A model generated the notes under the pieces. The model did not search any database. It saw only the letters and a list, made by a program, of their open reading frames with translations, and was not told the origin of the DNA. The position numbers were made by a program, and so were the translations under genes. Of a stretch of DNA of 58,576 nucleotides, positions 1 through 58,576 are shown piece after piece. The DNA is taken from positions 1 to 58,576 of the forward strand of contig JAUSIT010000038.1 of NCBI GenBank assembly GCA_030647965.1, given 5' to 3'. Every line of letters begins with the position of its first letter. Position 1 is the stretch's first letter. The stretch comes from Nanobdellota archaeon (GTDB lineage Archaea > Nanobdellota > Nanobdellia > Pacearchaeales > GW2011-AR1).

Positions 1-273
1 TTCTTAGTAAACAGAAGAAAAGATTATGAATCAGGCGAGAACAAACATCTTTACGGAGCTGATTTAGACTTACAAAAAGAATTTGACATTAAAAAATTAA
101 AGAAAATGAGAGCTTACAAAGGAATAAGGCATCAATTAGGCCAGCCAGTAAGAGGTCAAAGAACAAAGTCACATTTCAGAAAAGAAAAGAAAAGAAAAGG
201 CGCAGTAGGAGTTAAAAAAGCTAAATCACCTGTTGCTCCAAAAGCTAAAACAGAAACTAAACAAAAAAAATGA
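1..273 (+). CDS. rps13: 30S ribosomal protein S13 (uS13), C-terminal part; 5' end lies outside the window
   Basis: Frame 1 is open from base 1 to TGA 271-273. Translation ...KMRAYKGIRHQLGQPVRGQRTKSHFRKEKK resembles the uS13 C-terminus. It precedes S4-S11-RpoD as in archaeal operons. Confidence 0.8.
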   Translation, partial: FLVNRRKDYESGENKHLYGADLDLQKEFDIKKLKKMRAYKGIRHQLGQPVRGQRTKSHFRKEKKRKGAVGVKKAKSPVAPKAKTETKQKK

Positions 274-282
274 TAAACTAAC

Positions 283-828
283 ATGGGCGATATAAAAAGA
301 AAAAGAAAATTATACAGAAGACCGAAAAAGGCATTTGATAGTGCAAGAATCGAAGAAGAAAATGTAATTATGGATAAATATGGACTTAAAAATAAAAGAG
401 AAATTTGGAAAGCAGAATCATGTGTTTCAAAATTAAGAAAAAGGGCTAAATCTTTAATTTCAAAATCTCAAGACGAAAAAGATAAATTTTTTGAAAAATT
501 AAATAATATGGGATTTGTTATAAATGATATTTCAGATGTTTTAAGTTTAACAAAAGAAAATTGGCTTGATAGAAGATTACAAACTTTTGTTTTTAAAAAA
601 AATTTAGCAAATACTCCTTCACAAGCAAGACAATTAATTGTTCATAAACATATTTCAGTTAATGGAAATATTGTTAATATTCCTTCTTTTATGGTTACTA
701 AAGATTTGGAAAATAAACTTGCTTTAAAAAATATAAATGTAAAACAAAAACCTAAAAAAGAAGAAAAAGTTGAAGAAGAAAATACAGAAGAAGCTGAAGA
801 AGAAAATAGTGAGGAACAAACAGAATGA
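283..828 (+). CDS. rps4: 30S ribosomal protein S4 (uS4, S9e type)
   Basis: N-terminus RKRKLYRRPKKAFD...YGLKNKREIWK and an S4 RNA-binding domain (QLIVHKHISVNG). ATGA overlap with the next gene. Confidence 0.9.
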   Translation: MGDIKRKRKLYRRPKKAFDSARIEEENVIMDKYGLKNKREIWKAESCVSKLRKRAKSLISKSQDEKDKFFEKLNNMGFVINDISDVLSLTKENWLDRRLQTFVFKKNLANTPSQARQLIVHKHISVNGNIVNIPSFMVTKDLENKLALKNINVKQKPKKEEKVEEENTEEAEEENSEEQTE

Positions 829-1211
829 CTAAAGATAGTGAGTTAACTGGAATTGTATATATTTATGCTAGTTTTAATAATACTATTGCTCAATTAACAG
901 ATTTAGCAGGAAATACTATTGGAAGAATTTCTGGCGGACAGATTACAAAACATAGTAGATTAAAAGCAAATCCTACAATTGCTATGTTTATTGCGAAAAA
1001 ACTTGCAGAATATGCAAAAGATTATGGTATTAATTCATTATATGTAAGAATCAAAGGTCAAACAAATTCTACAGGGGCAGGGCCGGGAGCAAACTCTATT
1101 GTAAAAACACTTTCAAAAGAAGGATTTAAAGTTATAAGTATATCTGAAATAACCAAAGTTCCAAGGGGCGGACCAAAGAAAAAAGGAGGCAGAAGAGGAA
1201 GAAGGGTCTAA
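825..1211 (+). CDS. rps11: 30S ribosomal protein S11 (uS11)
   Basis: GIVYIYASFNNTIAQLTDLAGN...GPGANSIVKTL is typical of uS11. Operon position after S4. Confidence 0.9.
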   Translation: MTKDSELTGIVYIYASFNNTIAQLTDLAGNTIGRISGGQITKHSRLKANPTIAMFIAKKLAEYAKDYGINSLYVRIKGQTNSTGAGPGANSIVKTLSKEGFKVISISEITKVPRGGPKKKGGRRGRRV

Positions 1212-1253
1212 AAACCTTTAAAAATAGAGAATAAATAAAAATAATATTAAACA

Positions 1254-1955
1254 ATGATAAAACAAATCGAAAAAACAGATGAAAAATTAATTTTCAGCAC
1301 AGATATGAATTATAGCTTAGCTAATGCCATAAGAAGAACAGTTAATGAAATACCAGTATTGGCTATTGAAGAAGTTGATATTTACAAAAATGATTCTGCA
1401 CTATATGATCAAATTATTTCACATAGAATAGGATTAATACCTTTAAAAAATCAAAAATTAAAAGACGGGCAAATTATTGAATTAAAATTAAGAGTAACTG
1501 GCGGAGATGTTTTAGCAAAAGAATTAAAAGGTCATGCAGAAGTTGTTTATGGAGATATTCCAATTGTTTTACTTGAAAAAGAACAAGAAATTGAATTAGT
1601 TGCAAGAGCAAGATTAGGAAAAGGAAAAGAGCATGCAAAATTTATTCCTGGTTTAGTTTATTATAGAAATTTACATAAAATAGAAATCTCTAAAGACGGA
1701 GAAAAACATAAAGAACTTGTAGAATTATATCCTAAACTTTTTGAATTCGATGGAAAATTAAAAGTTAAAAATGCATGGGAATGTGATTTAGAACAAGATG
1801 ATTTAAAAGATTTCAAAGGAATTACAATAGATCCAACAAATGAACTTGTTTTTTATATTGAATCATGGGGTCAGTTAAACCCAAAAGATATTTTCATAGA
1901 GTCTATTAAAGAACTTAATGACCAGCTATCAGAAGTATCTAAAGCTCTTAAATAA
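1254..1955 (+). CDS. rpoD: DNA-directed RNA polymerase subunit D (Rpo3)
   Basis: LANAIRRTVNEIPVLAIEEVDIYKNDSALYDQIISHRIGLIPL is the RpoD/alpha-like dimerisation motif. Conserved position after S11. Confidence 0.85.
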   Translation: MIKQIEKTDEKLIFSTDMNYSLANAIRRTVNEIPVLAIEEVDIYKNDSALYDQIISHRIGLIPLKNQKLKDGQIIELKLRVTGGDVLAKELKGHAEVVYGDIPIVLLEKEQEIELVARARLGKGKEHAKFIPGLVYYRNLHKIEISKDGEKHKELVELYPKLFEFDGKLKVKNAWECDLEQDDLKDFKGITIDPTNELVFYIESWGQLNPKDIFIESIKELNDQLSEVSKALK

Positions 1956-1961
1956 TGACAC

Positions 1962-2045
1962 GAGGAAGTGCCGGAGCGGTCAAACGGAACACGTTAAGGC
2001 CGTGTTGGCTTAGTGCCTGCAGGGGTTCGATTCCTCTCTTCCTCA
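1962..2045 (+). tRNA. tRNA-Leu, type II with long variable arm; the anticodon reads AAG by position
   Basis: Hand-folded cloverleaf: acceptor GAGGAAG/CTTCCTC, anticodon stem ACACG/CGTGT, loop TTAAGGC, 15-nt variable arm, T arm AGGGG-TTCGATT-CCTCT, discriminator A. No encoded CCA. Confidence 0.8.
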
Positions 2046-2048
2046 TAG

Positions 2049-2216
2049 ATTGAGGAATCGAAGAGTTCGAATGCTTCAATTCGTAAGAATTGGAGCCACC
2101 AAGAATCCAAGGGATTGTTGTGTGCACTGCAACTCGTAAGAGTTGGAGGATCCAAAAATTTCGTAAGAAATTTTTGTGAGCTCTCTTCCTCATAGGTAAG
2201 GAAACTACGTTTCCTT
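2049..2216 (+). ncRNA. Structured spacer: three paralogous GTAA-capped hairpins plus a fourth hairpin; function unknown
   Basis: CAATTCGTAAGAATTG (2077-2092), CAACTCGTAAGAGTTG (2130-2145), AAATTTCGTAAGAAATTT (2156-2173) and AAGGAAAC-TAC-GTTTCCTT (2198-2216). No credible ORF; the overlapping minus-strand ORFs are low-complexity. Confidence 0.35.
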
Positions 2217-2237
2217 GACCATCAACCTTCCTTAAAA

Positions 2238-2630
2238 ATGGAAAAAGAAAAAATGGAAAACAAAATAAGCAAAACAAAAATTGAGAAAAGATTAAGAACA
2301 AAAACAAATTCAGAATTAGTTGGAACAATAATAAAACTTAAAAAAACAAATCCTGAAATTGCAAAAATTCTTGCAATGCCAAAAAAGAAATGGATTGCAA
2401 TAAACTTAGATTTAATTGATAAAAAATCAAAAGAAGGAGATAAAGTATTAGTGCCTGGAAAAGTTTTAAGCTCTGGAAATTTAACAAAAAAAATAAAAAT
2501 TGTTGCATGGTCTATTTCAAAAAATGCAGCTGAAAAAATAAAACAGGCAAAAAGTGAATTTGTCTTAATGCAAGAAGAAATGAAAAAAAATCCTGAACTA
2601 AAAAATTTAAACATGATAAAAAATGACTAA
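2238..2630 (+). CDS. rpl18e: 50S ribosomal protein L18e
   Basis: Basic, roughly 130-aa protein (KTNPEIAKILAMPKK...VLVPGKVLSSG) in the canonical L18e-L13-S9 position. Confidence 0.85.
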   Translation: MEKEKMENKISKTKIEKRLRTKTNSELVGTIIKLKKTNPEIAKILAMPKKKWIAINLDLIDKKSKEGDKVLVPGKVLSSGNLTKKIKIVAWSISKNAAEKIKQAKSEFVLMQEEMKKNPELKNLNMIKND

Positions 2631-3015
2631 AATAATTATTGATGCAGAAAACGAAGTTGTTGGAAGAATGGGAAGTTATGTTGCAAAAGAATTACTTAAA
2701 GGAAATGAAGTTATGATAGTAAATTCTGAAAAAGCAATAATTTCAGGAAACAAGGATGATATTGCTGGAAAATTAAGAAAAACAAGAAAAAAGGGTGGAT
2801 ATTCTATGAAAGGTCCTTTAATTTCAAAAATGCCTGATAGATTATTAAAAAGAATGATAAGAGGAATGTTGCCTTGGGAAACTCAAAGAGGAAGAACTGT
2901 TTATAGAAATTTAAAGTGTTATGTTGGAAATAAAACAAATGAAAAAGCAAAAAAATTAAACATTCAATTACCAAGAAAATATATTACAATTAAACAGATG
3001 ATAGATTTACTATGA
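2623..3015 (+). CDS. rpl13: 50S ribosomal protein L13 (uL13)
   Basis: IIDAENEVVGRMGSYVAKELLKG...MLPWETQRGR is typical of uL13. Overlaps its neighbours. Confidence 0.9.
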   Translation: MTKIIIDAENEVVGRMGSYVAKELLKGNEVMIVNSEKAIISGNKDDIAGKLRKTRKKGGYSMKGPLISKMPDRLLKRMIRGMLPWETQRGRTVYRNLKCYVGNKTNEKAKKLNIQLPRKYITIKQMIDLL

Positions 3016-3413
3016 ACTTCATGATAACTTCTGGAAAAAGAAAGACTGCAATAGCAAAAGCTACAATAAAATCTGGAAGTGGGATTATAACAATAAATAA
3101 AAAACCTGTTGAATTTTTTCCAATGCTTGCTCAATTAGAATTAAAAGAACCTTTAATGATCGCAGAAGAAACTCTTGGAAAATTAGAATTTGATATTAAT
3201 GTTAATGTTCATGGTGGCGGAACTGCATCAAGAATTGAAGCTTCAAGATTAGCAATTGCAAGAGCAATATTAAAATTTACAAAAAATGAAAAAATAAAAG
3301 CAGATTATTTAGTTTATGATAGAAATATGCTTGTTGCAGATACAAGAAGAAAAGAAGCATACAAACCAGGAGATTCAAAAGCAAGAGCAAAGAGACAGAC
3401 TTCTTATAGATGA
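3012..3413 (+). CDS. rps9: 30S ribosomal protein S9 (uS9)
   Basis: GKRKTAIAKATIKSGSG...GGGTASRIEASRLAIARA...PGDSKARAKRQTSYR is the uS9 signature, including the C-terminal YR. Confidence 0.9.
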   Translation: MNFMITSGKRKTAIAKATIKSGSGIITINKKPVEFFPMLAQLELKEPLMIAEETLGKLEFDINVNVHGGGTASRIEASRLAIARAILKFTKNEKIKADYLVYDRNMLVADTRRKEAYKPGDSKARAKRQTSYR

Positions 3414-3561
3414 TTATTTTTTAATATATATAATCTTAAAAACCTATTTCAAAAGTTATTCTAATCAGAAAAATCTTCTTATTATTTGTGAGATTTTTGG
3501 GATGATCCAAAATTTAGAATCATAATTATATTTAAATACCTCAAAATAAGATTTTAAATTT

Positions 3562-4194
3562 ATGGACATGATAAAAGCATTATTATTTGATCTTGATGGA
3601 ACATTAATCCATACTTCAGAAGAATATAGGTATAGTATTTTGGAAAAAACTTTAGGAGAATTAGGAACTTCTGCATCTAAAAAAGATATGGATAAATTTT
3701 GGTTTAAATCAGGAAGAGATAGATTAATTACAAATAATTTTCAGGTAGATTCTGATGAATTTTGGGAAATTTTTCAAAAATATGATTATATAGACGCTAA
3801 AAAAAATTTTATTAAACCTTATGAGGATGTTAATTTTATAAAAGAAATGAAAAAAGCTGGATTTAAGATCGGAGTAGTTACTGGAGCTAAAGAAAGTATT
3901 GCTTTTCTTGAATTAGGATTAATAGGAATCGAAAATTTTGATTCAGTTATAGCTGCAGGATATTCTGATATTAAACATAAACCAGATCCAGAAGGAATAA
4001 ATCTTTGTTTAAGTCAACTTAAGATTAATAATAAAGAAGCAGTTTATGTTGGAAATTCTGAAGAAGATATTTTTGCTGCAAGAAATGCAGAAGTTCTTGA
4101 TTTTTTAATAGATAGAAAAGAATGCAAATTTCCAAATTTACATCCTTCTTTTAAAATAAACTCGTTATATGAATTAAAAAATTATATTTTCTAA
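3562..4194 (+). CDS. HAD-superfamily hydrolase (phosphatase-like)
   Basis: HAD motif I, LFDLDGTL, near the N-terminus; later VTGA... and GNSEED motifs. Confidence 0.75.
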   Translation: MDMIKALLFDLDGTLIHTSEEYRYSILEKTLGELGTSASKKDMDKFWFKSGRDRLITNNFQVDSDEFWEIFQKYDYIDAKKNFIKPYEDVNFIKEMKKAGFKIGVVTGAKESIAFLELGLIGIENFDSVIAAGYSDIKHKPDPEGINLCLSQLKINNKEAVYVGNSEEDIFAARNAEVLDFLIDRKECKFPNLHPSFKINSLYELKNYIF

Positions 4195-4197
4195 TTA

Positions 4198-4530
4198 TTA
4201 ATTCCCAGTACCATCTGCCTGTCTTTCAGTATAACCACATTTTTTACATTTGAATAAATAAACATCTGATTCATCGCTATAAGATGCTCCTAAATCAGTA
4301 ACTTCTGATTGGCCATAGCCACATTTAGAGCATTTATGAGGAAATCCTTTTAGATTTTTTTTCTCAACAGCAACACCTTTTCCTAATTTAACTTTTGTTT
4401 CTTTTTCTGAAAAAACTAAATCAGAATGAGTTTCTTTTTTATATCCGCAGCTGCAAACAAGAAATTTTTCTCCATAAATAGTTTCTAATTCCAAAACTTT
4501 CTTACATAATGGGCAAAATTTTAAATGCAT
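4198..4530 (-). CDS. tfs: Transcription factor S / RNA polymerase subunit M-like zinc-ribbon protein
   Basis: N-terminal CPLC...CSCG and C-terminal CSKCG...CKKCG zinc ribbons, with an acidic SDESD loop between the last cysteine pairs. Confidence 0.65.
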   Translation of the reverse strand: MHLKFCPLCKKVLELETIYGEKFLVCSCGYKKETHSDLVFSEKETKVKLGKGVAVEKKNLKGFPHKCSKCGYGQSEVTDLGASYSDESDVYLFKCKKCGYTERQADGTGN

Positions 4531-4531
4531 T

Positions 4532-5059
4532 TTAATCTTTTTTTAGTTTTTCTTTTAATTTTCTCTGAACAGCATAAAATAATTCTTGAGAAATTAAAGA
4601 TTTATGATTACCTTTATTTAGTTTACCTGCAAATTTTATTTCCCCTAAATATGTTCTGTTAGTTAGTATTTTTTTAAGGCCATTAATAGAAAGCCCGTAA
4701 TTTTTTGAAAGAGTATTTAGAGAATATTCTTTTTCTAAAAAAGTTTTGAATAGTGAATGAACTTTTGCTGCATCTTCATTCATTTCTAATTCCCCATTAA
4801 CTACATTATAACCTAAAGGAGCACGAGTCATAAGTTTGCCTTGTTTTGCTTTTTCATCCATTCCTTCTTTTAATCTATCTCCTGTGCTTTGATTATATTT
4901 CCTAAAAGTATCTATTAATTTCCAATCTAATTTTTCAGTTAAATATTTATCAAAATCATCTTGATTGTCCGGAGCAAAATGAGAGCAAACTCTACATAAA
5001 TTTTTCTCAAATTTTTTACACTCTTTTTGATCTTTATAGCTGCATTTTTCACAAACCAT
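4532..5059 (-). CDS. Recombinase-domain protein (serine-recombinase 'Recombinase' domain without a resolvase catalytic domain) with an N-terminal Cys-rich segment
   Basis: RAPLGYNVVNGELEMNEDAAKVHSLFKTFLEKEYSLNTLSKNYGLSINGLKKILTNRTYLGEIKF resembles the recombinase domain of large serine recombinases. No catalytic Ser-domain motifs are visible. Confidence 0.5.
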   Translation of the reverse strand: MVCEKCSYKDQKECKKFEKNLCRVCSHFAPDNQDDFDKYLTEKLDWKLIDTFRKYNQSTGDRLKEGMDEKAKQGKLMTRAPLGYNVVNGELEMNEDAAKVHSLFKTFLEKEYSLNTLSKNYGLSINGLKKILTNRTYLGEIKFAGKLNKGNHKSLISQELFYAVQRKLKEKLKKD

Positions 5060-5127
5060 ATTTATATAAGAAAAAATATAGATTTAAAGTTATCTGATAT
5101 GAAGAAATTTTTTAATAAGAAAATTAA

Positions 5128-5676
5128 TTATCTTGTTTTAAAATAAAAAAAAGCTACAGCAATTCCTGCAATAAATAAAGCTGCTCCAAGAACATTTGAA
5201 GAAGTTTGAGTTAAATCAGAGATAACATTTCCAGTAATATTAGCAGATAAAAAAAATATCCCAGCTACTATTCCTAAAATAGAAGTTATTCCAACCAGAC
5301 CAGTATTATCACTTTTTTGATGCATCCCTAATTTCTTTCTTTCAAAATCATAAACTTCTTTTGCATCTTTACCAAGTTTAGTAAATAAAGTATTATATTG
5401 CTTATCGAGTTTTATAGCTTCTTTTTGTCCTTGTTCGTATAATTTGTCTAATCTCTCTTTAGCATCATAATAATTACCTCGAGCATCCTCATAATCAATC
5501 ATTGTGGTTATTACTCCACGTCCAAAATTACCATAATCATAACGATCATCAGGATTATGCGAACATACACGGTCTAATACACTGTCTACTGCATCAGCTT
5601 TGCGTTCTTTTTTCCTCAAAGCAGATTCATATTTTGCCCTGTGTTCTCTTTTTTTAAATAAATCTAATAAACCCAT
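5128..5676 (-). CDS. Hypothetical membrane-anchored protein
   Basis: Long ORF with two C-terminal hydrophobic segments (GLVGITSILGIVAGIFFL, LGAALFIAGIAVAFFYF). No family recognised. Confidence 0.45.
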   Translation of the reverse strand: MGLLDLFKKREHRAKYESALRKKERKADAVDSVLDRVCSHNPDDRYDYGNFGRGVITTMIDYEDARGNYYDAKERLDKLYEQGQKEAIKLDKQYNTLFTKLGKDAKEVYDFERKKLGMHQKSDNTGLVGITSILGIVAGIFFLSANITGNVISDLTQTSSNVLGAALFIAGIAVAFFYFKTR

Positions 5677-5749
5677 AAGATAATTTAAGTTTGGATATTT
5701 AAATACTTTTCTTAGTAAATCAGAAATGAAGTGCCGTCTACAAAATTAT

Positions 5750-6307
5750 CTAATGAATATCAATTCGTTTAGAACTTATTTTCCCCTTTAATAAAGTTGT
5801 ATAATCATAATCTCTAAATAAATGATGGGCAAATCCATCTGCTAGTGCTCCAAGATATGTTTTTTCTCTTTTTGGCTTAAATCCTTTTTCTTTTGGCAAA
5901 TCTAAGATATTAATATCCCTAGGTTCTAATAAATTATAATAAGCAATATTTTTTCTAAATAAATCTATTTGAGAATCTTTTAAATAACCATCAACTAAAA
6001 CATTTAATTTTTTTGGATACATGCAATTTTTTATCAAACCAGTAATTAATTCTAAACCAACTTCTATAATTAGATTTTCACCATATTTTTCATAATTTTT
6101 TTTAGAAATAATTGAATACCTCATATCTCTTCCATTTTCTAAAGACTTGAATAAAAGAGAATTATCTTTTCTAAGTTTTTTAGTAGGTGTGATTATTATA
6201 TCTTTTTCAAAAGGGGAGGCAATTGCTGTAAAAATTTCAGGAAATCGGCCGTGGTTAGATTCGTCTATTGCAACATTTAACGAGTTTTCAATACCCTTTA
6301 AGGCCAT
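5750..6307 (-). CDS. Hypothetical protein
   Basis: 185-aa ORF with an AT-rich promoter-like region upstream. N-terminal VAIDESNHG is weakly DUF3800-like; this is not a supported assignment. Confidence 0.4.
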   Translation of the reverse strand: MALKGIENSLNVAIDESNHGRFPEIFTAIASPFEKDIIITPTKKLRKDNSLLFKSLENGRDMRYSIISKKNYEKYGENLIIEVGLELITGLIKNCMYPKKLNVLVDGYLKDSQIDLFRKNIAYYNLLEPRDINILDLPKEKGFKPKREKTYLGALADGFAHHLFRDYDYTTLLKGKISSKRIDIH

Positions 6308-6429
6308 AAATTCTAAAGAAAATTTTAATATAAAAGGATTTAGGTGTTAAAACATTAAAATCTCTATAAAACAATATATATATATTTGTATAAAGCAATT
6401 CTTTTAAAGTAAGAAGTTTATAAATTATT

Positions 6430-6774
6430 ATGGAAAGAAGAAATTTTTTAGAGAAAATGGCTTTAATTCCAATAATAGCTTATACAGGATGTTCTCAAGA
6501 TAAAACCCAAATACAAGAATATAGGGTTGCTATGAAAAAGGATGCTTTTTCAACTTTTAATTCTATATGTAATGATCAAGATAATAATAGCTATTTCCCA
6601 GGATCTAAATTAGGTTTAGGTGAAAAAATAGTTATACAGCTTGGACCTCGGGATGAAAAAAAATATGCAGAAGGAGATAGTTTAATTCTTGCTCCAAGAA
6701 AAAGAGTAAATTTTGAATGGAATAATATAAAAAGAGATGTTTATTTTGTTAAAAAATCAATAAACTTGAAATAA
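6430..6774 (+). CDS. Hypothetical lipoprotein-like protein
   Basis: N-terminal hydrophobic segment followed by AYTGCS (lipobox-like Cys). Confidence 0.4.
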   Translation: MERRNFLEKMALIPIIAYTGCSQDKTQIQEYRVAMKKDAFSTFNSICNDQDNNSYFPGSKLGLGEKIVIQLGPRDEKKYAEGDSLILAPRKRVNFEWNNIKRDVYFVKKSINLK

Positions 6775-6788
6775 AATTTTCTTAGAAA

Positions 6789-7685
6789 TTAAGCCTTTAA
6801 TTCTTTAAAAAAATAGGTTTTATGTAATTTTGATTTTAAATTTCTGGGAACAAAATTTTTAGGATAGGGTTTTGCAAGGGTATTTAAAATTTCTTCATGA
6901 GTCTGCTTAAAAACTTGCTTATCCTCTTCAATATAATCTTCTAATTTTGAATAATTAAAAAAACTATCAGAAAAATTAGTTAGTTGTGCTAATTGTTTAA
7001 ATTTTTCAATATAATCTTGCGGTTTATTATAAATGTCTGCATGAAGTTTGAAAAAATTATATCTAAATTCCACTAAGTCATATAAAATATTTAATGGTAT
7101 AGGATTTTTTAAATTTCCTGTTTTTAATTCAGGATTTATTAAATCATAAAGTTTTACCATATCATTCATTCCAACCCTTATGCAACCACTTGAGCAAGGA
7201 GTTCCTAAAGTAAATTCATCTGTTGTTGAATGAATAACACAACTAGTAATCTCTTTATTTGTTTTTTGATCTTTTATTTTCATTCCTAACCCTCTAATTT
7301 CATTATAAGGCATTTTATATGCTTGAGGTTTTCCATTTTCATCAAAAGTATTTGTCCATCTTATTATATCTCCTTTTTTTAAATTTAATAAAGGATAATC
7401 TGCTCCATATCTAAAGATTACTTTTTCTCTTTTATCTGAAATAAATCCATTCCCTAGGGGGGTTGGTGCTCTTCCATTACTTCCTTTTCCAATACCGACT
7501 TCAAAGGAGTATTGCTCTCTAAATTTTCCATTTTCAAAATTAATTAAATCTAGGGAATAGGAAGGTAAATTTATTATTATTTTTTGCTCTAAATCTTGAG
7601 TTTCACTGCCAAAAGAACTTTGTGAAATTGGCAATGCTAAAATAGAACTTGTTTTTATAAAATCCCTTCTAGTTAGTTGTTTCAT
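6789..7685 (-). CDS. L,D-transpeptidase (YkuD) domain protein with a twin-arginine signal
   Basis: N-terminal TRRDFIKTSSILALP (Tat-like). Catalytic motif HSTTDEFTLGTPCSSGCIRVGMNDM fits the YkuD pattern H-x-T...G...S-x-GC-I/V-R. Confidence 0.75.
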   Translation of the reverse strand: MKQLTRRDFIKTSSILALPISQSSFGSETQDLEQKIIINLPSYSLDLINFENGKFREQYSFEVGIGKGSNGRAPTPLGNGFISDKREKVIFRYGADYPLLNLKKGDIIRWTNTFDENGKPQAYKMPYNEIRGLGMKIKDQKTNKEITSCVIHSTTDEFTLGTPCSSGCIRVGMNDMVKLYDLINPELKTGNLKNPIPLNILYDLVEFRYNFFKLHADIYNKPQDYIEKFKQLAQLTNFSDSFFNYSKLEDYIEEDKQVFKQTHEEILNTLAKPYPKNFVPRNLKSKLHKTYFFKELKA

Positions 7686-7766
7686 AGAAAGATGATAAAA
7701 AGAGGGTTATTAAAATTTTCTTAATAAACTATATAAGGTCTGATTTCCTTTAATAGATAGATTAAA

Positions 7767-8075
7767 ATGATTGATAATAATACTTTTGAAACATTAGAAC
7801 AAATGATTTATTCTAATCAGCCGGTTGTTTATACAAATTTTTCTGAAGAATATGGGGATCATTTAATAGAACCTTTAATTCCTTTAATTTGTGCAGGTAT
7901 TCTTAAAACCACTAAATATCAATCAAATAATAATGAATGCCGTTTATTTGAGTTAAATCCAAGGATTATAAAAATAATTAAGGAAAATCCTGAACATAAA
8001 AGAGAGTTTTATGAAACTCTTGCAGACGAAGTAGTTGATGAAGATTTATTTTTAGAATGTTCAAGAGGAAATTAA
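7767..8075 (+). CDS. Hypothetical protein
   Basis: 102-aa ORF; no recognisable motif. Confidence 0.35.
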   Translation: MIDNNTFETLEQMIYSNQPVVYTNFSEEYGDHLIEPLIPLICAGILKTTKYQSNNNECRLFELNPRIIKIIKENPEHKREFYETLADEVVDEDLFLECSRGN

Positions 8076-8076
8076 T

Positions 8077-8236
8077 AAAAAATCCCCCTAAAAACTACTT
8101 TGGATTTTTTAAATGTCAAGAATTTACGAATTCTTGAGCACAATTCAAAACAAAATTCTCCTTGGAGAATTTTTCAAAGTTTTGGATGCCTCAAACTGGG
8201 AACGACAAATCTATAAGTTACATCCGGTTTGAGCAG
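8077..8236 (+). ncRNA. RNA-C copy 1: candidate structured RNA or repeat made of four consecutive hairpins
   Basis: Collinear with 26336-26510. It contains an HP-A hairpin at 8113-8141 and a terminal helix CAAACTGG/CCGGTTTG that covaries with copy 2. Confidence 0.4.
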
Positions 8237-8270
8237 GAAGATATTTAAACTAAAGATCATTTAGTTTAAT

Positions 8271-8504
8271 ATGGCCTTATTAAAAGAGGAATTAGCTAAT
8301 TTTAAACAGTATTATTTCAATTACTTTTCAGAATTTGTTGCAAAACCTTTGAAAAACGTAAGAGATAATTTTTTCAATGGTTTATATGAACCTTATATAA
8401 CAGAAGAAAGAGAAAAATTAGGTCTTGATCGTTTTTTTAGTAAGGGATTACATTTACCTAGATTAGAATTAGATAATAATTTTAGACCAATAAGGCTTCT
8501 TTAA
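8271..8504 (+). CDS. Hypothetical protein
   Basis: 77-aa ORF; no motif. Confidence 0.3.
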   Translation: MALLKEELANFKQYYFNYFSEFVAKPLKNVRDNFFNGLYEPYITEEREKLGLDRFFSKGLHLPRLELDNNFRPIRLL

Positions 8505-8516
8505 ATAAAAATAAAT

Positions 8517-8750
8517 TTAGGTCCTTAAAGGGATTTTATCTTTATTAAAATAAAGTATTAGTGCTAAAAGAGATTCTAAATTAGAGTCTTTTACTATTAT
8601 ATCTGCTTCTCTTGAGGAAATAGAACGATAAAGAATTGTTTTTACTCCTGGACCTTCAATATCTATTTGAGTTTTATAACTTTTAATAAAATAATTGTTA
8701 CCATTAATACTTATAGAATAGGGCTTTGAAGAATTTTCCTCTTTTTCCAT
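8517..8750 (-). CDS. Hypothetical protein
   Basis: 77-aa ORF with a TTTAAA-type box upstream; no motif. Confidence 0.3.
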   Translation of the reverse strand: MEKEENSSKPYSISINGNNYFIKSYKTQIDIEGPGVKTILYRSISSREADIIVKDSNLESLLALILYFNKDKIPLRT

Positions 8751-8832
8751 GTTTTTAATAGAATAACTAAGTATTTAAAAATTTGGTTGATTAAAAATAT
8801 TAATGAATAGAAGAATTTCAGAGGAGATTTAA

Positions 8833-9609
8833 ATGAAGTTTAGGCCTTGTATTGATTTGCATGAAGGAAAAGTTAAACAAATAGTGGGAAAAACACTAAA
8901 TAATAATGCAGAAAATTTAGTTGAAAATTTTATTTCTGATTATGATGCAGATTATTTTGCTGAAATATATAAAAAAGATAAATTAAATGATGGCCATGTT
9001 ATTATGCTTGGCTCAAGTAATGAAAAGCAGGCTTTGAAAGCACTACATTCTTATCCAAAAGGATTTCAAATTGGAGGAGGTATTAATCCGCAGAATGCAT
9101 TATATTTTATTAAAGAAGGAGCAAGCCATGTTATTGCAAGCTCTTATATTTTTGAAAATAATCAACTTTGCTTAAGAAAACTAGAAGAAATAGTTAATAG
9201 TGTTGGAAAATCTAATTTAGTTTTAGATTTAAGTTGTAAATTGAAAGATGAAAAGTATTTTGTGATGATAAATTCTTGGCAAAAACTCACTAATTTTGAA
9301 ATATCTTTAGAAAATCTTTCTTTATTATCTAAATATTGTGATGAATTTTTAATTCATGCAGTAGATGTTGAAGGACAATCCAAGGGCATTGAAATAAATC
9401 TGGTGAAAAAACTATCTGAATGGGTTAATCTACCTAATGTAAAAACTCCGGTAACTTATGCAGGAAGTATAAATTCTCTAGAAGATATTAAATTATTATA
9501 TAAATTAAGCAATGGGAAGCTAGATTTTAGTGTTGGAAGTAGTTTGGATATTTTTGGTGGAGATCTTCCTTATAAAAAATTAATTAATTTAAGAGATTTA
9601 ACTGTTTAA
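8833..9609 (+). CDS. hisA: ProFAR isomerase of the eukaryote/His6 type (HisA family)
   Basis: FRPCIDLHEGKVKQIVG, GGGIN, LVLDLSCK, NSWQKLT, EFLIHAVDVEG and VGSSLDIFGG are collinear with the yeast HIS6 sequence as I recall it. Confidence 0.75.
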   Translation: MKFRPCIDLHEGKVKQIVGKTLNNNAENLVENFISDYDADYFAEIYKKDKLNDGHVIMLGSSNEKQALKALHSYPKGFQIGGGINPQNALYFIKEGASHVIASSYIFENNQLCLRKLEEIVNSVGKSNLVLDLSCKLKDEKYFVMINSWQKLTNFEISLENLSLLSKYCDEFLIHAVDVEGQSKGIEINLVKKLSEWVNLPNVKTPVTYAGSINSLEDIKLLYKLSNGKLDFSVGSSLDIFGGDLPYKKLINLRDLTV

Positions 9610-9657
9610 ACAGCTGTTTAAAATAATTATAATAATTCTTATATAAAAAGTCAAGTA

Positions 9658-9846
9658 TTATTGCTTATCGAGAATAGCCTGTTTTTCTTGTTTAGTTTTC
9701 TCTTTAGCTTCAATTTCCTTTTCATAATATCTTACAAGATCTTCATTATTTTCTTCTTCTGCCTGTTTTTTCTTTTCTTCATGCAATTCGACTTGCTTTT
9801 GCAGTGAACTTATACCTTTTTTCAATCTCTTTTTTCTGTCCGTCAT
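9658..9846 (-). CDS. Small charged coiled-coil protein
   Basis: 62-aa K/E-rich ORF ending 3 nt after the upstream NTase gene; likely co-transcribed. Confidence 0.4.
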   Translation of the reverse strand: MTDRKKRLKKGISSLQKQVELHEEKKKQAEEENNEDLVRYYEKEIEAKEKTKQEKQAILDKQ

Positions 9847-9848
9847 TT

Positions 9849-10625
9849 TTATTCTTTAGATAACTTATCTATTTCTTTTTTTAAAAAATTTATGAGTTTC
9901 TCTCCAGTTTCTATAGGAATTTCATTTTTAATATTTTTATTATCTCTTACATACCTATAAACTTCATAAACTTTTTCATAATCTATTTCTATATTCTTTT
10001 TAATCCATGTTCTAAAAGAAGAATTTGAATATAATTTATTTTTTAAGAGACAGTTGATTATAAAAACTCCTCTTAATCTTAATATTGCAGAATAAAGAAC
10101 ACTAGTTGAAACTGTTTTTCCTGTTTTTCTGTCTAATTCCAGTAGATCTTCGCTGGATTTTACAGATATTTTTTTTGTAGATTCTATAAAAGAAGAAAAA
10201 TCTTTTAGAGCTATCTTTTTATTTTTATATTTGTCTAAATAATCTTCATTTATTATAGCTTTAGCTTCTTTAAATATAGAATACATTAGAATTGGGTTGG
10301 TTTTTATTGCAGATTCTATAGAATGCTCTGGAATAACTAAAAATTCAAAATTTCTCTTTTTTTCTATCTTAAATTTTTCTTTGGAGATAATTAAAACATC
10401 GATATCAGAGGTTTCAGAAGCTTCTGCTCTTGCATGTGAACCATAAATAAAAACTGCAATTATCTTATTAAGATGGGGGTAAAGAATTTCCATTATCTCT
10501 TCCTTTATGCTTTTCTTTTCTATTCTTATAATTAAGACTTTTTCATTCATCCATTCTTTTGGTGCAAAAATATGCGCCCCATTTCCTATTTCAGTAACCT
10601 TTCTTATTATCTGTTCTTGTTCCAT
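9849..10625 (-). CDS. Nucleotidyltransferase-domain protein
   Basis: Minimal NTase motif IYGSHARAEASETSDIDVLII (G-S...D-x-D). The N-terminus GNGAHIFAPKEW looks like an AbrB/SpoVT swapped hairpin. Confidence 0.65.
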   Translation of the reverse strand: MEQEQIIRKVTEIGNGAHIFAPKEWMNEKVLIIRIEKKSIKEEIMEILYPHLNKIIAVFIYGSHARAEASETSDIDVLIISKEKFKIEKKRNFEFLVIPEHSIESAIKTNPILMYSIFKEAKAIINEDYLDKYKNKKIALKDFSSFIESTKKISVKSSEDLLELDRKTGKTVSTSVLYSAILRLRGVFIINCLLKNKLYSNSSFRTWIKKNIEIDYEKVYEVYRYVRDNKNIKNEIPIETGEKLINFLKKEIDKLSKE

Positions 10626-10844
10626 GTATATACTAGGTATATACCACTATTTAAAGGTTTTTATTAAGATTTAAAGTGGCTTTATGCTCTTGAGAAAAAG
10701 AAATTTAATGGATAAAAAAAGAAAATACTAAATATTTTGACGAGATTTAGCTGTTTAAACAGCTGTTTAAGTGTTAAACATGGGCTGTTTAATAGGATAA
10801 TATATAACACTAATTCTTAAAAAGAGTTTTACCAATTAAATAAA

Positions 10845-11705
10845 ATGTATTTTCCATGGAATGATTATGAAGAAATAGCAAGTAATAGGAAAAATACTCT
10901 TCAAGTTTTTATAACAACAAGATGTAATTTGAAGTGTAATGGGTGTTTTGCAAAAAATGTAATGGGTGAAAAAGCAAAAGATATTTCTCTTAAAGAATAT
11001 TCTTTAGTAATTGATGATTTTCTTGAAAAAGATGGAAAACAAATAAATATTCTTGGTGGAGAGCCTTTACTTCATCCAAAAATAAGGGAAATTGTTCAAA
11101 TTAACCGAGATAAAAACATTAAAACAACTATTTATACAAATGGCTCTTATTTAAACAGGTTTAATGAAAAAGATTTTGAAAATGCAAAACTTCGGCTTTC
11201 CTTATATTGTAAATCAGGAAAAAATAAGAGTTTAGATTCAATGATTAAAACAGATTTTCCAATAGATGTCTGCTTTATGGTTTCAAGCAAAACTACAAAA
11301 AAAGAGCTTGTTGAAACAGCAGATGAACTTGAAAAAAATTACAATACTAATGTATTTTTTATTTCAAGTATAAGAGAATTAGACAATCCAAGAAAAGAAT
11401 TTTTTGATGATACTGAATTAAGTATGAATGTTTTAGCATATAAAGAGCTTGTTCATGAATTTTTGCAAGAATATAAAGGAAATATGGAAATACATATATC
11501 AAAAAGAGGAGTTTTTGAAAGCACAAAAACTATTGCAGGAAATAAATGTAAGTTTGCAAATTATTTTATTGGTGGCAAGATAATCCAATGCCCTTATGAT
11601 ACTATAAATCTGAAATTCCAGAAAGATTATTTGTTTGATACAAGAAACTGCCAGCAAAACAACAGCTGTTTAATGAGTAAGATTGTTGTTAAGAGAAAAA
11701 GTTAG
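10845..11705 (+). CDS. Radical SAM protein with a C-terminal Cys cluster
   Basis: CNLKCNGC (CxxxCxxC) near the N-terminus. C-terminal CKFANY...CPYD...CQQNNSC suggests an auxiliary-cluster domain. Confidence 0.7.
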   Translation: MYFPWNDYEEIASNRKNTLQVFITTRCNLKCNGCFAKNVMGEKAKDISLKEYSLVIDDFLEKDGKQINILGGEPLLHPKIREIVQINRDKNIKTTIYTNGSYLNRFNEKDFENAKLRLSLYCKSGKNKSLDSMIKTDFPIDVCFMVSSKTTKKELVETADELEKNYNTNVFFISSIRELDNPRKEFFDDTELSMNVLAYKELVHEFLQEYKGNMEIHISKRGVFESTKTIAGNKCKFANYFIGGKIIQCPYDTINLKFQKDYLFDTRNCQQNNSCLMSKIVVKRKS

Positions 11706-11712
11706 TGATTGT

Positions 11713-12021
11713 TTAAACAATAAACCGCTCGGGATTCTCTTCTCTAACTTTTTTTAAACATTTAATAAAAGTAGTCATTGTTCCATTACATTCTTCTTTT
11801 AAATATTCTTCAAATTCTTCTTTATTATTTGGAGCAAAATGATGGCAATCTAAACATAAAGTAATTAAATTTTCAAGTTCATCTTTTCCTTGAAAAGTTA
11901 AAGGAATAATGTGGTGGGCTTCTAAAAATTTTTCAGATTTATCTTGAATTTTACATTTTTGACAGGTAAAATCATCTCTTTCAAATGCTTTTTTTCTTAA
12001 GACACTATTTCTTTTCTTCAT
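11713..12021 (-). CDS. HNH endonuclease
   Basis: CQKC...AHHIIP...NLITLCLDCHH is an HNH motif with zinc-binding cysteine pairs. Overlaps the 3' end of the recombinase gene by 17 nt. Confidence 0.75.
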   Translation of the reverse strand: MKKRNSVLRKKAFERDDFTCQKCKIQDKSEKFLEAHHIIPLTFQGKDELENLITLCLDCHHFAPNNKEEFEEYLKEECNGTMTTFIKCLKKVREENPERFIV

Positions 12022-12853
12022 TTTTCATTAAATTATCTAAGGGGGATGAAACTTTTTTCATTTCTTCTGATGAAATATGGGTATAAATTTGAGTTGTTGA
12101 AAGGTCTGCATGGCCTAATAATTCCTGAATCATTCTTATATCTGTTCCTGATTCTAATAAGTGAGTTGCAAAGGAATGTCTTAGTGTATGAGGATGAACA
12201 GATTTTTTTATTCCTGCTTTTTGCGCTACGTTTTGAATAATCTTTTGCATGTTTCTTGAAGATAATTTTCCATTTGGGCCTGTGAAAAGATATTCTTGAT
12301 TGTTTTGTTTTTGTAATTCTGCTTGTTCTTTTAAATTATCTGCCAAGAAATTAGGAATATTAAAATTCCTATCTTTTTTTCCTTTAGCCTGCCTTACATG
12401 ACCTATTTTTTCATCAAAATCCATATCCCTCATTTTTAAATTAATTAATTCTGAAACTCTAAAACCACATGCATAAATTAAAGAGAGCATTAACTTGCTT
12501 TTTTTATTTACGGCCGACTCAAGCAGTTTTCTGACTTCGTCTTTAGATAAAACAACAGGTATTTTTTTCTCTCGTTTTGGTCTTTTTATTCCTGCAGTTA
12601 TATCTTTGTTTAAGAGGTTAGAATAGGCATATTTTACAGCAGCAAGAAACAAGATAGAAGACATAGAAGATTTTTCTGCTAATTTTTCTGCCATGAAAAG
12701 CTTAATATCGTCTTGAGTTATCTCTTCAGGATTTTTCTTGGAAAAATCAATAAGTTTAGAGTTAGAAGAAAGATAGTTTCTAATAGTATGGGGGGAGTTT
12801 TTAGAGATTTTTAGTTCTGTTTCGATTTTTTTTAAGAAAACCTCTTTTTCCAT
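12005..12853 (-). CDS. Tyrosine recombinase, XerA/XerC/XerD-like
   Basis: GFRVSEL...HPHTLRHSFATHLLESGTDIRMIQELLGHADLSTTQIYTH carries the R-H-R-Y catalytic signature. 282 aa, Xer-sized. Confidence 0.85.
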   Translation of the reverse strand: MEKEVFLKKIETELKISKNSPHTIRNYLSSNSKLIDFSKKNPEEITQDDIKLFMAEKLAEKSSMSSILFLAAVKYAYSNLLNKDITAGIKRPKREKKIPVVLSKDEVRKLLESAVNKKSKLMLSLIYACGFRVSELINLKMRDMDFDEKIGHVRQAKGKKDRNFNIPNFLADNLKEQAELQKQNNQEYLFTGPNGKLSSRNMQKIIQNVAQKAGIKKSVHPHTLRHSFATHLLESGTDIRMIQELLGHADLSTTQIYTHISSEEMKKVSSPLDNLMKNEEKK

Positions 12854-12907
12854 GATTTTGATTGTGCGAACTTGTTTAAAAATCTAATGTAATAATTGTA
12901 AAACCAG

Positions 12908-13399
12908 TTAATAGCTTCCTTTAATATCTGTCCTTAATTTCTTTTCTTGTGGGTTAAATCCTTTTTCTCTAAGAAGATTAAACATCTCTTCTTTAAATTG
13001 AAGATTATGAAGCATTTGATGATGATTTGGACATAAGCCTATCAAATTATCTTGAGAATTATTTTTTCTATTTTGATCAAGATGATGTAAATCGACTACT
13101 TTATCAAATCCACAAATAACACATTTTTCTGTGATTTTTTTATAGATTTCATAATCTAAACCATAAAGTTGCATTTGATTTCTAGCTTTTTGATAGTCTA
13201 AAAAATAAGTAGTATTATAACATCCCCCACATAACCCTTTACTTTTTAAAAACATTAATCTTTGACATCTTTTACAAACTTTCTTTTTTCTAGGCCATTT
13301 AAATTTTCTATAACAATTATGACAAATTTCTCCAGTAAATCGATTGTTTTCTTTTCCGCATTTTGGACAAACTTTCCCCTGTAATAATTTTATGGACAT
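12908..13399 (-). CDS. Zinc-finger / HNH nuclease-like protein
   Basis: Several CxxC pairs, then CVICG...DLHHLDQNRKNNSQDNLIGLCPNHHQMLH (HNH pattern). Confidence 0.6.
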   Translation of the reverse strand: MSIKLLQGKVCPKCGKENNRFTGEICHNCYRKFKWPRKKKVCKRCQRLMFLKSKGLCGGCYNTTYFLDYQKARNQMQLYGLDYEIYKKITEKCVICGFDKVVDLHHLDQNRKNNSQDNLIGLCPNHHQMLHNLQFKEEMFNLLREKGFNPQEKKLRTDIKGSY

Positions 13400-13503
13400 A
13401 ACATAATCAGGTACCTGAAGTATATAAATCTTTTGATGACAAAAATGTAACTTTTAAGTAGGTACCCGATAAATTTAAATAGTTAAAAGTTTTTAATCTA
13501 ATT

Positions 13504-13671
13504 ATGAAACTACAAAAACAAAAATCAGATTATAAAAGAGGCTACTCCAAATATGTAGTCGTAATTCCAGAAGATTTGATTAAGAAGGCTGAATTAAAAG
13601 AATCTGATGAATTAGTTGGAGAAGTTGAAAAACATAGAATAATACTTAAGAAAGTTGAAAAAATGGTCTAA
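13504..13671 (+). CDS. AbrB/SpoVT-like small DNA-binding protein (55 aa; not in the supplied ORF track)
   Basis: My translation is MKLQKQKSDYKRGYSKYVVVIPEDLIKKAELKESDELVGEVEKHRIILKKVEKMV. The YVVVIPEDLIKKAELKESD...V pattern resembles the AbrB/MazE looped-hinge-helix fold. Confidence 0.45.
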   Translation: MKLQKQKSDYKRGYSKYVVVIPEDLIKKAELKESDELVGEVEKHRIILKKVEKMV

Positions 13672-13762
13672 ATTGACTAAAACCCTGATTTCTAAACGTT
13701 CTGATAATATAGGTTATCAGAACCTTTTGGGTTATTGAGGGATTTTTGAGAGAAAAATAATA

Positions 13763-14080
13763 TTAATGTCTCCAAAATTGACTATCCCTACCTTTGTCAC
13801 ATTCGTCTTCTGTTTCTGTGCTCTTAGGTAAGCTTTGTGAAAGAACTTCTAAATCCTTAAGATGTTTTTCTAGAGGAATAGGAGTATAATCTAATGTTAA
13901 AAAATATGCTTTAAAATAAACAGTAGGAGGATTTCCTGTGATAATTATGCTCTCTTTTCCGTCAGGTTGATTATTTAAAGGAGTATATTTATTACCTCTT
14001 GAATCTACAAAAGTTCTTCCTTTAATTCCGCCATTTAAAAGATAATATGCTAAATCTTTAGTTAAAGAAGTTTCTGACAT
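13763..14080 (-). CDS. QSxPKST-family small protein, paralog 1 (tail type RDSxF-W/Y-RH)
   Basis: Shares SQSLPKST and the C-terminal tail TEDE..GRDSQFWRH with paralog 3. The N-terminal part is unrelated to the other paralogs. Confidence 0.55.
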   Translation of the reverse strand: MSETSLTKDLAYYLLNGGIKGRTFVDSRGNKYTPLNNQPDGKESIIITGNPPTVYFKAYFLTLDYTPIPLEKHLKDLEVLSQSLPKSTETEDECDKGRDSQFWRH

Positions 14081-14123
14081 ATTTTAAATTAATAAATAGT
14101 ATTTTTAAAGATTATTGTGATTT

Positions 14124-14468
14124 TTAGGCAAAAGGTTTATTTGGATTGCTTGGACCATAAGGATCATTAAAAACAGTTAGTGGTTCAATTGTGCTCTTAG
14201 GTAAGCTTTGTGCAGAAACCTCTAACCCTGATTGTGTTTTTTCAATTTCTTGAATCTCTAAATCAGTAAGACGCTCATAACCAGCTAATTTATCATATCC
14301 TAAGATAATTGTTTCTCTATTATATTTATTATCTTTATTATCTTCTAAAACAAGTACATTAAAACCATGATCATGAATCTCTAAAACTTTTATAATCTTG
14401 AAAGAATGTTTCTTTTGATAATAATTTCCTTTAACTGCATTCGATATATCTTCATATATATTTGTCAT
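14124..14468 (-). CDS. QSxPKST-family small protein, paralog 2 (tail type DPYG)
   Basis: AQSLPKST, then ..FNDPYGPSNP, similar to the paralog 4 tail. Confidence 0.55.
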   Translation of the reverse strand: MTNIYEDISNAVKGNYYQKKHSFKIIKVLEIHDHGFNVLVLEDNKDNKYNRETIILGYDKLAGYERLTDLEIQEIEKTQSGLEVSAQSLPKSTIEPLTVFNDPYGPSNPNKPFA

Positions 14469-14519
14469 GTTATTTTTTAATTAACTTGATTTTTAAATAT
14501 TATTGTGATTTAACATTAA

Positions 14520-14747
14520 TTAATGTCTATAAAATATACTATCTCTTCCTTCTCCACCATACACTTCATCTTCTGTATCTGTGCTCTTAGGTGAGCTTTG
14601 TGCAAGAGGTATATCTTCATAGTGATCTTTGATTAAAACTTCTTGAGGGGTTTTTTCTCCTGAATATCTTATTAACATTTTAATTTCTTCAGGATTGTCA
14701 TTTTTAAAATCAGAAAAACAATGTGCCACCCACACTTTGATTGGCAC
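14520..14747 (-). CDS. QSxPKST-family small protein, paralog 3; probably the 3' part of a gene interrupted by a repeat insertion
   Basis: AQSSPKSTDTEDEVYGGEGRDSIFYRH. The first 11 codons (MPIKVWVAHCF) are encoded by repeat sequence 14714-14747. Confidence 0.45.
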   Translation of the reverse strand: MPIKVWVAHCFSDFKNDNPEEIKMLIRYSGEKTPQEVLIKDHYEDIPLAQSSPKSTDTEDEVYGGEGRDSIFYRH

Positions 14748-14825
14748 TTGTTTTTGGGATGCTCCGAAATTAAAACCAGTAAATTACAACCCAATTCTAA
14801 AGAATTAAGTTTTAATTTCAGACAT
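14714..14825 (-). repeat. HP-A composite repeat: foot hairpin plus second hairpin with a T-run
   Basis: Minus strand reads ATGTCTGAAATTAAAAC...GGTTTTAATTTCGGAGCATCCCAAAAACAAGTGCC...GGCACATTGTTTTT. Homologous to 48989-49114 and 53292-53456. Confidence 0.7.
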
Positions 14826-14934
14826 AACCAATAACCTGATATTGAGCACCATCAAAAATACTATCTATAAACTTTTGATGAATAATAGAATTAATTCCTT
14901 GGTTTTTTATAATATCTTGTAAATTGTCTGTCAT
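14818..14934 (-). pseudogene. 38-codon ORF, probably the 5' part of interrupted paralog 3
   Basis: My translation is MTDNLQDIIKNQGINSIIHQKFIDSIFDGAQYQVIGYV, stopping inside the repeat foot. Conceptual removal of 14714-14825 joins it in frame to 14520-14713. Confidence 0.4.
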
Positions 14935-14942
14935 TTTGATTT

Positions 14943-15458
14943 TTAGTATTTTTTCTCTATTCTTGGGCCATAATCCCTATCTTTTGAATGAGAAGGAACT
15001 TTAGGTCCTATAAATGTTTGATTAGATTCTTCAGATATTTCTAAGTTTAAAGTGGGATTAGAATTTTCAAGGGCTTTTAATAATGATTCAGGATTATATT
15101 CATTAGGGATTCCTAAGTTTAATGTTGACCCATGATTAATAGCATAAGGATCGTCTGCAACAGTAAATGATTTATATGATTTTTCTGTGCTCTTAGGTGA
15201 GCTTTGTTCAGGCCCCAATACTAATTCTGTTAAACCTTGTTCCATCCAGTTAGCTAATTTATGAAGTTCAGAGATCTTTTCTTCTGGATTTTTAATTGAA
15301 ATAAACCTCTTATCATAAAATCCATTCTTGACTATTGGATAAGTTGTTCCATTAGGTTTATGAAGTATAAAATTATTATCTTGTGTTTCCCCTTTATAAA
15401 TTACTATTTCCTCCTGTGGAGTATCAAATTTATAAAAACCTGGTTTGTCTATGGCCAT
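14943..15458 (-). CDS. QSxPKST-family small protein, paralog 4 (long tail, DPYA)
   Basis: EQSSPKST, then ..ADDPYAINHG. The promoter-like ATCACAATAATCTTTAAA box upstream is shared with paralogs 1-3. Confidence 0.55.
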   Translation of the reverse strand: MAIDKPGFYKFDTPQEEIVIYKGETQDNNFILHKPNGTTYPIVKNGFYDKRFISIKNPEEKISELHKLANWMEQGLTELVLGPEQSSPKSTEKSYKSFTVADDPYAINHGSTLNLGIPNEYNPESLLKALENSNPTLNLEISEESNQTFIGPKVPSHSKDRDYGPRIEKKY

Positions 15459-15684
15459 AAATAATTTATTAATTTTGATTATTTAAAGATTATTGTGATT
15501 TAGGAGTGATTTAGGGAAATTTTTGAGTAATTTTTGCCTAGCGGCCTACTTTTTTTAGCAGTGTCTGGGGTTTTGTTCACTTTGGTTAGCAAAGTGCAAT
15601 GATAATAAAAATAAATATGAATAAAATATGAAAAGAAAAATAAAGAAAAGAAAAAAAGAAGTAGAAAAATAATTGCAATTATTT

Positions 15685-15882
15685 TTATCTATTAAATAAA
15701 GCCATTATTAAGCTTACAATTGCGCCTATAACTACAATCCAACCTGCAATTTGAGTTACAATTGTAGGAAGTATTGGGATAGTTAGTGTATTGTATATCA
15801 TTCCAAAGCCAACTGCAAGTGAAACTAAAATACCTGTTAGCCATACAACAATATTCAAAACTCCTGAATCTGCTTTTGCCAT
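15685..15882 (-). CDS. Small integral membrane protein (two TM helices)
   Basis: 65 aa, almost entirely hydrophobic. Strong GGAGGT Shine-Dalgarno-like sequence 7 nt upstream of the ATG. Confidence 0.55.
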   Translation of the reverse strand: MAKADSGVLNIVVWLTGILVSLAVGFGMIYNTLTIPILPTIVTQIAGWIVVIGAIVSLIMALFNR

Positions 15883-15917
15883 ATTTTACCTCCTTTTTTA
15901 ATTTATTTTTTATTAAT

Positions 15918-16208
15918 TTATTCTTTTTTAGTTCCTGGTGCAAAACTTAAAAGAGCAAGTGAAATAAAAAAAGAAAGCCCAAACACAGTAATATATGTTT
16001 TCAAAAGGCTTGGACTATAGCCCAAATATACTCTTTCAACATTTAGATCTAAAATTGAATCAGGATTTAGCGTACAAAAAGTCCATGCATAGTCTGGATT
16101 TGGAACAGAAGGTGCTGTTTGACATGGGATAAAACTTGAAAATAAAGATATTGAAAACACAGCTAGTGCAAAAAATAATGAAGCAATCACTCTATTTTTT
16201 AATTTCAT
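15918..16208 (-). CDS. Membrane/secreted protein with N- and C-terminal hydrophobic segments
   Basis: N-terminal signal-like VIASLFFALAVFSISLF and C-terminal FGLSFFISLALLSF. Confidence 0.45.
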   Translation of the reverse strand: MKLKNRVIASLFFALAVFSISLFSSFIPCQTAPSVPNPDYAWTFCTLNPDSILDLNVERVYLGYSPSLLKTYITVFGLSFFISLALLSFAPGTKKE

Positions 16209-16280
16209 ATTAACTCTTTTTAATAGACTTATTAAGATAGTGTAGTTTATAAATTTTTTGAGTTTTTCTCTGTTAAATCA

Positions 16281-16408
16281 AAAAAACAAAAGGGCACTAC
16301 CTCTTGAAAGGTATGGTTTGTAAAGCCCCTTTGTTTTTAGGATGATCAGAAATTAACGCAGTAAAGTTATATCTACATGATAAATAATGCAGTTTAATTT
16401 CTGACATC
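16281..16408 (-). repeat. HP-A composite repeat
   Basis: Reverse complement reads GATGTCAGAAATTAAACTGCAT...GCGTTAATTTCTGATCATCCTAAAAACAAAGGGGC...GCCCTTTTGTTTTTT. The foot hairpin is near-identical to 48989-49070. Confidence 0.65.
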
Positions 16409-16492
16409 AACTAAAAAATATAAAAAAAATCAAATAGATTATTCTTCGACATCAAGAACATTTAGCTTATTTTTTCTAATTTTCCTCACAAA

Positions 16493-16727
16493 CTTAAACA
16501 GGCTTAAACAGCCAGTGTGATTTTTTAAACAGGTGTGGCTTATTTTAGCTGTTTAAACAGCTGTTTAAACAAATTATCTTTTTTATTTATTAAAACTTAA
16601 ACAGCCAAAGTTTTATCGACTATAAATGTGCTGTTTAAACAGCAAACAGCTGTTTTAAACAACCTTAAAAAAGATAAAAAATAGGCCTTTTTTGAGGTTT
16701 AAAAAACTAGGGCTGTTTAAACAGCCG
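16493..16727. promoter_or_regulatory. Cluster of GCTGTTTAAACAGC palindromes and TTAAACAG half-sites upstream of a wHTH gene
   Basis: Perfect 14-bp palindromes at 16548-16561, 16630-16643 and 16712-16725, plus at least five half-sites. The same motif occurs at 9602-9621 and 10750-10770. Confidence 0.55.
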
Positions 16728-16764
16728 AAACATTTATAAATGAGAAAGATTGTAAATTATTAAG

Positions 16765-17376
16765 ATGTTTGGATTTTTCAAAAAAAACAAAGATGTAAGC
16801 AAATTAAAAGAAGAGGTATATCATTCTTTCAATTCTGTTAAAAAAGATATAAATAAAGTAGGTGAATGGGTTGCGCATTTCGACGCAAAACATAAAAATT
16901 TTGATAAAGAACTAGTTGAATTAAAAGACCAGCTTTATTACATTAGGGAAGATCTAAATGAGATAAAAGACTTTGTTTCTTTCTTTGGACCACAGTTAAC
17001 TAAACAGCCGTTTAAACAGGCACAAACAGGTAGGGATAAACAAACAGCTGTTCAAGCTGTTCAAACACCTGTCCAAACGGCTGTTCAAACAGGCATTTTA
17101 TCTGGTTTAACTGTTATGGAAAGGGCAATTGTGTTTGCTTTGTTAAACTCTGATGTAAAGCTAAGCTATGAAGATTTAGCAGCTGTTTTAGGGAAAGATA
17201 AGAGTACTATCAGGGGCCAGATAAATGGGATAAGACAAAAGAGTGAAGGCTTAATTGAAGAGTCAATTGAACCAAATGGTAAGAAAAGGATCTATATTCC
17301 AGAGAAAATGAAGGAATTTGTGCTCAAAAGTGTAAAAGTGAGAGTTAGACCTGATAAAAGGGCTAAAAAATACTAA
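16765..17376 (+). CDS. Coiled-coil / winged-helix DNA-binding protein
   Basis: N-terminal coiled coil, a QTAVQAVQTPVQTAVQT repeat linker, then C-terminal LTVMERAIVFALLNSDVKLSYEDLAAVLGKDKSTIRGQINGIRQK (wHTH-like). Confidence 0.55.
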   Translation: MFGFFKKNKDVSKLKEEVYHSFNSVKKDINKVGEWVAHFDAKHKNFDKELVELKDQLYYIREDLNEIKDFVSFFGPQLTKQPFKQAQTGRDKQTAVQAVQTPVQTAVQTGILSGLTVMERAIVFALLNSDVKLSYEDLAAVLGKDKSTIRGQINGIRQKSEGLIEESIEPNGKKRIYIPEKMKEFVLKSVKVRVRPDKRAKKY

Positions 17377-17597
17377 AAAACCAGTGTTTTTATTGGTTTT
17401 TAGGTCAAAAAGTGTAAAAGTGAGAGTTAAATAAAACAAACAGGTTATAAAAAATGAGAAAAATAAAAATTTTCAACAAAAAAGTGAGTGAAAAAATAAG
17501 AAATTATCTCTTAGCAAAAAAGAGAGAGATCAAAATAAAGAGATTTTAGCAAATTTTCAGCAAGAAAGTGAGGAATCAAAAAATCCAAAGGATTTTA

Positions 17598-17636
17598 GGA
17601 TGCTCAGAAATGTAATAAGAGAACATTTCTGACATC
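17598..17636 (-). repeat. HP-A hairpin (short form)
   Basis: Reverse complement GATGTCAGAAATGTTCTCTTATTACATTTCTGAGCATCC shows the conserved foot with a bulged G. Confidence 0.6.
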
Positions 17637-17832
17637 AAAATAAGGGAATTTTGATTCTTAAAAAAGCTGGAAAAAGGCTAAAAATCAAAAAAGAGAAAAA
17701 TAGTAAAATAGCGACGAGAAAGTTAAATAAAGTTAGATAGTGAAATAATGATAATCGGTGTGCCGGAAATCCTTAGTTTAGCTAAAATGTATTATAAATT
17801 TTTGAAAAATCAGAAATTTAAAGTAAAAATTA

Positions 17833-18636
17833 TTATAACTCTCTAAGCCTCATTATCGTCGATAAACTAGCAATTTTCTTAAGATCCGGGGAAATTTTTA
17901 AAGTAATAGTCTTATTGTTCTGTTTTAGCTTTAAAATAGGGATTCCTTTTTTCTCTAGCTTATTAACATAATCTCTTATTGAAGATTCGCTTAAATTAAG
18001 ATTATTTGCTATGATCTTATATGTTACTTCGCCTATATTTTGCTCTTCTAGGCCATAAAGCGTTGAAAATATAAGCATTTCCTGAGGAGTTAGCTTTTTG
18101 AACTTGATTCTTATGCCTTTTTTAATATGATCAAGAGAATCTAGTATTTCTCTTGCTTTTTCAAAGTCATTTATATCTTTTGACGAGGAAGAATGTGAAC
18201 TAGATGTAGAAATAGGGGGTGAGATAATGGAATTACTTAAACTGATTAAAGAGGCCATATTTATAGGATTTTCTTGTATTTTTGAAGTAATTTGTGTCTG
18301 TTGGTTTGTCTGTTGGTTTGTCTGTTGGTTTGTTGGTTTGTCTGTTGGAACCCCCCTATTTCCTGTGGAAAGGAGCATATTTTGCTCTTCTAGGCTATTT
18401 AGGGAGTGTTGATGTGTTGGAATATGTGTTGGAGTGGAAATAGGGGGGTTGTTTTGAGGTATGGTTTGGGTTGGATGTGTTGGAGTCTGAATTATTGGTT
18501 GAACTAACTGTTTTTCTTTGATTTGTCTTAGATCTAATCTAATTTCAGATAAGTCTGTTTTTAAAAATTCTAACTCTTTTTTAAGATCAAATATATCTTC
18601 TTTTATTTTATCAAAAGCTTGTTTTATAGGATCCAT
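17833..18636 (-). CDS. Coiled-coil / winged-helix DNA-binding protein (same architecture as 16765-17376)
   Basis: N-terminal coiled coil, low-complexity TNQQTNQQTNQQ repeats, then C-terminal LTPQEMLIFSTLYGLEEQNIGEVTYKIIANNLNLSESSIRDYVNKLEKKG (wHTH-like). Confidence 0.55.
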   Translation of the reverse strand: MDPIKQAFDKIKEDIFDLKKELEFLKTDLSEIRLDLRQIKEKQLVQPIIQTPTHPTQTIPQNNPPISTPTHIPTHQHSLNSLEEQNMLLSTGNRGVPTDKPTNQQTNQQTNQQTQITSKIQENPINMASLISLSNSIISPPISTSSSHSSSSKDINDFEKAREILDSLDHIKKGIRIKFKKLTPQEMLIFSTLYGLEEQNIGEVTYKIIANNLNLSESSIRDYVNKLEKKGIPILKLKQNNKTITLKISPDLKKIASLSTIMRLREL

Positions 18637-18677
18637 AGAAAATTAAGAATCCCTTAATTTATAATCTTAATGATAGT

Positions 18678-18953
18678 TTATTGTATCTGTTGGTTTGAAT
18701 AAGCAGAGTGTACTTTATTTGAAAGTCTCCATCTTGTTCTTCTAGAATAAACTATTCCTTTTTCATTTTTATCTATTTTAATAACAAGATCTTTTTTTAA
18801 TAATTCTTCTAAAAGAGCTTTAATAAATTCTTCATCTCGTGCAAGTTCTTTTGCAATGTCTGATATAAAAATCTGTTTAGGAAATACTTGATATAAATAA
18901 AATAAAATTTGCTCTGAAATCTTATCTTTTTTTTCTTTACTTATAGTGGGCAT
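18678..18953 (-). CDS. Small winged-helix DNA-binding protein
   Basis: ISEQILFYLYQVFPKQIFISDIAKELARDEEFIKALLEELLKKDLV is a wHTH-like pattern. Confidence 0.5.
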   Translation of the reverse strand: MPTISKEKKDKISEQILFYLYQVFPKQIFISDIAKELARDEEFIKALLEELLKKDLVIKIDKNEKGIVYSRRTRWRLSNKVHSAYSNQQIQ

Positions 18954-18996
18954 ATAGAAGTTATTCGGTTTTTATTTATATATCTTTAGTAAGAAC

Positions 18997-19254
18997 TTAA
19001 TCATTAAGATTATCTAGAATTGTATCTGATTCAGAAGAAACATATTGAATTATTTCGTGGTCTGTTGCTTCTGGATGTTTTTGTTTGTATTTAAGAGCAT
19101 GAGAGGCTCCAGAGATTATCCCCATTTTTATTTTTTTTGTGTCGACCATTTTCTTTAATAAAAATGTATTTTTATAGTATTTAAATTTAATTGTGTTATA
19201 ATTATTATTATTTAAAGAAAAAGGTTTATTAATGCCTTTAAAATTGAGAGACAA
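18997..19254 (-). CDS. Hypothetical small protein (the true start may be the internal Met)
   Basis: 85-aa ORF. The N-terminal third is low-complexity, so MVDTKKIKMGIISGASHALKYK... is a more plausible start. Confidence 0.3.
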   Translation of the reverse strand: MSLNFKGINKPFSLNNNNYNTIKFKYYKNTFLLKKMVDTKKIKMGIISGASHALKYKQKHPEATDHEIIQYVSSESDTILDNLND

Positions 19255-19270
19255 CTTATTAGGTTAGAAA

Positions 19271-21871
19271 ATGAAAATAGAACAGAAATTTGAGTATATA
19301 GATAAGAGAAATGAAAAACAAGTGTTAGCTAGTTTAGACCCTCTTGTAAAAGAATGGTTTTTTTCAAAGTTTAAGGATTTTTCTTTAACTCAGCTTTATG
19401 CAGTAATGCCTATTTTTGAAAGAAAAAATATATTAGTCTCTGCTCCAACAGGAGGAACTAAGACTTTAAGTGCATTTTTAAGTATTTTAAACTATTTAGT
19501 TATGCTTGCTAAAAAAGACGAATTAGAAGATAGAATCTATGCTGTTTATTGCTCTCCTTTAAAAGCACTAACTAATGATATTTATGTAAATTTAATTAGG
19601 CCTTTAAAAGAAATTGAAGAGCTTGCTGATACAAAAAATATTAAATTAAAGAAAATAAGAGTTGGTTTGAGAACAGGAGATAGTACTTCTTATGAAAAAG
19701 CAGTTATGTTAAAACACCCACCACATATTTTTGTTACAACTCCTGAAAGTTTAGCAATTACTATTAACTCCCCTAAGTTTTCTGAGAAATTAAGTTTAGT
19801 AGAATTTATGATTGTTGATGAAATACACTCTTTAGCTGAAAATAAAAGAGGGACTCATTTATCTTTAACACTAGAAAGGCTTCAAGATATATCAAAAATA
19901 GAAATAACAAGGATAGGGTTGTCTGCAACAGTTGCACCTTTGGAAAAGATAGCTGGTTTTTTAGTTGGAAGTAGTAGAAATTGTGAAATTGCAAGTGTTG
20001 AATTACTAAAAAAAGTTGAATTAGAGGTTTTAAGTCCTGTTGAAGATTTCTTAGATACTAATTCTATTGATTTAAACACTGGTTTGTATAAATTAATAGA
20101 TGAATTAATTGAAAAAAATAAAACGACTCTTATTTTTACTAATACTCGGGCTGCAACAGAGAGAATAGTTCATAATTTAAAAGAAAAATTTCCAAAATAC
20201 AATGAAAATATTGGTGCACATCACTCTTCTTTATCAAAAGAACATAGATTCGATATTGAAAAGAGATTAAGGGAGGGTAATTTAAGGGTTGTAGTATGTT
20301 CTACTTCATTAGAATTAGGTATTGATATTGGTTTTATTGATTTAGTTATTCTCCTTGGCTCTCCAAAGTCTGTTTCAAAGGCAATGCAAAGGATAGGAAG
20401 AGCAGGACATCAGTTACATGAAAAAGCAAAAGGCAAATTTATTGTTCATGATAGTGATGATTTAGTTGAGTGTTCTGTTATTTTAAAAAATATTATAGAG
20501 AAAAAAATAGATAGAGTTCATATTCCTATGAATTGTTTAGATGTTTTAAGTCAACATGTATATGGGATGGCTATTTCTAGAATTTGGAATGCAGATGAGA
20601 TGTATAATTTAATTAAAAAAAGTTATTGTTATAAAGATTTAACAAAAGAAGATTTTTTTTCTGTTATTTCTTATTTATCAGGAGCTTATGAACTAAATAC
20701 TAGAAATGTTTATCCAAAAATTTGGTTTGATGAAGAAAAAAGAGAGATAGGAAAGAGGGGAAAGCTTGCAAGAGTAATATATATGACTAATATTGGCACA
20801 ATACCTGATGAAAGTTTTATTAGTGTTATATGTAATAATGCAAAAATTGGCCAGATTGATGAAATCTTTTTAGAAAAAATGAAAAAAAATGATGTTTTTG
20901 TTTTAGGAGGCAATAAATATCAATTTTTATATACAAAAGGCATGAATATTTATGTAAAATCTGCTGAAGGAAAAAGACCAACAATTCCTTCTTGGTTTTC
21001 AGAGGTTTTGCCACTAACTTTTGATGCTGCAATTTCAATAAGCAAGTTTAGAAAATTATTAAATGAAAAATTTGAAAAAAATAAATCTCCATCTGAAATT
21101 AAGGAGTTTATTAAAGAATATGTTTATTCTAACAGCAAAACTAGTGAGTATATTTATAATTATTTTAGAGATCAGTTCAAATATTCGTTAATACCTCATG
21201 AAAATAGAATTTTAATTGAAGAATATAGGTCTGATAAAAATTATTTAGTATTTCATACTTTATTTGGAAGAAGAGTTAATGATACTTTGTCAAGAGCTAT
21301 TGGTTTTTTAGTTGCTTCTGCAAAAAAAAGAGATGTTGAAGTAGGAATAAGTGATAATGGATTTTATATTGCAGGAAAAGAGCTTGATTTAAGTAAAGTT
21401 GAATCAGCATTTAAGAAATTAACTAAAGAAAATATTAGAGAAACACTTGATGAAGCAATTGAAAAGACAGAAATATTAAAAAGAAGGTTTAGGCATTGTG
21501 CTGCAAGGGGTTTAATGATACTAAGAAACTATAAAGGCAATATAAAAAGTGTAGGAAGGCAACAAATGTCTTCTCATTTTATTTTAGCTGCTATAAATCA
21601 AAAGACAAAAGAGTTTCCTTTGCTTAAAGAAGCAAGAAGAGAGGTTTTGGAAGACCTAATGGATATTGAAAATGCAATAGAAGTATTAAAACTAATTGAA
21701 AATAAGACAATTAAGATAGAAAAAAAGAATACTAAAGTTATTTCTCCTTTTGCAATTAATATGATGCTTCAGGCACATACAGACGTTATAAGAATTGAAG
21801 ATAAAATAGAGTTTATTAAAAGAGTTTATGCTGAATTAAAAAGACAGGAAGATAAAAAAGAGGAATTATGA
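19271..21871 (+). CDS. lhr: Lhr-type ATP-dependent DExH helicase
   Basis: SAPTGGTKTL (motif I), VDEIHS (DExH), SAT, HHSSLSKEHR and QRIGRAGH, with a long C-terminal Lhr/DEAD-associated region. Confidence 0.85.
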   Translation: MKIEQKFEYIDKRNEKQVLASLDPLVKEWFFSKFKDFSLTQLYAVMPIFERKNILVSAPTGGTKTLSAFLSILNYLVMLAKKDELEDRIYAVYCSPLKALTNDIYVNLIRPLKEIEELADTKNIKLKKIRVGLRTGDSTSYEKAVMLKHPPHIFVTTPESLAITINSPKFSEKLSLVEFMIVDEIHSLAENKRGTHLSLTLERLQDISKIEITRIGLSATVAPLEKIAGFLVGSSRNCEIASVELLKKVELEVLSPVEDFLDTNSIDLNTGLYKLIDELIEKNKTTLIFTNTRAATERIVHNLKEKFPKYNENIGAHHSSLSKEHRFDIEKRLREGNLRVVVCSTSLELGIDIGFIDLVILLGSPKSVSKAMQRIGRAGHQLHEKAKGKFIVHDSDDLVECSVILKNIIEKKIDRVHIPMNCLDVLSQHVYGMAISRIWNADEMYNLIKKSYCYKDLTKEDFFSVISYLSGAYELNTRNVYPKIWFDEEKREIGKRGKLARVIYMTNIGTIPDESFISVICNNAKIGQIDEIFLEKMKKNDVFVLGGNKYQFLYTKGMNIYVKSAEGKRPTIPSWFSEVLPLTFDAAISISKFRKLLNEKFEKNKSPSEIKEFIKEYVYSNSKTSEYIYNYFRDQFKYSLIPHENRILIEEYRSDKNYLVFHTLFGRRVNDTLSRAIGFLVASAKKRDVEVGISDNGFYIAGKELDLSKVESAFKKLTKENIRETLDEAIEKTEILKRRFRHCAARGLMILRNYKGNIKSVGRQQMSSHFILAAINQKTKEFPLLKEARREVLEDLMDIENAIEVLKLIENKTIKIEKKNTKVISPFAINMMLQAHTDVIRIEDKIEFIKRVYAELKRQEDKKEEL

Positions 21872-22620
21872 ACATAGAAAGGTTTGAAGCTGTTGAAAGA
21901 GCATTGTTTTGGAAGGAAAAGAGAGTTTTAGTAATTGGAGATTTGCATTTTGGCTATGAAAACTATCTTCATGAAAGGGGATGGTCTTTTCCAAAGACAC
22001 AAATTAGTGAAAGTATAGAAATTTTGGGAAAAATATTTCAAAAAACGGGCAAATTAGCTCAGGTAATTATATTAGGTGATGTTAAACACTATTTTGGAGG
22101 TATTTTAAATGAAGAATTTTCAGATGTTTTGCAATTTTTTAATTTAATTAAAGAAAATTTGGATAAAAATGGAGAGATTATTATAATTAAAGGCAATCAT
22201 GACAACATCTTAGAACCTATTTTGAAAAAACAGGGGTTAAAGGAGTTTGTAAAACTAAAACAAGAGTATATTTTGGAAGATATTTTGTTTTTTCATGGTC
22301 ATAAAAGAGATTTTGAAAGAGTTAAACCTTTGTTAAAAGGTAAAAATATAAAAATAAGTATAATTGGGCACTTTCATCCTGCAATTAATCTAGAAGAAGA
22401 TGCTAAAAAAGAAAAATATAAGTGTTATTTGTATGGTAAGTCAAAGATTTTGAAAAAAGAGTTGATTATTGTACCTAGTTTTTTCCCTTTACTAGAAGGA
22501 ACTAATATTTTAGCAAAGGATTTTATGCTTGAAGGATGGTTAGATGTTTCAAATTTTGAGGTTTTTATTATAAGTGATAAAGTTTATGATTTTGGAAAGG
22601 TGAGTAAGATAAATAAATAG
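21868..22620 (+). CDS. Metallophosphoesterase, Lhr-associated (MPE/PdeM-like)
   Basis: GDLHFG, GDVKH, GNHD, HGH and GHFHP motifs. ATGA overlap with lhr. Confidence 0.8.
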   Translation: MNIERFEAVERALFWKEKRVLVIGDLHFGYENYLHERGWSFPKTQISESIEILGKIFQKTGKLAQVIILGDVKHYFGGILNEEFSDVLQFFNLIKENLDKNGEIIIIKGNHDNILEPILKKQGLKEFVKLKQEYILEDILFFHGHKRDFERVKPLLKGKNIKISIIGHFHPAINLEEDAKKEKYKCYLYGKSKILKKELIIVPSFFPLLEGTNILAKDFMLEGWLDVSNFEVFIISDKVYDFGKVSKINK

Positions 22621-22643
22621 ATGTTAAAGAAAAGTGAAGGAGT

Positions 22644-22760
22644 ATTTACTAATTATTGCACTTCGTGGGAATATTAAGTCGACTAAAAAGTTTTGCTCTT
22701 ATCTTTTTCGTTTCTATTTTAAGAGTAAAACTTTTTGCGTCTCCTAAAGATTTATTAATT
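22644..22760 (+). repeat. EL-B copy 1 (H52 module at 22685-22736)
   Basis: ATTTACTAATTATTGCACTTCGTGGGAATATTAAGTCGAC-T-[AAAAAGTTTTGCTCTT..AAGAGTAAAACTTTTT]-GCGTCTCCT...TTATTAATTATT. Confidence 0.7.
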
Positions 22761-22812
22761 ATTATTCTCTTTACTTATTAGATCATATTAATATATTTAT
22801 ATGTTTAAAATT

Positions 22813-22839
22813 AACAGATAATTTATAAATTCTAAAAAA
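22813..22839 (+). promoter_or_regulatory. Duplicated promoter-like box AACAGATAATTTATAAATTCTAAAAAA, ending 12 nt before the ATG
   Basis: TTTATAAA TATA-like core. A near-identical box sits at 23238-23264 with the same spacing to its ATG. Confidence 0.5.
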
Positions 22840-22850
22840 TTCAACATATT

Positions 22851-23072
22851 ATGAATGAAAAAAAAGTAAGCAATCTTGTTAAAGCATTAGAAGATGTAGG
22901 TATAGAACTTGGCGAGCCTATTGAATGTCAAATAAACCCTGAACACACTAAAGCTGTTACAGAATTTTTAAGAAAAATAGAAGACGCACATAAAAGAACA
23001 AGAAATTCTACAATAAAATTTGATAATTATTCAAATAATTCTTCCTATTATTGCACTTCGTCATTATACTAA
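22851..23072 (+). CDS. Hypothetical small protein; C-terminus encoded by EL-B copy 2
   Basis: 73-aa ORF. The last roughly 10 codons (..SSYYCTSSLY) read through the EL-B backbone TTATTGCACTTCGTCATTATACTAA. Confidence 0.4.
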   Translation: MNEKKVSNLVKALEDVGIELGEPIECQINPEHTKAVTEFLRKIEDAHKRTRNSTIKFDNYSNNSSYYCTSSLY

Positions 23073-23228
23073 GTCGCCTATAGGCTCCTAACTATTTATT
23101 AATTAAAATCCATTGAAAAAGTTTTGCTCTTATCTTTTTCGTTTCTATTTTAAGAGTAAAACTTTTTATCGCTAGACTATTATAAGATTCTTGCTTGTTA
23201 AAGCAAACTAATTCAATGCAGTTGTAAG
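23045..23228 (+). repeat. EL-B copy 2 (H52 module at 23116-23167, downstream position)
   Basis: The backbone stem closes directly as AAGTCGCC-TAT-AGGCTCCT. H52 interrupts the ATTG/TCGCTAGAC hairpin. 3' part: TTGCTTGTTAAAGCAAACTAATTCAATGCAGTTGTA. Confidence 0.7.
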
Positions 23229-23237
23229 TTTAATATT

Positions 23238-23264
23238 AACAAATAATTTATAAATTCTAAAAAA
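23238..23264 (+). promoter_or_regulatory. Duplicated promoter-like box AACAAATAATTTATAAATTCTAAAAAA
   Basis: One mismatch to 22813-22839. Ends 12 nt before ATG 23276. Confidence 0.5.
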
Positions 23265-23275
23265 GTTAGTATTTT

Positions 23276-23584
23276 ATGGCTGATCCAAATCAATTAGATT
23301 TATTTAGAGCAAGTGAAGAACTAAAAAGAGAGCAAAAAGAAGGAAGAAATCTTGCTAAATATACTTCTATAAAATATAAACTTCCTGGAAGAACTATATC
23401 TCCTGCAAAAATGAGTAAAGAAGGTTTACAAAATTGGATTGTAGAGTTTGCTAAACTAAATAATATTGACTTACCCAAGGGATTTTATGGAAGAAATAGA
23501 ACCCAAATATTAGGAATGTATAAAGGAATGCAAGAAACTTATAATTTTAGTGATAGAGATATATTACCTAAAAAGAATTATTAA
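23276..23584 (+). CDS. Hypothetical small basic protein
   Basis: 102-aa ORF behind the duplicated promoter box; no motif recognised. Confidence 0.45.
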   Translation: MADPNQLDLFRASEELKREQKEGRNLAKYTSIKYKLPGRTISPAKMSKEGLQNWIVEFAKLNNIDLPKGFYGRNRTQILGMYKGMQETYNFSDRDILPKKNY

Positions 23585-23817
23585 TTTTGTTGTTTTATAG
23601 AAGGTATTAAAACATATATATTTGGTTCAGAAAAAGTATAATTAATTAAATTATATTTTGGAAAAGGATTTGTTGTTTTATTATATATTTGTTCATTTCT
23701 TTGCCCAAAATCAGCCCCTCCTGTATCATCTGGCTCTACAGTAATAGGTTTTATTAAACCACATGAAAAAACTAGTATAGAACTTGCTAGAATTGCTGAT
23801 AAAACCATCTTTTTCAT
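23581..23817 (-). CDS. Small lipoprotein-like secreted protein
   Basis: N-terminal MKKMVLSAILASSILVFSCG (signal plus lipobox-like Cys). Confidence 0.45.
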   Translation of the reverse strand: MKKMVLSAILASSILVFSCGLIKPITVEPDDTGGADFGQRNEQIYNKTTNPFPKYNLINYTFSEPNIYVLIPSIKQQN

Positions 23818-23947
23818 ATAAACTAGAAGAATATTAAGTATTTAAGATTTGTTGTGATGGGTTGTATAAAGATAATCTTTTTAAAGAGGATATAACCTTT
23901 ATTTTAGAGGAGATAGTATCTCAGAAACTTAATTCTGAATAAAAAAT

Positions 23948-24523
23948 ATGGAAGAAAAATATAAAAAACAAGATGAATTGCCAGATTTTCAATTCCCTTT
24001 ATTTGTAGAAGATAGTAACGTAAGAGATATAGATTTAGAGAATAAACTTCCTTTAGAACTATTTTTAAAACATGAAGGATATGAAATAGCTATTAATCAA
24101 AAACAATATGTTTTGTCTATAGATAATTATGAAGATTTTCCAAGAGATTCTTTAAAATTAGAAATTTCAACATTCAGAGGAATGTGTCATGATGCTATTC
24201 ATTTTTATGGATTTCTTGAACTTCCTTTATTAAATTTTAAAGAATTAGAAACTAACTATTTTTGTGGAGGATATGGAATACCTTCTGTGCTTAGGCGCAT
24301 TCAATTACACAGAAGTTTAACTACACAAGAATTAAATTTAAAGAAATATAATGGTTATGAACTTGGAGAAATGATTAATGGATTTAATAGTATTGAAGAT
24401 ATTATTGTTCGTGCAAAAGTTGTTGCAGAAAAATATTTTCAAGGTTTTAAATTAATAACTTCTACTAAAAATATTACAGAAATTAATAAAACAAGCCCTT
24501 TTTTAGATTATTTTAAAGAGTAA
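23948..24523 (+). CDS. Hypothetical protein
   Basis: 191-aa ORF; no motif recognised. Confidence 0.4.
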   Translation: MEEKYKKQDELPDFQFPLFVEDSNVRDIDLENKLPLELFLKHEGYEIAINQKQYVLSIDNYEDFPRDSLKLEISTFRGMCHDAIHFYGFLELPLLNFKELETNYFCGGYGIPSVLRRIQLHRSLTTQELNLKKYNGYELGEMINGFNSIEDIIVRAKVVAEKYFQGFKLITSTKNITEINKTSPFLDYFKE

Positions 24524-24547
24524 AAGATTATATTTAAAAAAGGATTA

Positions 24548-24628
24548 CGCCCAGACTCGGAATTGAACCGAGAAATCCTTGCGGACATGGTGTTCGAGAC
24601 CATTGCAGTACCATTGTGCCATCTGGGC
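24548..24628 (-). tRNA. tRNA-Ser (anticodon CGA), type II
   Basis: Reverse complement folds with acceptor GCCCAGA/TCTGGGC, D loop AATGGTA, anticodon stem ATGGT/ACCAT, loop CTCGAAC, a 14-nt variable arm (TCC-GCAA-GGA), T arm CTCGG-TTCAATT-CCGAG and discriminator G. Confidence 0.85.
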
Positions 24629-24662
24629 TTGAATTGTATTTAATTGATTTTGTTTTTAAAAG

Positions 24663-25160
24663 TTATTTAAACCACTTATAATATTCAAATTGTTCTTGCC
24701 CTTTATGAATAATTAATATTGGAAGTTGAGCTTTTAATCTTTGGTAATTCATTACAATTCTTCCTGTTCTTCCATTTCCATCTTCAAAAGGGTGAATTTT
24801 CAAAAGTTTTATATGGGCTTGTTTTATATTTTCTTCTTCTTTAGGGTTTGAGTATTCTTCAGCCCATTTTGAAAGTTCTTTTTGAATTAATTCAGGCTTT
24901 AGACATTCTTCATACCCTATTTGACTATTTCCAACATAAATTGGACACCTTCTAATTTTTCCTGCAATTAAAGGGTTTATTCTTTTCATTAAATTTTGAT
25001 GAATTTCTTTAATAAAAGGAATGTTTATAGGTTCTTTGTATTCTTTTGCAAAACACCATGTAGAAACAGCATCTTCTAATGCGCTGTTAGAATCTTCTTT
25101 TTCAATCCAGTTAGAATGTTGTAAAAATTCAAATTCTTGTTGAGATATATTAATTTTCAT
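24663..25160 (-). CDS. Fic/DOC family protein (short form)
   Basis: Canonical Fic motif HPFEDGNGRTGR. Confidence 0.8.
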   Translation of the reverse strand: MKINISQQEFEFLQHSNWIEKEDSNSALEDAVSTWCFAKEYKEPINIPFIKEIHQNLMKRINPLIAGKIRRCPIYVGNSQIGYEECLKPELIQKELSKWAEEYSNPKEEENIKQAHIKLLKIHPFEDGNGRTGRIVMNYQRLKAQLPILIIHKGQEQFEYYKWFK

Positions 25161-25210
25161 AAGTTAATGAATAATAAGAACTTTTTAAAATGTTTTAAGA
25201 TTGGTTTAAG

Positions 25211-25642
25211 TTACTTCGACTCTGGTTTTTCAGAATTTGCTTGAAATCTTGGAAAGCTAATATGATAGGGAAGCCCAAAATCATCCTCTAATTGTAGTGC
25301 TTTTAATGAACATTTTTGTAAGATAGTATTTAGAATAATTATTCTTAATTTATCTGGAACTTGTTTAAGATCTTTCCATTGAGTTAGTGTTTCTTTTGAA
25401 AGTTGATCATCTACTAAAAATATTAAAAAACCTTCAAAATAAATATTAGCAAAATTAGTATAGTCAAGAGTAAATTTAAAATCAAATTTTAAAGCTTCTT
25501 TATCAGTAAAATCTAATTTATTTTTTTCAACAGAAGTTATATTTATATCTGATTTTGCTTCTAATTTTCCTTTAAAATCAGGAAATTTTTTTACATTTAG
25601 ACTAGTATATCCAAAACCTAAAAATTTTATTTCTTGTTCCAT
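25211..25642 (-). CDS. Hypothetical protein upstream of Fic (weak SecB-like pattern)
   Basis: 143-aa ORF. The C-terminal ILNTILQKCSLKALQLEDDFGLPYHISFPRF loosely recalls the SecB C-terminal region; this is not a supported assignment. Confidence 0.35.
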   Translation of the reverse strand: MEQEIKFLGFGYTSLNVKKFPDFKGKLEAKSDINITSVEKNKLDFTDKEALKFDFKFTLDYTNFANIYFEGFLIFLVDDQLSKETLTQWKDLKQVPDKLRIIILNTILQKCSLKALQLEDDFGLPYHISFPRFQANSEKPESK

Positions 25643-25682
25643 TTTTAATTGAATAATTGAGGTTTTTTAAAGTTTGTTGTGA

Positions 25683-25778
25683 TTGAAATTAAAATCAGCA
25701 AAATTATATTCAATTTTAAATAATAGAATTTTAATTTCAGAGCATCCCAAAAACAAAGAGTAGTTTTCATTGTTTTTC
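25683..25778 (+). repeat. HP-A composite repeat
   Basis: TTGAAATTAAAAT...ATTTTAATTTCAGAGCATCCCAAAAACAAAGAGTAGTTTTCATTGTTTTT. Confidence 0.55.
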
Positions 25779-25850
25779 TGATGTTTGAAAAGAAAATAAT
25801 CTAATAGAATTACTTTTAATTAAAACAAAAATAATTTTAAAAAATTTTAT

Positions 25851-26111
25851 TTATACTAAATCTTCTTCAGAAATAACTACAAAATCACCTATTGCTACTA
25901 AAGCATGATAAGGTATTAAAGCTTCTTTTTCAGCTGTTCTTTCTAAACTTAGATTAGTTGTATAAGGTGTTAGGTCTTTTATAACCATATGAATCAATTC
26001 GCCACTTTTTGTTTCAAAAGTGATATCTTTGATAAAACCTAGTTTTTTACCTTCTTTGGTAACAACTTGTTTTCCCACCATAGCCCTAAAGGGCTTCTTT
26101 TCTATAACCAT
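25851..26111 (-). CDS. PRC-barrel domain protein
   Basis: MVGKQVVTKEGKKLGFIKDITFETKSGELIHMVI...ALIPYHALVAIGDFVVI is a typical PRC-barrel pattern. Confidence 0.6.
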   Translation of the reverse strand: MVIEKKPFRAMVGKQVVTKEGKKLGFIKDITFETKSGELIHMVIKDLTPYTTNLSLERTAEKEALIPYHALVAIGDFVVISEEDLV

Positions 26112-26223
26112 ATAAAATTTAAATGGAAACTGTTTATAAATGTTTCTGTAATAAATTCACTATATTAAAAAAACAATGTGTTATTCACATTTTTAAGTGT
26201 GAATTTAATAGATATTTGTTTTT

Positions 26224-26305
26224 AGGACCTCAATAATTATTAATTCTTGATGGCTTCAATAAGGTAAATTCTTGATAGTGCTCAAGATTTTATAATCTTA
26301 ATATA
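26224..26305 (-). repeat. Cluster of three degenerate HP-A hairpins
   Basis: GGACCTCAA..., GCTTCAA... and GTGCTCAAGATTTTATAATCTTAAT are reverse-orientation feet (GTGCTC/GGACCTC = reverse complement of GAGCAC/GAGGTCC). Confidence 0.45.
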
Positions 26306-26335
26306 CTCTGAAATTTAAACTAGTAAGCTCACAAT

Positions 26336-26510
26336 AAAAAATCCCAATCACAGCAAGTTGTGGGGTATTTTTTAAATGTCAAAAATTTACGAATTTTTGA
26401 GCACACTCCAAAACAAAATTCTTCAAGGAGAATTTTTCAAAGTTTTGGATGCCTCCAAATGGGAACGACGAAAATTGTAGCAAGCTAAGAAGTATAAGAC
26501 CCATTTGCAG
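26336..26510 (+). ncRNA. RNA-C copy 2
   Basis: Collinear with 8077-8236. The HP-A hairpin at 26376-26404 carries a compensatory G:C to A:T change. The terminal helix is CAAATGGG/CCCATTTG. Confidence 0.4.
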
Positions 26511-26665
26511 TAATCAAATTTTAGAGTAAACATAATTTCGGACATTAAAAAAAGATATTAATTTTTAAAAAATGTTCTTTTTAATTTATTTTTAAAGGTT
26601 ATTTTTCAAATTATTGATTTTTTTAGGTAAAATAGGTTAATATTTAATTAATTATCTTTAATTCT

Positions 26666-26735
26666 TGTCAAGAACCCTCGGAATAAATTCCGGGGCGTGT
26701 CTCGGGTTCTTGAGCACCCTAAAAATTGTTTTTTC
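26666..26735 (+). repeat. HP-A hairpin with a GC-rich arm
   Basis: TGTCAAGAACCC-TCGGAATAAATTCCGGGGCGTGTCTC-GGGTTCTTGAGCACCCTAAAAATTGTTTTTT. Confidence 0.55.
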
Positions 26736-26874
26736 TTACTGTTGAAAATCTTCCAATTAGATTTTTAATCACTATCAGAAACTCCTGTTTCTGAAGTCGC
26801 GAACTAAAGTAGGGAGTTTGCGAAAAACAATTTTTTTGGTATCAAAAAGAGGTAATAATCTCTATAAAATAGCC

Positions 26875-27220
26875 TAACCCCTCACCCTATGGTTTCTTAT
26901 GGAAAAGATTTATAAAGGAATTTCAAAATTGAAAATGTTGAATTTTTATTTATAAATATATATATTATATATTATATATATTAATATATAATATAATATA
27001 ATAATATATAATTAAGTATCTATATTTTAATTTTTTAAATTTTTGTTAATTTTTTACGTCAGTATATTTAGTAAATTACTAATAATACTACTTTAATACA
27101 CTTATTTTTTAAAATAATATTCTAGATATGAAATAAGGGGGTGAGGGGTTGCTAAATATTTTTATTAGTTAAAATAAGTAAAAAAGAGCTATTTTAAGTT
27201 CCATATGAAATAAAGGTTAG
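26875..27220. other. Candidate replication origin (oriC): inverted ORB-like boxes flanking an AT-rich unwinding region
   Basis: 26875-26907 TAACCCCTCACCCTATGGTTTCTTATGG is an inverted match to 27125-27152 GATATGAAATAAGGGGGTGAGGGGTTGC. A mini-box CCATATGAAATAAAGG sits at 27201-27216. (TA)n-rich tract at 26941-27120. Directly upstream of orc1/cdc6. Confidence 0.6.
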
Positions 27221-27299
27221 TTAAGTATATTTTCTTATATAACAATATTTAAATATAAATCAATTATTTAATAGATTAGTTAATAAAAGGGATAAAAAA

Positions 27300-28517
27300 A
27301 TGGTGATAGGACTAGATAAAATATTCAATTCTGCAATAAATAACACTTTATTTAAAAATAAAGAGGTTTTACAGACAAATTATACTCCTGAGTCAATACC
27401 TCATAGGGATAAACAAATAGAACAGATTGCAGGGATATTAGCTCCTTTATTAAGAGGTGAAAGATGTAGTAATTTATTTTTATATGGTAAAACTGGCACA
27501 GGAAAGACTCTTTCAATGCAATATGTTCAAAATGAATTATTAAGAAAAGCAAAAGAAATGGGATTAGAATTAAGAATAATTTATTTAAATTGTAAATTAA
27601 AAAAAGTTTCAGACACAGAATATCGGATTTTAGCTGCTTTAATAGGTAAATTAGGTAAAGAGGTTGCTGCAACAGGATTACCTACTGATCAAGTTTATTC
27701 TAAGTTTATTGAGATAATCGATGAAAAAAAACAATTGGTTGTTATTATTTTTGATGAAATTGATCAGGCTATTAAAAAAATTTCAGATAGTTTTTTATAT
27801 AATTTAACTAGGTTAAATTCAGAACTATCTAAATCTCAAATAAGTATTATAGGTATTTCTAATGATATTACTTTTTTAGAAGATATAGATCCTAGAGTAA
27901 GAAGTTCTTTAGGTGAAGAAGAACTTGTATTTCCTCCTTATAATGCATTACAATTACAAGATATATTAAATGAAAGATGTGCTATTTCTTTTAAAGAAAA
28001 TGCTGTTGATGCAGGAGTTATTGCAAAATGTGCTGCTTATGCTGCAAGAGAGCATGGGGATGCAAGAAGAGCTTTAGATTTATTAAGAATTGCAGGAGAA
28101 CTTTCTGAAAGAGAGGGAAATTCTAATGTTGGATTGAAATATATTGATTTAGCTAATGATAAAATGGAAAAAGACAAAATTTTAGATATTGTTGAAACTC
28201 AACCTAAACAATTTCAACTTGTTTTATATGCTATTTCAGAATTAACAAAATCTCAAAAAAATAATAAAGAATTAAATAAATTTTTTACAGGAGATGTTTA
28301 TGATGTTTATAGGGATATTTGCATTAAAACAAAAAATGAGTATTTAACTCAAAGAAGAATTTCTGATATTATTGCTGAAATGGATATGTTGGGTTTGATA
28401 AATGCTAAGGTTATTTCAAAAGGGAGACATGGTAGAACTAGAGAAATAAAATTTGCAATACCTATAGGTTTATTTGATAAAATTGATGCTATTTTAAAAG
28501 AATCTTTAGGTTTGTAA
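27300..28517 (+). CDS. cdc6: Orc1/Cdc6 replication initiator
   Basis: Walker A GKTGTGKT, Walker B IIFDEID, sensor region GDARRALDLL and a C-terminal winged helix. Confidence 0.9.
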   Translation: MVIGLDKIFNSAINNTLFKNKEVLQTNYTPESIPHRDKQIEQIAGILAPLLRGERCSNLFLYGKTGTGKTLSMQYVQNELLRKAKEMGLELRIIYLNCKLKKVSDTEYRILAALIGKLGKEVAATGLPTDQVYSKFIEIIDEKKQLVVIIFDEIDQAIKKISDSFLYNLTRLNSELSKSQISIIGISNDITFLEDIDPRVRSSLGEEELVFPPYNALQLQDILNERCAISFKENAVDAGVIAKCAAYAAREHGDARRALDLLRIAGELSEREGNSNVGLKYIDLANDKMEKDKILDIVETQPKQFQLVLYAISELTKSQKNNKELNKFFTGDVYDVYRDICIKTKNEYLTQRRISDIIAEMDMLGLINAKVISKGRHGRTREIKFAIPIGLFDKIDAILKESLGL

Positions 28518-28539
28518 TTAAATTATTATACTTTTAACA

Positions 28540-30117
28540 ATGGAAAAAACAATCTTAAAAATTTGTATGGAGAAAGGTTTTTTATTAGATAAAGAGATGT
28601 TAAACTTACTTTCTGGATTAGATGAAGAGAGTGCTAAAAAATTAATTGAAAGCATTGTCAGCTTAAAATTTGAAGAAAAGGTTATAACAAAGACTTTTTT
28701 TTCAAAAAATCTTCAAAAAATTCAAGAAGTTTTAATTGATGGAAAAAATAAGACAGTTATTGAAAATCTGTTTTTTAATTTAGGTTATTCTAGAACAGAA
28801 ATTGAACAAAAAGAAGTAAGAAAAGAAGAAAAAGTAGAATTGATTGAAGAAAAACAAGGAAAAGTTAAATTATTATCTGTTTCGTTTGTTCCTCCTAAAA
28901 AAGTATGTGTTGCTGATTTTGTAAAACATTATAGAACAAGGTATGAACAAATTAAAAAAATACTTTTAGAAAGAAATTTAGATAATTTAACTTCTTTAAG
29001 GAAAATAGGGGATAAAAAAGAAAATTATACTATTATTGCTTCTGTTTTTGATAAAAGAATAACTAAAAATAAAAATCTTTTACTTAATGTTGAAGATTCT
29101 AGTGGAAGGGCAAGAATTTTAATAAATGCTAATAAAAAAGAGGTTTTTGATAAGGCTAAAGATCTTTTATTAGATGATATTGTTGCATTTCAAGTTTCTG
29201 GAAATAAAGAATGGCTTTATGCTAATGATGTTATTTTTCCTGATTGTGTATTGCATGAAAAGAAAAAATATGAAAAAGATGAATGGGTTGCTTTTAGTTC
29301 TGATGCTCATATAGGTTCTACTATGTTTTTAGAGGAAAATTTTAAAAAATTTTTAGAATGGCTTAATGGTGAAAGAGGGGATGAAAAACAAAAAGAAATT
29401 GCTAAAAAAGTAAAATATTTATTTTTAGTTGGAGATTGCATTGATGGTGTGGGAGTTTATCCTGATCAAGAGAGATTTTTAAATATTAAAAATATTAAAG
29501 ATCAATATAATAAACTTTCAGAATTTTTAAGATATTTAAGAAAAGATATTAAAATTATTTTATCTCCTGGGCAGCATGATGGTGTGAGAGTTGCAGAGCC
29601 TCAACCAATTGTAGAAGAGTCTTGGGCTCCTGAATTACATAAAATAGAAAATTTGACTTTGGTTCCAAATCCTGCTTTAGTTGAAATAGATGGGGGATTT
29701 AAAATTTTAATGTATCATGGAGCAAGTATGCATAGTATTATTGATGAAATTGAAGATATAAGATTAAATTATAAATCAAATTCACCTACAAGGGTTGTAA
29801 AAGAAATGTTAAAAAGAAGACATTTAGCTCCGACTCATAGTTCTGTTACATATATTCCTAATGAAAAAGAAGATCCTTTGTTAATTACACAAATTCCTGA
29901 TATTGTTGCAACAGGGGATTTGCACAGGCCTGAAATTTCTATTTATAATAATATTTTATTAATTGCATCTTCTTGTTGGCAGTCAATTACTCCTTTTGAA
30001 GAAAAAGTAGGCAATCATCCTGACCCTTGCAAAGTTCCTTTATTTAATTTAAAGACAAGAGAAATTAAAATAATAGATTTTGGAGACACTAAAGAAGATA
30101 AAGGAGAGGAAAAATGA
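28540..30117 (+). CDS. DNA polymerase II (PolD) small subunit DP1
   Basis: OB-fold region followed by calcineurin-like phosphoesterase motifs (SDAHIGS, VGDCIDG, PGQHD, YHG, TGDLH). Confidence 0.85.
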   Translation: MEKTILKICMEKGFLLDKEMLNLLSGLDEESAKKLIESIVSLKFEEKVITKTFFSKNLQKIQEVLIDGKNKTVIENLFFNLGYSRTEIEQKEVRKEEKVELIEEKQGKVKLLSVSFVPPKKVCVADFVKHYRTRYEQIKKILLERNLDNLTSLRKIGDKKENYTIIASVFDKRITKNKNLLLNVEDSSGRARILINANKKEVFDKAKDLLLDDIVAFQVSGNKEWLYANDVIFPDCVLHEKKKYEKDEWVAFSSDAHIGSTMFLEENFKKFLEWLNGERGDEKQKEIAKKVKYLFLVGDCIDGVGVYPDQERFLNIKNIKDQYNKLSEFLRYLRKDIKIILSPGQHDGVRVAEPQPIVEESWAPELHKIENLTLVPNPALVEIDGGFKILMYHGASMHSIIDEIEDIRLNYKSNSPTRVVKEMLKRRHLAPTHSSVTYIPNEKEDPLLITQIPDIVATGDLHRPEISIYNNILLIASSCWQSITPFEEKVGNHPDPCKVPLFNLKTREIKIIDFGDTKEDKGEEK

Positions 30118-31103
30118 GAATAAAAGATGAAATTTATGGTGAAGAAGAAATTAATGAATCTTATTTAGTAGAATTAATTAATTCTCCAAGTATTCAAAGA
30201 CTTAAAGGGATTTCAATGGGAATGCCTCAAGAATATTATCACAAACCAATTTATTCAAGATACGAACATTCTGTAGGAGTTTTAGTTTTATTAAGAAAAT
30301 TAAAAGCTGATTCTAAAGAGCAAATTGCTGGTTTGTTACATGATATTTCTCATACTGCATTTTCTCATGTTATTGATTGGGTTATAGGAGACCCAACAAA
30401 AGAAGATTATCAGGATAATATGTTCTTAGATTTTATTAAAAATTCAGAAATTCCTTCTATTTTAAACAAATATAATTTTAATTATAAGAAATTTTCTAAC
30501 CTTAGTAAATTTTCTTTATTGGAAAAAGATGCCCCCAGTTTATGTGCTGATAGATTTGATTATTCTATTAGGGAGATTAATTGGAATGAGGGAAAGGATA
30601 TTACAGAAATGATTGTAAAGGATTTAATAAATCATAATAATAATATGGCTTTTAATTCTAAAAAAATTGCAGGAATATTTGCTAAAGGATACTCTCATTG
30701 TAATAGTGAACACTGGGCAGGTGATGAGGCAAAAGCTAGATATTATCTTCTTGCAAAAATTTTAAAGAGGGCATTATTAAAAAAGATTATATCTATAAAT
30801 GATTTAAGAACATTACAAGATTATTCTATTATTAATTTGTTGGTTGAAAATAAGGATAAAGAGATTTTATATCATCTTCATTTATTAAAAGATAATTTTA
30901 TTATTAAAAAGGTAGAATCTTATGAAGAAGGAATAATTCTGAAAAAAAAATTTAGATATGTTGACCCAGAAGTCTTATTAGACAATACTATTGTTAGATT
31001 ATCTGATATTTCTCAAACATATAAAACTTTATTAAATAAATTAAAAGAAGAATCAGAATTAGATAATAAAATTATTATAGGAGGGGTTAAAGTAGAATTA
31101 TAA
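30114..31103 (+). CDS. HD-domain phosphohydrolase
   Basis: YEHSVGV...GLLHDISHTAFSH (H..HD). ATGA overlap with DP1, and ends 2 nt before DP2. Confidence 0.7.
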   Translation: MRIKDEIYGEEEINESYLVELINSPSIQRLKGISMGMPQEYYHKPIYSRYEHSVGVLVLLRKLKADSKEQIAGLLHDISHTAFSHVIDWVIGDPTKEDYQDNMFLDFIKNSEIPSILNKYNFNYKKFSNLSKFSLLEKDAPSLCADRFDYSIREINWNEGKDITEMIVKDLINHNNNMAFNSKKIAGIFAKGYSHCNSEHWAGDEAKARYYLLAKILKRALLKKIISINDLRTLQDYSIINLLVENKDKEILYHLHLLKDNFIIKKVESYEEGIILKKKFRYVDPEVLLDNTIVRLSDISQTYKTLLNKLKEESELDNKIIIGGVKVEL

Positions 31104-31105
31104 AA

Positions 31106-34100
31106 ATGGAACAGTATTTCAATGAACTTGTAAAAGATGTAAGAAAAGAGTATGCTATTGCAGAATTAGCAAAGCAAAAAGGGCTTGACCCTGTTGATAA
31201 AGTCGAAATTCCTTTAGCAATGTCTCTTGCTGAAAAAGTAGTTGGTTTAATTTCTACTATTTATCCTCAGTTGGAAAATAGCGGGGTTGCAAAAAGAATA
31301 ATTGAATTAGAAAATGAATATGGGCAATTAGATACTGCTGTTTCATTTAAAATTGCAGAAGAAGTTGCAAAAGAAAAATTTTGTAAATTTAAAAGTTTAC
31401 TAGAAGCAATTGATGCAGGAATAAGGGTAGGATTTTCATATACTACTTTAGGTGTTGTTTCATCTCCTATTGAAGGATTTACAGGAATAAAATTAGGCAA
31501 AACAAAAAATGGAGAAGAGTATTTTATTGCTTCTTTTTCAGGACCTATAAGAAGTGCAGGAACCACTGCTTCTTGTGTTGTTTTAATGTTAATTGATTAT
31601 TTAAGAGAACTTTTTGGATATGCAAAATATGACCCTGATGAAAATGAAATAAAAAGATATGTTATTGAAAATTTTGATTATCATGAAAGAGTTAATAATT
31701 TACAGTATTTACCTACTGAAGAAGAAATTATTTTTTTAGCTAAGAATTTACCTATTCAAGTTTCAGGAGAGCCAACTGAAAAAAAAGAGGTTTCAAATTA
31801 TAAAGACTTGCCTAGAGTTGAAACTAATTGTATTAGGGGAGGAATGTGTTTATGTTTTTCAGAAGGTCTTGCACAAAAAGCGCAAAAAGGATTAAGATTA
31901 TGGAAAGCAACACAGGCAAAAGGTTTTCAGATGACTGGTTGGGAATTTTTAAGTGAATATTTAATTATGCATAAAAAAAGAGAAAAAGGAAGTACTGATG
32001 CATCTCCAACTTATATTAAAGATTTAGTTGCAGGAAGGCCGGTATTTGGGCATCCTTCTCGTTCAGGAGCATTTAGATTTAGATATGGGAGAAGTAGAGT
32101 ATGTGGATTTTCTGCAGTATCTATACATCCTGCAACAATGGCAATTTCAAATAATTTTTTATCAACAGGAACTCAATTAAAAATTGAAAAACCTACTAAA
32201 GGGTGTGTTGTTACTTCTTGTGATTCAATTGATGGACCTATTGTAAAATTAAAAAATGGAAGTGTAAAAAGGCTGTATGATTTTGAAGAGGCAAAAAAAT
32301 TATATAAAGAAACAGAAGAAATAATTTATTTTGGAGATATTTTATTTCCTTTAGGAGATGTAATTAATAGAAATTATGAATTAATAAAATCTGCTTATGT
32401 TGAAGAGTGGTGGGGATTGGAATTAAAGAAAAAATTTGAAGAAAAAGGAGAAATTTTTAATTTAGATGTTTTTAAAGTTAGTTTAAATGAAGCAATAGTA
32501 TTTTCTGAAAATTATAAAATTCCTTTATATCCTAAATATATTTATTATTGGAGCCAGATAAAAACAGAAGATTTTTTTTGGCTAATGGAATGGCTTCAAA
32601 ATGCAGAATGGAGAGAAAAATTAATATTACCTTATGAGAAATCTTCAAGAGATAAGTTTAAACAGGCAAAAAGAGCTTTGGAATTATTAGGAGTTGAGCA
32701 TGAAGTTATTTTTGATAATGTTATTATTAATGATGGGAAGGCATTTTTAATTAATTTAGGGATTGATTTTTTTGGTGAGAATTTTAAAGAAAGTGTGAAG
32801 AAAATTATTGAAGAAAATAAAGATAAAACCAGTGTTTTGGAGATTATTAATAATATTTCTAAATTTAAAATAAAAGATAAGGCAGGAGTTTTTATTGGAA
32901 CAAGAATGGGTAGGCCTGAAAAAGCTAAATTAAGAAAATTAATAGGAAGTCCTAATGTTTTATTTCCTATTGGGGAACAAGGGGGGAGATTTAGAAGTTT
33001 AAATGAAGCTGCTGAAATTGGTTTTATTAAAGGAAATTTTCCAATAAATTATTGTGAAACTTGTAAAAAAAATACTATCTATAGAACTTGTGAAAGTTGT
33101 GGAAATAAAACAAATAAGTTAAGAATATGTCCTGAATGCAGAAAAACTTTTGAAGGATTAGTTTGTCCTGAACATAATTTAGGAAAAGGTTTTGATAATC
33201 AGAGAATAGATAGCAAGTATTATCTTTCAAAAGCTTCTAAATTTTTAGAAGCAACAACTATTCCTGAATTAATAAAAGGAGTAAGAGAAACTTTTAGTGA
33301 AGATCATGATTTTGAGCATATTGAAAAAGGAATTTTAAGAGCAAAGTATAATTTATGTGTTAATAAAGATGGAACTATTAGATATGATGCAACAGAACTT
33401 CCTATAACTCATTTTAAACCTAAAGAAGTTGCAGTGGGTTTTGAAAAATTAAAAGAAATAGGTTATATTAAAGATATTTTTGATAAAGAATTAATTAGTG
33501 ATGAACAAATTTTAGAATTAAAACCTCATGATATTATTCTTCCTGCATGTCCTGAGACTAAGGATGAAAGGGGAGATAGTGTTTTTTTAAATATTGCTAA
33601 TTTTTTAGATGAATTACTTGAAAAATTTTACAAATTGCCAAAATATTATAATTTGAAAACAAAACAAGATTTAGTTGGGCAGTTAGTTGTTTGCATGGCT
33701 CCTCATAATTGTGCTGGGGTTATTGGGAGAATCATTGGATTTTCAAAAACCCAAGGATTATTGGCTTCTCCTTATATGCATGCTGCAATGAGAAGAGATT
33801 GCGTTTATCCTACTACAAATTTTGTTTATTCTGAAAACGGAGAAACAAAGATTTGTGAGATTGGTGATTATGTTGAAGAATTAATTAAGAATAATGCAAA
33901 AACAAAAATAATAGATTCTTATAATACTTTAAAAATTAATATTAATAAAGAAATTTATGCATTTGGAGTAAATCCTATAAGCAAAAAACTTACCAAGAAG
34001 AAAATAAAATATTTTATTAAAGGAATGCCTCCTGAAAAATGGGTTAAGATTAAAACGTGCAGTGGGAGGGAACAGATTATGACTCCCAGGCATAAATTTA

Positions 34101-36064
34101 TTTATTTAGATAAAAATATGAATTTTAAAGTAAAAACTGCAAGTGAAATAAAAAAAGGAGATAAAATTGCAGTTTTAAAAAAGTTTGATATAAAAAATAG
34201 ACAAAAAGAAATTTTTTTACCGAAAGTATTGTCCGAAAGTGTTCCTTTTAAATTTCAAAAGCAAATAAGAATATGCAATTCAGCTGGCTTTTTTAAGAAG
34301 ATTGTGGAAAAAATAGGAATTGTAAAATTAAGAAGCATAATTTCTGATTTGCCTAAAAATTTATTTGACTGGTATAATATTGTCCCCCTAAGTCATATTA
34401 AACTTTTAGAAGATCATGGATTTTTTTGCTGGAAAGATTTACCTAAAAATGCTTGTATGAGAGGAGCTTTTAATAATCATAAATGGGAACTTAAATTGAA
34501 AATAAGCCCTGAAATGGCAAGAGTTTTAGGGTATTATTCTGCTGAAGGATATTGCAGAAAAACAAAAACAGTATCTCAAGTTTGTTTTAGAATAATGGAC
34601 TCAAATCAGCAGAAAGATTTGATAAGATGCATTAAGTCTTGCTTTGGAATTAAACCTAGTTGTGGAGAAAATAATACTAAAATAAGTATTTGCAATCAGA
34701 TTATTTATTTTTTATTTAAATATTCTTTTAATGCAGGAGAAGGAGCTTATCAAAAAAAGGTGCCAAATATTCTTTTTAATCTTGAACCTAATATTGTTAA
34801 GGAATATATTTCTACTTATTTTAATGGAGATGGTACAATTATAAACGGGAGAAAAAAAGCTATTTGTTTTTACTCTGTTAGCAGAAAAATGCTAGATAGT
34901 TTGGCACTTTTAATTTCTAAATTTGGAATTTTTGGCAGGTTTTTAAAAACAAAAGAAAGATTGCCTGGAAAAAAAGTTCTGGAAAGATATAAAGAACTTA
35001 ATATTAAACCTAAAAAACATATTTTAAATCATCTTGTTTTTTCAGGAGCAGATTTTTATAATTTAAGCCAGCTAATCAAGAAAAAAGTTAATAAGAGAAA
35101 CAATCTTTTTGAAGTTGAAAAATCTAATCTTTCTAGAAAGATTTTGTTTGAGAATCATTTTTATAAATTAGATTCAATAGGAGATGTTTTTGTAGATATT
35201 ATTAAAGAAGTTGAATCTTTTAAAGATAATAATCACTCATATTGTTTTGAAGTTGATTGGAAGTCTGAAGAAGATAAAAATGTTTTATGGGGAGAACAAA
35301 TTATTAATGCTAGGTGCGATGGAGACGAGGCCGCAGTCATGATGTTATTAGATGTTTTAATAAATTTTTCAAGAAAATTTTTGCCTTCACATAGAGGGGG
35401 AACTCAGGATGCTCCTTTGGTTTTAAATTCAAAAATAAGTGCAGGAGAGGTTGATGATCAGATTTTAGATTTTGAATTATGTGCTCAATATCCTTTAGAG
35501 TTATATGAATTTTCAGAACAAGGAAAGCACTCTTCAACAGTTTCTATAGAAACTGTTAAAACTAGATTAAAGAAAAATGAAGATCCTTTTGTAAAAATAG
35601 GTTTTACACACAATACTGATGATTTTAATCTAGGAGTTATTAATTCTTCTTATAAGACATTACCTACTATGAAGGATAAGGTTTTTAATCAAATGGATTT
35701 ATGCAAAAAATTAAGAGCTGTTGATGCAGCAGATGTGGCAAGATTAATTATTGATAGGCATTTTATTAGAGATATTAGAGGTAATTTAAGAAAGTTTTCA
35801 CAACAAGAGTTTAGATGTGTAAAATGCAATGAAAAATTTAGACGACCCCCTATGTCTGGGTGTTGCTCTAAATGCGAAGGAAAAATTATATTTACTATTT
35901 CAGAAGGTTCTATTATAAAATATTTAGAACCTGCTTTAGATTTGGCAAATAATTTTGCTATTCCTGCTTATACTAAGCAAGGGCTTGAACTTGCTAAAAT
36001 TTATATTGAAAGTATTTTTGGAAAAGAACAAGACAAACAGATTGAATTAAAAAAATGGTTTTAA
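31106..36064 (+). CDS. DNA polymerase II (PolD) large subunit DP2, with an intein
   Basis: 1652 aa. The conserved catalytic-region sequence ..SPYMHAAMRRD / CDGDEAAVMMLLD is interrupted by about 505 aa. C-terminal Zn finger CVKCNEKFRRPPMSGCCSKCEG. Confidence 0.9.
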   Translation: MEQYFNELVKDVRKEYAIAELAKQKGLDPVDKVEIPLAMSLAEKVVGLISTIYPQLENSGVAKRIIELENEYGQLDTAVSFKIAEEVAKEKFCKFKSLLEAIDAGIRVGFSYTTLGVVSSPIEGFTGIKLGKTKNGEEYFIASFSGPIRSAGTTASCVVLMLIDYLRELFGYAKYDPDENEIKRYVIENFDYHERVNNLQYLPTEEEIIFLAKNLPIQVSGEPTEKKEVSNYKDLPRVETNCIRGGMCLCFSEGLAQKAQKGLRLWKATQAKGFQMTGWEFLSEYLIMHKKREKGSTDASPTYIKDLVAGRPVFGHPSRSGAFRFRYGRSRVCGFSAVSIHPATMAISNNFLSTGTQLKIEKPTKGCVVTSCDSIDGPIVKLKNGSVKRLYDFEEAKKLYKETEEIIYFGDILFPLGDVINRNYELIKSAYVEEWWGLELKKKFEEKGEIFNLDVFKVSLNEAIVFSENYKIPLYPKYIYYWSQIKTEDFFWLMEWLQNAEWREKLILPYEKSSRDKFKQAKRALELLGVEHEVIFDNVIINDGKAFLINLGIDFFGENFKESVKKIIEENKDKTSVLEIINNISKFKIKDKAGVFIGTRMGRPEKAKLRKLIGSPNVLFPIGEQGGRFRSLNEAAEIGFIKGNFPINYCETCKKNTIYRTCESCGNKTNKLRICPECRKTFEGLVCPEHNLGKGFDNQRIDSKYYLSKASKFLEATTIPELIKGVRETFSEDHDFEHIEKGILRAKYNLCVNKDGTIRYDATELPITHFKPKEVAVGFEKLKEIGYIKDIFDKELISDEQILELKPHDIILPACPETKDERGDSVFLNIANFLDELLEKFYKLPKYYNLKTKQDLVGQLVVCMAPHNCAGVIGRIIGFSKTQGLLASPYMHAAMRRDCVYPTTNFVYSENGETKICEIGDYVEELIKNNAKTKIIDSYNTLKININKEIYAFGVNPISKKLTKKKIKYFIKGMPPEKWVKIKTCSGREQIMTPRHKFIYLDKNMNFKVKTASEIKKGDKIAVLKKFDIKNRQKEIFLPKVLSESVPFKFQKQIRICNSAGFFKKIVEKIGIVKLRSIISDLPKNLFDWYNIVPLSHIKLLEDHGFFCWKDLPKNACMRGAFNNHKWELKLKISPEMARVLGYYSAEGYCRKTKTVSQVCFRIMDSNQQKDLIRCIKSCFGIKPSCGENNTKISICNQIIYFLFKYSFNAGEGAYQKKVPNILFNLEPNIVKEYISTYFNGDGTIINGRKKAICFYSVSRKMLDSLALLISKFGIFGRFLKTKERLPGKKVLERYKELNIKPKKHILNHLVFSGADFYNLSQLIKKKVNKRNNLFEVEKSNLSRKILFENHFYKLDSIGDVFVDIIKEVESFKDNNHSYCFEVDWKSEEDKNVLWGEQIINARCDGDEAAVMMLLDVLINFSRKFLPSHRGGTQDAPLVLNSKISAGEVDDQILDFELCAQYPLELYEFSEQGKHSSTVSIETVKTRLKKNEDPFVKIGFTHNTDDFNLGVINSSYKTLPTMKDKVFNQMDLCKKLRAVDAADVARLIIDRHFIRDIRGNLRKFSQQEFRCVKCNEKFRRPPMSGCCSKCEGKIIFTISEGSIIKYLEPALDLANNFAIPAYTKQGLELAKIYIESIFGKEQDKQIELKKWF
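33800..35314 (+). mobile_element. Intein with LAGLIDADG homing-endonuclease domain inside DP2
   Basis: Starts at Cys (CVYPTTNF..), block B-like TPRHKF, LAGLIDADG motifs LGYYSAEGY and YFNGDGT, and ends ..GEQIINAR immediately before CDGDE. Confidence 0.8.
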
Positions 36065-36555
36065 ATTTTTCTAGAAGCAATATCTACTTTTCTTTTTTCA
36101 TTTAGAAAAAATTGCATTTTTTCAATTATTTCATCATAAGAAATTTTTTCTTTTTTACCAGATTTTAATATACCTATATTTAGAAGCATTATGTATTTTT
36201 TTGTTTTTTCAATATCTTTTAAAATAGGGTGATTTCTTTTTTCAGCTTCTTTTACAAATTCTTCATATTTAATAGGTGGATAGGGATAATAATCTTCACA
36301 CTTATGATTTTCAAAATCAGAAGTACATGAAGCACATGCTTCTTTTGCTGTTTTAAAGTCAGTAATATATCTTATATGTTCTATGCAAATACCCTCTACA
36401 ATTTCTTTTATTTGCCTATCAGGACAATCATAATTATTTGGGTGTTTTTTAGGATTATAATCTACTGCACAGCTATTACATCTTGAAGAAATAAGATTTA
36501 TATGTCCTTGACAAATTTTTAAAGCCAAGTCAATTTTTTTCTCTAATTTTGCCAT
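36061..36555 (-). CDS. Hypothetical Cys-rich protein
   Basis: 164-aa ORF with multiple Cys/His (CQGH, CNSC, CPD, CIEH, CASC, HKCED). No family recognised. Confidence 0.45.
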   Translation of the reverse strand: MAKLEKKIDLALKICQGHINLISSRCNSCAVDYNPKKHPNNYDCPDRQIKEIVEGICIEHIRYITDFKTAKEACASCTSDFENHKCEDYYPYPPIKYEEFVKEAEKRNHPILKDIEKTKKYIMLLNIGILKSGKKEKISYDEIIEKMQFFLNEKRKVDIASRKI

Positions 36556-36577
36556 GTTTTTAAGATTAGAATTTATT

Positions 36578-36901
36578 TTAGATAAATTTTACTGCAGTTC
36601 CATAAGCTAGGATTTCTGAAGAATTTGCCATAATTGATGATGTACCAAATCTCATAGCAATTATTCCATCTGCTTTTATTTTTATTGCTTCATTAACCAT
36701 TCTATTATATGCTTCATCTCTTGATTGTGATATTAATTCTGTAAATGTTCTTATTTCTCCACCAATAATTCCTTTGAATGCTGCTGCAATATCTCTTCCT
36801 ATATTTCTGCTTCTTACTGTATTTCCTTTGACAATTCCAATTACTTTTAATTTTTTGCCAGGAATATCATTTCCTGTTGTAACAATTATTTCGTTTGTCA
36901 T
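36578..36901 (-). CDS. YbjQ/UPF0145 family protein
   Basis: IVTTGNDIPGKKLKVIGIVKG...RDIAAAFKGIIGGEI...SRDEAYNRMVNEA...GADGIIAMRF is typical of UPF0145. Confidence 0.75.
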   Translation of the reverse strand: MTNEIIVTTGNDIPGKKLKVIGIVKGNTVRSRNIGRDIAAAFKGIIGGEIRTFTELISQSRDEAYNRMVNEAIKIKADGIIAMRFGTSSIMANSSEILAYGTAVKFI

Positions 36902-37015
36902 AGTTATCCTTTGATTTCCTTATTTTTAATTGTTTTTATTTCTTCAAATGGGCATTATACTTCCTCTATCTTGTTATGATTTTTGTTGTTCCCATTTGAA
37001 TGTTTAAAAAATACC

Positions 37016-37219
37016 TCACCGCTTACTTACTGCGGGAGTATTTTTTATTTCTTCAATTTCATCTTCTTTATTTAAAAGAATTACAATTCCGATAATTAAT
37101 AGGATAATTGCATAAATCCATAGAAAAAAAAGAGTCTTTATTGAAAATAAGGGGATTATTAAAAAAATTAATCCTATAATGGTTATTATTATTCCTGTAA
37201 TTGATTGGCCTTTTCTCAT
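37016..37219 (-). CDS. Small membrane protein
   Basis: 67 aa with two hydrophobic helices. Confidence 0.4.
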   Translation of the reverse strand: MRKGQSITGIIITIIGLIFLIIPLFSIKTLFFLWIYAIILLIIGIVILLNKEDEIEEIKNTPAVSKR

Positions 37220-37222
37220 TTT

Positions 37223-37435
37223 TTATTTTTTTGGATTTAAAATATAGTGAACATCATACCAATAATCTAATGGTTTTAGTGACTCTGTATCTTTCAATAT
37301 ATTGCATAATCTTAAGCTAGGAATTATTTCTGCCTGGCCTGGTTTAATATAATCTCCTGTTACATTTGCTCTAATTTCTCTTAATTTTTCTAGTGCTGAT
37401 TCTTGAGTTGCACATCTAACATAGGGTGTATTCAT
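37223..37435 (-). CDS. Hypothetical small protein
   Basis: 70-aa ORF tightly packed between two small membrane-protein genes. Confidence 0.35.
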   Translation of the reverse strand: MNTPYVRCATQESALEKLREIRANVTGDYIKPGQAEIIPSLRLCNILKDTESLKPLDYWYDVHYILNPKK

Positions 37436-37623
37436 TTTTTTCTTTTTTTCTTTTTAGATTTAGTTATATTTGATTTTGATTTATATTCATTAAAAATAAT
37501 TAATCCAATTCCTGCGATAGTTATAATCATTGAAGCAAAGATATAAGAATTTGATGCTAAAATATAAAATATTGCACCTAAAATAACTAAAATTATTCCT
37601 AAACAAACAATTAATTTAGACAT
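37432..37623 (-). CDS. Small membrane protein with a poly-Lys tail
   Basis: 63 aa, two hydrophobic helices, C-terminal KSKKKKRKK. Confidence 0.4.
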   Translation of the reverse strand: MSKLIVCLGIILVILGAIFYILASNSYIFASMIITIAGIGLIIFNEYKSKSNITKSKKKKRKK

Positions 37624-37682
37624 TTATTTTTTAAGAGATTTAGGATTATAAATCTGTTGGTGTTGGGAATTTTCTAGATAAG

Positions 37683-37995
37683 ATATTTACTAATTATAGC
37701 ACTTCGTTCTGTTAGAAAGGTTTCATCAGCATTTCTGAGCACTGTCAGGAATTTACATTCCTGAAGCCATCGAGAATTCTTAATTCTTGAGGTCCTAAAA
37801 TTCCAATATTTATATACATGAATTTTTTGATTATAAGAAGTCACCTAGAAAAAGTTTTGCTCTTTTATCTTGCGTTACTTATGCAAGAGCAAAACTTTTT
37901 GCGGTTCCTGATTAGTTATTAATTAATTGTTAAAATTGTCGCGAGACAATCATAATATCTTTGCTTGTTAAAGCAACTATTTCCATGTAAATTGC
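37683..37995 (+). repeat. EL-B copy 3 (H52 at 37849-37900), carrying a nested roughly 125-nt insertion rich in HP-A hairpins
   Basis: The backbone ATTTACTAATTATAGCACTTCGT is interrupted at about 37710-37835 by ..CATTTCTGAGCAC, TGTCAGGAATTTACATTCCTGAAGC and GAGAATTCTTAATTCTTGAGGTCC. It resumes as AAGAAGTCACC-TAG-[H52]-GCGGTTCCT...ATTGTCGCGAGACAAT...TTGCTTGTTAAAGCAA. Confidence 0.7.
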
Positions 37996-38002
37996 TTTTT
38001 TC

Positions 38003-38182
38003 TTATACTACTGGTTTTCGTTTTCTTGGTTTATTCCAGTAAGGAGATTTGCATTTAGGGCATATAATTGGAAGAGTATTGATATTTTGCTTGTTTCTAG
38101 GAACCCATTCATGATTACATCTTTCACATCTAAATCCTTTTAGCTTTATTTCTATTTCTGCAATATTCTTACCTTTTCTATT
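38003..38182 (-). CDS. Possible zinc-ribbon mini-protein without a canonical start codon
   Basis: The open frame reads NRKGKNIAEIEIKLKGFRCERCNHEWVPRNKQNINTLPIICPKCKSPYWNKPRKRKPVV. It has two CxxC pairs but no in-frame ATG, GTG or TTG. Confidence 0.25.
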   Translation of the reverse strand, partial: NRKGKNIAEIEIKLKGFRCERCNHEWVPRNKQNINTLPIICPKCKSPYWNKPRKRKPVV

Positions 38183-38459
38183 TTATATAATATTAAATTA
38201 AGTTTCCCTTTATAAACTTACCTACTAAGTAATACCTTTAATAGATATGTTTATAAAGATATATTTACTAAACTATATATCTTATAAGTATAGTTTACTT
38301 GAGAGATTTATAAGTTTTTCTCAATACTTATATAGATGAAGATATTGATGATAAAATGAAAAAAACCTTGGGAATAAGGTTTTTAGTATGCAAGAAAATT
38401 CAAGGAATTTTCTGCCCCTGAAAATCTATCGATTTTCAGTGGTTCAAAATTAAAAATTT

Positions 38460-39218
38460 ATGAACATGAAAAAAATGCCAATAATCTCGATTGCACCGAT
38501 AAGATATTTTGATATTAGTACTACTGATAATCTTATTAAGATAAAAAAATACATTAGAATGGCTAAGAGGGCAGGATCTGATATTATTTGTTTTCCAGAA
38601 TCTTGCATAAAGAAAAATGGATGTATTCAATTAAAAGGCAAATTAATTAATGCAATACAAGAAGAATGCAAGAAAAATTCAATTTGGTGCATTGTAACAG
38701 AAGATTTGTTAATTAATAAAAAACCATTTAATGTTTCTATATTGATTAATAGAAAAGGCAAAATTACAGGCAAGTATAGAAAAATAAATCTTTACGGGGA
38801 TAAAGTAAATCCGGGAAATAAAGTTGAAGTATTTAAAACTGATTTTGGTAAAATAGGTGTTGTCATATGCTGGGATTTGGCTTCTCCTGATTTATTTCAA
38901 ACAATGAGGGAAAAAGGTGCTGAAATTATATTTTGCCCTTCACAATGGTGGTATGATTCAGAACCTCATAAAAATAAACATAAAAAAGAAAGAGAAATGG
39001 TCTTGTTAAAATCTTTAATACTTGCAAGAGCATTTGAAAATGTATGCTTTGTTGCATTGTGTAATCCTTTAGTTGATTCTAAATATCAGGTTTCATATTC
39101 TGCAATTGCATCTCCATTGAAAATTCTTAAAGAGTCTGTAAATGATGAGAAATTAATTAGTGTAGAAGTTGATAGAAAAGAGATAAAGAGATTAAGAAAG
39201 TTTTATGATAATAATTAA
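38460..39218 (+). CDS. Carbon-nitrogen hydrolase (nitrilase superfamily)
   Basis: Glu-Lys-Cys triad context: ICFPE, YRKINLY, GVVICWD. Confidence 0.75.
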   Translation: MNMKKMPIISIAPIRYFDISTTDNLIKIKKYIRMAKRAGSDIICFPESCIKKNGCIQLKGKLINAIQEECKKNSIWCIVTEDLLINKKPFNVSILINRKGKITGKYRKINLYGDKVNPGNKVEVFKTDFGKIGVVICWDLASPDLFQTMREKGAEIIFCPSQWWYDSEPHKNKHKKEREMVLLKSLILARAFENVCFVALCNPLVDSKYQVSYSAIASPLKILKESVNDEKLISVEVDRKEIKRLRKFYDNN

Positions 39219-39232
39219 ATAATAATCTTTTT

Positions 39233-39283
39233 ATGTCAGAAATGCTGTTAAAGTTGTGGCATTTCTGAGCATCCTAAAAACAA
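39233..39283 (+). repeat. HP-A hairpin between convergent genes
   Basis: ATGTCAGAAATGCTGTTAAAGTTGTGGCATTTCTGAGCATCCTAAAAACAA. Confidence 0.65.
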
Positions 39284-39290
39284 AAAGTAT

Positions 39291-40178
39291 TTATTTTTTA
39301 TAATGTGCCTTTTTGTTTTTCTGATTAATACAAGCTTGTTTTAAGAAATTTAAAGTTAAATCTACTAATTTTTCTCTTTCATTTTCAAAAAAGTCAAAAG
39401 CAGGTTCTGAATTAACTTCTAAAACAAGCCATTTTCCATCTTTTTTTAATAAATCAATGCCGCAAATGTTTATTTTTACTGCTTTGACAACTTTATCTAC
39501 TATTTTTTTTAAATCACTATCTATTTTAAATTTTTTAAATGTTTTTCCATGAACTCCTGTTGCTTTCCAGGTTTTACTTGTTTTAATTGCTGTTTGGACA
39601 ATTTTTTTATTTATTATAGTAATTCTATAAGATGGTGAAAGAACCATTTCTTGAGCAATTATTGGAATTTTTTCAGAGCCTTTTTTCCAGAATTTTTTTA
39701 TGACTCTGACTGCTTGCTCTGGATTTTCTGCTTTTTCAACATATTCTCCCATTGTTCCTACAACTCTTTTTAAAACAACAGGCCAGTGATTAAAATCTTC
39801 TAATTCTTTTTTAGCAATGTTTAGGTTTTCAGATAGTAAAATAGTATTTATTGTAGGGATATTATGCTCTTGACATTTAACATAAAACATCCATTTATCT
39901 TCTGTATAATAGTATAATCTTGAATTATCAATTACTTTTTTTCCAAATTCTTCAATTGTTTTTATATACTCTATAACAAAATCCTCTGCAGTGTTATTAT
40001 ATATTAAATCGCATTTTTTTATTTGTTCTCTAAATTCTTTTTCATCTATTCTTTTAAAAATATTAATTGGAATTAGTTCGATGTTTTTCTTTTTTGCAAG
40101 TTCAAGAAACATTTTTTCTTCTTTTCCAAGATTTTTTCCACTATAAAGAAAACCTATCACACTCTTTTTGCTAGTCAT
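39291..40178 (-). CDS. ATP-grasp ligase, RimK-like
   Basis: Size and pattern (WPVVLKRVVGTMGEYV..., IIAQEMV, VLEVNSEPAF) fit the RimK/ATP-grasp fold. Confidence 0.65.
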   Translation of the reverse strand: MTSKKSVIGFLYSGKNLGKEEKMFLELAKKKNIELIPINIFKRIDEKEFREQIKKCDLIYNNTAEDFVIEYIKTIEEFGKKVIDNSRLYYYTEDKWMFYVKCQEHNIPTINTILLSENLNIAKKELEDFNHWPVVLKRVVGTMGEYVEKAENPEQAVRVIKKFWKKGSEKIPIIAQEMVLSPSYRITIINKKIVQTAIKTSKTWKATGVHGKTFKKFKIDSDLKKIVDKVVKAVKINICGIDLLKKDGKWLVLEVNSEPAFDFFENEREKLVDLTLNFLKQACINQKNKKAHYKK

Positions 40179-40246
40179 ACTAATATTATCTAGTTAATTT
40201 TGTTTTTAAAGTTTGTTAGATTGTTAAGGAAACCTATTAAATTGAG

Positions 40247-40429
40247 ATTTACTATTATTATACTTCGTAGGAATATTAAGTTGCCTAGAAAAAGTTTTAC
40301 TCCCCTATCTTGCGTACTCATTGCAAGAGCAAAAGTTTTTGCGGCTCCTTTCGATTAATTAATATAAATTGTCGCTAGACAATTATAATATTCTTACTTG
40401 TTAAAGCAAACTATTTCAACGCAGTTGTA
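40247..40429 (+). repeat. EL-B copy 4 (H52 at 40289-40340)
   Basis: GATTTACTATTATTATACTTCGTAGGAATATTAAGTTGCC-TAG-[H52]-GCGGCTCCT...ATTGTCGCTAGACAAT...CTTGTTAAAGCAAACTATTTCAACGCAGTTGTA. Confidence 0.7.
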
Positions 40430-40445
40430 TGTCTCTATAGATTTT

Positions 40446-41651
40446 TTAACTTAAAAAAGGCAGATAAAAAATCATTGTTGGGACTAGCAGACAGCCCATT
40501 AAAAGACCTTTTCTTATATTTAGATAGTTACAAGTTAATCCTAGGCAAGTTGAAACTAGAAAGACTAAAAATCCTAAAAGTCCTGAAAAAATTAAGACAA
40601 TTATACTTAATAAAAATAAAACTGCTAATGATATTTTTGAATAGTTTATTTTATTTATGTTTTTTATAAAGATTTTGGAAATTTTTAATCCTAGAAAGAA
40701 AACTATCACTGAAGTAATTAGTATTATTAATAAGATGTAAAATATATTTTCTAAAGATAGGAGCATTATTTCATTTATTGCATAGGCAGAGCCTGTTCTT
40801 GATTTTTGAATTAAATATAAAACTACAAATGAAAGAGACATAACTAGTATGTTTACTGAGCCAAGAAGCATTAGAAATTGTTTTCTTGATAGTTTTCCTA
40901 TTATTCCTGAACCAATAATTGCTGCTTGTGATGAGCCTAGTCCTGGTAAAAACGAACATAAAGGTGAGGAAAATAAACTTGCAAGAGCTGGTTTTATTAG
41001 TTCTTTTTTATTTATTATTATTTTTTCTATTTTTTGTTCTGGTAGTTTTGTTTTTTGTGAAAGAGAATAAATTAAAGAAGATGAGCCAAATAAACCTGTT
41101 AATAAAGGAAGAAGAGGCTGTTTTATAGGAAGATTTAAAGTAGATAGTCCTAAAAATCCTGCTAAAATAAAAATAATTAGTGCTAGAACTTTGTTAGTAT
41201 TTTCTTTTAAAATTAGAAAAATGCAAGCCCAGATTAAAATCCAAAACATCATTTTTTGAAAAAAAGGATAAATATTTGGAAGTGTGTAAATAAATAAAGG
41301 AACTAAAAAAATGAGTAAAAATAGTCCTATTAAACATCCTATTAGTGTTAAAAAAACAGCTTCATGGCCTTTTCCTTGAAGAAGCATTTCTTGGCCAGGC
41401 ATTATACTTAAAACAGTGTCTTCATTTGGAGCTCCTAAAAAAATAGAAGGTATAAAATCAATAAATGTGTGTGTTATTGACATTGAAACAATAAAGATTA
41501 CTAGAATAAAGGGAGAGGCAAAAGAAAGAAAAAAAGAAATAGATGAAATTAATAAAACTCCTACCAGATTTATATGAATTCCTGGCATTAGGCCTGTGAA
41601 AGTTCCTGCTAAGATTCCTAGGAATAGTGCGAGAATGATTTCAAATAACAT
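40446..41651 (-). CDS. Polytopic membrane protein, TctA/DUF112-like
   Basis: About 10 or more hydrophobic helices. N-terminal GTFTGLMPGIHINL resembles the DUF112/TctA motif. Confidence 0.55.
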   Translation of the reverse strand: MLFEIILALFLGILAGTFTGLMPGIHINLVGVLLISSISFFLSFASPFILVIFIVSMSITHTFIDFIPSIFLGAPNEDTVLSIMPGQEMLLQGKGHEAVFLTLIGCLIGLFLLIFLVPLFIYTLPNIYPFFQKMMFWILIWACIFLILKENTNKVLALIIFILAGFLGLSTLNLPIKQPLLPLLTGLFGSSSLIYSLSQKTKLPEQKIEKIIINKKELIKPALASLFSSPLCSFLPGLGSSQAAIIGSGIIGKLSRKQFLMLLGSVNILVMSLSFVVLYLIQKSRTGSAYAINEIMLLSLENIFYILLIILITSVIVFFLGLKISKIFIKNINKINYSKISLAVLFLLSIIVLIFSGLLGFLVFLVSTCLGLTCNYLNIRKGLLMGCLLVPTMIFYLPFLS

Positions 41652-41718
41652 TGAAAAATATAGGAAATATTTATATATATGGATTGTTATAGTTTTTTAT
41701 TATTCAAGGAGTAGATAG

Positions 41719-44025
41719 ATGAAACATATTAAAAATTATTTTATATTTTTTACAGTGTTAGTGTTTTCTTTATTATTTGTTATTGCAGAAGATGTTTCTA
41801 CAACAACTACTGATTTAGGAAATAGTGTAACTTCTTCAGTTGATAATTCTCAGGTAGTTCAATCAGATGAAACTAATTTAGCAACTTCAACAACACAATC
41901 AGAAACAGATAGTGCAACTTCAACAACAGAGTTTAATGTTGATGCTGGATTAACTCCTGATAGTCCGTTTTATTTTATTGATAATCTTGCTGAACAAGTT
42001 ACAGTTGGTAATAATCCTGAGAAAGCATTAGATGCTCAAGAAGAGAAAATTGCAGAAGCACAGATTATGGTTGAAGAAGGTCGAACTGAAGAAGCTAAAC
42101 AAGTTTTAGACAAAGCATTACAATATGGAGATATTGTTGAAAAAGAAGCTTCTCCTGAAATGAAACAAAGAATTCAAGAAAGTTCTCAACAAGTTCAAGA
42201 TGTTTTAATTGAAATGAAAAAAGATACAACTGATGAAAAATGGAAAGATGTTAATGATGGATTTGATGAAAATATTGCAAAAGAAAAAACAATGCAAAAA
42301 GCTTCTGAAATTGCATCAAAAATAAAAGAGCTTTGTAATACTCTTGCTACACTTGACCCTATACAATATGCTGATTCATGCGGTTCAAAAACAAATTCTC
42401 CTAAATGGATGAAAGAACAAGATAAGATCTTGACTAAAGAACAAGAACAACAAGCAACAATTTTCTTTGATAAATTATCTCAGTGTTTTGAAACTCCTGA
42501 CAAATGTGATTGTAATGGGATGGGTGTTCAGAGTTTTCAAGATTTTTGCATTGAAAAAAGTTCTTTAGCAGTAAAATGTAAACAAGGTGACAAAGATTCT
42601 TGTACTAATTTTAAGTCAGGGTCAGATCCTACAGAATTACTTCCTGATTATTTAATTCCTATATTTAAAAAAGTTGAATCTAAATATATGAAGGCCGAAT
42701 TTGATACGTATATGCCAGAAGAGTGTTTAAAAGCAGGAGCAAAAACTGCTGAAGAATGTAATAAAGTTATGTTTCAACTTAATGCACCTAAAGAATGTTT
42801 AGAAGCAGGTTATACTGGGAAATCAAAAGAAGATAAAATTAATTGTAATCAATTAATGTTTAAACAAAATGCTCCTAAAGAATGTCTTGATGCTGGAATA
42901 ACTTCTGAAGATCCAGATGCTCCTAGAAAATGTGCAAAATTAATGTTTACAACAAATGCTCCTCAAAAATGCCTTGATGCTGGTTTGACAGGAGAAAATA
43001 GTAAAGATGATAAAAAATGCAGAGAATTAATGCAGGGACAAGAACAGCAAGGGCAACAAGGACAACAATCTTTAATGCCTAAATTTAATAGAGATTGCAA
43101 AGCTATATCTGATACAACTGAAAAAATGAAATGTTATGAAGAATTTTATAATAACGCTCAGGTTCAGGTAAAAGATGAATTTAGGCAAGTAATAGACCAG
43201 AATACTGGGGAGACAATATCTCCTGAAGAAGAAAAATCAAGACAAGAGTGCAAATCCAAAGGAATGGGAACTATTTTAGAATATAAATATGGGAAAAGAA
43301 TAATAATTTGTGTTAATGGAAATGAAGCTGGTTCAAATGGGCAAAGATGTCAATCACAACAAGAAACAGAAAACTTAAAACAAGATTGTAAATCAAGAGG
43401 GCAAGATGCAAAAGTTGAAATTCGTGGTGGATGCCCTTGGGTAATTTGTGTTAGTGGACAGCAAATGCAACAAGCTCAACAAATGCAACAAGCCCAACAA
43501 AATTCACAAGAGCAATTTAATCCTTATGGAAGTTATAATCCTTATATAAAAGAAGATAGATATGGACAAAAATGTCCTGATGGAATTTGCGATGCTGCTG
43601 AAAAAGCAGATGCTTATTTATGCCCTATTGATTGCGGTGGGGCAGGAATGCAACAGCCTCAACAAAATCAACAGCCTCAACAAAATATTCAACAACCTTC
43701 ACAAACACAAAATTGTCAGGAACCTCATCCTGATTGTCCTGGAGCATTTCCTTATTGCCAGAATGGAAATTGGATATGCCCCTCTTCACAGACTCAACAA
43801 AATCAACAACCAATACAACAACCTCAAATTGTAACACCTCCACAAACAGATACAACAACTCAACCAGCAACAAATTCTCCTGCAACAACAGAGCAAACTC
43901 AACAACAACCAGCAACTCAAGAGCCTGCACCCACAACTAGTTCAACAACATCTGGGGGAAGTGGTGGAGGAGAAGTAGCACCTATTACTGGTGCAGTTAT
44001 TTTTTGGAATTATTATTATAATTAA
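41719..44025 (+). CDS. Large secreted Cys-rich / Gln-rich surface protein with tandem repeats
   Basis: Signal peptide; DUF5667-like LTPDSPFYFIDNLAEQV; four roughly 31-aa repeats NAP(K/Q)(E/K)CL(E/D)AG..C..LMF; a poly-Q/T/P stalk; short C-terminal hydrophobic tail. Confidence 0.6.
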   Translation: MKHIKNYFIFFTVLVFSLLFVIAEDVSTTTTDLGNSVTSSVDNSQVVQSDETNLATSTTQSETDSATSTTEFNVDAGLTPDSPFYFIDNLAEQVTVGNNPEKALDAQEEKIAEAQIMVEEGRTEEAKQVLDKALQYGDIVEKEASPEMKQRIQESSQQVQDVLIEMKKDTTDEKWKDVNDGFDENIAKEKTMQKASEIASKIKELCNTLATLDPIQYADSCGSKTNSPKWMKEQDKILTKEQEQQATIFFDKLSQCFETPDKCDCNGMGVQSFQDFCIEKSSLAVKCKQGDKDSCTNFKSGSDPTELLPDYLIPIFKKVESKYMKAEFDTYMPEECLKAGAKTAEECNKVMFQLNAPKECLEAGYTGKSKEDKINCNQLMFKQNAPKECLDAGITSEDPDAPRKCAKLMFTTNAPQKCLDAGLTGENSKDDKKCRELMQGQEQQGQQGQQSLMPKFNRDCKAISDTTEKMKCYEEFYNNAQVQVKDEFRQVIDQNTGETISPEEEKSRQECKSKGMGTILEYKYGKRIIICVNGNEAGSNGQRCQSQQETENLKQDCKSRGQDAKVEIRGGCPWVICVSGQQMQQAQQMQQAQQNSQEQFNPYGSYNPYIKEDRYGQKCPDGICDAAEKADAYLCPIDCGGAGMQQPQQNQQPQQNIQQPSQTQNCQEPHPDCPGAFPYCQNGNWICPSSQTQQNQQPIQQPQIVTPPQTDTTTQPATNSPATTEQTQQQPATQEPAPTTSSTTSGGSGGGEVAPITGAVIFWNYYYN

Positions 44026-44114
44026 GAATTAATTGGGAATTATTTTATATATTTTAATTAGCATTTTAAATGAATATTAAATATATTTATAAATTAAGAT
44101 TGTCTTTTTATATA

Positions 44115-44774
44115 ATGGAATTAGTATCTGTAAATAATATTTCTAAAACATTATCTCATAAAAAAATTTTAGAAAATACTTCTTTTTTACTAAATTCTGG
44201 GGAGATAGTTGGAATTATTGGGTCTTCTGGTTCTGGAAAATCTGTTTTTTTAAAAATTTTAATAGGTTTTTTCAAAGCAGATTCTGGAAAGGTTTTTATT
44301 GATTCTTCCTTGAAAAATTCAATTGGTTTTTCTTTTCAGGAAAATTCTATTTATGAAAATTTAACTATTAGGCAAAATTTAAATTATTTTTCAAAGATAT
44401 ATAACTTAACTTCTAAAGAAATGAAAGAACAAATCCCTTTTTTGATTGAAAGTCTTGATTTGTCTGAATGGCAAAATGTTCTTGTTAAAAAGCTTTCTGG
44501 GGGAACTAAAAAGAGAGTGGATATAGCTTGTGCATTGCTGAAAAATCCAAAATTAGTGATATTTGATGAACCTTTATTGGGGCTTGATCCTGAGAGAATT
44601 TCTAAATTTTTAAAATTAATTATAGATATAAATAAAAAATATAATACTAGCATAATAATAACTTCCCATATGGTCAAAGAAATTTTTCCTATTTGCTCAA
44701 AATTTTTTTTAGTAAAAGATAAAAAAATTTACTTATTAGATAAATCTAAATTAATTGCAAAACCTCCAAAATGA
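44115..44774 (+). CDS. ABC transporter ATP-binding protein
   Basis: Walker A GSSGSGKS, signature LSGGTKKR, Walker B VIFDEP. The ORF track offers an earlier ATG at 44070, but MELVSVNNISK is the more typical start. Confidence 0.85.
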   Translation: MELVSVNNISKTLSHKKILENTSFLLNSGEIVGIIGSSGSGKSVFLKILIGFFKADSGKVFIDSSLKNSIGFSFQENSIYENLTIRQNLNYFSKIYNLTSKEMKEQIPFLIESLDLSEWQNVLVKKLSGGTKKRVDIACALLKNPKLVIFDEPLLGLDPERISKFLKLIIDINKKYNTSIIITSHMVKEIFPICSKFFLVKDKKIYLLDKSKLIAKPPK

Positions 44775-46372
44775 ATTTTAAAATATTTACTATAATCCAA
44801 AAAAATTTTCTTATAATTTTCAATTCTAAACTATCTTCAATTATGCTTATTTTAGGCCCTATTTTACTGATACTTTTATCATATCCTCTTTTACAAAATA
44901 CTTCTATTAAAAATGTAAATGCAGGAATTTATTCTAGCGTAGATGAAGATTTTACAAAAAATTTTATTGATAAACTTCATCAAAATTCTTTTATAGTAGA
45001 ACGAAAGTATTCGTTAGAATCCTGTAAGCAGGATGTTATAGATTCTGATAAAGATGTTTGTATAGAACTTCAAAGAGAGGCAGGAGGCAATAATCTTAAT
45101 AAGGTTTTTAATAATAATCTTGGATATAGGATAATTCTTTATGTTGATTATTCAAATCAGAGAGTAGTATGGCAAATTATAGCAAGTATACAATCTATTG
45201 TAACTAAAGAATCTGATAATATTAAAAATGATATTATTGTAAATATTCATGATAATCTTAATGAGGTTATTCAATTTTCTGATAGTAATAGTAAATATGT
45301 AGATAATTCGATTATTATTATAGATAACATAAATACTGACTTAAATGATTTAGATAGTGATTTGGGTTCTATAAAAGATGATGCTCATAAGGCTAAATAT
45401 TCTATTATAGAATTAAATAATGACTTGGCAGTGCTATTGCCTTATGCGGCTTCTATAAATAATTCTTTTATGTATGATAAACTTAAAAAAATAAATGATA
45501 GTGCTTCACAAGCAGCTAATTATTCAAATAAAGTTGAAGAAAAAGTAAATTTAATAAATTCTAAAAGTAATATTCCTAATTCAATTAATGGCTTAAATAA
45601 TTTAAAGACTGCTCTTCTAGCTGTAAGAAGTTCTTATGATACTAAACAAAGAGAATTAGAGGATTTAAATAAAATTGATTTAAATAAACTTACAGAACCA
45701 TTGCCATTATCTTATCAATCGGTAATTGATGGAGGAAATTATGCTACACACACTAATCTTAATTTTTTAGATTATTTTTTCCCTACTTTTTTAATAATTT
45801 ATCTGCTTTTTGTATCAATTATATTTTCATCGGTTTTAACTATTAGAGAAAGAATTTCTGGGGCATATTTAAGAAATATAACAAGTGAAGTTTCAAATAT
45901 TAAGTTTATAGTTGGAAATTTTATTACTTTTTTCTTATTTGTCTTATTTCAAATCTTTTTAGTGATTTATATTAGTCATTTCTTTTTGAATATAAATATT
46001 CTTTCAAATCTTTTTCCTTTGTTGATCATGGTTTCTTTTTCAATAACTATTTTTGTTTTAATAGGTATGATTATAGGTTATTATTTTAATTCTCAAGAAT
46101 CTGTTACATTTTCTTCAATTTTTATTTCTATTTTATTATTAATATTTTCTTCTTTAATTACCCCTAAAGAATTTCTTCCCCAATTTTTTTCAAATTTAGT
46201 GTCTTTTATTCCAACAACCTTTTTTGAAACTAAATTTATTTCTTTAATAGTATTTGGCTCTTCATTAAAAATTGGAATTTATGATATTTTATTTTTAGTA
46301 GGTAGTATTTTTGTATTATCCGTATTACTTTTCTTTGCTTATAAAAAATCTAAGTATTTTGAGATGAAGTAG
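44771..46372 (+). CDS. ABC-2 type permease with a large extracytoplasmic domain
   Basis: ATGA overlap with the ATPase gene. One N-terminal TM segment, a roughly 300-aa loop, then five to six C-terminal TM helices. Confidence 0.6.
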   Translation: MNFKIFTIIQKNFLIIFNSKLSSIMLILGPILLILLSYPLLQNTSIKNVNAGIYSSVDEDFTKNFIDKLHQNSFIVERKYSLESCKQDVIDSDKDVCIELQREAGGNNLNKVFNNNLGYRIILYVDYSNQRVVWQIIASIQSIVTKESDNIKNDIIVNIHDNLNEVIQFSDSNSKYVDNSIIIIDNINTDLNDLDSDLGSIKDDAHKAKYSIIELNNDLAVLLPYAASINNSFMYDKLKKINDSASQAANYSNKVEEKVNLINSKSNIPNSINGLNNLKTALLAVRSSYDTKQRELEDLNKIDLNKLTEPLPLSYQSVIDGGNYATHTNLNFLDYFFPTFLIIYLLFVSIIFSSVLTIRERISGAYLRNITSEVSNIKFIVGNFITFFLFVLFQIFLVIYISHFFLNINILSNLFPLLIMVSFSITIFVLIGMIIGYYFNSQESVTFSSIFISILLLIFSSLITPKEFLPQFFSNLVSFIPTTFFETKFISLIVFGSSLKIGIYDILFLVGSIFVLSVLLFFAYKKSKYFEMK

Positions 46373-46694
46373 TTATTTTATCAGCAATTATTTGTAAATC
46401 TCCTTTGTATGTTTCTATCTTTCCATTAATTCGAATAGTTTGATTTTCTTTTAGGTTTAGTATTTTGTTTGTGAAAATAATTATTGAAATATTGGAATTT
46501 TGAGGAGTTATAATTATTGAACTTGATTTGTATTCTATTTTTTGAATTGTTATGTCTGTTGAAATTCTTTCTTCAATATTCTCTTTGGTTATTTTATTAA
46601 TATCTATTTGTTTTGGCTCTAAATTTTGAGCAAGAAATAAAAGGAAGATTATTCCTATTATTGAGATTAAAAAAAGAATTTTGCTTTGTTCCAT
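46350..46694 (-). CDS. Membrane-anchored OB-fold-like protein
   Basis: N-terminal TM segment. C-terminal ..NQTIRINGKIETYKGDLQIIADKI resembles the OB-fold (tRNA_anti-like) pattern. Confidence 0.45.
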   Translation of the reverse strand: MEQSKILFLISIIGIIFLLFLAQNLEPKQIDINKITKENIEERISTDITIQKIEYKSSSIIITPQNSNISIIIFTNKILNLKENQTIRINGKIETYKGDLQIIADKITTSSQNT

Positions 46695-46707
46695 GTTGAA
46701 TAATAAT

Positions 46708-46840
46708 TATTTACTATCTTCTCTAAGAAGATATAATGCACTTCAAAAAGTTTTGCTCTTCTATCCCTCGTTACTTATTGTAAGAGCAAAACTTTTTCGT
46801 GGGAATACTAAGTCGCCTGTCGGCTCCTAACTTTTATTAT
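46708..46840 (+). repeat. EL-B copy 5 (H52 at 46745-46797, upstream position)
   Basis: ..ATAATGCACTTC-[H52]-CGTGGGAATACTAAGTCGCC-TGT-CGGCTCCTAAC. H52 lies between GCACTTC and GTGGGAATA, and the backbone stem closes directly. Confidence 0.7.
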
Positions 46841-46957
46841 CTTGGATTGATATTGCAGTGATAAAACTTTTAACATTATTAATGGATAGTTAATCTTCGC
46901 CAGAAGATTCCATTAATCTTATGATAATATAATAATTTTCCATTTATCTAACCAATC

Positions 46958-47899
46958 TTATTTTGTCTGAAACTCAATTATATCTTTGTCTTTTAATACA
47001 TGACTTAGGCCTACTTCCTGTCCGCCAAACTTAGATGATGGGCCCCAGATTCTAGCTCTTTTGATTTTTTTTGAAAATCCTTTTAGTATTTTTTCTGCAA
47101 CATCTTTTATTGTTGAGTTTTCTTTCATAATCATTGGTTCTTTACTTACTTCTTTTTTTGGCTCTTTTGTGTAAATTCTTATTATTGTAAATGTTTTGAA
47201 TATTTTTTCTTTTAATTCAGCAAGATTTTCATGGTTTATTGAGGAAAATAAGATAAAACTATGTTTTTTTGATTTAAGGGTTTCTGTGATTTTTCTTTTT
47301 TCATTTTCATTAAATAAATCTGTTTTATTAAATAAAATAATTATTTTTGCTCTTGTTTTTTGCAAAAATTGTTCTGATTGTTTTATTTGGTCAAAATTAT
47401 TAATAATTAAAAGAATTGTATCTGTTGTGTTGATTATTCCTCTATCTGTGTTTGGAAAAGGAGGCATATCTACTAATTGAATTTTTAAATCTTCATAATT
47501 CATCATACCTATTTTAGGGATAGTTGTTGAATAAGGATGTTCTGTAACTTGTAATTTTAATCCTGTTAGTAAATTAAAAACAGAAGTTTTTCCTGTATTT
47601 GGGAAACCTAAAATTAGTGCTTGCATTTCTGATTTTTTTATTCCTACTTTTGTTGATTTTGAAGATTTTGAAGTTTTTTCAATTTTTTCAACAAGTTTTT
47701 TATACCTTAGTCTTAAAGCAGCTCTTAGATTCTCACCGCCTTTATGAGCTGGGGCATAAGAAATCATTTTTTCAAGTGCTAAAAGTTTTTCATCTAGTGT
47801 TTTTGTTTGCAGGTATTCTTTTTCAGCATGACCATATTCAGGGCTTGCATTAGTTGTCATATGTTTTTTAAAGGAATTTAACTTAAAAAATCTATGCAC
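46958..47899 (-). CDS. DRG/Obg-family GTPase with a TGS domain
   Basis: G1 GFPNTGKTS, G4 NKTD, C-terminal TGS-like region ..IWGPSSKFGGQEVGLSHVLKDKDIIEF. An alternative start is Met14 at 47860. Confidence 0.75.
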   Translation of the reverse strand: MHRFFKLNSFKKHMTTNASPEYGHAEKEYLQTKTLDEKLLALEKMISYAPAHKGGENLRAALRLRYKKLVEKIEKTSKSSKSTKVGIKKSEMQALILGFPNTGKTSVFNLLTGLKLQVTEHPYSTTIPKIGMMNYEDLKIQLVDMPPFPNTDRGIINTTDTILLIINNFDQIKQSEQFLQKTRAKIIILFNKTDLFNENEKRKITETLKSKKHSFILFSSINHENLAELKEKIFKTFTIIRIYTKEPKKEVSKEPMIMKENSTIKDVAEKILKGFSKKIKRARIWGPSSKFGGQEVGLSHVLKDKDIIEFQTK

Positions 47900-47936
47900 T
47901 TAGGAGTTTTATTTTATAACTTAAATTTTTTAGAAT

Positions 47937-48137
47937 TTAATAAACATCTGAAGAAGTTTGATCTGTATTAGGTTTTTTATCTGTATTGGGTTTTTCGTTT
48001 GGAGAATCATATTTATTATACTTTGCAGTCATTTGTTCTAATACTCCTTTTGTTCTAAAATCTATATCAGACATTTCAGATAATGCATAACGTTCTGCCA
48101 TTCTTGCATGATATAAATAGTTACCTAAATTTGTCAT
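47937..48137 (-). CDS. Hypothetical small protein
   Basis: 66-aa ORF; no motif. Confidence 0.3.
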   Translation of the reverse strand: MTNLGNYLYHARMAERYALSEMSDIDFRTKGVLEQMTAKYNKYDSPNEKPNTDKKPNTDQTSSDVY

Positions 48138-48296
48138 TCTTTTTTTTAGAAATCTTTATTTATAATGTTTTAGATAAACTAATATAGTATTTTACACTCC
48201 TCAAATTATTAATTCAATTAAATCTTAGAATTTTTTATTAAATGTTCTTGTTCTCTTTAACAAATACCTTAAAAACTTGTTATTTCTATTTTTTTT

Positions 48297-48965
48297 ATGA
48301 AACTAGGAGTTTTATTTTCAGGTGGAAAAGATAGTATGTATGCTGCTTATTTGGAAAAGAAAAAAGGCAATGAATTAACTTGCTTAATTTCAATATATTC
48401 TGAAAATAAAGAGAGTTTTATGTTTCATACTCCTTCTATTGAAAAAGTTGAAAAACAAGCAGAGGTTATGGAGATTCCTTTAGTTATTTGGAAAACAAAA
48501 GGAGAAAAAGAAAAAGAGCTTAAAGATTTAGAAGAAGCTATAAAACATGCTAAAGAGAAGTATAAAATAGAAGGGATTGTAACTGGGGCTTTACGAAGTG
48601 TGTATCAAACAGAAAGAATTCAGAAAATCTGTGATAAATTAAAATTAAAATGTATTAATCCTTTATGGCAGAAAGATGAGTTTGAATATTTAGATGAGCT
48701 TTTGAAAAATAAGTTTAAGGTAGTTATTGTTGGAGTTTTTGCTTATCCTCTAAATGAAAAATGGCTTGGAAGAGAGATTGATAAAAAGTTTATTGGAGAT
48801 GTTAGAAAGCTATATGAAAAATATAAAATTCATCCAGCCGGGGAGGGGGGAGAATTCGAGTCATTTGTTTTAGATTGTCCTTTATTTAAAAGGGCTTTGA
48901 AAATAACTGATAAAAAAATATCTGGGGCTGGAAATAGCTGGAAAATTGAGATAGAGGTTGAATAA
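48297..48965 (+). CDS. PP-loop ATPase of the MJ0570 / diphthine-ammonia ligase (Dph6-like) family
   Basis: PP-loop LFSGGKDS and the EGGEFES motif. Confidence 0.75.
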   Translation: MKLGVLFSGGKDSMYAAYLEKKKGNELTCLISIYSENKESFMFHTPSIEKVEKQAEVMEIPLVIWKTKGEKEKELKDLEEAIKHAKEKYKIEGIVTGALRSVYQTERIQKICDKLKLKCINPLWQKDEFEYLDELLKNKFKVVIVGVFAYPLNEKWLGREIDKKFIGDVRKLYEKYKIHPAGEGGEFESFVLDCPLFKRALKITDKKISGAGNSWKIEIEVE

Positions 48966-48988
48966 TCTCTTAATAATTATGTTTTTTA

Positions 48989-49114
48989 ATGTCAGAAATT
49001 AAACTGCATCATTTATGATGTAGACGTAACCTTAGTGCGTTAATTTCTGAGCATCCTAAAAACAAGTGCCAATCAAACCCACACTTTTAAGTGTGGGTGG
49101 CACATTGTTTTTTT
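48989..49114 (+). repeat. HP-A composite repeat (long foot hairpin, second hairpin, T7 run)
   Basis: ATGTCAGAAATTAAACTGCATC...GCGTTAATTTCTGAGCATCCTAAAAACAAGTGCCAATCAAACCCACACTTTTAAGTGTGGGTGGCACATTGTTTTTTT. Confidence 0.7.
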
Positions 49115-49372
49115 GATACAATTAGCTTTTATATTGCTGATTTCATTTGCAGTAGCTTTGGCAAAATTCTTTAAGTCTTTTACATCTTCAGCAGTACTAT
49201 CAAGTTTATGCATTGCCCACCCCGCTAAATATACTACACCAAAAAGAGGGGCATATTCTAATAATAATGGTGTATTAATAACTCCTAGGGTTTTTAATAT
49301 AATCCAGATTAAAATTCCTCCTAAAACAACCCATGCCAATATATCCCAGGCATTTATTCCTCTTTTATTCAT
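49073..49372 (-). CDS. Small membrane protein; C-terminus encoded by repeat sequence
   Basis: Two TM helices. The last roughly 14 codons (KKTMCHPHLKVWV) lie in the second hairpin of the repeat at 49073-49114. Confidence 0.45.
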   Translation of the reverse strand: MNKRGINAWDILAWVVLGGILIWIILKTLGVINTPLLLEYAPLFGVVYLAGWAMHKLDSTAEDVKDLKNFAKATANEISNIKANCIKKTMCHPHLKVWV

Positions 49373-49441
49373 AAAAATATATGTCTTTGAGATTTATATA
49401 TTTTATACTTTCTCTATCTGTTAAATAAATTGACGAACTTT

Positions 49442-49636
49442 ATTTTTACTGATTATTGCACTTCGTTAAAATACTAAGTCGACTTGAAAAAGTTTTACTC
49501 TTCTATCTTGCGTACTCATTGCAAGAGCAAAACTTTTTGCGTCTCCTAATTAGTTATTAATTAATTACTTCTTGATTGTCGCTAGACAATCTTAATATCC
49601 TTTGCTTATTAAAACAAACTATTTCAACATAGTTTT
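49442..49636 (+). repeat. EL-B copy 6 (H52 at 49487-49538)
   Basis: ATTTTTACTGATTATTGCACTTCGTTAAAATACTAAGTCGAC-TTG-[H52]-GCGTCTCCT..TTATTAATTAATT..ATTGTCGCTAGACAAT..TTGCTTATTAAAACAAACTATTTCAACATAGTT. Confidence 0.7.
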
Positions 49637-49709
49637 ATATTGAATTTGATAGTTTACTTAACATTTTTGATGGCTAAATCTTTTTAAATTGCTTTTATCA
49701 TCATATTCT

Positions 49710-50906
49710 ATGAAATTTAACAAAGTTGTATTAAAGAATGGCTTGACAGTATTGCATGAAAAAAGAGATGTGCCTGTTACAACAGTTATGCTTGCAACTA
49801 GATTTGGTTCTGTTTATGAATCTGAAAAAGAAAAAGGAATTGCGCATTTTATTGAGCATTTATGTTTTAAAGGAACTAAGAAAAGAACTACTAATCAAAT
49901 TGCATCAGAACTTGAAAAAGTTGGGGGAAATTTAAATGCATTTACTTCTGAGGAAGAAACTGCCTATCATGTAAAACTTCCTTCAAGATATTTAGAATTA
50001 GCAATGGATGTAATTTCTGATATATTTTTTAATCCTGTTTTTCCTGAAGAAGAAATAAAAAAAGAAGCAAATGTTATTTGTGAGGAAATTAAAATGTATA
50101 AAGATAATCCTCGAGGTCATGTTATGACTGAGATTAAAGCGTGTTTGTATAAAGATGCTTTTGGAATGTCTATTGCAGGAATAGAAAAAAATGTTTTAAG
50201 CATGAATAGAGAGCAATTATTAAATAAACATCAAGAGTTTTATTGTCCTGCAAATTCTATTTTATGTGTTGTTGGAAATAATTATTTTGAAGATGTTGTA
50301 AAATTAGCTGAAAAATACTGTGTTTCTCAAAATATAAATACAAAAAAACATGTGCTAGAAAAAATTGAGTTTCAAAATATTAAAAAAACAGAAAAAAGAG
50401 AGAGTTTGCAACAAGCAAGTATTATTATTGGAATGCATTTTCCAAAAATGAATGATGGGGATAGATATGCTTCTGAAGTTTTTGCAGCAATTTTAGGAGA
50501 GGGTATGTCTTCTAAGCTTTTTACAGAAGTAAGAGAAAAAAGAGGATTAGCTTATGCTGTAAAAACAGAATTAGACATGGGAAAAGAGTATAGTTATATT
50601 ATTATTTATATTGGAACAGATAAAGAAAAAACAAAACCAGTTATTGATTTATGTATTCAAGAGTTTAAAAAAATGAGTGAAATTAGTGAAAAAGAATTAA
50701 TGCAGGGAAAAGAACAAATTATTGGGAATTCAGACGTTGAATCTGAAAGTTCTGATAGTACAACTTTGAATTTAATATTAGAAGAAATTGCAGACAAAGC
50801 TGAAAATCATTATAAATATGAAGAAAATATTAATAAAGTAAACCTAGATGATATTAAAAGATTGGCAAAAGTTTCAGATTTTTCATATTTTATTTTAACT
50901 CCTTAA
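49710..50906 (+). CDS. M16-family (insulinase/pitrilysin-like) zinc peptidase
   Basis: Inverted zinc motif HFIEH (HxxEH) plus a downstream Glu. The ORF track begins at TTG 49689; ATG 49710 (MKFNKV) is more plausible. Confidence 0.8.
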   Translation: MKFNKVVLKNGLTVLHEKRDVPVTTVMLATRFGSVYESEKEKGIAHFIEHLCFKGTKKRTTNQIASELEKVGGNLNAFTSEEETAYHVKLPSRYLELAMDVISDIFFNPVFPEEEIKKEANVICEEIKMYKDNPRGHVMTEIKACLYKDAFGMSIAGIEKNVLSMNREQLLNKHQEFYCPANSILCVVGNNYFEDVVKLAEKYCVSQNINTKKHVLEKIEFQNIKKTEKRESLQQASIIIGMHFPKMNDGDRYASEVFAAILGEGMSSKLFTEVREKRGLAYAVKTELDMGKEYSYIIIYIGTDKEKTKPVIDLCIQEFKKMSEISEKELMQGKEQIIGNSDVESESSDSTTLNLILEEIADKAENHYKYEENINKVNLDDIKRLAKVSDFSYFILTP

Positions 50907-50924
50907 ATTTTTCACACATTAAAA

Positions 50925-51707
50925 ATGCAAATTGTTAAAATCCCAAGAATAAATGCGCTTGGAAAAAAAGGAAGTGAAAAAGCACCTAATTTAATTTTAG
51001 ATGAATTAAAGAAAAACTACAAAAATTTTTCTATGCTTGATTTTGAAGAAATACATGTTGATAATTCAAATATACAAGAATCTGAAAAGTTAATTTATCA
51101 AAATTGTCTTGAAGAGTTTGAAAGGCAGGATAAAATGGTATTTATTGGAGGAGACCATTCTATAACCTATCCTATTATGAAAGCATTTGATGAAAGTTTT
51201 CAAAATTCATTTTTAATTGTTTTTGATGCACATGCTGATTGTATGAAACCTATGATGGAACCAAGTCATGAAGAATGGCTTAGAGCAATTGTTGAAGAAG
51301 GATTTAATCCTAAAAATATTATTATAGTTGGATTAAGAAAAATAGAAGATGTTGAAAAAGAATTTTTAGATAAAAAAGGAATAAAATATTTTTCTGATTT
51401 TAATGATATTGAAATATTTGCAGATGTAATAACTGAAAAAGCAAATGGAAAAAATTTGTATGTTTCAATAGATATTGATGTTGTTGATCCTGCTTTTGCT
51501 CCTGGTGTTAATTATCCTGAATCAATTGGTTTAACTGCCAAAGAATTTTTTTATCTGTTAAAGAGGATTTTTCATATTTCTAGTTTAAAGGCATTTGATA
51601 TTGTTGAAGTTGTTCCTGAAATTGATGAAAAATATGATTTTAGAACAGTAAAGCTGGCAAGCAAGGTTATACAGACATATCTTGAGATAAAAGATGGTAA
51701 AAAATAG
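50925..51707 (+). CDS. Ureohydrolase (agmatinase/arginase family)
   Basis: GGDHSITYP, DAHAD and SIDIDVVDPAFAPG manganese-binding motifs. Confidence 0.8.
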   Translation: MQIVKIPRINALGKKGSEKAPNLILDELKKNYKNFSMLDFEEIHVDNSNIQESEKLIYQNCLEEFERQDKMVFIGGDHSITYPIMKAFDESFQNSFLIVFDAHADCMKPMMEPSHEEWLRAIVEEGFNPKNIIIVGLRKIEDVEKEFLDKKGIKYFSDFNDIEIFADVITEKANGKNLYVSIDIDVVDPAFAPGVNYPESIGLTAKEFFYLLKRIFHISSLKAFDIVEVVPEIDEKYDFRTVKLASKVIQTYLEIKDGKK

Positions 51708-51777
51708 ATTTACTTGATTAAAAGTGAATTTAATTGAGAAGAGCTAAATATAATATTTTGAAAGAGTTTGATTTAGG

Positions 51778-52848
51778 TTAATTAAATGAAATTATTTTCT
51801 CATAAGCCTTATTGAGATAAACTGCATTTTGAAATTCAATGGATGCTTCTTTTTTCATTCCAATTGAATCATATGTAAGGCCTAGATTAAAATGAAAATC
51901 TGCATTTTGGGGATTTAGCTTAATTGCTTTTTGAAAATAATTAATTGCTTTTTCTGTTTCTCCTAACTGGCCATATAAAATGCCCAAATGGTCATAGGTC
52001 ATTGGATGCTCTTCTAGGGATTCTGCTTTATGCAATGATTGTTTTGCATCTTGTAATTTATTTTGTTTTATTTGTATCATCCCTAATTCAAGCCAGGATA
52101 AAGCAAATAATGAATTTTTTTCAATTGATTTATTTAGAAATTCTAGTGATTCATCTAATTCATTGATTGCATGTAATTGAGAGGCAATTTGATAATCCTG
52201 GAAAAAATCATCTCTTAAGTTCTTTTTTTCAATTTCAATGTAAAATTTTGTTCTTTCAGGACTTCTGTTTAAAAGACCATAGTGATGAAAAGGAATATTT
52301 GTTTCTTTTATTTTTCCTAAATTTAATATAGATTTTTCAACACTGTCATGAATTACTCCTTCAAATTTTATTTCTGGAATATTTTTAAAAAATCTAATCA
52401 TTCTTCTTGGAACATAACCATTTGCAATCTTGCTTTCTTCATAAGAATCATTTTTGCATGAAATCCAGTTAAAGGATCCTATTTTATTGTCATAGTTTCT
52501 TTGAATAAGTGCAAATCCAAGATAATCTGTTTGTTTTGTTAATTCTAGTATTTTTGGAAAATCTTGCTTTGAAAGAGTTTCATCTGCATCTAGTGCTAAA
52601 ATCCATTCTTTTGTTGCTTTACTTATTGCAAAATTTTTTGCAGCACTGAAATTGTTTATCCATTCTTCAGTATTTTCAGGAATATAATCAAAAATTTTGT
52701 CAGTATATTTTAGTGCGATTTCTTTTGTTTTATCTGTTGAACCTGTATCTACTATAATTATTTCATCAACTAGTTCTTTTACACTATTAAGACATCTTTC
52801 TAGTGTGCTTTCATTATTTTTTACAATTATGCATAAACTGATTGTCAT
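51778..52848 (-). CDS. Family 2 glycosyltransferase fused to TPR repeats
   Basis: SLCIIVKNNESTLERCL..IIIVDTGSTDKT..LDADE (GT-A fold). The C-terminal half carries TPR-like repeats. Confidence 0.8.
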   Translation of the reverse strand: MTISLCIIVKNNESTLERCLNSVKELVDEIIIVDTGSTDKTKEIALKYTDKIFDYIPENTEEWINNFSAAKNFAISKATKEWILALDADETLSKQDFPKILELTKQTDYLGFALIQRNYDNKIGSFNWISCKNDSYEESKIANGYVPRRMIRFFKNIPEIKFEGVIHDSVEKSILNLGKIKETNIPFHHYGLLNRSPERTKFYIEIEKKNLRDDFFQDYQIASQLHAINELDESLEFLNKSIEKNSLFALSWLELGMIQIKQNKLQDAKQSLHKAESLEEHPMTYDHLGILYGQLGETEKAINYFQKAIKLNPQNADFHFNLGLTYDSIGMKKEASIEFQNAVYLNKAYEKIISFN

Positions 52849-52951
52849 TTTATCCTGAGAAAAAATATAATATAAAAGGAAAATCTGGCTTTATATGTTT
52901 ATTGTTTTTTAATTTATTATATTCTATACTCTATTTGTTTTTAAATCAATT

Positions 52952-53383
52952 TTGGAATATAATATTTTAATGAATGAAGACATTAAAGAAATTGATGAAA
53001 AGGGGTTTGATTATTTAGTAGATGATATTTTTAAAGGTCTTGGCTTAGTAAAAAAGCATGAGCGTTTTGTTGATGGAATAAATATAATTTTAAAAAATGG
53101 AAATCCTGAATTAGGGAGATATGTAATGGATAAATTAAATTTAAGAATGAAAAGTGAAATGCTTTTTGATTCGTTTGATATCTCTCTTTCTGACAAGATT
53201 TTAAAAGAACAGGACAAAACAAATTTTTATACAATTGATTTAGATTATTTTTTTATGAAATATTTAAGTGACGAGCCTATTAAAAATTATTATGTCCGAA
53301 ATTTGGTTAAAACCGCACCCTTTAGGGTGCTGAATTTCGGAGCATGTCAAGATTTTACAATCTTGAGCACCATCAAGAATTAA
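52952..53383 (+). CDS. Hypothetical protein (TTG start in the track; C-terminus runs into repeats)
   Basis: The last roughly 30 codons (..YVRNLVKTAPFRVLNFGACQDFTILSTIKN) are encoded by the HP-A triple hairpin from 53292 onward. Confidence 0.3.
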   Translation: MEYNILMNEDIKEIDEKGFDYLVDDIFKGLGLVKKHERFVDGINIILKNGNPELGRYVMDKLNLRMKSEMLFDSFDISLSDKILKEQDKTNFYTIDLDYFFMKYLSDEPIKNYYVRNLVKTAPFRVLNFGACQDFTILSTIKN

Positions 53384-53456
53384 TAATTCTTGAGGTCCGA
53401 AAAACAAGTGCCAATCAAACCCACACTTTTAAGGGTGGGTGGCACATTGTTTTTTT
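53292..53456 (+). repeat. HP-A composite: three consecutive foot hairpins, second hairpin, T7 run
   Basis: ATGTCCGAAATT..AATTTCGGAGCAT, then GTCAAGATTTTACAATCTTGAGCAC, then ATCAAGAATTAATAATTCTTGAGGTCC, then GAAAAACAAGTGCCAATCAAACCCACACTTTTAAGGGTGGGTGGCACATTGTTTTTTT. Confidence 0.7.
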
Positions 53457-53534
53457 GATAATAGACATTAAATTGATTATATACTTTTAAGTACATATAG
53501 GTTTATAAAATAAAAGAGTTTATTTTGATAGAAG

Positions 53535-55289
53535 ATGGTGGATACAATATATCTTAAGGCTGATGAATTAAAATTGTTTAAATTTCTTAAGTCTCGTTCT
53601 TCTGATAGTTCTTTATGGCCTAGTTTAGAAGAAATACAAAAAAATCTTGAATTATCAAAACCTAATGCAAGAAAATTAGTAAAATCATTAAGGGAAAAAG
53701 AGGGTATTGAAATTTGTTCTAGTGTTGGAGGTTTTGGAAAAAATAAAAAAGTAAGTTATGGACTTTCTCCTGAAGATTTAGATATTTTAGTTACAATAGA
53801 TAATGCTCAGCAAAATAATGAAAAACAAAAGCCTAATGAGGTTTATTCTGCATTATATTTAGCAGAACCTGCTTTTGGAACAAAAGCTTTTGATGATAAA
53901 TATACTATGAAAGGGCTTGCTTTATTTTTAGAAACAAATAAGTTTTCTCCTGATTTACAAGAAGTTATTATTCAGGGAGGGGTTATTCCCCATATACCCC
54001 CTTATTATTCAAAAGGTTATGCAAATGACTTGAAGTTTTTAGGCAAAATAAAAAGAAATGGAGAAAGAACTTCACTATCTGAAACTTTACTTGAAGATAG
54101 AATTGAAAATGAATTTGAAAGAAATTTTTATGTAAAACATATAAATGATCCTGAAAGAAAAAAAATAACTAATTTAACAGATGCTTTTTCAGCTGCAGAA
54201 GAGCAGATTTCTATACTAATGAATACCCTGCCTGAAGATAGTGTTTTAAGAATCCAGTTTGGAGAAGAAGATAGAAAAAACATAGAACATTTGGAAGTTG
54301 CTCAAATTAAAAATTGGGCAAAAGAAAAAGCAGAGCAAATAGAAGGTATGTCTAAAGAATTAAAAGAAGAAGTTGAGGAGTTATATAATAATTCTTTTTC
54401 TACAATTGTTCAAAAGCATTATTTAGCTAGTTATTTACAAAATCCTAAATTAGTTAAAAAATCTAATGAAAAAAGAGCTGATTATTATAAAAGAGCTGGT
54501 GAATTTTTTAAAGAAGATAAATTAATGAGCGAAATATCTAATTTTTGGAAAGATTTTGGTAAATTTGTTTCTAATGATAAAGAAGAACAGGAAGGACTGA
54601 TTGAAGAAGATTCTAATGATTTATTAAAAGATGCAGTTGAAGATGCTGTAAAATATGTTTTTTGGGCAGGAAAAAATCCTGAAAAAATAAAGCAAAAATT
54701 TGAAAAAGTAAATAATGATTTTAGTAATCTTGAAATTGAAAAAAGAAATTTAAAATCAAAATTAGATGATTTGTCAAATTCTTTTACTTGGACAGATAGT
54801 TTATTGAATTCGGGTAGTGTTGATGTAACTTGGTTTACTAAGCAATATCCTGTTTTTGCAGATGAACTTGAATTTGGATTTAAAAAAGTAAAAGATAAGT
54901 ATTCTGGTCATTTTTTTAAATGGAAGATTGGGCAGCCAGTAGTTGTTCATGTTTCTCCTAGAAAAAATGTAAAAATTGATACAGGAATTATTGAAAATCT
55001 TTCAAATGGAGAAAAATCAATAGCAGAAATTGATTATGAAATTGTTTCAAATGGAAAAAAGAATATATTGCTTGTTCATAATTTAAATCATATTTTTTCA
55101 GATAATGTTTCTCCAAGCACTATTAAAGATGCAAAACTAGAAATGAATTATGAAAATATTGTTTTAAATAAATTATTTGAAGAAGAGTTTAAGGGAAAGA
55201 CCCCTGATATTGTTTTATTGGGCGGGCATCATTCAGGCGGTTTTAGGGTTATGCCTTGGTTTAAAAAATCAGAACAATTAATTGAATGA
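53535..55289 (+). CDS. wHTH plus coiled-coil protein with degenerate metallophosphoesterase-like motifs; ends at a TGA in frame with the next ORF
   Basis: N-terminal LFKFLKSRS..LEEIQKNLELSKPNARKLVKSLREKEG (wHTH-like). LYLAEPAFG, IIQGGV and VLLGGHHSGG align in order with the MPE motifs of 55320-56522 but lack the catalytic D/H/N residues. Confidence 0.55.
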   Translation: MVDTIYLKADELKLFKFLKSRSSDSSLWPSLEEIQKNLELSKPNARKLVKSLREKEGIEICSSVGGFGKNKKVSYGLSPEDLDILVTIDNAQQNNEKQKPNEVYSALYLAEPAFGTKAFDDKYTMKGLALFLETNKFSPDLQEVIIQGGVIPHIPPYYSKGYANDLKFLGKIKRNGERTSLSETLLEDRIENEFERNFYVKHINDPERKKITNLTDAFSAAEEQISILMNTLPEDSVLRIQFGEEDRKNIEHLEVAQIKNWAKEKAEQIEGMSKELKEEVEELYNNSFSTIVQKHYLASYLQNPKLVKKSNEKRADYYKRAGEFFKEDKLMSEISNFWKDFGKFVSNDKEEQEGLIEEDSNDLLKDAVEDAVKYVFWAGKNPEKIKQKFEKVNNDFSNLEIEKRNLKSKLDDLSNSFTWTDSLLNSGSVDVTWFTKQYPVFADELEFGFKKVKDKYSGHFFKWKIGQPVVVHVSPRKNVKIDTGIIENLSNGEKSIAEIDYEIVSNGKKNILLVHNLNHIFSDNVSPSTIKDAKLEMNYENIVLNKLFEEEFKGKTPDIVLLGGHHSGGFRVMPWFKKSEQLIE

Positions 55290-55319
55290 GAGTTTGTAAA
55301 AAATCAGGATATTTCTTAT

Positions 55320-56522
55320 TTGATTAATTTGCCTACTTTGCAAGATATAAGAAAATTAGAATGGCTTGTTGAAAAAGGATTTAGAAACTGGCATACTAAA
55401 AATTATCAAAAAGGACCTTATGCTTCTGGTGCTGTTTTACATAGTGAAACTAAAGATGGTGTAAATAGATTTACTATGATTGATACAAGTTTGTTAATGA
55501 AATTTGGGAAAATAGCAGAAGAAATTGAAGTTTATAGGGAACAATTAAAGCAAGATTTAAGTGAAGAAAATAGAAATAAGATTTTAGAACTAATTAAAGA
55601 AAGAAAAGAAAGTGTTAAATTAAATTTAAGTAAAATTGAAGCTGCAGGTGATTTTCATTTAGGTGCTCCTGATAACTTAGATAGATATTCAAAAGATCAG
55701 TTTATCAAAGCTTCACAAATTTATCAATTAGAACATGGACTTCCTAATATTGTTTCTTGGGATGAAATTGCTCATGGGACAATGGAAAGAACTTTTAATA
55801 GTGCTTCTAGATATGAAGGCTTGATTCCTGAAAAATTTAAACAAGTAGTTATTGATAAAATTTTAGCAAGTGATTTAACAGGAGAACAAAAGGCTTATGA
55901 AATTGCAAAAGAATCTATGAGAAATTTAAGAGCAATAACAATCCATAATAATTCAGAGCAAAAACATTTGTTTAAACTATTATTAAAGCCATATGCTGAT
56001 AAAATTTTAGAAAACAATGGGAAATTGATTTTAACTAGTGGAAATCATTTTAATAAATCAAATCCAACTTCTGACGAAGCTTTGGAATTTGCAAATCAGT
56101 TTTCAGAAGAGTATATTGATAATGGGCAAATAGCTGTTTTTTCTGGAAAAGGCAATGATGTTGGTGTTGGTGCTTTAAGACTTGATAATAATCAGAAAAT
56201 CTTTGTTATGCATAAATTTCCTGAAAGAAATGATGAAATCTATGGTATAATGACTCATTTAAGAAAAATGAATAATGATGCAGATATTGTAATTGCAGGA
56301 GATAGGCATCATCCTGGTGCTGGTTATGCTGATGGGCATTTTATTGCATTACATCCTGGTTATGAACCAATTAATAAATTTGTTCCTTTAATTGGAAAGC
56401 CTGCAGGAGTAAGGGGTTTTAATAATGTATTTTATGATTCTGATAAAAAAGGGGTTTATGCTGTTGAATTTGTATTAAATCCTACTTTAGAAAAGATAAT
56501 TGAGAAAGAAAAGATTATTTGA
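55320..56522 (+). CDS. Metallophosphoesterase (calcineurin-like), same frame as 53535-55289
   Basis: AAGDFHLGAP, WDEIAHG, SGNHF, VMHKF and AGDRHHPG. The track start is TTG. The frame is continuous with the upstream ORF apart from TGA 55287-55289. Confidence 0.6.
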   Translation: MINLPTLQDIRKLEWLVEKGFRNWHTKNYQKGPYASGAVLHSETKDGVNRFTMIDTSLLMKFGKIAEEIEVYREQLKQDLSEENRNKILELIKERKESVKLNLSKIEAAGDFHLGAPDNLDRYSKDQFIKASQIYQLEHGLPNIVSWDEIAHGTMERTFNSASRYEGLIPEKFKQVVIDKILASDLTGEQKAYEIAKESMRNLRAITIHNNSEQKHLFKLLLKPYADKILENNGKLILTSGNHFNKSNPTSDEALEFANQFSEEYIDNGQIAVFSGKGNDVGVGALRLDNNQKIFVMHKFPERNDEIYGIMTHLRKMNNDADIVIAGDRHHPGAGYADGHFIALHPGYEPINKFVPLIGKPAGVRGFNNVFYDSDKKGVYAVEFVLNPTLEKIIEKEKII

Positions 56523-56554
56523 GAAAATATAACTAATCTAAGTTAGTATTTCTG

Positions 56555-56665
56555 TAAAACCTTACTATTTTGGCAGTAAAAAAATGACCTTTCTCCTTAG
56601 GCATATTCATAAACCTTACTATTTTGGCAGTAAAAACGTTGAGTTTATGCACTATTTTGGCAGTA
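56555..56665 (+). promoter_or_regulatory. Three direct ACTATTTTGGCAGTA boxes (dyad TACT-N8-AGTA)
   Basis: TAAAACCTTACTATTTTGGCAGTAAAAA at 56555-56583, repeated at 56610-56636, with a shorter CACTATTTTGGCAGTA at 56650-56665. Confidence 0.45.
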
Positions 56666-56735
56666 TATATTTAGAGTACAATTGAAAATATTTGTCTACA
56701 AAATAGGATATGTCTACATTTTTGTCTACAAATGA

Positions 56736-57692
56736 CTATTTTATCTTTTTTTTGGTTTCTTTATATTCTTTTAGAATAAATTCAATTGTTGGACGGAGAT
56801 TATTATTTTTTTCGTATTCTTGTAGTGTTTTATAATATTCAAATCTATGATTTAATTTAATATTAACTGGGGGGAGACCTTTCTTTAGAAGAATATTATT
56901 CAATAGTATTCTTCCAACTCGACCATTACCATCTGCAAATGGGTGAATATTCTCAAACTGATTATGAACAACTGCTGCAAGAATTAGTGCAGGATATTTA
57001 TCTTTATGATTTTCATACCACTTTATCAATTCATTTAATAAAGAGATGACTCTAGATTGAGGTGCACCTTCGTGAACTATTCCTTCTTGACCCATTACTA
57101 CTACTTCTTCTCCAAACTTTCTAAATTCTCCTGCAAAATTTTTAGAATTTTTAAAAACAATTTTATGAATCTCTTTGATTAAATTTAGAGAAATATGTTC
57201 TTTTGTCTGTCGTATATAACTTATTGCTTCACTTACTCCATAAGTTTCAGCAACATCTTCTTTGCTTTTATCTTTAGGCCAGTTTCCCCTTTCCAAAATT
57301 TCTTTTACTTCAATATTTGTTAATCTACTTCCTTCAATTGCATTAGTGTTATATGTAAACAATTCTGAAAAAATAGCCCATTTATCTTCTGAAAGATGAA
57401 TTATTTTGAGATTTGCTTCTTTTTCAAGATGCATTACAAATTTGATTTCTTCTGTTGATAATTCTGTTTCAATAGGATCTTTTAGTACTTTATATTTCTC
57501 AATTTCTTCTAAAATCAATTTTTCAGCTTTATTTTTTCTTTCTTCTAGCACTTCTTTTGTTAAATCTGTTCCAAGTAGTTTTCTTATTTTGTGCACTTTT
57601 CCATCTTCTCTAAAAGAATGAGCTAGATAATATTTTATCTTTCCACGAACATTTCTTTTCTCAAGATACATAACATTATAGTGGGTGACCAC
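56736..57692 (-). CDS. Fic family protein (long form)
   Basis: Fic motif HPFADGNGRVGR. The track start is GTG 57692; ATG at 57671 (MYLEKRN) is an alternative. Confidence 0.8.
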   Translation of the reverse strand: MVTHYNVMYLEKRNVRGKIKYYLAHSFREDGKVHKIRKLLGTDLTKEVLEERKNKAEKLILEEIEKYKVLKDPIETELSTEEIKFVMHLEKEANLKIIHLSEDKWAIFSELFTYNTNAIEGSRLTNIEVKEILERGNWPKDKSKEDVAETYGVSEAISYIRQTKEHISLNLIKEIHKIVFKNSKNFAGEFRKFGEEVVVMGQEGIVHEGAPQSRVISLLNELIKWYENHKDKYPALILAAVVHNQFENIHPFADGNGRVGRILLNNILLKKGLPPVNIKLNHRFEYYKTLQEYEKNNNLRPTIEFILKEYKETKKKIK

Positions 57693-57739
57693 ATATTTAA
57701 ACTTTTCTACATTTTTGTCTACAATCTACCCTTAAATCT

Positions 57740-57782
57740 AAATTCCCTTTTTAAATGTGGGTGGCACATTGTTTTTTTGATA
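57740..57782 (+). repeat. Partial HP-A composite (3' half of the second hairpin plus T7 run)
   Basis: ..TTTTTAAATGTGGGTGGCACATTGTTTTTTTGATA. The 26-nt stretch 57757-57782 is identical to 49093-49118 and 53435-53460. Confidence 0.6.
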
Positions 57783-57976
57783 AAAAGATATGATCTTAAG
57801 TTAACTTGCGGGGCAACTAGTTTTTAGCTAGCTTTTAATTGTTTTTGCTACTGGTTTTGACAGGCATTTTTTGATTTTTTTAAGAAAAAAACATAAGCTT
57901 TATATATCATATTTTTCTAATAATTATGTAGATGTTTTATAGTTAACCCGCACTAAAATTATTTACTAAAAAAGAG

Positions 57977-58576
57977 ATGGTTCATAAGAAATATATTAAA
58001 AGAGGCAATAAGGTTTTTGGTCCGTATTTTTATGAAAATTACAGGGAAAACGGAATTACTAAAACAAGATATTTAGGCACTGCTCTAGAAAATTCTGCTG
58101 ATTCTAAACAAAAAAAATTTAGTTTTAATTTTTTTAAAAAAATCAAAAAAATCATGAATCCTCATTCTTCAAAAAGTTCGTTTGATTTTTTGGATGCTCC
58201 GAAATTAAAACCCTCTCCTAAAGGGGGCAGGATAATTTCGGACATCAGAAAAATAAAGTTGCCGCAATTTCCAGAGTTGCGGGGTAATTTTAGTTTTTTG
58301 TTATTGGCTGTTGTTGTTATGTTAGGACTTTTTTCATACTCCTTTTTTAGTGGTGGGTTAACTGGAAGAGCTATATTTGATTTCTCTTCTAGTTCAAATT
58401 TAAATTTAGAAACTCCTGCAAGTTATAATCTTGGAGATTTAGTTTATGGAAATGTTTCTTTAAAACTGAAAAATGGTGAGTTAATTCCTGCTGATAGTGT
58501 TGTTAGGTTTTCTTTAAACAAGCAACAAAAAGATGTTTTGATTTCTGATTTGATTTCTGCACAAAGTGCAAATGGT
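57977..58576 (+). CDS. Hypothetical membrane/surface protein, 3' end outside the window (not in the ORF track)
   Basis: ATG 57977, open for 200 codons to the window edge: MVHKKYIKRGNKVFGPYFYENYRENGITKTRYLG..., then a TM segment FSFLLLAVVVMLGLFSY. It contains an in-frame HP-A hairpin. Confidence 0.5.
   Translation, partial: MVHKKYIKRGNKVFGPYFYENYRENGITKTRYLGTALENSADSKQKKFSFNFFKKIKKIMNPHSSKSSFDFLDAPKLKPSPKGGRIISDIRKIKLPQFPELRGNFSFLLLAVVVMLGLFSYSFFSGGLTGRAIFDFSSSSNLNLETPASYNLGDLVYGNVSLKLKNGELIPADSVVRFSLNKQQKDVLISDLISAQSANG
58191..58245 (-). repeat. HP-A hairpin lying in frame inside a coding region
   Basis: GGATGCTCCGAAATTAAAACC..GGATAATTTCGGACATC is the reverse orientation of ATGTCCGAAATT...AATTTCGGAGCATCC. 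It is translated as ..LDAPKLKPSPKGGRIISDI... Confidence 0.6.

Follow-up and report, generated by a model that had tools for sequence, protein, structure and literature searches.

Hairpins dispersed along a DPANN archaeal chromosome most probably form the left part of non-autonomous IS200/IS605-family elements

The DNA analyzed here, a stretch of 58,576 nucleotides (hereafter referred to as the window), is archaeal chromosomal sequence of ~27% GC, with oriC, cdc6 and PolD. The original prediction had described at least 14 hairpins, termed HP-A, dispersed along it on a conserved ATGTC...GAGCAT/C foot. As a strict descriptor of HP-A, we required TGTC, at least six paired arm bases and GAGCA within 200 nt. 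Ten hairpins conform to it, seven of the plus strand (starts at 8114, 26377, 26666, 39234, 48990, 53293 and 53345) and three of the minus strand (14760, 17601 and 58195), and about six more are degenerate; permitting one foot mismatch added 16343 (−), whose 3′ foot is GATCA. The dispersed hairpins are real: in 200 first-order Markov simulations of the window, such hairpins averaged 0.11 per run and never exceeded one. A covariance model (CM) trained on related copies gave ~15 matches in the window, which holds ~16 copies in 58.6 kb. The CM recovered every predicted locus and added two, 3461–3575 (−) and 38353–38425 (−).

Most details of the predicted hairpin held. The foot pairs with one bulged G, arms of differing sequence remain complementary, and copies 8114 and 26377 differ by a compensatory G:C to A:T change. 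Three of the predicted copies are partial: 25683–25778 lacks the 5′ foot, and 26224–26305 (−) and 37720–37800 are 5′-truncated multi-hairpin forms. When more copies were aligned, the foot persisted, with the G:C, T:A and C:G pairs present in 116, 108 and 110, respectively, of 121 distinct copies from ~30 genomes. Two points required revision. The hairpin is not a free-standing unit: behind it there is always ATCC-(Y)AAAA, then a second hairpin and then TTTTT(Y)TGAT. The leading 'AT' of 'ATGTC' belongs to the flanking target DNA. HP-A makes up just the 5′ domain of a larger, composite element, which is 60–220 nt long and runs from GTC to TGAT. In long copies, the element contains two inner hairpins; both have a TTTA loop, and a 4-nt guide precedes each. 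The suggested likeness to IS200/IS605 subterminal hairpins is right in kind but not in anatomy: HP-A is not the transposase-binding hairpin but an outer helix, in which the left-end linker (GTC-N-GAAAT...) pairs with an internal segment. The true hairpins of this type, with 7–9 bp stems and TTTA loops, lie within the HP-A loop and the second domain.

This architecture is best preserved in the long-form element at 48991–49117 (+), which lies directly 3′ of a diphthamide-synthase-like gene (48297–48965), spans 127 nt from GTC to TGAT and is the top CM match in the window (103.9 bits). Folded as single-stranded DNA (z = −8.97), it forms both domains and both inner hairpins, and it is 84–92% identical to copies in other DPANN MAGs, with unmatched flanks. 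The flanking DNA immediately before it bears the left cleavage/target tetranucleotide C_L, TAAT (48987–48990, +), the last two bases of which are the 'AT' of the predicted foot. The left-end linker GTCAGAAATTAA (48991–49002, +) is the 5′ arm of the HP-A stem and covers three of the four bases of the left guide G_L (TAAA; 49000–49003, +), which lies 5′ of the foot of the left subterminal hairpin and predicts TAAT by the pairing rule of IS608 (see below). It pairs with the 3′ arm TTAATTTCTGAGC (49040–49052, +), leaving the G at 49051 bulged, and compensatory changes are seen. Between the arms lies the left subterminal hairpin IP_L, CTGCATCA-TTTA-TGATGTAG (49004–49023, +), which is homologous in form to the LE hairpin of a tnpA-bearing insertion sequence (IS) in locus L062, both having a C-initial 8-bp stem and a TTTA loop followed by A/T-CGTAAC. 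An internal 'splint', GAGCATCC (49049–49056, +), pairs through GA(G)C with the 5′-terminal GTC, and through ATC with the 3′-terminal GAT or, alternatively, through AT with the flanking AT; both alternatives occur in RNA-parameter and DNA-parameter folds, and compensatory changes at the ATC/GAT pairs number 6 and 3. The foot therefore has three parts: the target end 'AT', the element start 'GTC' and the internal 'GA(G)CAT', which is complementary to both. The second domain contains the right guide G_R (CAAA; 49074–49077, +), which predicts TGAT, the right subterminal hairpin IP_R, CCCACAC-TTTTAA-GTGTGGG (49078–49097, +), whose form is also that of the RE hairpin in the tnpA IS family (CCTACACC-TTTA-GGTGTAGG), and the right cleavage site C_R, TGAT, which constitutes the last four nucleotides of the element (49114–49117, +). 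The two outer stems, HP-A and that of the second domain, are 98.1% paired, with compensatory change in 18 of 19 pairs; none of 500 shuffles reached this pairing, and slid controls gave at most 61%. Both stems bring the two ends of the element side by side on the GA(G)C-ATC(C) splint.

In IS608, the first base of the cleavage tetranucleotide pairs with the second of the guide, the second with the first and the fourth with the fourth, the third being an unpaired A (PMC3201880). By this rule, the guides CAAA, TAAA and AAAA of the elements correspond to TGAT, TAAT and TTAT, respectively. All 36 parsed copies combine a CAAA right guide with TGAT, one of eight element endings that the parser accepted. 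On the left, AAAA goes with TTAT in 25 of 28 copies and TAAA with TAAT in 21 of 31, an association that is strong when counted by copy (Fisher, p = 3.7e-8) and only marginal by subfamily (p = 0.057). The short copies without inner hairpins do not obey the code, and the right cleavage site of the elements lies ~20 nt from the IP_R foot, as against 10 nt in IS608 and the autonomous ISs. Two pairs of filled and empty sites document precise insertion 3′ of TAAT without duplication: in one, the filled site ...ggTAAT[GTC..TGAT]TTTGCAAAATTCTCT (L112) corresponds to the empty ...ggTAAT|TTTGCAAAATTCTCT (L023, 2519–2608), and L106 and L038 (5757–5849) show the same pattern. Since TAAT pre-exists insertion, the 'AT' of the foot is target DNA. 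At flank position −2, 88 of 91 copies have a T; position −1 varies even within near-identical subfamilies. Neither target-site duplications nor terminal inverted repeats were found at the element copies.

The other copies in the window vary widely in preservation. Long forms are found at 53294–53459 (+), where two extra short hairpin modules lie between HP-A and domain 2 (the three tandem hairpins of the original prediction; G_L AAAA, C_L TTAT), and at 14709–14823 (−), which obeys the code with the same G_L and C_L and has lost the IP_R 5′ arm. A decaying long form lies at 16277–16405 (−; 3′ foot GATCA, degenerate IP_R, C_L TGAT), and the element at 58142–58243 (−) has a degenerate IP_L, with insertion after TGAT. 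Short forms without inner hairpins include 39235–39325 (+), directly 3′ of a CN-hydrolase gene and overlapping by its 3′ end the last codons of a convergent RimK-like ORF, and the 59-nt copy at 17575–17633 (−). Two further short forms, 8115–8187 (+), which ends in GGAT, and its paralogue 26378–26450 (+), with the compensatory arm change, have in common a repeat (family D8, 91% identity) that extends into a third hairpin, to about 8240. HP-A at 26667–26739 (+; 3′ end approximate) has a nested inner hairpin and an atypical left flank, TCTT. The copy without a 5′ foot (25681–25782, +; repeat family D20) has an intact domain 2; the 5′-truncated multi-hairpin copy at 26164–26310 (−) ends in TAAT; and the multi-hairpin copy at 37729–37831 (+), the 5′ arm of which has decayed, is embedded in a member of a different repeat family of ~190 nt. 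The two loci absent from the earlier list are a degenerate copy at 3464–3567 (−; family D13) and a variant at 38356–38418 (−) that has the alternative foot (G)GCAG...CTTGCAT and ends in TCAT, a module type also present in other MAGs. A right-end fragment at 57753–57781 (+; family D3) consists of half of IP_R, the linker and TGAT.

The same element occurs in at least 30 MAGs of Pacearchaeota, Woesearchaeota and Nanoarchaeota, with more than 115 loci from ~30 of them, and the CM gave 184 matches in 100 loci. Among the loci listed from an exact-pattern scan of 185,579 species genomes, it was not found outside these DPANN groups. One MAG, JAUYDD01, has dozens of near-identical copies at which its contigs break, indicating recent spread. 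In orthologous neighborhoods (oriC in L048, dph in L058), the elements sit at different positions. Lagging-strand targeting is expected to give an orientation bias relative to oriC; in the window, the bias was 10/16 and not significant.

The window contains no Y1 transposase gene, as had been noted from its ORFs and as our search confirmed. In related genomes, tnpA genes are present, including on contigs that bear the elements (L062, L142 and L163). L062 (3202–3657) encodes a 151-aa Y1 TnpA (PF01797) with 942 homologs, all of them PF01797 among those listed and mostly on ~1-kb contigs. The ends of these tnpA-only ISs follow the IS608 rule with covariation across 86 tnpA loci: GAAA goes with TCAT in 32 of 32 cases, and the other pairs are GAAG with TCAC, ATAT with ATAA, AAAT with TTAA, AAAC with TTAG and CAAC with TGAG. 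The inner hairpins of ISs and elements are alike (C-initial 7–9-bp stem, TTTA loop, AT(G) 3′ of IP_L), and a nested TCGCC..GGCGA mini-hairpin in the IP_R loop is common to both. Only one locus in ~700 kb of element-bearing loci had tnpA. None of the 86 tnpA loci is an autonomous IS with the guide/end combination of the elements (CAAA/TGAT, left end GTC-N-GAAAT) that would mark the exact parent. K07491 (Y1) is the sole transposase KO with strict matches in 256 Nanobdellota proteomes (preprint 10.64898/2026.05.13.725050).

These results make it very probable that the HP-A hairpin forms the left domain of a MITE, a miniature mobile element that encodes no transposase, of the IS200/IS605 family. 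This MITE is abundant in the tiny genomes of DPANN archaea of the Pacearchaeales/Woesearchaeales type and akin to PATEs. PATEs (palindrome-associated transposable elements) are non-autonomous IS200/IS605 derivatives of haloarchaea and cyanobacteria. Like them, the elements have no transposase gene, terminal inverted repeats or target-site duplications, carry subterminal hairpins at both ends, insert 3′ of a short specific sequence, reach high intergenic copy numbers and have a cognate IS family in the same lineages. They differ in their DPANN host range, in the nesting of the subterminal hairpins within larger helices that are kept by covariation and in which both terminal linkers pair with one and the same internal segment, so that the ends abut, and in the extra hairpin modules that can be intercalated. 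The archaeal system and IS608 of Helicobacter pylori (PMC3201880), the mechanistic paradigm, have in common guides of 4 nt placed 5′ of the hairpin feet and pairing by the same rule. Both also have AT 3′ of IP_L and insert 3′ of the left cleavage tetranucleotide, and the right linker of the autonomous archaeal IS is likewise 10 nt long and starts with AG. The archaeal hairpins differ from those of IS608 in that they are perfect, have TTTA as their loop and lack an extrahelical T; a base bulges from the outer HP-A helix instead. The linkers of the element are base-paired, the right one being ~20 nt long and the left one overlapping the guide, and there is no tnpB.

A REP/BIME-like origin, which the original prediction had also raised, may apply to the short copies but is not needed as an explanation. 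In its domesticated REP/RAYT version, a single-copy REP-associated Y1 enzyme would recognize HP-A by its bulged G and conserved 5′ bases, and host functions (mRNA 3′ ends, supercoiling or origin-proximal structure) would maintain the elements. We consider this unlikely. Like REPs, the HP-A hairpins are short, lie outside genes in very large numbers, have a conserved foot and are associated with a Y1 enzyme family, and the very high density in the window, the BIME-like mosaic arrays of several hairpins, the retention of the foot and both stems in short forms, and the annotation of K07491 as a REP-associated tyrosine transposase all fit; TGTC-tagged variants also exist among bacterial CGTC REPs (PMC3733652). 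However, it is the inner hairpins, not HP-A, that satisfy the guide/cleavage code. REPs have an unpaired GTAG/CGTC tag and form inverted pairs clustered around a single-copy RAYT, whereas here TGTC is base-paired, the modules run head to tail, and the tnpA genes, which are not bracketed by inverted HP-A units, reside in bona fide mobile ISs that each have an LE and RE of their own and occur, between differing flanks, on many ~1-kb contigs.

Still less probable is that the hairpins are primarily functional RNA modules (3′-UTR stabilizers, terminators or small RNAs) whose spread was secondary. Their structure is strong, every element ends in T5–8, an archaeal termination signal, and several window copies (39235, 48991, 8115 and 17575) lie directly 3′ of a co-oriented gene. 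Over 120 copies, however, orientation is unrelated to the neighboring genes (upstream gene co-oriented in 41, opposite in 58), and G:T mismatches are as rare as A:C (5 versus 5), which together point to an element acting at the DNA level. In addition, the conserved GAT sits past the T-run, Rfam gave no match, and precise insertion polymorphism and the transposase code account for the conserved bases.

Folded attC-like or dif-like sites of a tyrosine recombinase (IntI or XerA) are a highly improbable explanation: the conserved foot, the kept structure with varying sequence, the extrahelical base and the variable terminal structure do resemble attC, and a tyrosine recombinase is encoded at 12005–12853 (−), but this protein, the only one of its kind in the window, passes the XerA model (243.7 bits; cut-off, 220) and fails that of integron integrases (218.6; cut-off, 265), there are no R or L boxes or RYYYAAC/GTTRRRY core, the surroundings of the elements, which occur in either orientation, are housekeeping genes rather than cassette arrays, and the inserted unit is the hairpin element itself. 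Equally far-fetched is a classical MITE of a DDE transposon; hairpin arms can score as terminal inverted repeats, and according to a census based on such repeats, MITEs are very dense in a Woesearchaeal genome (PMC11602168), but GTC... and ...TGAT, the two termini, do not form an inverted repeat, the absence of duplication at flanks and empty sites contradicts it, and no DDE transposase recurs near the copies.

As a non-autonomous IS200/IS605-family element, the unit would most likely move as single-stranded DNA by 'peel and paste', with a Y1 HUH transposase (TnpA, PF01797) supplied in trans by the tnpA-only IS200-like ISs of the same lineages. TnpA would bind IP_L and IP_R, the guide 5′ of each hairpin foot would pair with its cleavage tetranucleotide by the IS608 rule, and the strand would be cut at two points, on the left after the flanking TNAT and on the right after the terminal TGAT. 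The element would then reinsert 3′ of a TNAT without duplication. The outer helices, by placing the 5′ GTC beside the 3′ TGAT on the splint, might stabilize the single-stranded intermediate in a compact, dumbbell-like shape; alternatively, they might gate access to the guide, two to three bases of which are covered by the HP-A stem. This stem would have to melt before the guide could reach the cleavage site, which counts against the proposed mechanism. Short copies, in which the inner hairpins are missing, have probably arisen by decay and are probably immobile, although simple decay does not fully account for their keeping the foot and both stems. The HP-A elements thus represent no new class of system; they belong to a known kind of mobile element and are unusual in being doubly folded.

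The dispersed hairpins with a conserved foot, referred to as HP-A, proved to be real. A strict descriptor (TGTC, at least six paired bases, GAGCA) recovered 10 of them in the window, where Markov simulations gave a mean chance expectation of 0.11, and an eleventh appeared with one mismatch in the foot. All of the loci named in the original prediction were recovered by a covariance model, which added two further loci. The bulged G and the complementary arms of differing sequence were likewise borne out, as was the compensatory change between the copies at 8114 and 26377. Of the foot as first drawn, GTC stands as the first three bases of the element, and the preceding AT falls outside it, as these are the last two bases of the target tetranucleotide. 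About 2.7% of the window consists of these elements, which occur at approximately one copy per 4 kb.

We then scanned 185,579 genomes, one per species, for the exact element pattern. Among the matches listed, more than 115 loci in about 30 assemblies carried it, and all of the listed loci were in DPANN MAGs (Pacearchaeota, Woesearchaeota, Nanoarchaeota and Nanoarchaeia); the same pattern gave no match in viral contigs. The element copies formed 43 clusters (67-223 nt). A comparison of orthologous neighbourhoods, which the original prediction had proposed, shows that other MAGs carry elements at different positions, and the element is the only DNA that can be aligned between genomes (84-92% identity). 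The JAUYDD01 MAG has dozens of almost identical copies, and many of its contigs end within them. We found no description of this element family in the literature; the sole relevant report is a census based on terminal inverted repeats (TIRs), which recorded a very high MITE density in one Woesearchaeal genome (PMC11602168).

HP-A is half of a larger element, GTC...TGAT. After every HP-A hairpin come ATCC-(Y)AAAA, another hairpin (domain 2) and TTTTT(Y)TGAT. The HP-A arm is the left linker and overlaps the guide in part, and the GA(G)C of the foot is an internal segment. This segment pairs with the 5' GTC, and the ATC(C) next to it pairs with the terminal (T)GAT; thus, the internal octamer is complementary to the joined ends TGAT|GTC, and the predicted fold of the strand puts both termini side by side. 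The two helices were recovered by MAFFT/RNAalifold and, separately, by a model-based alignment covering 121 distinct copies. The latter favours the structure because it was fitted to the model; in it, 98.1% of the cells were paired and 18 of the 19 pairs had changes on both sides. None of 500 shuffles reached the observed values, and pairing in slid controls did not exceed 61%. The same compensations are visible in the independent MAFFT alignment, and the ATC/GAT pairs have 6 and 3 compensatory changes.

In line with the original prediction, which recognised none, the window itself has no Y1 transposase: tblastn with TnpA gave no match in it. All-against-all clustering of 908 ORFs from approximately 700 kb revealed no recurrent transposase ORF beside the copies, and tblastn with TnpA matched one of the element-bearing loci. 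A motif search identified a 151-residue Y1 TnpA at 3202-3657 of L062, a DPANN locus, 1.4 kb from an element, and the Y1 HUH transposase (PF01797) occurs in the element-bearing lineage in L062 and on two contigs shared with elements (L142 and L163). Homologues of the L062 TnpA numbered 942 at E <=1e-10, and among the matches listed all were PF01797 and most were on contigs of about 1 kb. K07491 (Y1 transposase) is the sole transposase KO with strict matches in 256 Nanobdellota proteomes (2026 preprint 10.64898/2026.05.13.725050).

The tnpA gene lies between two perfect hairpins with TTTA loops, CTACTGCC-TTTA-GGCAGTAG-CGTAAC upstream and GGAAA-CCTACACC-TTTA-GGTGTAGG-AGGATGTCAT at the stop codon, and comparison of copies with differing flanks placed the left end of the insertion sequence (IS) at ATAA| and its right end at TCAT|. 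The long HP-A elements hold the same two hairpins, with stems of 7-9 bp and TTTA loops: the first lies in the HP-A loop and is followed by (A/T)CGTAAC or ATGA, and the second lies in the domain-2 loop, often with a nested TCGCC..GGCGA mini-hairpin as in the right ends of the IS. In many autonomous IS copies (L126, L127, L129, L131, L139, L181, L185, L194 and others) the loop of the right-end hairpin holds one or two nested mini-hairpins, for example GCCGAAGGC and TTTGACGC..GCGTCAAA; the loop of this predicted transposase-binding hairpin evidently tolerates, or attracts, insertions. At 1000-1340 of L163, a tnpA IS adjoins tRNA-like genes on the opposite strand, and its left end is inserted immediately behind a multi-hairpin element of the HP-A type, at the TTGAT end of that element (TTGATTAA|TCTTTCC).

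In IS608, the cleavage tetranucleotide is recognised by the four bases 5' of each hairpin foot (the guide) through the pairs T-4:A-34, C-3:G-35 and A-1:T-32, A-2 being unpaired (PMC3201880). This rule holds with covariation in 86 tnpA loci, where guide GAAA goes with TCAT (32/32), GAAG with TCAC, ATAT with ATAA, AAAT with TTAA, AAAC with TTAG and CAAC with TGAG. In the HP-A elements, the right guide CAAA goes with TGAT in all 36 cases, and the left guides AAAA and TAAA go with TTAT (25/28) and TAAT (21/31), respectively. The left association was significant when counted by copy (Fisher p = 3.7e-8) and had p = 0.057 when collapsed to subfamilies. A parent IS with CAAA/TGAT ends was not found among the 86 tnpA loci.

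Two pairs of occupied and empty sites define the inserted unit. The occupied site in L112 reads ...GGTAAT[GTC...TGAT]TTTGCAAAATTCTCT and its empty match, L023 2519-2608, reads ...GGTAAT|TTTGCAAAATTCTCT; likewise, L106 has ...TTAAT[...]TTCAGTT and L038 5757-5849 has ...TTAAT|TTCAGTT. The unit is exactly GTC...TGAT, inserted 3' of TAAT as the subfamily guide predicts and with no duplication, and both empty-site targets are loops of host hairpins. Tandem copies share TGAT|GTC between neighbours. Upstream of the elements, position -2 is T in 88 of the 91 copies, and position -1 varies between subfamilies and also inside near-identical ones. Orientation relative to neighbouring genes, taken as a test of a 3'-UTR or terminator role, is random. 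The expected orientation, with the top strand on the lagging-strand template, was seen in 10 of the 16 window copies when oriC was placed at about 27.0 kb, which is not significant.

Of six features taken to define the IS200/IS605 family, four were found: the Y1 transposase in the lineage, the IS-like hairpins of the long forms, the guide code and insertion with neither target-site duplication (TSD) nor TIRs. The remaining two are the lagging-strand preference, with the non-significant count above, and TnpA-dependent excision as a single-stranded circle followed by reintegration. We classify the elements as IS200/IS605-derived miniature elements of DPANN archaea, in which two covarying outer helices enclose the subterminal hairpins; no new class of system is shown.

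The original prediction had also named other likenesses, among them that to REP/BIME elements. A REP is defined by an unpaired conserved tag, GTAG or CGTC, at one end of a hairpin (PMC3733652), whereas the TGTC of our elements is paired with GA(G)CA. Moreover, we found no single-copy RAYT gene bracketed by inverted REPs: the tnpA genes are not bracketed by HP-A units, have left and right ends of their own, and occur in differing flanking sequence on many short contigs. An element acting as a strand-specific RNA is disfavoured, and a DNA-level element favoured, by the equal rarity of G:T and A:C mispairs, which show no RNA-type wobble asymmetry. Rfam searches of the window at gathering and permissive thresholds matched no element and returned only two tRNAs; a sub-threshold match to Plastid-ycf2 (E = 0.64) lies antisense to the tRNA-Ser gene, not at an element. 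Inspection by eye gave no fit to C/D boxes, K-turns, the hammerhead core (CUGAUGA/GAAA) or hairpin-ribozyme loop A (N|GUC opposite AGAA), since each candidate position is either fully paired or lacks conservation. A classical MITE, a possibility that the original prediction had itself raised, would have TIRs and TSDs; neither was found, and the search for these or for complementary flanks gave nothing above the shuffled control except a few insertions in host hairpin loops. The likeness to integron attC sites fails, as the elements are scattered among housekeeping genes without RYYYAAC/GTTRRRY (R-box) cores, cassette arrays or IntI, and the recombinase of the window is XerA.

The IS200/IS605-derived elements come in several forms. 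Short forms, at 8115-8187, 17575-17633, 26378-26450 and 39235-39325, keep the foot and stems without the inner hairpins, and none has subterminal hairpins resembling those of the cognate IS; these forms do not fit the code. Multi-hairpin mosaics at 53294-53459, 37729-37831 and 26164-26310, with many more in other MAGs, are incompletely parsed. The paralogous short forms at 8115 and 26378 are followed by a third hairpin (8188-8240 and 26451-26515) with the foot TGCCTC...GAGCA, bulged on the 5' side. Covariation is seen in the arms of this hairpin (CTCAAACTGG/CCGGTTTGAG versus CCAAATGGG/CCCATTTG), and the repeat unit reaches past the GGAT end. More module types have conserved bulged feet of their own, for example GCAC-AAGAAAATT...AATTTTCT-GTGC and TGCAG-AAAA...TTTTC-(A/T)-TGCAT. 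They were seen at 38356-38418 of the window and in L008, L019, L038, L059, L079 and other loci, where they sit between HP-A and the terminal domain or stand in for HP-A. As a whole, the family is built as a mosaic of modules. In L069 (approximately 7350-7510), the inner part of domain 2 runs in the opposite direction to that in L013 and in further members of its subfamily, within an unchanged outer stem, which suggests a flip by recombination between the stem arms.

To our knowledge, subterminal hairpins nested in covarying, end-joining outer helices have not been described for the IS200/IS605 family. An outer stem, CCGCAA...TTGCGG, also encloses the guide and the left inner hairpin in some autonomous IS copies, and therefore the design is not limited to miniature elements. 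The reason why the outer helices are kept is a matter of inference, and one reading is as follows. With GA(G)C-ATC(C) as a single internal splint to which both terminal linkers pair, a nicked dumbbell would form from the excised strand, and the 3' TGAT would abut the 5' GTC in a circle junction that is self-splinted and resistant to nucleases. While the element is integrated, the guide would be hidden by the same helix, which could so serve as a built-in switch for single-strand transposition. The joint reading that the outer helices are a functional innovation, a conformational switch rather than a by-product, and that, relatedly, the host or else a RAYT-like enzyme has adopted the short forms seems to us unlikely as a whole. 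Such an adoption would give Archaea their first REP-like system.

The window (G+C about 27%) encodes Orc1/Cdc6 (27300-28517), both subunits of PolD, ribosomal proteins, RNA polymerase subunit D, XerA and ordinary metabolic genes; these housekeeping genes therefore identify it as a segment of an archaeal chromosome. Its proteins have 50-65% identity to those of Pacearchaeota/Woesearchaeota MAG contigs. Just upstream of cdc6, an ORB-like inverted repeat (AACCCCTCACCC... at 26876-26910 and ...GGGTGAGGGGTT at 27116-27150) surrounds a pure A+T stretch (26946-27010) and, with it, probably marks oriC (candidate region 26876-27216). Short direct repeats, ATATGAAATAAGGG, lie in this region at 27126 and 27203. 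The gene order to its right is cdc6 (27300), PolD DP1, an HD protein and DP2, and four HP-A elements are clustered in the 1.2 kb to its left. An intein that contains a LAGLIDADG domain occupies approximately residues 940-1384 of the large PolD subunit, DP2 (31106-36064).

Other features of the window were noted in passing. The XerA-type tyrosine recombinase (12005-12853, minus strand; NF040815, 243.7 bits) adjoins a 102-aa HNH-domain ORF (11713-12021, minus strand), to which the IscB model matched in the HNH part only. A related HNH-like stretch at 4930-5000 is inside an ORF (4532-5059) with a partial serine-recombinase 'Recombinase' domain, next to a zinc-ribbon ORF (4198-4530). A 768-aa protein with a DUF5667 domain is encoded at 41719-44025; it has three tandem repeats of 87 nt (42757-42983) and a repetitive tail rich in glutamine and proline, which brings local G+C up to 34%. 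A second dispersed repeat family of about 190 nt (22645-22894, 23040-23319, 37814-37999, 40247-40432, 46745-46800 and 49445-49638) has as its core a hairpin, AAAAAGTTTTGCTCTT...AAGAGCAAAACTTTTT, followed by GCG(T/G)CTCC; the copy at 37.7 kb is broken by the HP-A element at 37729-37831.

In DPANN genomes of the Pacearchaeales and Woesearchaeales type, the elements are probably the principal repeat family, and their density is notable for organisms with reduced genomes and few transposases. They explain the fragmentation of MAGs at repeats of about 130-160 nt in these lineages. The hundreds of IS and MITE copies also provide a natural set of guide/cleavage covariations, which extends the programmable-target rule of IS608 to Archaea.

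Follow-up and report, generated by a model that had tools for sequence, protein, structure and literature searches.

Palindromic repeats beside a XerA gene in a Nanobdellota archaeon: probable docking sites for a winged-helix protein rather than ends of an inserted element

Identical palindromic repeats that bracket gene blocks around a recombinase gene can be read in several ways: as att- or dif-like ends of an integrated element, as a cassette-like arrangement, or as operator sites for a neighbouring DNA-binding protein. All of these had been proposed for a locus in a Nanobdellota archaeon (GCA_030647965.1 JAUSIT010000038.1), analysed here within a stretch of 58,576 nucleotides (the window). 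The 20-mer CTGTTTAAACAGCTGTTTAA is a true three-copy direct repeat, exact at 9602-9621, 10751-10770 and 16549-16568 of the 58.6-kb window; when up to three mismatches are allowed there are 6 matches against 0.04 expected, a count equalled in 0 of 100 shuffles. The shorter palindrome GCTGTTTAAACAGC is exact at 10750 and 16548, has one mismatch at 9601, and recurs exactly at 16630 and 16712, which bears out the extra palindromes reported at 16630-16643 and 16712-16725. All 16 copies of the 9-mer TTAAACAGC, counted on both strands, are confined to 9602-16725, and none occurs in the remaining ~51 kb of the window. The features that matter for the argument are as follows.

9597-9625, no strand: satellite site A, the double palindrome TTTAACTGTTTAAACAGCTGTTTAAAATA, which gives the TAA stop of a hisA-like ORF and lies between convergent 3' ends
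9658-9846, minus strand: gene for a 62-aa coiled-coil protein, second gene of the nucleotidyltransferase module
9849-10625, minus strand: nucleotidyltransferase gene, in a two-gene module spanning 9658-10625
10746-10795, no strand: satellite site B, the 20-mer followed by GTGTTAAACA and then GCTGTTTAA
10845-11705, plus strand: radical SAM gene
12005-12853, minus strand: XerA-type tyrosine recombinase, syntenic
12908-13399, minus strand: HNH2 (zinc ribbon and HNH), immediately upstream of xerA in most relatives
15685-15882, minus strand: mem1, small membrane protein, synteny conserved, divergent from the array
15918-16208, minus strand: mem2, small membrane protein, synteny conserved, divergent from the array
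16494-16725, no strand: main motif array, at least 11 half-sites including site C and the palindromes 16630-16643 and 16712-16725, filling the wHTH1 promoter region
16544-16575: site C, part of the main array
16726-16740, plus strand: BRE/TATA box CGAAACATTTATAAA, abutted by the last palindrome
16765-17376, plus strand: wHTH1, 203 aa, in which a disordered KQ../VQT linker joins a long coiled-coil helix at the N terminus to a MarR/Lrs14-like winged helix at the C terminus
17000-17100, plus strand: continuation of the array inside the gene
17833-18636, minus strand: wHTH2, built of coiled coil, linker and winged helix like wHTH1; syntenic partner and alternative binder
18678-18953, minus strand: wHTH3, syntenic partner and alternative binder
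26876-27150, no strand: candidate oriC, in which ORB-like inverted repeats bearing G-strings (26876-26910 and 27116-27150) flank a stretch of ~98% A+T

The genes reported for the two bracketed blocks were also correct: the nucleotidyltransferase and a small ORF in the 1.2-kb block, and the radical SAM gene, the HNH genes, the Xer-like recombinase, an AbrB-like ORF, a QSxPKST array and two membrane genes in the 5.8-kb block. Copy A does overlap the stop of the hisA-like ORF 8833-9609 (TAA at 9607-9609) and has no obvious promoter beside it. Copy B sits in the divergent region between the nucleotidyltransferase (minus strand) and radical SAM (plus strand) genes, in front of both promoters and just upstream of a TATA-like box, ATAATATATAA. 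The related half-sites reported alongside them fared less evenly: 10784-10792 is a genuine copy, 11709-11720 (TTGTTTAAACAA) is a weak partial match, and 11660-11675, inside the radical SAM gene, codes for the conserved peptide NNSCLMS; since homologues use different codons for this peptide, the last match is most likely a coding coincidence.

The three 20-base repeats are the strongest copies of a motif that is a putative docking site for protein and is densely packed into the promoter of wHTH1, a conserved gene located near the replication origin in many tiny DPANN archaea. Recognition would be of the half-site GSTGTTT, read as AAACASC on the opposite strand; units in a 12-bp register build the palindromes GCTGTTTAAACAGC and AAACAGCTGTTT, two units build the 20-mer, and about a dozen units occupy the ~270 bp preceding the gene. 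Its ATG at 16765 lies ~28 nt beyond the centre of the TATA box, and a leaderless or near-leaderless mRNA is therefore implied. Degenerate, stop-free units (TGTYCAAACR; for example AAACAGCCGTTTAAACAGG and GCTGTTCAAACAGG, with TAA changed to CAA) run on into the codons of the disordered linker, where they encode the invariant sequence KQPFKQ...VQTPVQTAVQT with frozen synonymous codons: the linker Thr codon is ACA in 80% of cases versus 41-47% elsewhere, and CAA/ACA at Q100, T101, Q104, Q108 and T109 is fixed at 97-100% (76 genes; Mann-Whitney p = 0.004). On the opposite side of the wHTH1 gene lies a further family of boxes, AAGTGAG, of which an inverted arm is found ~2 kb upstream in relatives.

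The concentration of sites at this promoter, abutting its core elements, recurs across relatives as a phylogenetic footprint, the motif keeping its position in orthologous promoters (56-77 loci, 54-69% protein identity). Among 77 non-redundant loci, 108 exact 9-mers fall at -250 to -1 of the wHTH1 start and essentially none downstream. At 64 "unbiased" loci, found through the protein only, GSTGTTT density is 10.7/kb at -500 to -1 and 3.7/kb at 0 to +499, against a background of ~0.4/kb. GAAAnATTTATAAA is present at -40 to -21 of wHTH1 in 49 of 56 loci, flanked directly by half-sites, which are oriented forward in 223 cases and reverse in 64, with a spacing peak at 12 bp. A search of 185,579 species genomes returned 19 loci with the 20-mer: 17 were in DPANN archaea, and 13 adjoined a wHTH1 homologue. 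Copies A (9602) and B (10751) are, on this comparison, putative extra strong satellite sites peculiar to this genome or lineage; satellites in relatives are intergenic in 22 of 35 groups (8 divergent, 11 tandem).

The same comparison speaks to the idea of an integrated element. Roughly 60 contigs from related DPANN archaea keep one gene order: XerA, HNH, a pair of small membrane genes, the motif array and wHTH1, followed by two further winged-helix genes, (Lhr), PRC, Cdc6 and PolD. Because this order is conserved in relatives, the 5.8-kb block is inherited chromosome, ~10 kb from the candidate oriC. An integrated element or cassette of 5.8 kb, one of the forms originally suggested, does not fit this synteny, with xerA, HNH2, both membrane genes and wHTH1 standing beside Cdc6/PolD in dozens of genomes. 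The recombinase matches XerA structures (5hxy, E = 2.8e-44; 4a8e, E = 1.2e-42) and, judged from sequence and synteny, is a housekeeping gene and not the integrase of an inserted element. The original prediction had proposed looking in relatives for either block missing precisely at the repeat; the 5.8-kb order proved to be kept, and the 1.2-kb module occurs elsewhere free of the motif. Assembled Logan contigs of the source run, which drop rare variants, hold no joined or excised forms and no joints at 9602, 10751 or 16549, and 2.9 million viral contigs contain no copy of the 20-mer. The view that the 20-base repeats mark the ends of an inserted element is mostly not supported.

The last of the proposed alternatives, operator sites for the adjacent winged-helix protein, gains support from motif position and promoter overlap across loci. 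The repeats are probably an operator or iteron array of wHTH1, a MarR/Lrs14-like protein, with A and B as lineage-specific satellites. The most likely binder would be the product of 16765-17376 itself, and the effect of its binding may be repression. Its fold matches AbfR2 (6cmv) and MarR/MepR, its predicted recognition helix, STIRGQIN, is invariant among homologues, and its linker is predicted to be disordered; the family has no Pfam model, is restricted to DPANN, and reaches at best 69% identity among relatives. Dimers held by the N-terminal helix would load cooperatively along the array and compete with TBP/TFB at the BRE/TATA, and this competition would set the expression of wHTH1 and of the membrane-protein genes transcribed divergently. 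A precedent is Lrs14, a winged-helix protein that dimerises through a coiled coil and binds the promoter of its own gene (PMC11841832 and references therein). The Lrs14/MarR autoregulators (Sulfolobus Lrs14; reviewed in PMC11841832) resemble wHTH1 in combining a winged helix with a coiled-coil dimerisation helix, and their loci resemble this one in having multiple sites in and around their own BRE/TATA. There are also differences: the coiled coil of wHTH1 is N-terminal and a 30-residue disordered linker precedes the winged helix, and the array is much larger (10-15 units, ~300 bp), consists mostly of direct repeats and enters the coding sequence.

Several observations sit less comfortably with an operator. 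Copy A, between convergent 3' ends, has no obvious operator job there, and the exact 9-mer occurs in the wHTH1 promoter at only 34 of the 64 unbiased loci, the others carrying variants such as GGTGTTT and TTGGACAG. Four genomes have a strong double site at or inside xerA (the 20-mer is 14-40 nt upstream of the gene in L002 and L015, and inside it in L010 and L018), which hints at a link to the recombinase, and wHTH2, wHTH3 or XerA could be the binder instead of wHTH1. Finally, mostly one-directional, roughly helically spaced repeats accompanied by AAGTGAG boxes suggest an architectural nucleoprotein array more than they do a simple operator.

An architectural role is nonetheless rather unlikely. 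The sites would be bound by wHTH1-3, but less to control transcription than to form an origin-side centromere-like complex or an SMC roadblock or domain boundary, with A and B as loading or bridging points. In its favour, dozens of genomes have the locus at a constant place, ~4-10 kb from cdc6/oriC, the mostly one-directional repeats are spaced at 12, 22 and 32 bp, sites extend into the gene of the binder itself, a feature shared with some partition systems, a second box family with a distant inverted arm flanks that gene, and satellites are confined to the xerA side, at 0.079/kb against 0.007/kb on the cdc6 side. In Thermococcus, TrmBL2, a winged-helix protein with a coiled coil, builds an SMC boundary on dif-flanking DNA (PMC11841832). 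Yet the genes identified within ±10 kb include no recognised partition NTPase, SMC or kleisin gene, and plain autoregulation accounts for the overlap of the array with a canonical promoter.

In the ParR-parC and TubR-tubC partition systems of plasmids, the promoter that drives expression of the binding protein is set among direct repeats spaced about one helical turn apart, and TubR is a winged-helix protein. The present array is like them in its iteron-like repeat spacing, its promoter position and its winged-helix protein; it differs in that no partner NTPase gene was found within ±10 kb and in that the locus is chromosomal and vertically inherited across the clade. The array as an archaeal oriC was considered and rejected: it lies 10.5 kb from cdc6, and a separate ORB/A+T-rich structure at 26876-27150, the candidate origin, means that the motif array is not the origin. 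This structure is just upstream of cdc6 (27300-28517), and GAAA..GGGG occurs at -170 to -245 of cdc6 in 21 of 29 loci. A broader version of the architectural idea, in which the TGTTTAAACA-type array, the AAGTGAG boxes, the three winged-helix proteins and XerA would be one clade-inherited origin-side nucleoprotein machine, is decidedly unlikely. The double palindromes would then serve as XerA cores, as roadblocks or as loading sites for SMC or segregation factors, with the coiled-coil winged-helix proteins in an accessory role, and selection on the array would be strong enough to dictate the linker sequence of its binder.

It is improbable that the double palindromes are dif-like core sites of XerA, with the half-site arrays and winged-helix proteins as accessory elements as in cer/psi. 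The proposed core would be AGCTGTTTAAA-CAGCTG-TTTAAACAAAT or GCTGTTTAA-N8-TTAAACAGC, and A, B and C would be extra sites through which the intervening segments could be inserted, deleted or inverted. The resemblance to a tyrosine-recombinase site, noticed at the outset, holds up as one of form: at site C, 16547-16574 is a 28-bp imperfect inverted repeat with 11-bp arms, a 6-bp spacer and 9/11 arm complementarity, the sole conserved non-coding inverted repeat of 11-6-11 form in 8-27.3 kb. It also fits TAA-N8-TTA, and TAA(N6-8)TTA is the hallmark of archaeal dif (PMC11840125). The xerA gene is syntenic and 2-6 kb away at nearly all loci, the 20-mer is close to or inside it in the four genomes named above, and the genes that lie between wHTH1 and xerA, or on the far side of xerA, differ from genome to genome; xerA/dif modules occur in some archaea, and haloarchaeal dif is upstream of the xerA operon. 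The known archaeal systems (Pyrococcus abyssi, Thermoplasma acidophilum and Thermococcus kodakarensis; PMC2958812, PMC5357621, PMC11840125) likewise pair a XerA orthologue with an imperfect 11-6-11 inverted repeat and a TAA-N8-TTA core, compared here by form and not base by base.

Against a dif site, the present one is multi-copy, has no conserved 28-bp unit and lies beside the origin. A dif site is single-copy, whereas here a span of 7 kb contains three exact 20-mers together with at least 16 9-mers, and most units are direct repeats. The half-site array is universal, but the CAGCTG-centred palindrome AAACAGCTGTTT is present at just 12 of 56 unbiased loci and TGTTTAAACA at 26 of 56, and the 28-mer, at up to five mismatches, at 9 of 39; it is not conserved as a unit. 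The site is ~10 kb from the predicted oriC, and published archaeal dif sites are 122-180 degrees from oriC, with haloarchaeal exceptions next to xerA. The lack of joints in the source-run contigs and of the 20-mer in viral contigs, and the occurrence of the nucleotidyltransferase and radical SAM modules elsewhere without the motif, also count against it.

Elements that exploit Xer, namely the pdif modules of Acinetobacter and IMEX (the latter in PMC5357621), offer a further comparison. The present locus shares with them repeated palindromes bracketing small gene blocks near a Xer gene, but its larger block is conserved core synteny, relatives of its smaller block have no such sites, and circular or empty forms are absent from the contigs. 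It is very improbable that A and B arose as attL/attR-like duplications through insertion of the 1.15-kb nucleotidyltransferase and 62-aa module at an existing motif copy at the end of the hisA-like gene: the two have 29 nt in common with one mismatch (GAGATTTA[A/G]CTGTTTAAACAGCTGTTTAA), the gene pair forms a self-contained module that other genomes carry at unrelated positions, and the repeat donates the stop codon of the hisA-like ORF, but the extra 8-9 matching bases are partly explained by a degenerate third motif unit, the excised or empty form is absent from the contigs, and in four other genomes neither end of the module carries the motif. Nor does the motif accompany the radical SAM homologues at their unrelated loci. 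The module of the 1.2-kb block is thus movable, and at unrelated loci in other genomes it carries, in place of a motif copy, its own GGTATATAC..GTATATAC palindrome.

The three identical 20-mers put forward in the original prediction (CTGTTTAAACAGCTGTTTAA) are exact at 9602, 10751 and 16549 in the window (copies A, B and C), and the gene content proposed for the 1.2-kb and 5.8-kb blocks that they bound agrees with the annotation. On the sequence evidence, they represent, with two units each, the strongest form of a putative binding motif shared across the clade, and the home of that motif is the promoter and the 5′ part of the gene for wHTH1, a coiled-coil/winged-helix protein. Clustering in the window is far from random: at three or fewer mismatches the 20-mer has 6 matches against 0.04 expected (a level reached by 0 of 100 shuffles), perfect copies of the palindrome GCTGTTTAAACAGC lie at 10750, 16548, 16630 and 16712, and the 9-mer TTAAACAGC, counted on both strands, has 16 copies, every one within 9602-16725 and none in the other ~51 kb. 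Copy A supplies the TAA stop of the hisA-like ORF 8833-9609 and has 29 nt in common with copy B, with one mismatch. A further "half-site" proposed at 11660-11675 most probably just reflects the codons for the conserved peptide NNSCLMS in the radical SAM gene; homologues of that gene lie at other loci where the motif is absent, which rules it out as a conserved regulon member. The motif also includes PmeI-like GTTTAAAC and PvuII-like CAGCTG palindromes.

Features of the repeat region and its surroundings (window coordinates)
12005-12853, - strand: xerA
15685-16208, - strand: mem1 and mem2, small membrane-protein genes
16494-16725: motif array, a cluster of half-sites (GSTGTTT)
16765-17376, + strand: wHTH1 (203 aa)
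17833-18636 and 18678-18953, - strand: wHTH2 and wHTH3
26876-27150: candidate oriC directly upstream of cdc6, with inverted ORB-like repeats and an A+T stretch

DPANN archaea either have not been cultured or are difficult to culture, and to our knowledge almost nothing is known of their gene regulation and chromosome organisation. Three linked things are defined here: a clade-wide DNA motif, the protein that probably binds it (one of more than 2,100 in an undescribed family that has no Pfam model), and a fixed origin-side gene neighbourhood of XerA, HNH, membrane genes, three winged-helix genes, PRC-barrel, Cdc6 and PolD. The outcome is a candidate protein-DNA pair open to direct test. A literature search found no published description of this locus.

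The exact 20-mer was scanned once against 185,579 species genomes and gave 19 loci, 17 of them in Pace-/Woese-/Nanoarchaeota MAGs. A wHTH1 homologue (~50% identical) lies beside it in 13 of those 17, and 7 of the 13 also have a XerA homologue (49-68% identical). Roughly 80 further loci were selected independently of the motif, through a protein-based metagenome scan and contig look-ups. Satellite sites in other genomes, the counterparts of A and B, are intergenic in 22 of 35 groups. The chance density of the exact 9-mer, estimated from base composition, is ~0.012/kb, so the cdc6 side is at chance level.

Motif occurrence relative to the wHTH1 start (unbiased loci were found through the wHTH1 protein, not the motif)
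-250 to -1: 108 exact 9-mers; 77 non-redundant loci
Downstream of the start: essentially no exact 9-mers; 77 non-redundant loci
-500 to -1: GSTGTTT at 10.7/kb; 64 unbiased loci
0 to +499: GSTGTTT at 3.7/kb; 64 unbiased loci
Background: GSTGTTT at ~0.4/kb; 64 unbiased loci
Beyond this region, towards xerA: 0.079 exact 9-mers per kb, contributed by a few genomes; 64 unbiased loci
Beyond this region, towards cdc6: 0.007 exact 9-mers per kb; 64 unbiased loci

A BRE/TATA element (GAAAnATTTATAAA) sits at -40 to -21 of wHTH1 in 49 of 56 loci, directly flanked on both sides by half-sites, and the divergent mem2 gene has a TATA of its own near -320. The window palindrome at 16712-16725 abuts CGAAACATTTATAAA (16726-16740), and the wHTH1 ATG lies ~28 nt past the TATA centre. 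Half-sites are mostly in one orientation (223 forward vs 64 reverse), and their spacing peaks at 12 bp and, less strongly, near 22 and 32 bp. Near -160, about 26 of 56 related promoters have a YCGNCGR palindrome, often TTATCGACGATAA; this conserved palindrome in the middle of the array (16600-16625 in the window) reads TTTTATCGACTATAAA here, and a second factor, for instance wHTH2 or wHTH3, may bind there. The array palindromes form hairpins of modest strength only.

Other short elements occur nearby. AAGTGAG, the box of a second family, occurs four times on one strand at 17336-17566, beginning in the last wHTH1 codons (KSVKVRV) and running on into the gap before wHTH2. Relatives have it at up to 9.7/kb at +500 to +1000 of wHTH1, and CTCACTT, the inverse box, makes up a mirror arm ~2 kb upstream (-2500 to -1750); the window has no left arm. 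An Rfam search of 14600-17800 returned no RNA families, including for TTTTAGGATGATCAGAAAT...ATGATA...CTGACATC (16335-16400), which resembles the C, C′ and D boxes of C/D-box small RNAs. The window has three related copies, and starts like this one recur at 14752 and 17593.

The motif continues into the coding sequence. A linker in wHTH1, KQ(L/P)FKQ...VQTPVQTAVQTG, is nearly invariant across 22 aligned homologues, and its DNA is made up of motif variants free of stop codons, for example GCTGTTCAAACAGG; AlphaFold predicts residues 79-108 to be disordered (pLDDT <50).

Codon use in the wHTH1 linker
Thr as ACA: linker 80%; rest of wHTH1 41%; other genes 47%
Thr as ACT: linker 5%; rest of wHTH1 47%; other genes 31%
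Leu as CTG: linker 29%; rest of wHTH1 / other genes 3%
CAA/ACA at Q100, T101, Q104, Q108 and T109: 97-100% identical in 76 genes; by contrast, four different codons encode T148 in the winged helix

Linker positions show a raised top-codon fraction compared with other positions (Mann-Whitney p = 0.004), and this rise, together with the frozen synonymous codons, indicates that selection acts on the linker nucleotide string itself. It is an unusually clear case of a putative binding-site array that enters coding sequence and freezes both peptide and synonymous codons. An alternative code (TAA = Gln), prompted by intergenic GCTGTTTAAACA mirroring coding GCTGTTCAAACA, was set aside because window ORFs close normally under table 11 and homologues have CAA, never in-frame TAA, at these positions.

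In the predicted structure of wHTH1, a long N-terminal helix (residues 3-73) is joined through the disordered linker to a confident winged helix (residues 110-190), which matches MarR/MepR and the Lrs14-type AbfR2. A winged helix and coiled-coil dimerisation go together in the Lrs14 family, whose namesake binds its own promoter (PMC11841832 and references therein). The most likely mechanism, which we consider probable, is that the coiled-coil winged-helix protein would bind the motif units cooperatively; once bound, it would autoregulate wHTH1 and the divergent membrane genes, and copies A and B would be lineage-specific extra sites. The sites could instead have a purely architectural role on the origin side, a reading we regard as doubtful.

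Dozens of genomes share the order XerA(-), HNH2(-), a variable stretch, mem1(-), mem2(-), motif array, wHTH1(+), wHTH2(-), wHTH3(-), then (after Lhr and a phosphoesterase in some) PRC-barrel(-), Cdc6(+) and PolD DP1/DP2. The window matches, with orc1/cdc6 at 27300-28517 and, after it, PolD DP1, an HD protein and DP2. In the candidate oriC, a (TA)n-rich stretch of ~200 bp (~98% A+T) lies between inverted ORB-like repeats at 26876-26910 and 27116-27150 that end in G-strings (AACCCCTCACCC... and ...GGGGGTGAGGGGTT), and a GAAA..GGGG element recurs at -170 to -245 of cdc6 in 21 of 29 relatives. This classical ORB/DUE structure, kept in relatives, rules out the motif array as the replication origin. 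Given the shared gene order and the separate ORB/DUE structure at cdc6, the repeat region is, on comparative grounds, origin-proximal core chromosome with the origin itself elsewhere, and the 5.8-kb block is no insert: the suggestion of an integrated element fails on synteny, since xerA, HNH2, mem1, mem2 and wHTH1 keep a fixed order in dozens of genomes. The DP2 gene (31106-36064) contains an intein whose homing-endonuclease domain is of the LAGLIDADG type (Pfam Intein_splicing, LAGLIDADG_3).

That the 20-mers are XerA sites with accessory arrays is unlikely. The window recombinase is a XerA orthologue (5hxy, E = 2.8e-44), and site C (copy C) has the 11-6-11 form with arm complementarity of 9/11; no other conserved non-coding inverted repeat within 8-27.3 kb has that form. 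Site C also fits TAA-N8-TTA, which falls inside the archaeal dif hallmark applied in PMC11840125, and some archaea keep dif beside xerA. The 20-mer lies 14-40 nt upstream of xerA in two loci (L002 and L015) and inside xerA, its length unchanged, in two more (L010, 1785-1804; L018, 4862-4881). In the latter pair, LFKQLFK replaces the usual FLxEELKxQ via the rare codons CTG and CAG, which looks like replacement of a coding segment by the motif at the DNA level; it is not a general feature, as 33 other xerA genes have FLxEELKxQ. Against a dif role, however, no more than 12 of the 56 loci carry the palindromic form AAACAGCTGTTT and no more than 26 the form TGTTTAAACA, and the sites are multi-copy, direct repeats for the most part, and adjoin the origin. 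Assembled Logan contigs of the source run gave few "joints", with 20-23-nt sides and none touching the three 20-mers. The 20-mer has no match in IMG/VR viral contigs, which also speaks against dif and against a viral or plasmid attP. The lesson is that, unless genomes are compared, palindromes beside a Xer gene cannot be taken for the ends of a mobile element. Two HNH genes (12908-13399 and 11713-12021) flank xerA, and the three form a single cluster running in the same direction. Most relatives keep HNH2 immediately upstream of xerA, and a few (L024, L099) keep HNH1.

It is very unlikely that copies A and B are insertion scars of the nucleotidyltransferase module between them: this nucleotidyltransferase and 62-aa pair is a movable two-gene module, and its four other copies, at unrelated loci, have no motif and share their own palindrome (GGTATATAC..GTATATAC), which rules out a motif-flanked cassette family. 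A promoter palindrome, (G)GTATATAC-NN-AGTATATAC adjoining TTTAAATA, is present in all five genomes examined, at 10622-10660 in the window and just upstream of the nucleotidyltransferase gene in the others (L103-L106). Because it is the module's own and conserved, it suggests self-regulation, as in a toxin-antitoxin-like pair. Some homologues are labelled "DUF2080 transposase-associated" in sources.

Follow-up and report, generated by a model that had tools for sequence, protein, structure and literature searches.

Four small genes lie in tandem on the minus strand of the analysed DNA (the window, a 58,576-nt contig of a Nanobdellota archaeon), and each carries the peptide QS(L/S)PKST between its head and a short tail. 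The question raised by this locus is whether the shared motif is kept as a peptide or as DNA, and what would recognise it in the latter case. The four ORFs reported by a first-pass annotation were present (p1 to p4, Table 1), and their lengths were beyond chance in a genome of 27% GC (1e-3 to 3e-7). The array consisted of three intact genes and one remnant, since p3, with a GTG start and no promoter, is probably a decayed copy; inspection of the reading frames revealed no single frameshift that unites p3 with the 38-codon ORF at 14818-14934. The upstream box ATCACAATAATCTTTAAA, which had been assigned to all four genes, could be found ahead of p1, p2 and p4 only. It is an ordinary archaeal BRE/TATA promoter, approximately 24 nt ahead of each ATG.

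The two proposed tail classes could both be recognised, as a GRDSxF(W/Y)RH end in p1 and p3 and as TVxxDPY common to p2 and p4. The description of the N-termini as unrelated held only in part; pairwise comparison revealed weak similarity outside the motif between p1 and p3 and between the heads of p1 and p2, and p4 has true distant homologues elsewhere. The tails of p1 to p4 span 9-80 aa. Among head homologues the tails differ and fall into several classes, the p4 tail being homologous to that of P0127, and selection seems to have acted on the tails of p1/p3 and of p2/p4/P0127. No Pfam or NCBIfam family was matched by the heads or tails of p1 to p4, a word-indexed homology search with p4 returned only the self-match, and a profile of the p4 family recovered no further members. 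AlphaFold2 run without alignments gave pLDDT values of 35 (p4) and 44 (p2), which were too low for fold comparison.

Table 1. Features of the islet and its neighbourhood in the window (positions counted from the first nucleotide)
Feature	Position	Strand	Description
HNH endonuclease gene	11713..12021	-	overlaps xerA 3' end; same pair in L033/L034
Archaeal XerA tyrosine recombinase	12005..12853	-	282 aa
Double zinc-ribbon and HNH-like protein	12908..13399	-	163 aa; homologues within the L029 and L040 islets
Small ORF	13504..13671	+	55 aa; converges on dif-like site; match to a putative addiction-module antidote family is below threshold (22.4 bits, cutoff 55.9)
dif-like palindrome	13697..13724		CGTTCTGATAA-TATAGG-TTATCAGAACC; 11-bp arms, 6-bp spacer, one mismatch; 39 nt beyond p1 stop; candidate XerA site
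p1	13763..14080	-	105 aa: head, QSLPKST, acidic tail with terminal GRDSQFWRH
R copy 1	13817..13838	-	exact 22-mer ACAAAGCTTACCTAAGAGCACA; in frame within p1; ~95 nt from dif-like site
Promoter box of p1 (BRE/TATA)	14104..14121	-	ATCACAATAATCTTTAAA; ends 23 nt ahead of ATG
p2	14124..14468	-	114 aa: head, QSLPKST, tail beginning IEPLTVFNDPYG
R copy 2	14190..14211	-	exact 22-mer; in frame within p2; 109 nt 5' of p1 ATG
Promoter box of p2	14492..14509	-	one mismatch to ATCACAATAATCTTTAAA
p3	14520..14747	-	probably decayed/truncated unit: GTG start, promoter box absent; QSSPKST, tail with terminal GRDSIFYRH
R copy 3	14580..14601	-	exact 22-mer, C variant; within decayed p3; 111 nt 5' of p2 ATG
38-codon ORF between p4 and p3	14818..14934	-	start 8 nt past p4 stop
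p4	14943..15458	-	171 aa: head with distant homologues P0122, P0124, P0125 and P0127; QSSPKST; 80-aa tail
R copy 4	15186..15207	-	exact 22-mer, C variant; in frame within p4
Promoter box of p4	15482..15499	-	match to ATCACAATAATCTTTAAA
R copy 5 (U)	15574..15595	-	non-coding generic variant ACTTTGCTAACCAAAGTGAACA; 7-bp-stem palindrome; 115 nt 5' of p4 ATG; fold z -3.07
Two small membrane-protein genes	15685..16208	-	65 and 96 aa; conserved islet boundary
QTAVQ wHTH protein	16765..17376	+	conserved, 203 aa; family of >2,100 proteins; anchor for sampling loci
Two further conserved HTH genes	17833..18953	-	one of 267 aa with PTDRQT repeats, one 91-aa wHTH; candidates for R binding

The motif is encoded by a 22-mer, which is a local variant of a repeat (R) of 22-25 bp, a partly palindromic and probably cis-acting DNA element. 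The 22-mer TGTGCTCTTAGGTRAGCTTTGT occurred in four exact copies in the window, while none was expected from 100 shuffles. Its near-identity amid diverged flanks, as noted in the first-pass annotation, could be confirmed, since conservation begins and ends sharply at the 22-mer borders when the copies are aligned; the first copy, however, lies at 13817-13838 and not at 13827-13848. The identical codon usage reported for the four motif copies also extended to all eight coding 22-mers from five assemblies, in which the sole variable base falls on a second codon position and changes the amino acid. These codons are rare in the host genome (AGC, 5.5% of Ser; AAG, 14% of Lys; 6e-5 per copy), and among 38 R copies conservation was 84% at third codon positions against 74% at second positions. 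Varied codons in homologues would indicate selection on the peptide alone. True homologues of the p4 head shared only 55-61% nucleotide identity and used the same codon at only 55-68% of conserved residues, whereas within R the same comparisons kept 6/6, 4/4 and 4/4 codons. A perfect R was retained in the decayed p3, non-coding copies were found at 15574 in the window and at 4770 in L025, and in L001 the head is out of frame with R and stops at the TAA of R. The comparisons strongly support a constraint on the 22-mer as DNA, not solely as peptide, and R is very probably a functional element at the DNA level. The suggestion of nucleotide-level constraint was thus borne out by the identical rare codons and by the non-coding and out-of-frame copies.

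Outside the window, one exact 22-mer was present per contig. A metagenome scan with a third-position-degenerate pattern revealed no synonymous variant of a real copy; seven of its nine matches were due to chance (GC-rich or with stops nearby). The exact 22-mer was absent from viral contigs, and a degenerate-pattern match in a tailed-phage scaffold-like protein (GGAQSSPKSTEN) was regarded as unrelated, as were scattered chance matches. An origin as a tRNA fragment or att site of an integrated element was also rejected, since a single exact copy per contig outside the window leaves no flanking pairs, and the 22-mer, read by eye, is unlike the geometry of a tRNA anticodon arm.

The wider family showed where R belongs. 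R, with conserved positions of roughly AC.AA....ACC..AGTG.A.A, was present in 15 of 15 sampled loci carrying the QTAVQ regulator gene, most of which had been sampled using that gene as the anchor, and in a sixteenth contig (L054) obtained through a p4 homologue. All 45 scored copies in the 15 loci lay inside one islet of Woesearchaeota-type archaea, and none occurred in approximately 185 kb around. The islet is limited by two membrane-protein genes on one side and by a dif-like palindrome near archaeal XerA on the other, and it adjoins three conserved HTH genes and usually lies near xerA. Its layout consists of two small membrane-protein genes, R, one to five units of promoter, small gene and R, the dif-like palindrome, and often one further R. 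R stands at each gene boundary in direct orientation (5/5 window copies and nearly all copies elsewhere), its number being that of the genes plus one, and it is also found ahead of membrane-protein, HNH and recombinase genes. Gene content of the islet differs among genomes while the flanks are conserved, and a p4-type gene is always the first after U. The neighbouring genes form a conserved chromosomal synteny block, which ruled out a mobile element or provirus.

In most genomes the R family is intergenic. The QS.PK frame of generic R terminates in TGA, and thus the upstream gene ends inside R, as could be seen in the p4 homologue P0122, which stops as QSQPK-TGA and has no tail. At least 12 R copies nevertheless lie within ORFs, all in the same frame. 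In the window variant, a T>A change (TGC/TGA to AGC) opens this frame, and each gene reads across R as QS(L/S)PKST and continues for approximately 20 codons until the next promoter. Because the genes read through R, the fixed QS(L/S)PKST linker is a translated DNA site. The four genes are tandem units of promoter, head, R and tail, three intact and one decayed, which most likely originated in unequal exchange between R copies.

Peptide selection alone, under which QS(L/S)PKST would work as a linker, a site of processing or a targeting signal and the codon identity would be accidental, is hardly credible. The single frame of the in-ORF copies, the conserved appearance of some tails and the freezing, within the 22-mer class, of positions that vary in the wider family (most of these being non-synonymous) speak for it. 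Against it stand the rarity of the shared codons with no synonymous variation in eight copies, the non-coding and out-of-frame copies, the intergenic position of the family in most genomes, the homologue that ends within the motif, and the finding of no protease, shell or secretion partner nearby. As a sole explanation it is already contradicted and survives only as an added layer of constraint. The peptide and the tails probably carry some selection of their own too; because the 22-mer class shows no change at the variable positions of the R family, either peptide selection or a specialised recogniser must add constraint.

The protein architectures proposed for the array were not supported either. 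For cleavage at PKST, no protease gene was present nearby, and P0122 ends within the motif. Encapsulin-type cargo carries a common C-terminal tag with a shell or partner gene, whereas the array has several tail classes and its neighbours encode membrane proteins, HTH proteins, HNH proteins and XerA; a cargo or targeting peptide is further opposed by heads and tails that match no family, by the lack of a shell gene nearby, and by the tailless homologue. Polymorphic toxins and CDI systems place a conserved N-terminal trafficking region and a junction motif before a variable C-terminal toxin, followed by an immunity gene. The array has variable heads and tails of 9-80 aa, and P0122 is tailless; no secretion gene was found nearby and no Pfam or NCBIfam domain in the proteins.

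An RNA-level site had also been suggested, in which R in the mRNA would form a hairpin, be processed or be targeted by a small RNA. All copies are sense-oriented, folding is good in some palindromic relatives (z -3 to -6), and either base at the Y position would leave a 4-bp stem paired (G-U or G-C). However, between 2 and 9 of 9 arm positions pair, depending on the copy, and a complementary copy was absent elsewhere in the window. The four window 22-mers folded like shuffles (z -0.35, -0.44, -1.14 and +0.02), which ruled out an RNA hairpin for these copies. R had no match in Rfam in gathering or sensitive mode, the presence of an attC model in that library being unconfirmed. An RNA element is therefore very improbable.

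The opposite end of the islet raised the matter of Xer recombination. The 282-aa recombinase passed the archaeal XerA equivalog NF040815 (243.7 bits, cutoff 220) and failed both TIGR02249 (218.6 against 265, with the match in two stretches) and NF011946 (145.5 against 435); its closest solved structures were XerA (5hxy and 4a8e). The dif-like consensus TTCGCACAA-N6-TTGTGCGAA was present in nearly all loci as a single copy, 30-50 nt beyond the last islet gene, and XerA lay within 1-6 kb in about half of the loci. R itself matched the dif-like site at 12 of 26 positions in a hand alignment, which was not above expectation, and kinship between the two was rejected. A scan with sigma-70 and terminator models, which are bacterial while the host is archaeal, flagged only the dif-like palindrome, as a hairpin.

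In the archaeal Xer/dif system of Thermococcales, dif lies in the termination region and not next to xerA (Cortez et al. 2010, PMC2958812). The present locus resembles that system in its XerA equivalog, in a single 11-6-11 palindrome with arms like those of bacterial dif (..CGCACAA / TTGTGCG..), and in conserved repeats flanking the site (Cortez et al.). It differs in that the site is 1-6 kb from xerA in approximately half of the loci, and approximately 13 kb from Cdc6/PolD and ORB-like repeats, the probable oriC of a chromosome that is unassembled. This position argues against a terminus location, and for the same reason the core may not be the dimer-resolution site of the chromosome.

In bacterial plasmids, ArgR and PepA sites act as accessory sites for Xer recombination at cer and psi. 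R copies could likewise be accessory sites for Xer/dif, a protein bound approximately 95 nt from the core, and often on both sides, shaping the synapse, with the other copies being secondary. The dif-like core is found in nearly every locus just past the last islet gene, in 10 of 14 loci the distance between it and the last R is 46-132 nt, and a further R lies on its far side in L025, L027, L033, L035, L038 and L055; conserved repeats flank archaeal dif as well, for which a partner protein has been suggested (Cortez et al., PMC2958812). However, most R copies follow promoters instead, at distances of hundreds of bases from the core, no far-side R was present in the window, and the proximity to the probable origin leaves the role of the core in dimer resolution doubtful. 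The accessory-site explanation is improbable.

Recombination at R itself is the close rival of recognition by an HTH protein. R would be an att-like site-specific recombination site and the islet a cassette array beside Xer/dif, in which exchange inside R would insert, delete or duplicate promoter-head units; an in-frame exchange would splice any head to whichever tail follows. Candidate enzymes would be XerA, an HNH nuclease or the serine recombinase whose gene neighbours the terminal R in some genomes. One direct R at every gene boundary, the variable content between conserved flanks, and an identical 22-mer behind at least four unrelated head types, together with the out-of-frame join in L001, all fit this reading, and the shared 22-mer behind unrelated heads is more natural for a junction than for an operator. 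The genomes that share the exact 22-mer do not form a clade: their QTAVQ proteins are only 46-51% identical, while closer relatives (62-67%) have other R variants. R copies are also more alike within a genome than between genomes (0.80 against 0.72; 0 of 5,000 permutations), the non-coding R copy of L025 is a left/right hybrid, and an approximately 80-bp duplication brackets two genes in L027; the within-genome likeness and the hybrid copy are compatible with recombination too. Recombination genes occur nearby. XerA is close in about half of the loci, L002 and L055 have a serine recombinase gene directly against an R, and HNH genes are in the vicinity.

Several observations weigh against a junction. 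Contigs from seven samples with one common QTAVQ protein (L041-L047) were 99.5% identical, with small indels only and no alternative islet arrangement; other same-species contig sets carried the same islet genes when compared by gene calls. Strain-level cassette polymorphism was sought in two multi-contig groups and none was found, only one contig being available for the population of the window. The constant place of the p4-type gene and the homology between the tails of p4 and P0127 point to vertical descent and not to shuffling. R resembles neither the dif-like site nor attC, its symmetry (8-9 bp arms around a 5-nt centre) is atypical of known tyrosine or serine recombinase cores and disappears in the 22-mer, and no recombinase is consistently adjacent, none being found within several kb in L025, L030 and L036. 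The proposal of a domain-shuffling hotspot is thus a serious rival, with the same 22-mer joined to at least four unrelated head types and present in genomes that are not closest relatives, although no rearrangement was observed at the population level. Taken together, the junction reading is possible and on the whole doubtful.

Comparison with known modular systems gave partial likenesses. The Gin/gix system of phage Mu inverts tail-fibre segments by means of in-frame recombination sites. In-frame sites are also used by Rci at sfx in pilV of the R64 shufflon (PMC11852207, PMC5430464). R shares with both an asymmetric in-frame repeat of approximately 20 bp that joins protein parts, and a recombinase gene beside the array; unlike them, it forms direct and not inverted repeats, each unit has its own promoter and complete gene, and the adjacent recombinase is a housekeeping-type XerA. 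On plasmids and chromosomes of Acinetobacter, Xer-dependent dif modules lie between 28-bp dif-like sites (11-6-11) whose orientation alternates (PMC6449649, PMC13141974, PMC12907356). These are similar to the islet as small modules between short repeated sites in an Xer/dif context, with content that varies among replicons, whereas the islet has one dif-like site per locus and R matches neither the arms nor the geometry. Integrons have been reported in Archaea (PMC9668308), and the islet is like them in its same-orientation small ORFs split by a repeat beside a tyrosine recombinase, the repeats being homogeneous within a genome. Its XerA, in contrast, lacks the IntI-specific domain and each ORF has its own promoter; R (22-25 bp, conserved in sequence) is set apart from attC (55-140 nt, conserved in structure) by the description of attC, by folding and by the Rfam null result. 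It is unlikely that R copies serve as crossover sites in a so far undescribed gene-module system of Woesearchaeota-type DPANN archaea, located at the Xer/dif locus and distinct from integrons and dif modules, in which promoter-plus-gene units are inserted, duplicated or exchanged between lineages and each event gives a resident C-terminal peptide a new N-terminal domain.

The favoured explanation is that R punctuates the islet as a cis-acting site, most likely recognised by a DNA-binding protein encoded at the locus; based on the arrangement described here, we give it an even chance. The three conserved HTH proteins next door would be the first-choice binders, and their genes adjoin the islet wherever a locus extends that far. 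R lies 91-133 nt ahead of most downstream ATGs, 5' of the conserved BRE/TATA, with the R-to-ATG spacing among genomes ranging over 40-133 nt without helical phasing, and in each locus one R copy is turned towards the dif-like site instead of a promoter. The islets of strains from one population were identical. The copies could serve as operators or architectural sites, one 5' of each promoter and one approximately 95 nt from the dif-like site. Such an operator or architectural role may be assigned a little under even chances. A simple co-evolving operator is disfavoured, because the exact 22-mer spans genomes whose QTAVQ proteins are that divergent while closer relatives differ in R.

Auxiliary operators within coding regions are known from bacteria, such as lac O2 in lacZ and gal OI in galE. 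R resembles these as a short, partly palindromic site inside an ORF, conserved as DNA, with a second copy 5' of a promoter and regulator genes adjacent, protein binding being a feature of lac and gal. It is unlike them in that it stands at every islet gene boundary and beside the dif-like site, lies in one frame near the 3' end, and varies in promoter spacing among genomes.

No description of this locus, which is conserved in a large uncultivated archaeal lineage, was found in the literature. From xerA it passes through the dif-like site and an islet of small, fast-evolving genes punctuated by R to the two membrane-protein genes and then the three HTH genes, and it lies approximately 10-13 kb from the probable origin. 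If R is indeed a recombination junction, the islet would be a new kind of archaeal gene-capture platform. If R is instead an operator or an Xer accessory site, it would offer a handle on the control of Xer recombination or local transcription in DPANN archaea, which are not known to have FtsK-type control. The array would represent natural dual coding, in which an apparent peptide linker motif is a cis-acting DNA site crossed by the ribosome, and this calls for caution in the motif-based annotation of small proteins in compact genomes.

The four minus-strand ORFs described in the first-pass annotation, here termed p1–p4, were all present (see the table), and TGTGCTCTTAGGTRAGCTTTGT was found four times on the plus strand; no copy was expected by chance (100 shuffles). 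The position given for the first copy was 10 bp too far along. Since open frames of 105–171 codons are very improbable in a genome of 27% GC (p ~1e-4 to 3e-7), p1, p2 and p4 are real genes. An 18-nt upstream box had been assigned to all four genes, although it precedes p1, p2 and p4 only. p3 starts with GTG and lacks the box, a 38-codon ORF separates it from p4, and no single frameshift joining this ORF to p3 could be found; on these grounds p3 is read as a decayed unit. None of the four matched a Pfam or NCBIfam family, and single-sequence structure models were not usable.

When seven copies were aligned together with their flanks, identity was seen to begin and end exactly at the edges of the 22-mer. 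The motif codons are rare in the window's genome, where AGC, which occurs twice in the motif, represents 5.5% of Ser codons and AAG 14% of Lys codons; the probability of exactly these codons for one peptide copy was ~6e-5. Only one base varies, at a second codon position (TTA/TCA, Leu/Ser). Two further Woesearchaeota MAGs (L001, L002) also carried the exact 21-mer. A metagenome scan with four synonymous positions left free recovered only exact copies among real relatives (L019, the same as L001, and L025), seven other matches being due to chance. In L001 the ORF of the head (the part before the 22-mer) lies in another frame and ends at a TAA within the 22-mer, and in L025 the first 16 nt recur as a second copy in non-coding DNA. 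An exhaustive search with p4 showed that its head has true, if distant, homologues (P0122, P0124, P0125 and P0127; 29–40% protein and 55–61% DNA identity), and one p4 homologue, on the 518-bp contig L054, carried the exact 22-mer. The codon comparison proposed in the annotation was run on the DNA of these head homologues: the same codon was kept at just 55–68% of the conserved head residues, whereas the residues encoded by the repeat were identical in codon (6/6, 4/4 and 4/4). From the rare shared codons, the sharp edges and this codon comparison, the constraint at the nucleotide level is real, as the annotation had suspected; readings built on the peptide (cargo tag, toxin or processing site) gained no support. 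The annotation was right on this central point, and the feature turns out to be of wider occurrence than first noted.

The window lies in an archaeal chromosome, with genes for S4, S11, RpoD, L13 and S9, followed by those for Lhr and a metallophosphatase and, beyond these, for Cdc6 and the PolD small subunit. On the 3' side of the array are a small plus-strand ORF, with a sub-threshold match only, to an antidote family, a zinc-ribbon/HNH gene, a tyrosine recombinase and a second HNH gene; on the 5' side are two small membrane-protein genes and genes for a 203-aa QTAVQ-repeat protein, a 267-aa HTH protein and a 91-aa wHTH protein. The 203-aa family contains >2,100 proteins (60–70% identity) in Nanoarchaeota/Woesearchaeota-type assemblies and was used as an anchor, independent of the 22-mer, for collecting loci from a dozen other genomes. 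The common order was ribosomal-protein operon, Xer-type recombinase, variable small genes (the islet), QTAVQ, HTH, wHTH, Lhr and metallophosphatase.

Each sampled locus contained 2–5 copies of a related 22-mer, termed R, with a consensus of roughly ACTAAGsTTACCTWAGTGAACA, nearly all on the same strand as the islet genes. With a weight matrix (≥ 18 bits, 15 loci), 45/45 copies fell between the QTAVQ gene and a dif-like site, counting four L029 copies as inside because they lie within that locus's islet; none was found in ~185 kb outside the islets, nor in five shuffles of the window even at a looser 16-bit threshold. Five copies lie in the window, four of them coding and one, U, non-coding; in most genomes R is intergenic, after each small gene. 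Positions 1, 2, 5, 10–12, 15, 16, 20 and 22 are near-invariant, and third codon positions (84%) are as conserved as second (74%) and first (90%) ones. Every gene boundary of the islet carries R, a DNA element that is conserved in sequence and confined to the islet. Many copies are inverted repeats (GCAC-www-G, five bases, C-www-GTGC) whose w triplets pair in differing ways, with 2 to 9 of 9 arm pairs formed and only 5–6 in the window's 22-mer. Folding of the four 22-mers was no better than that of shuffles (z -0.35, -0.44, -1.14, +0.02), while some palindromic relatives fold well. Rfam gave no match, sensitive mode included, and no description of R or its locus was found in the literature searched.

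In the common variant, ...CCT AAG TGA ACA, the QS.PK frame closes at the stop, and P0122 terminates in this way, as QSQPK-TGA. Variants with TGC or AGC in place of the stop codon leave the frame open, giving QSQPKCT, QSLPKCT, QSQPLCK, PSQPLCT, QSLPKST and QSSPKST, and one single frame is used by at least 12 in-ORF copies from nine genomes. The linker is therefore R as read by the ribosome, and the tail is whatever separates R from the following stop codon. The tails are not pure noise: those of p1 and p3 stop at the same position and are set apart by an in-frame 6-nt indel, a weak EPL...DPY/GPY theme is found in those of p2, p4, P0125 and P0127, and those of p4 and P0127 end alike. Positions that differ across the wider family do not vary within the 22-mer class, and most of them are non-synonymous in the QS.PK frame; some peptide-level selection therefore probably acts on top of the DNA constraint.

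Positions of the features discussed (in the window unless a contig is named)
Feature	Position	Remark
p1, p2, p3, p4	13763-14080, 14124-14468, 14520-14747, 14943-15458	minus strand
22-mer copies	13817, 14190, 14580, 15186	plus strand
U	15574-15595	non-coding R
38-codon ORF	14818-14934	
R left arm T(T)GCACAA	13836-13843, 14209-14216, 14599-14606	also in other loci
HNH gene	11713-12021	~100 aa
xerA	12005-12853	
Zinc-ribbon HNH-like gene	12908-13399	
HNH-xerA pair	L033 1180-2333	also L034
TTTAAACAGCTGTTTAAA palindromes	16547-16574, 16630-16643, 16712-16725	82-bp spacing
TTTAAACAGCTGTTTAAA family, further sites	17036-17092, 11661-11673	first inside 203-aa gene
TGTCTGTTGGAACCCC(CC) island	18339-18356; L001 4481; L002 6134; L025 2446	
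L036 islet protein	L036 5443-5811	
Box-like ATCACAACAAACTTTAAA	25666-25683	two mismatches
Gene after box-like site	25211-25642	minus strand
Inverted G-string repeats (GGGGGTGAGGGG)	26876-26910, 27116-27150	ORB-like; flank (TA)n tract
(TA)n tract	26946-27010	directly 5' of Cdc6 and PolD
Cdc6	27300-28517	
Serine recombinase genes	L002 2971-3753; L055 5941-6720	259-260 aa; also L056
L027 direct duplication	L027 7160-7228, 6285-6353	~80 bp, with R copy
Phage scaffold-like matches	e.g. L012 2606-3448	IMG/VR contigs L008, L009, L011-L013, L015

Other repeats were also observed. The palindrome TTTAAACAGCTGTTTAAA occurs three times 5' of the 203-aa gene, and its family is also present in L001, L002, L025, L029 and L033. 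The word is repeated inside the 203-aa gene, encoding QTAVQ...QTAVQT, and may be another translated cis-element. The L036 islet protein has VQTPVQTV, a CAGCTG-type repeat word in translation, directly before the R-encoded PSQPLCT; two different DNA repeats are here translated one right after the other. A 16–18 nt island, TGTCTGTTGGAACCCC(CC), identical in four assemblies, lies inside the 267-aa HTH gene; this G+C-rich run, unusual at 27% GC, encodes GVPTDRQT beside PTDRQT repeats made from a 12-nt DNA repeat.

The window's recombinase passes the NCBI archaeal XerA equivalog model, fails the integron-integrase models and has XerA structures as its best solved relatives. The sequence CGTTCTGATAA-TATAGG-TTATCAGAACC, 39 nt after the p1 stop, has 11-bp inverted arms and a 6-bp spacer, matching the geometry described for archaeal dif (PMC2958812). 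Almost all loci have a single related site (consensus TTCGCACAA-N6-TTGTGCGAA), 30–50 nt past the last islet gene, even where no xerA is adjacent. The last R lies 46–132 nt from the dif-like site in 10/14 loci, and several loci carry further R copies on its far side. The ORB-like repeats and (TA)n tract before Cdc6 probably mark oriC, ~11–13 kb from the islet and dif-like site; a dif-like site ~13 kb from the probable origin is not in the expected place for a terminus-type dif. That R is a Xer-accessory site seems improbable. The left arm of coding-type R matches the dif-like arm TTCGCACAA but for one missing base, the right half is unlike it, and the window's own dif-like arms (TTCTGATAA) lack the likeness; the R left arm could be a XerA half-site or a coincidence. 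In L002 and L055/L056, two lineages, a serine recombinase gene closely follows the dif-like site, and ~20–35 nt before its ATG there is a copy of R or of an R-like sequence, a layout resembling res/tnpR or hix/hin. In the window and in L033/L034, a ~100-aa HNH endonuclease gene runs into xerA or adjoins it at its 3' end, and the window's zinc-ribbon HNH-like gene recurs in the L029 and L040 islets (57% identity to each other).

Among known systems, integrons were ruled out by the lack of an IntI domain and attC-like structure, dif-module arrays because R is unlike dif, and shufflons because the repeats are directly oriented and the strains compared showed no alternative arrangements. Shufflons and Mu-type invertible segments do resemble R in having a repeat embedded in frame, and lac O2 and gal OI are comparable as protein-binding sites inside genes. 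A Q-rich, scaffold-like protein of tailed phages ending in ...GGAQSSPKSTENQMW, whose coding has two synonymous differences from the 22-mer, was put down to chance, since its neighbours are portal and capsid genes.

We infer that some protein recognises R. R could well be an operator or architectural site, a reading we hold at somewhat under even odds. When the R-to-ATG stretches of 11 units were aligned, a conserved A/T-rich element (~AAATAATTAAAAA) was seen ~24 nt 5' of each ATG. The annotated box is the local version of this BRE/TATA promoter; such a distance is expected for leaderless archaeal mRNAs. A box-like site (ATCACAACAAACTTTAAA) just 5' of another gene points to a promoter type in general use in this genome. 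In the window R precedes the next ATG by 115, 111 and 109 nt, and elsewhere mostly by 91–133 nt, with a second group at 40–60 nt. This place 5' of promoters was counted for the operator or architectural reading, as were the three adjoining conserved HTH genes, the copies before membrane-protein, HNH and recombinase genes, a layout stable over deep divergence, islets that are the same between strains of one population but for small indels, and the fixed position of the p4-type gene. A recombination junction is possible but less likely. It agrees with a single, directly oriented R at each boundary, with unrelated heads preceding the same 22-mer (one joined out of frame), with significant homogenisation of R within genomes (0.80 vs 0.72; 0/5,000 permutations), with a hybrid half-site in L025, and with the L027 duplication, whose copies lie 875 bp apart around two small genes and which looks like a footprint of insertion or unequal exchange. 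It also agrees with the exact 22-mer being shared by genomes that do not form a clade: in QTAVQ protein the window has 62–67% identity with genomes carrying other R variants, but 46–51% with L001, L002 and L025. Under all three readings of R, unequal exchange between R copies most simply accounts for the array of the window; such exchange gives each new unit the same R-to-promoter spacing.
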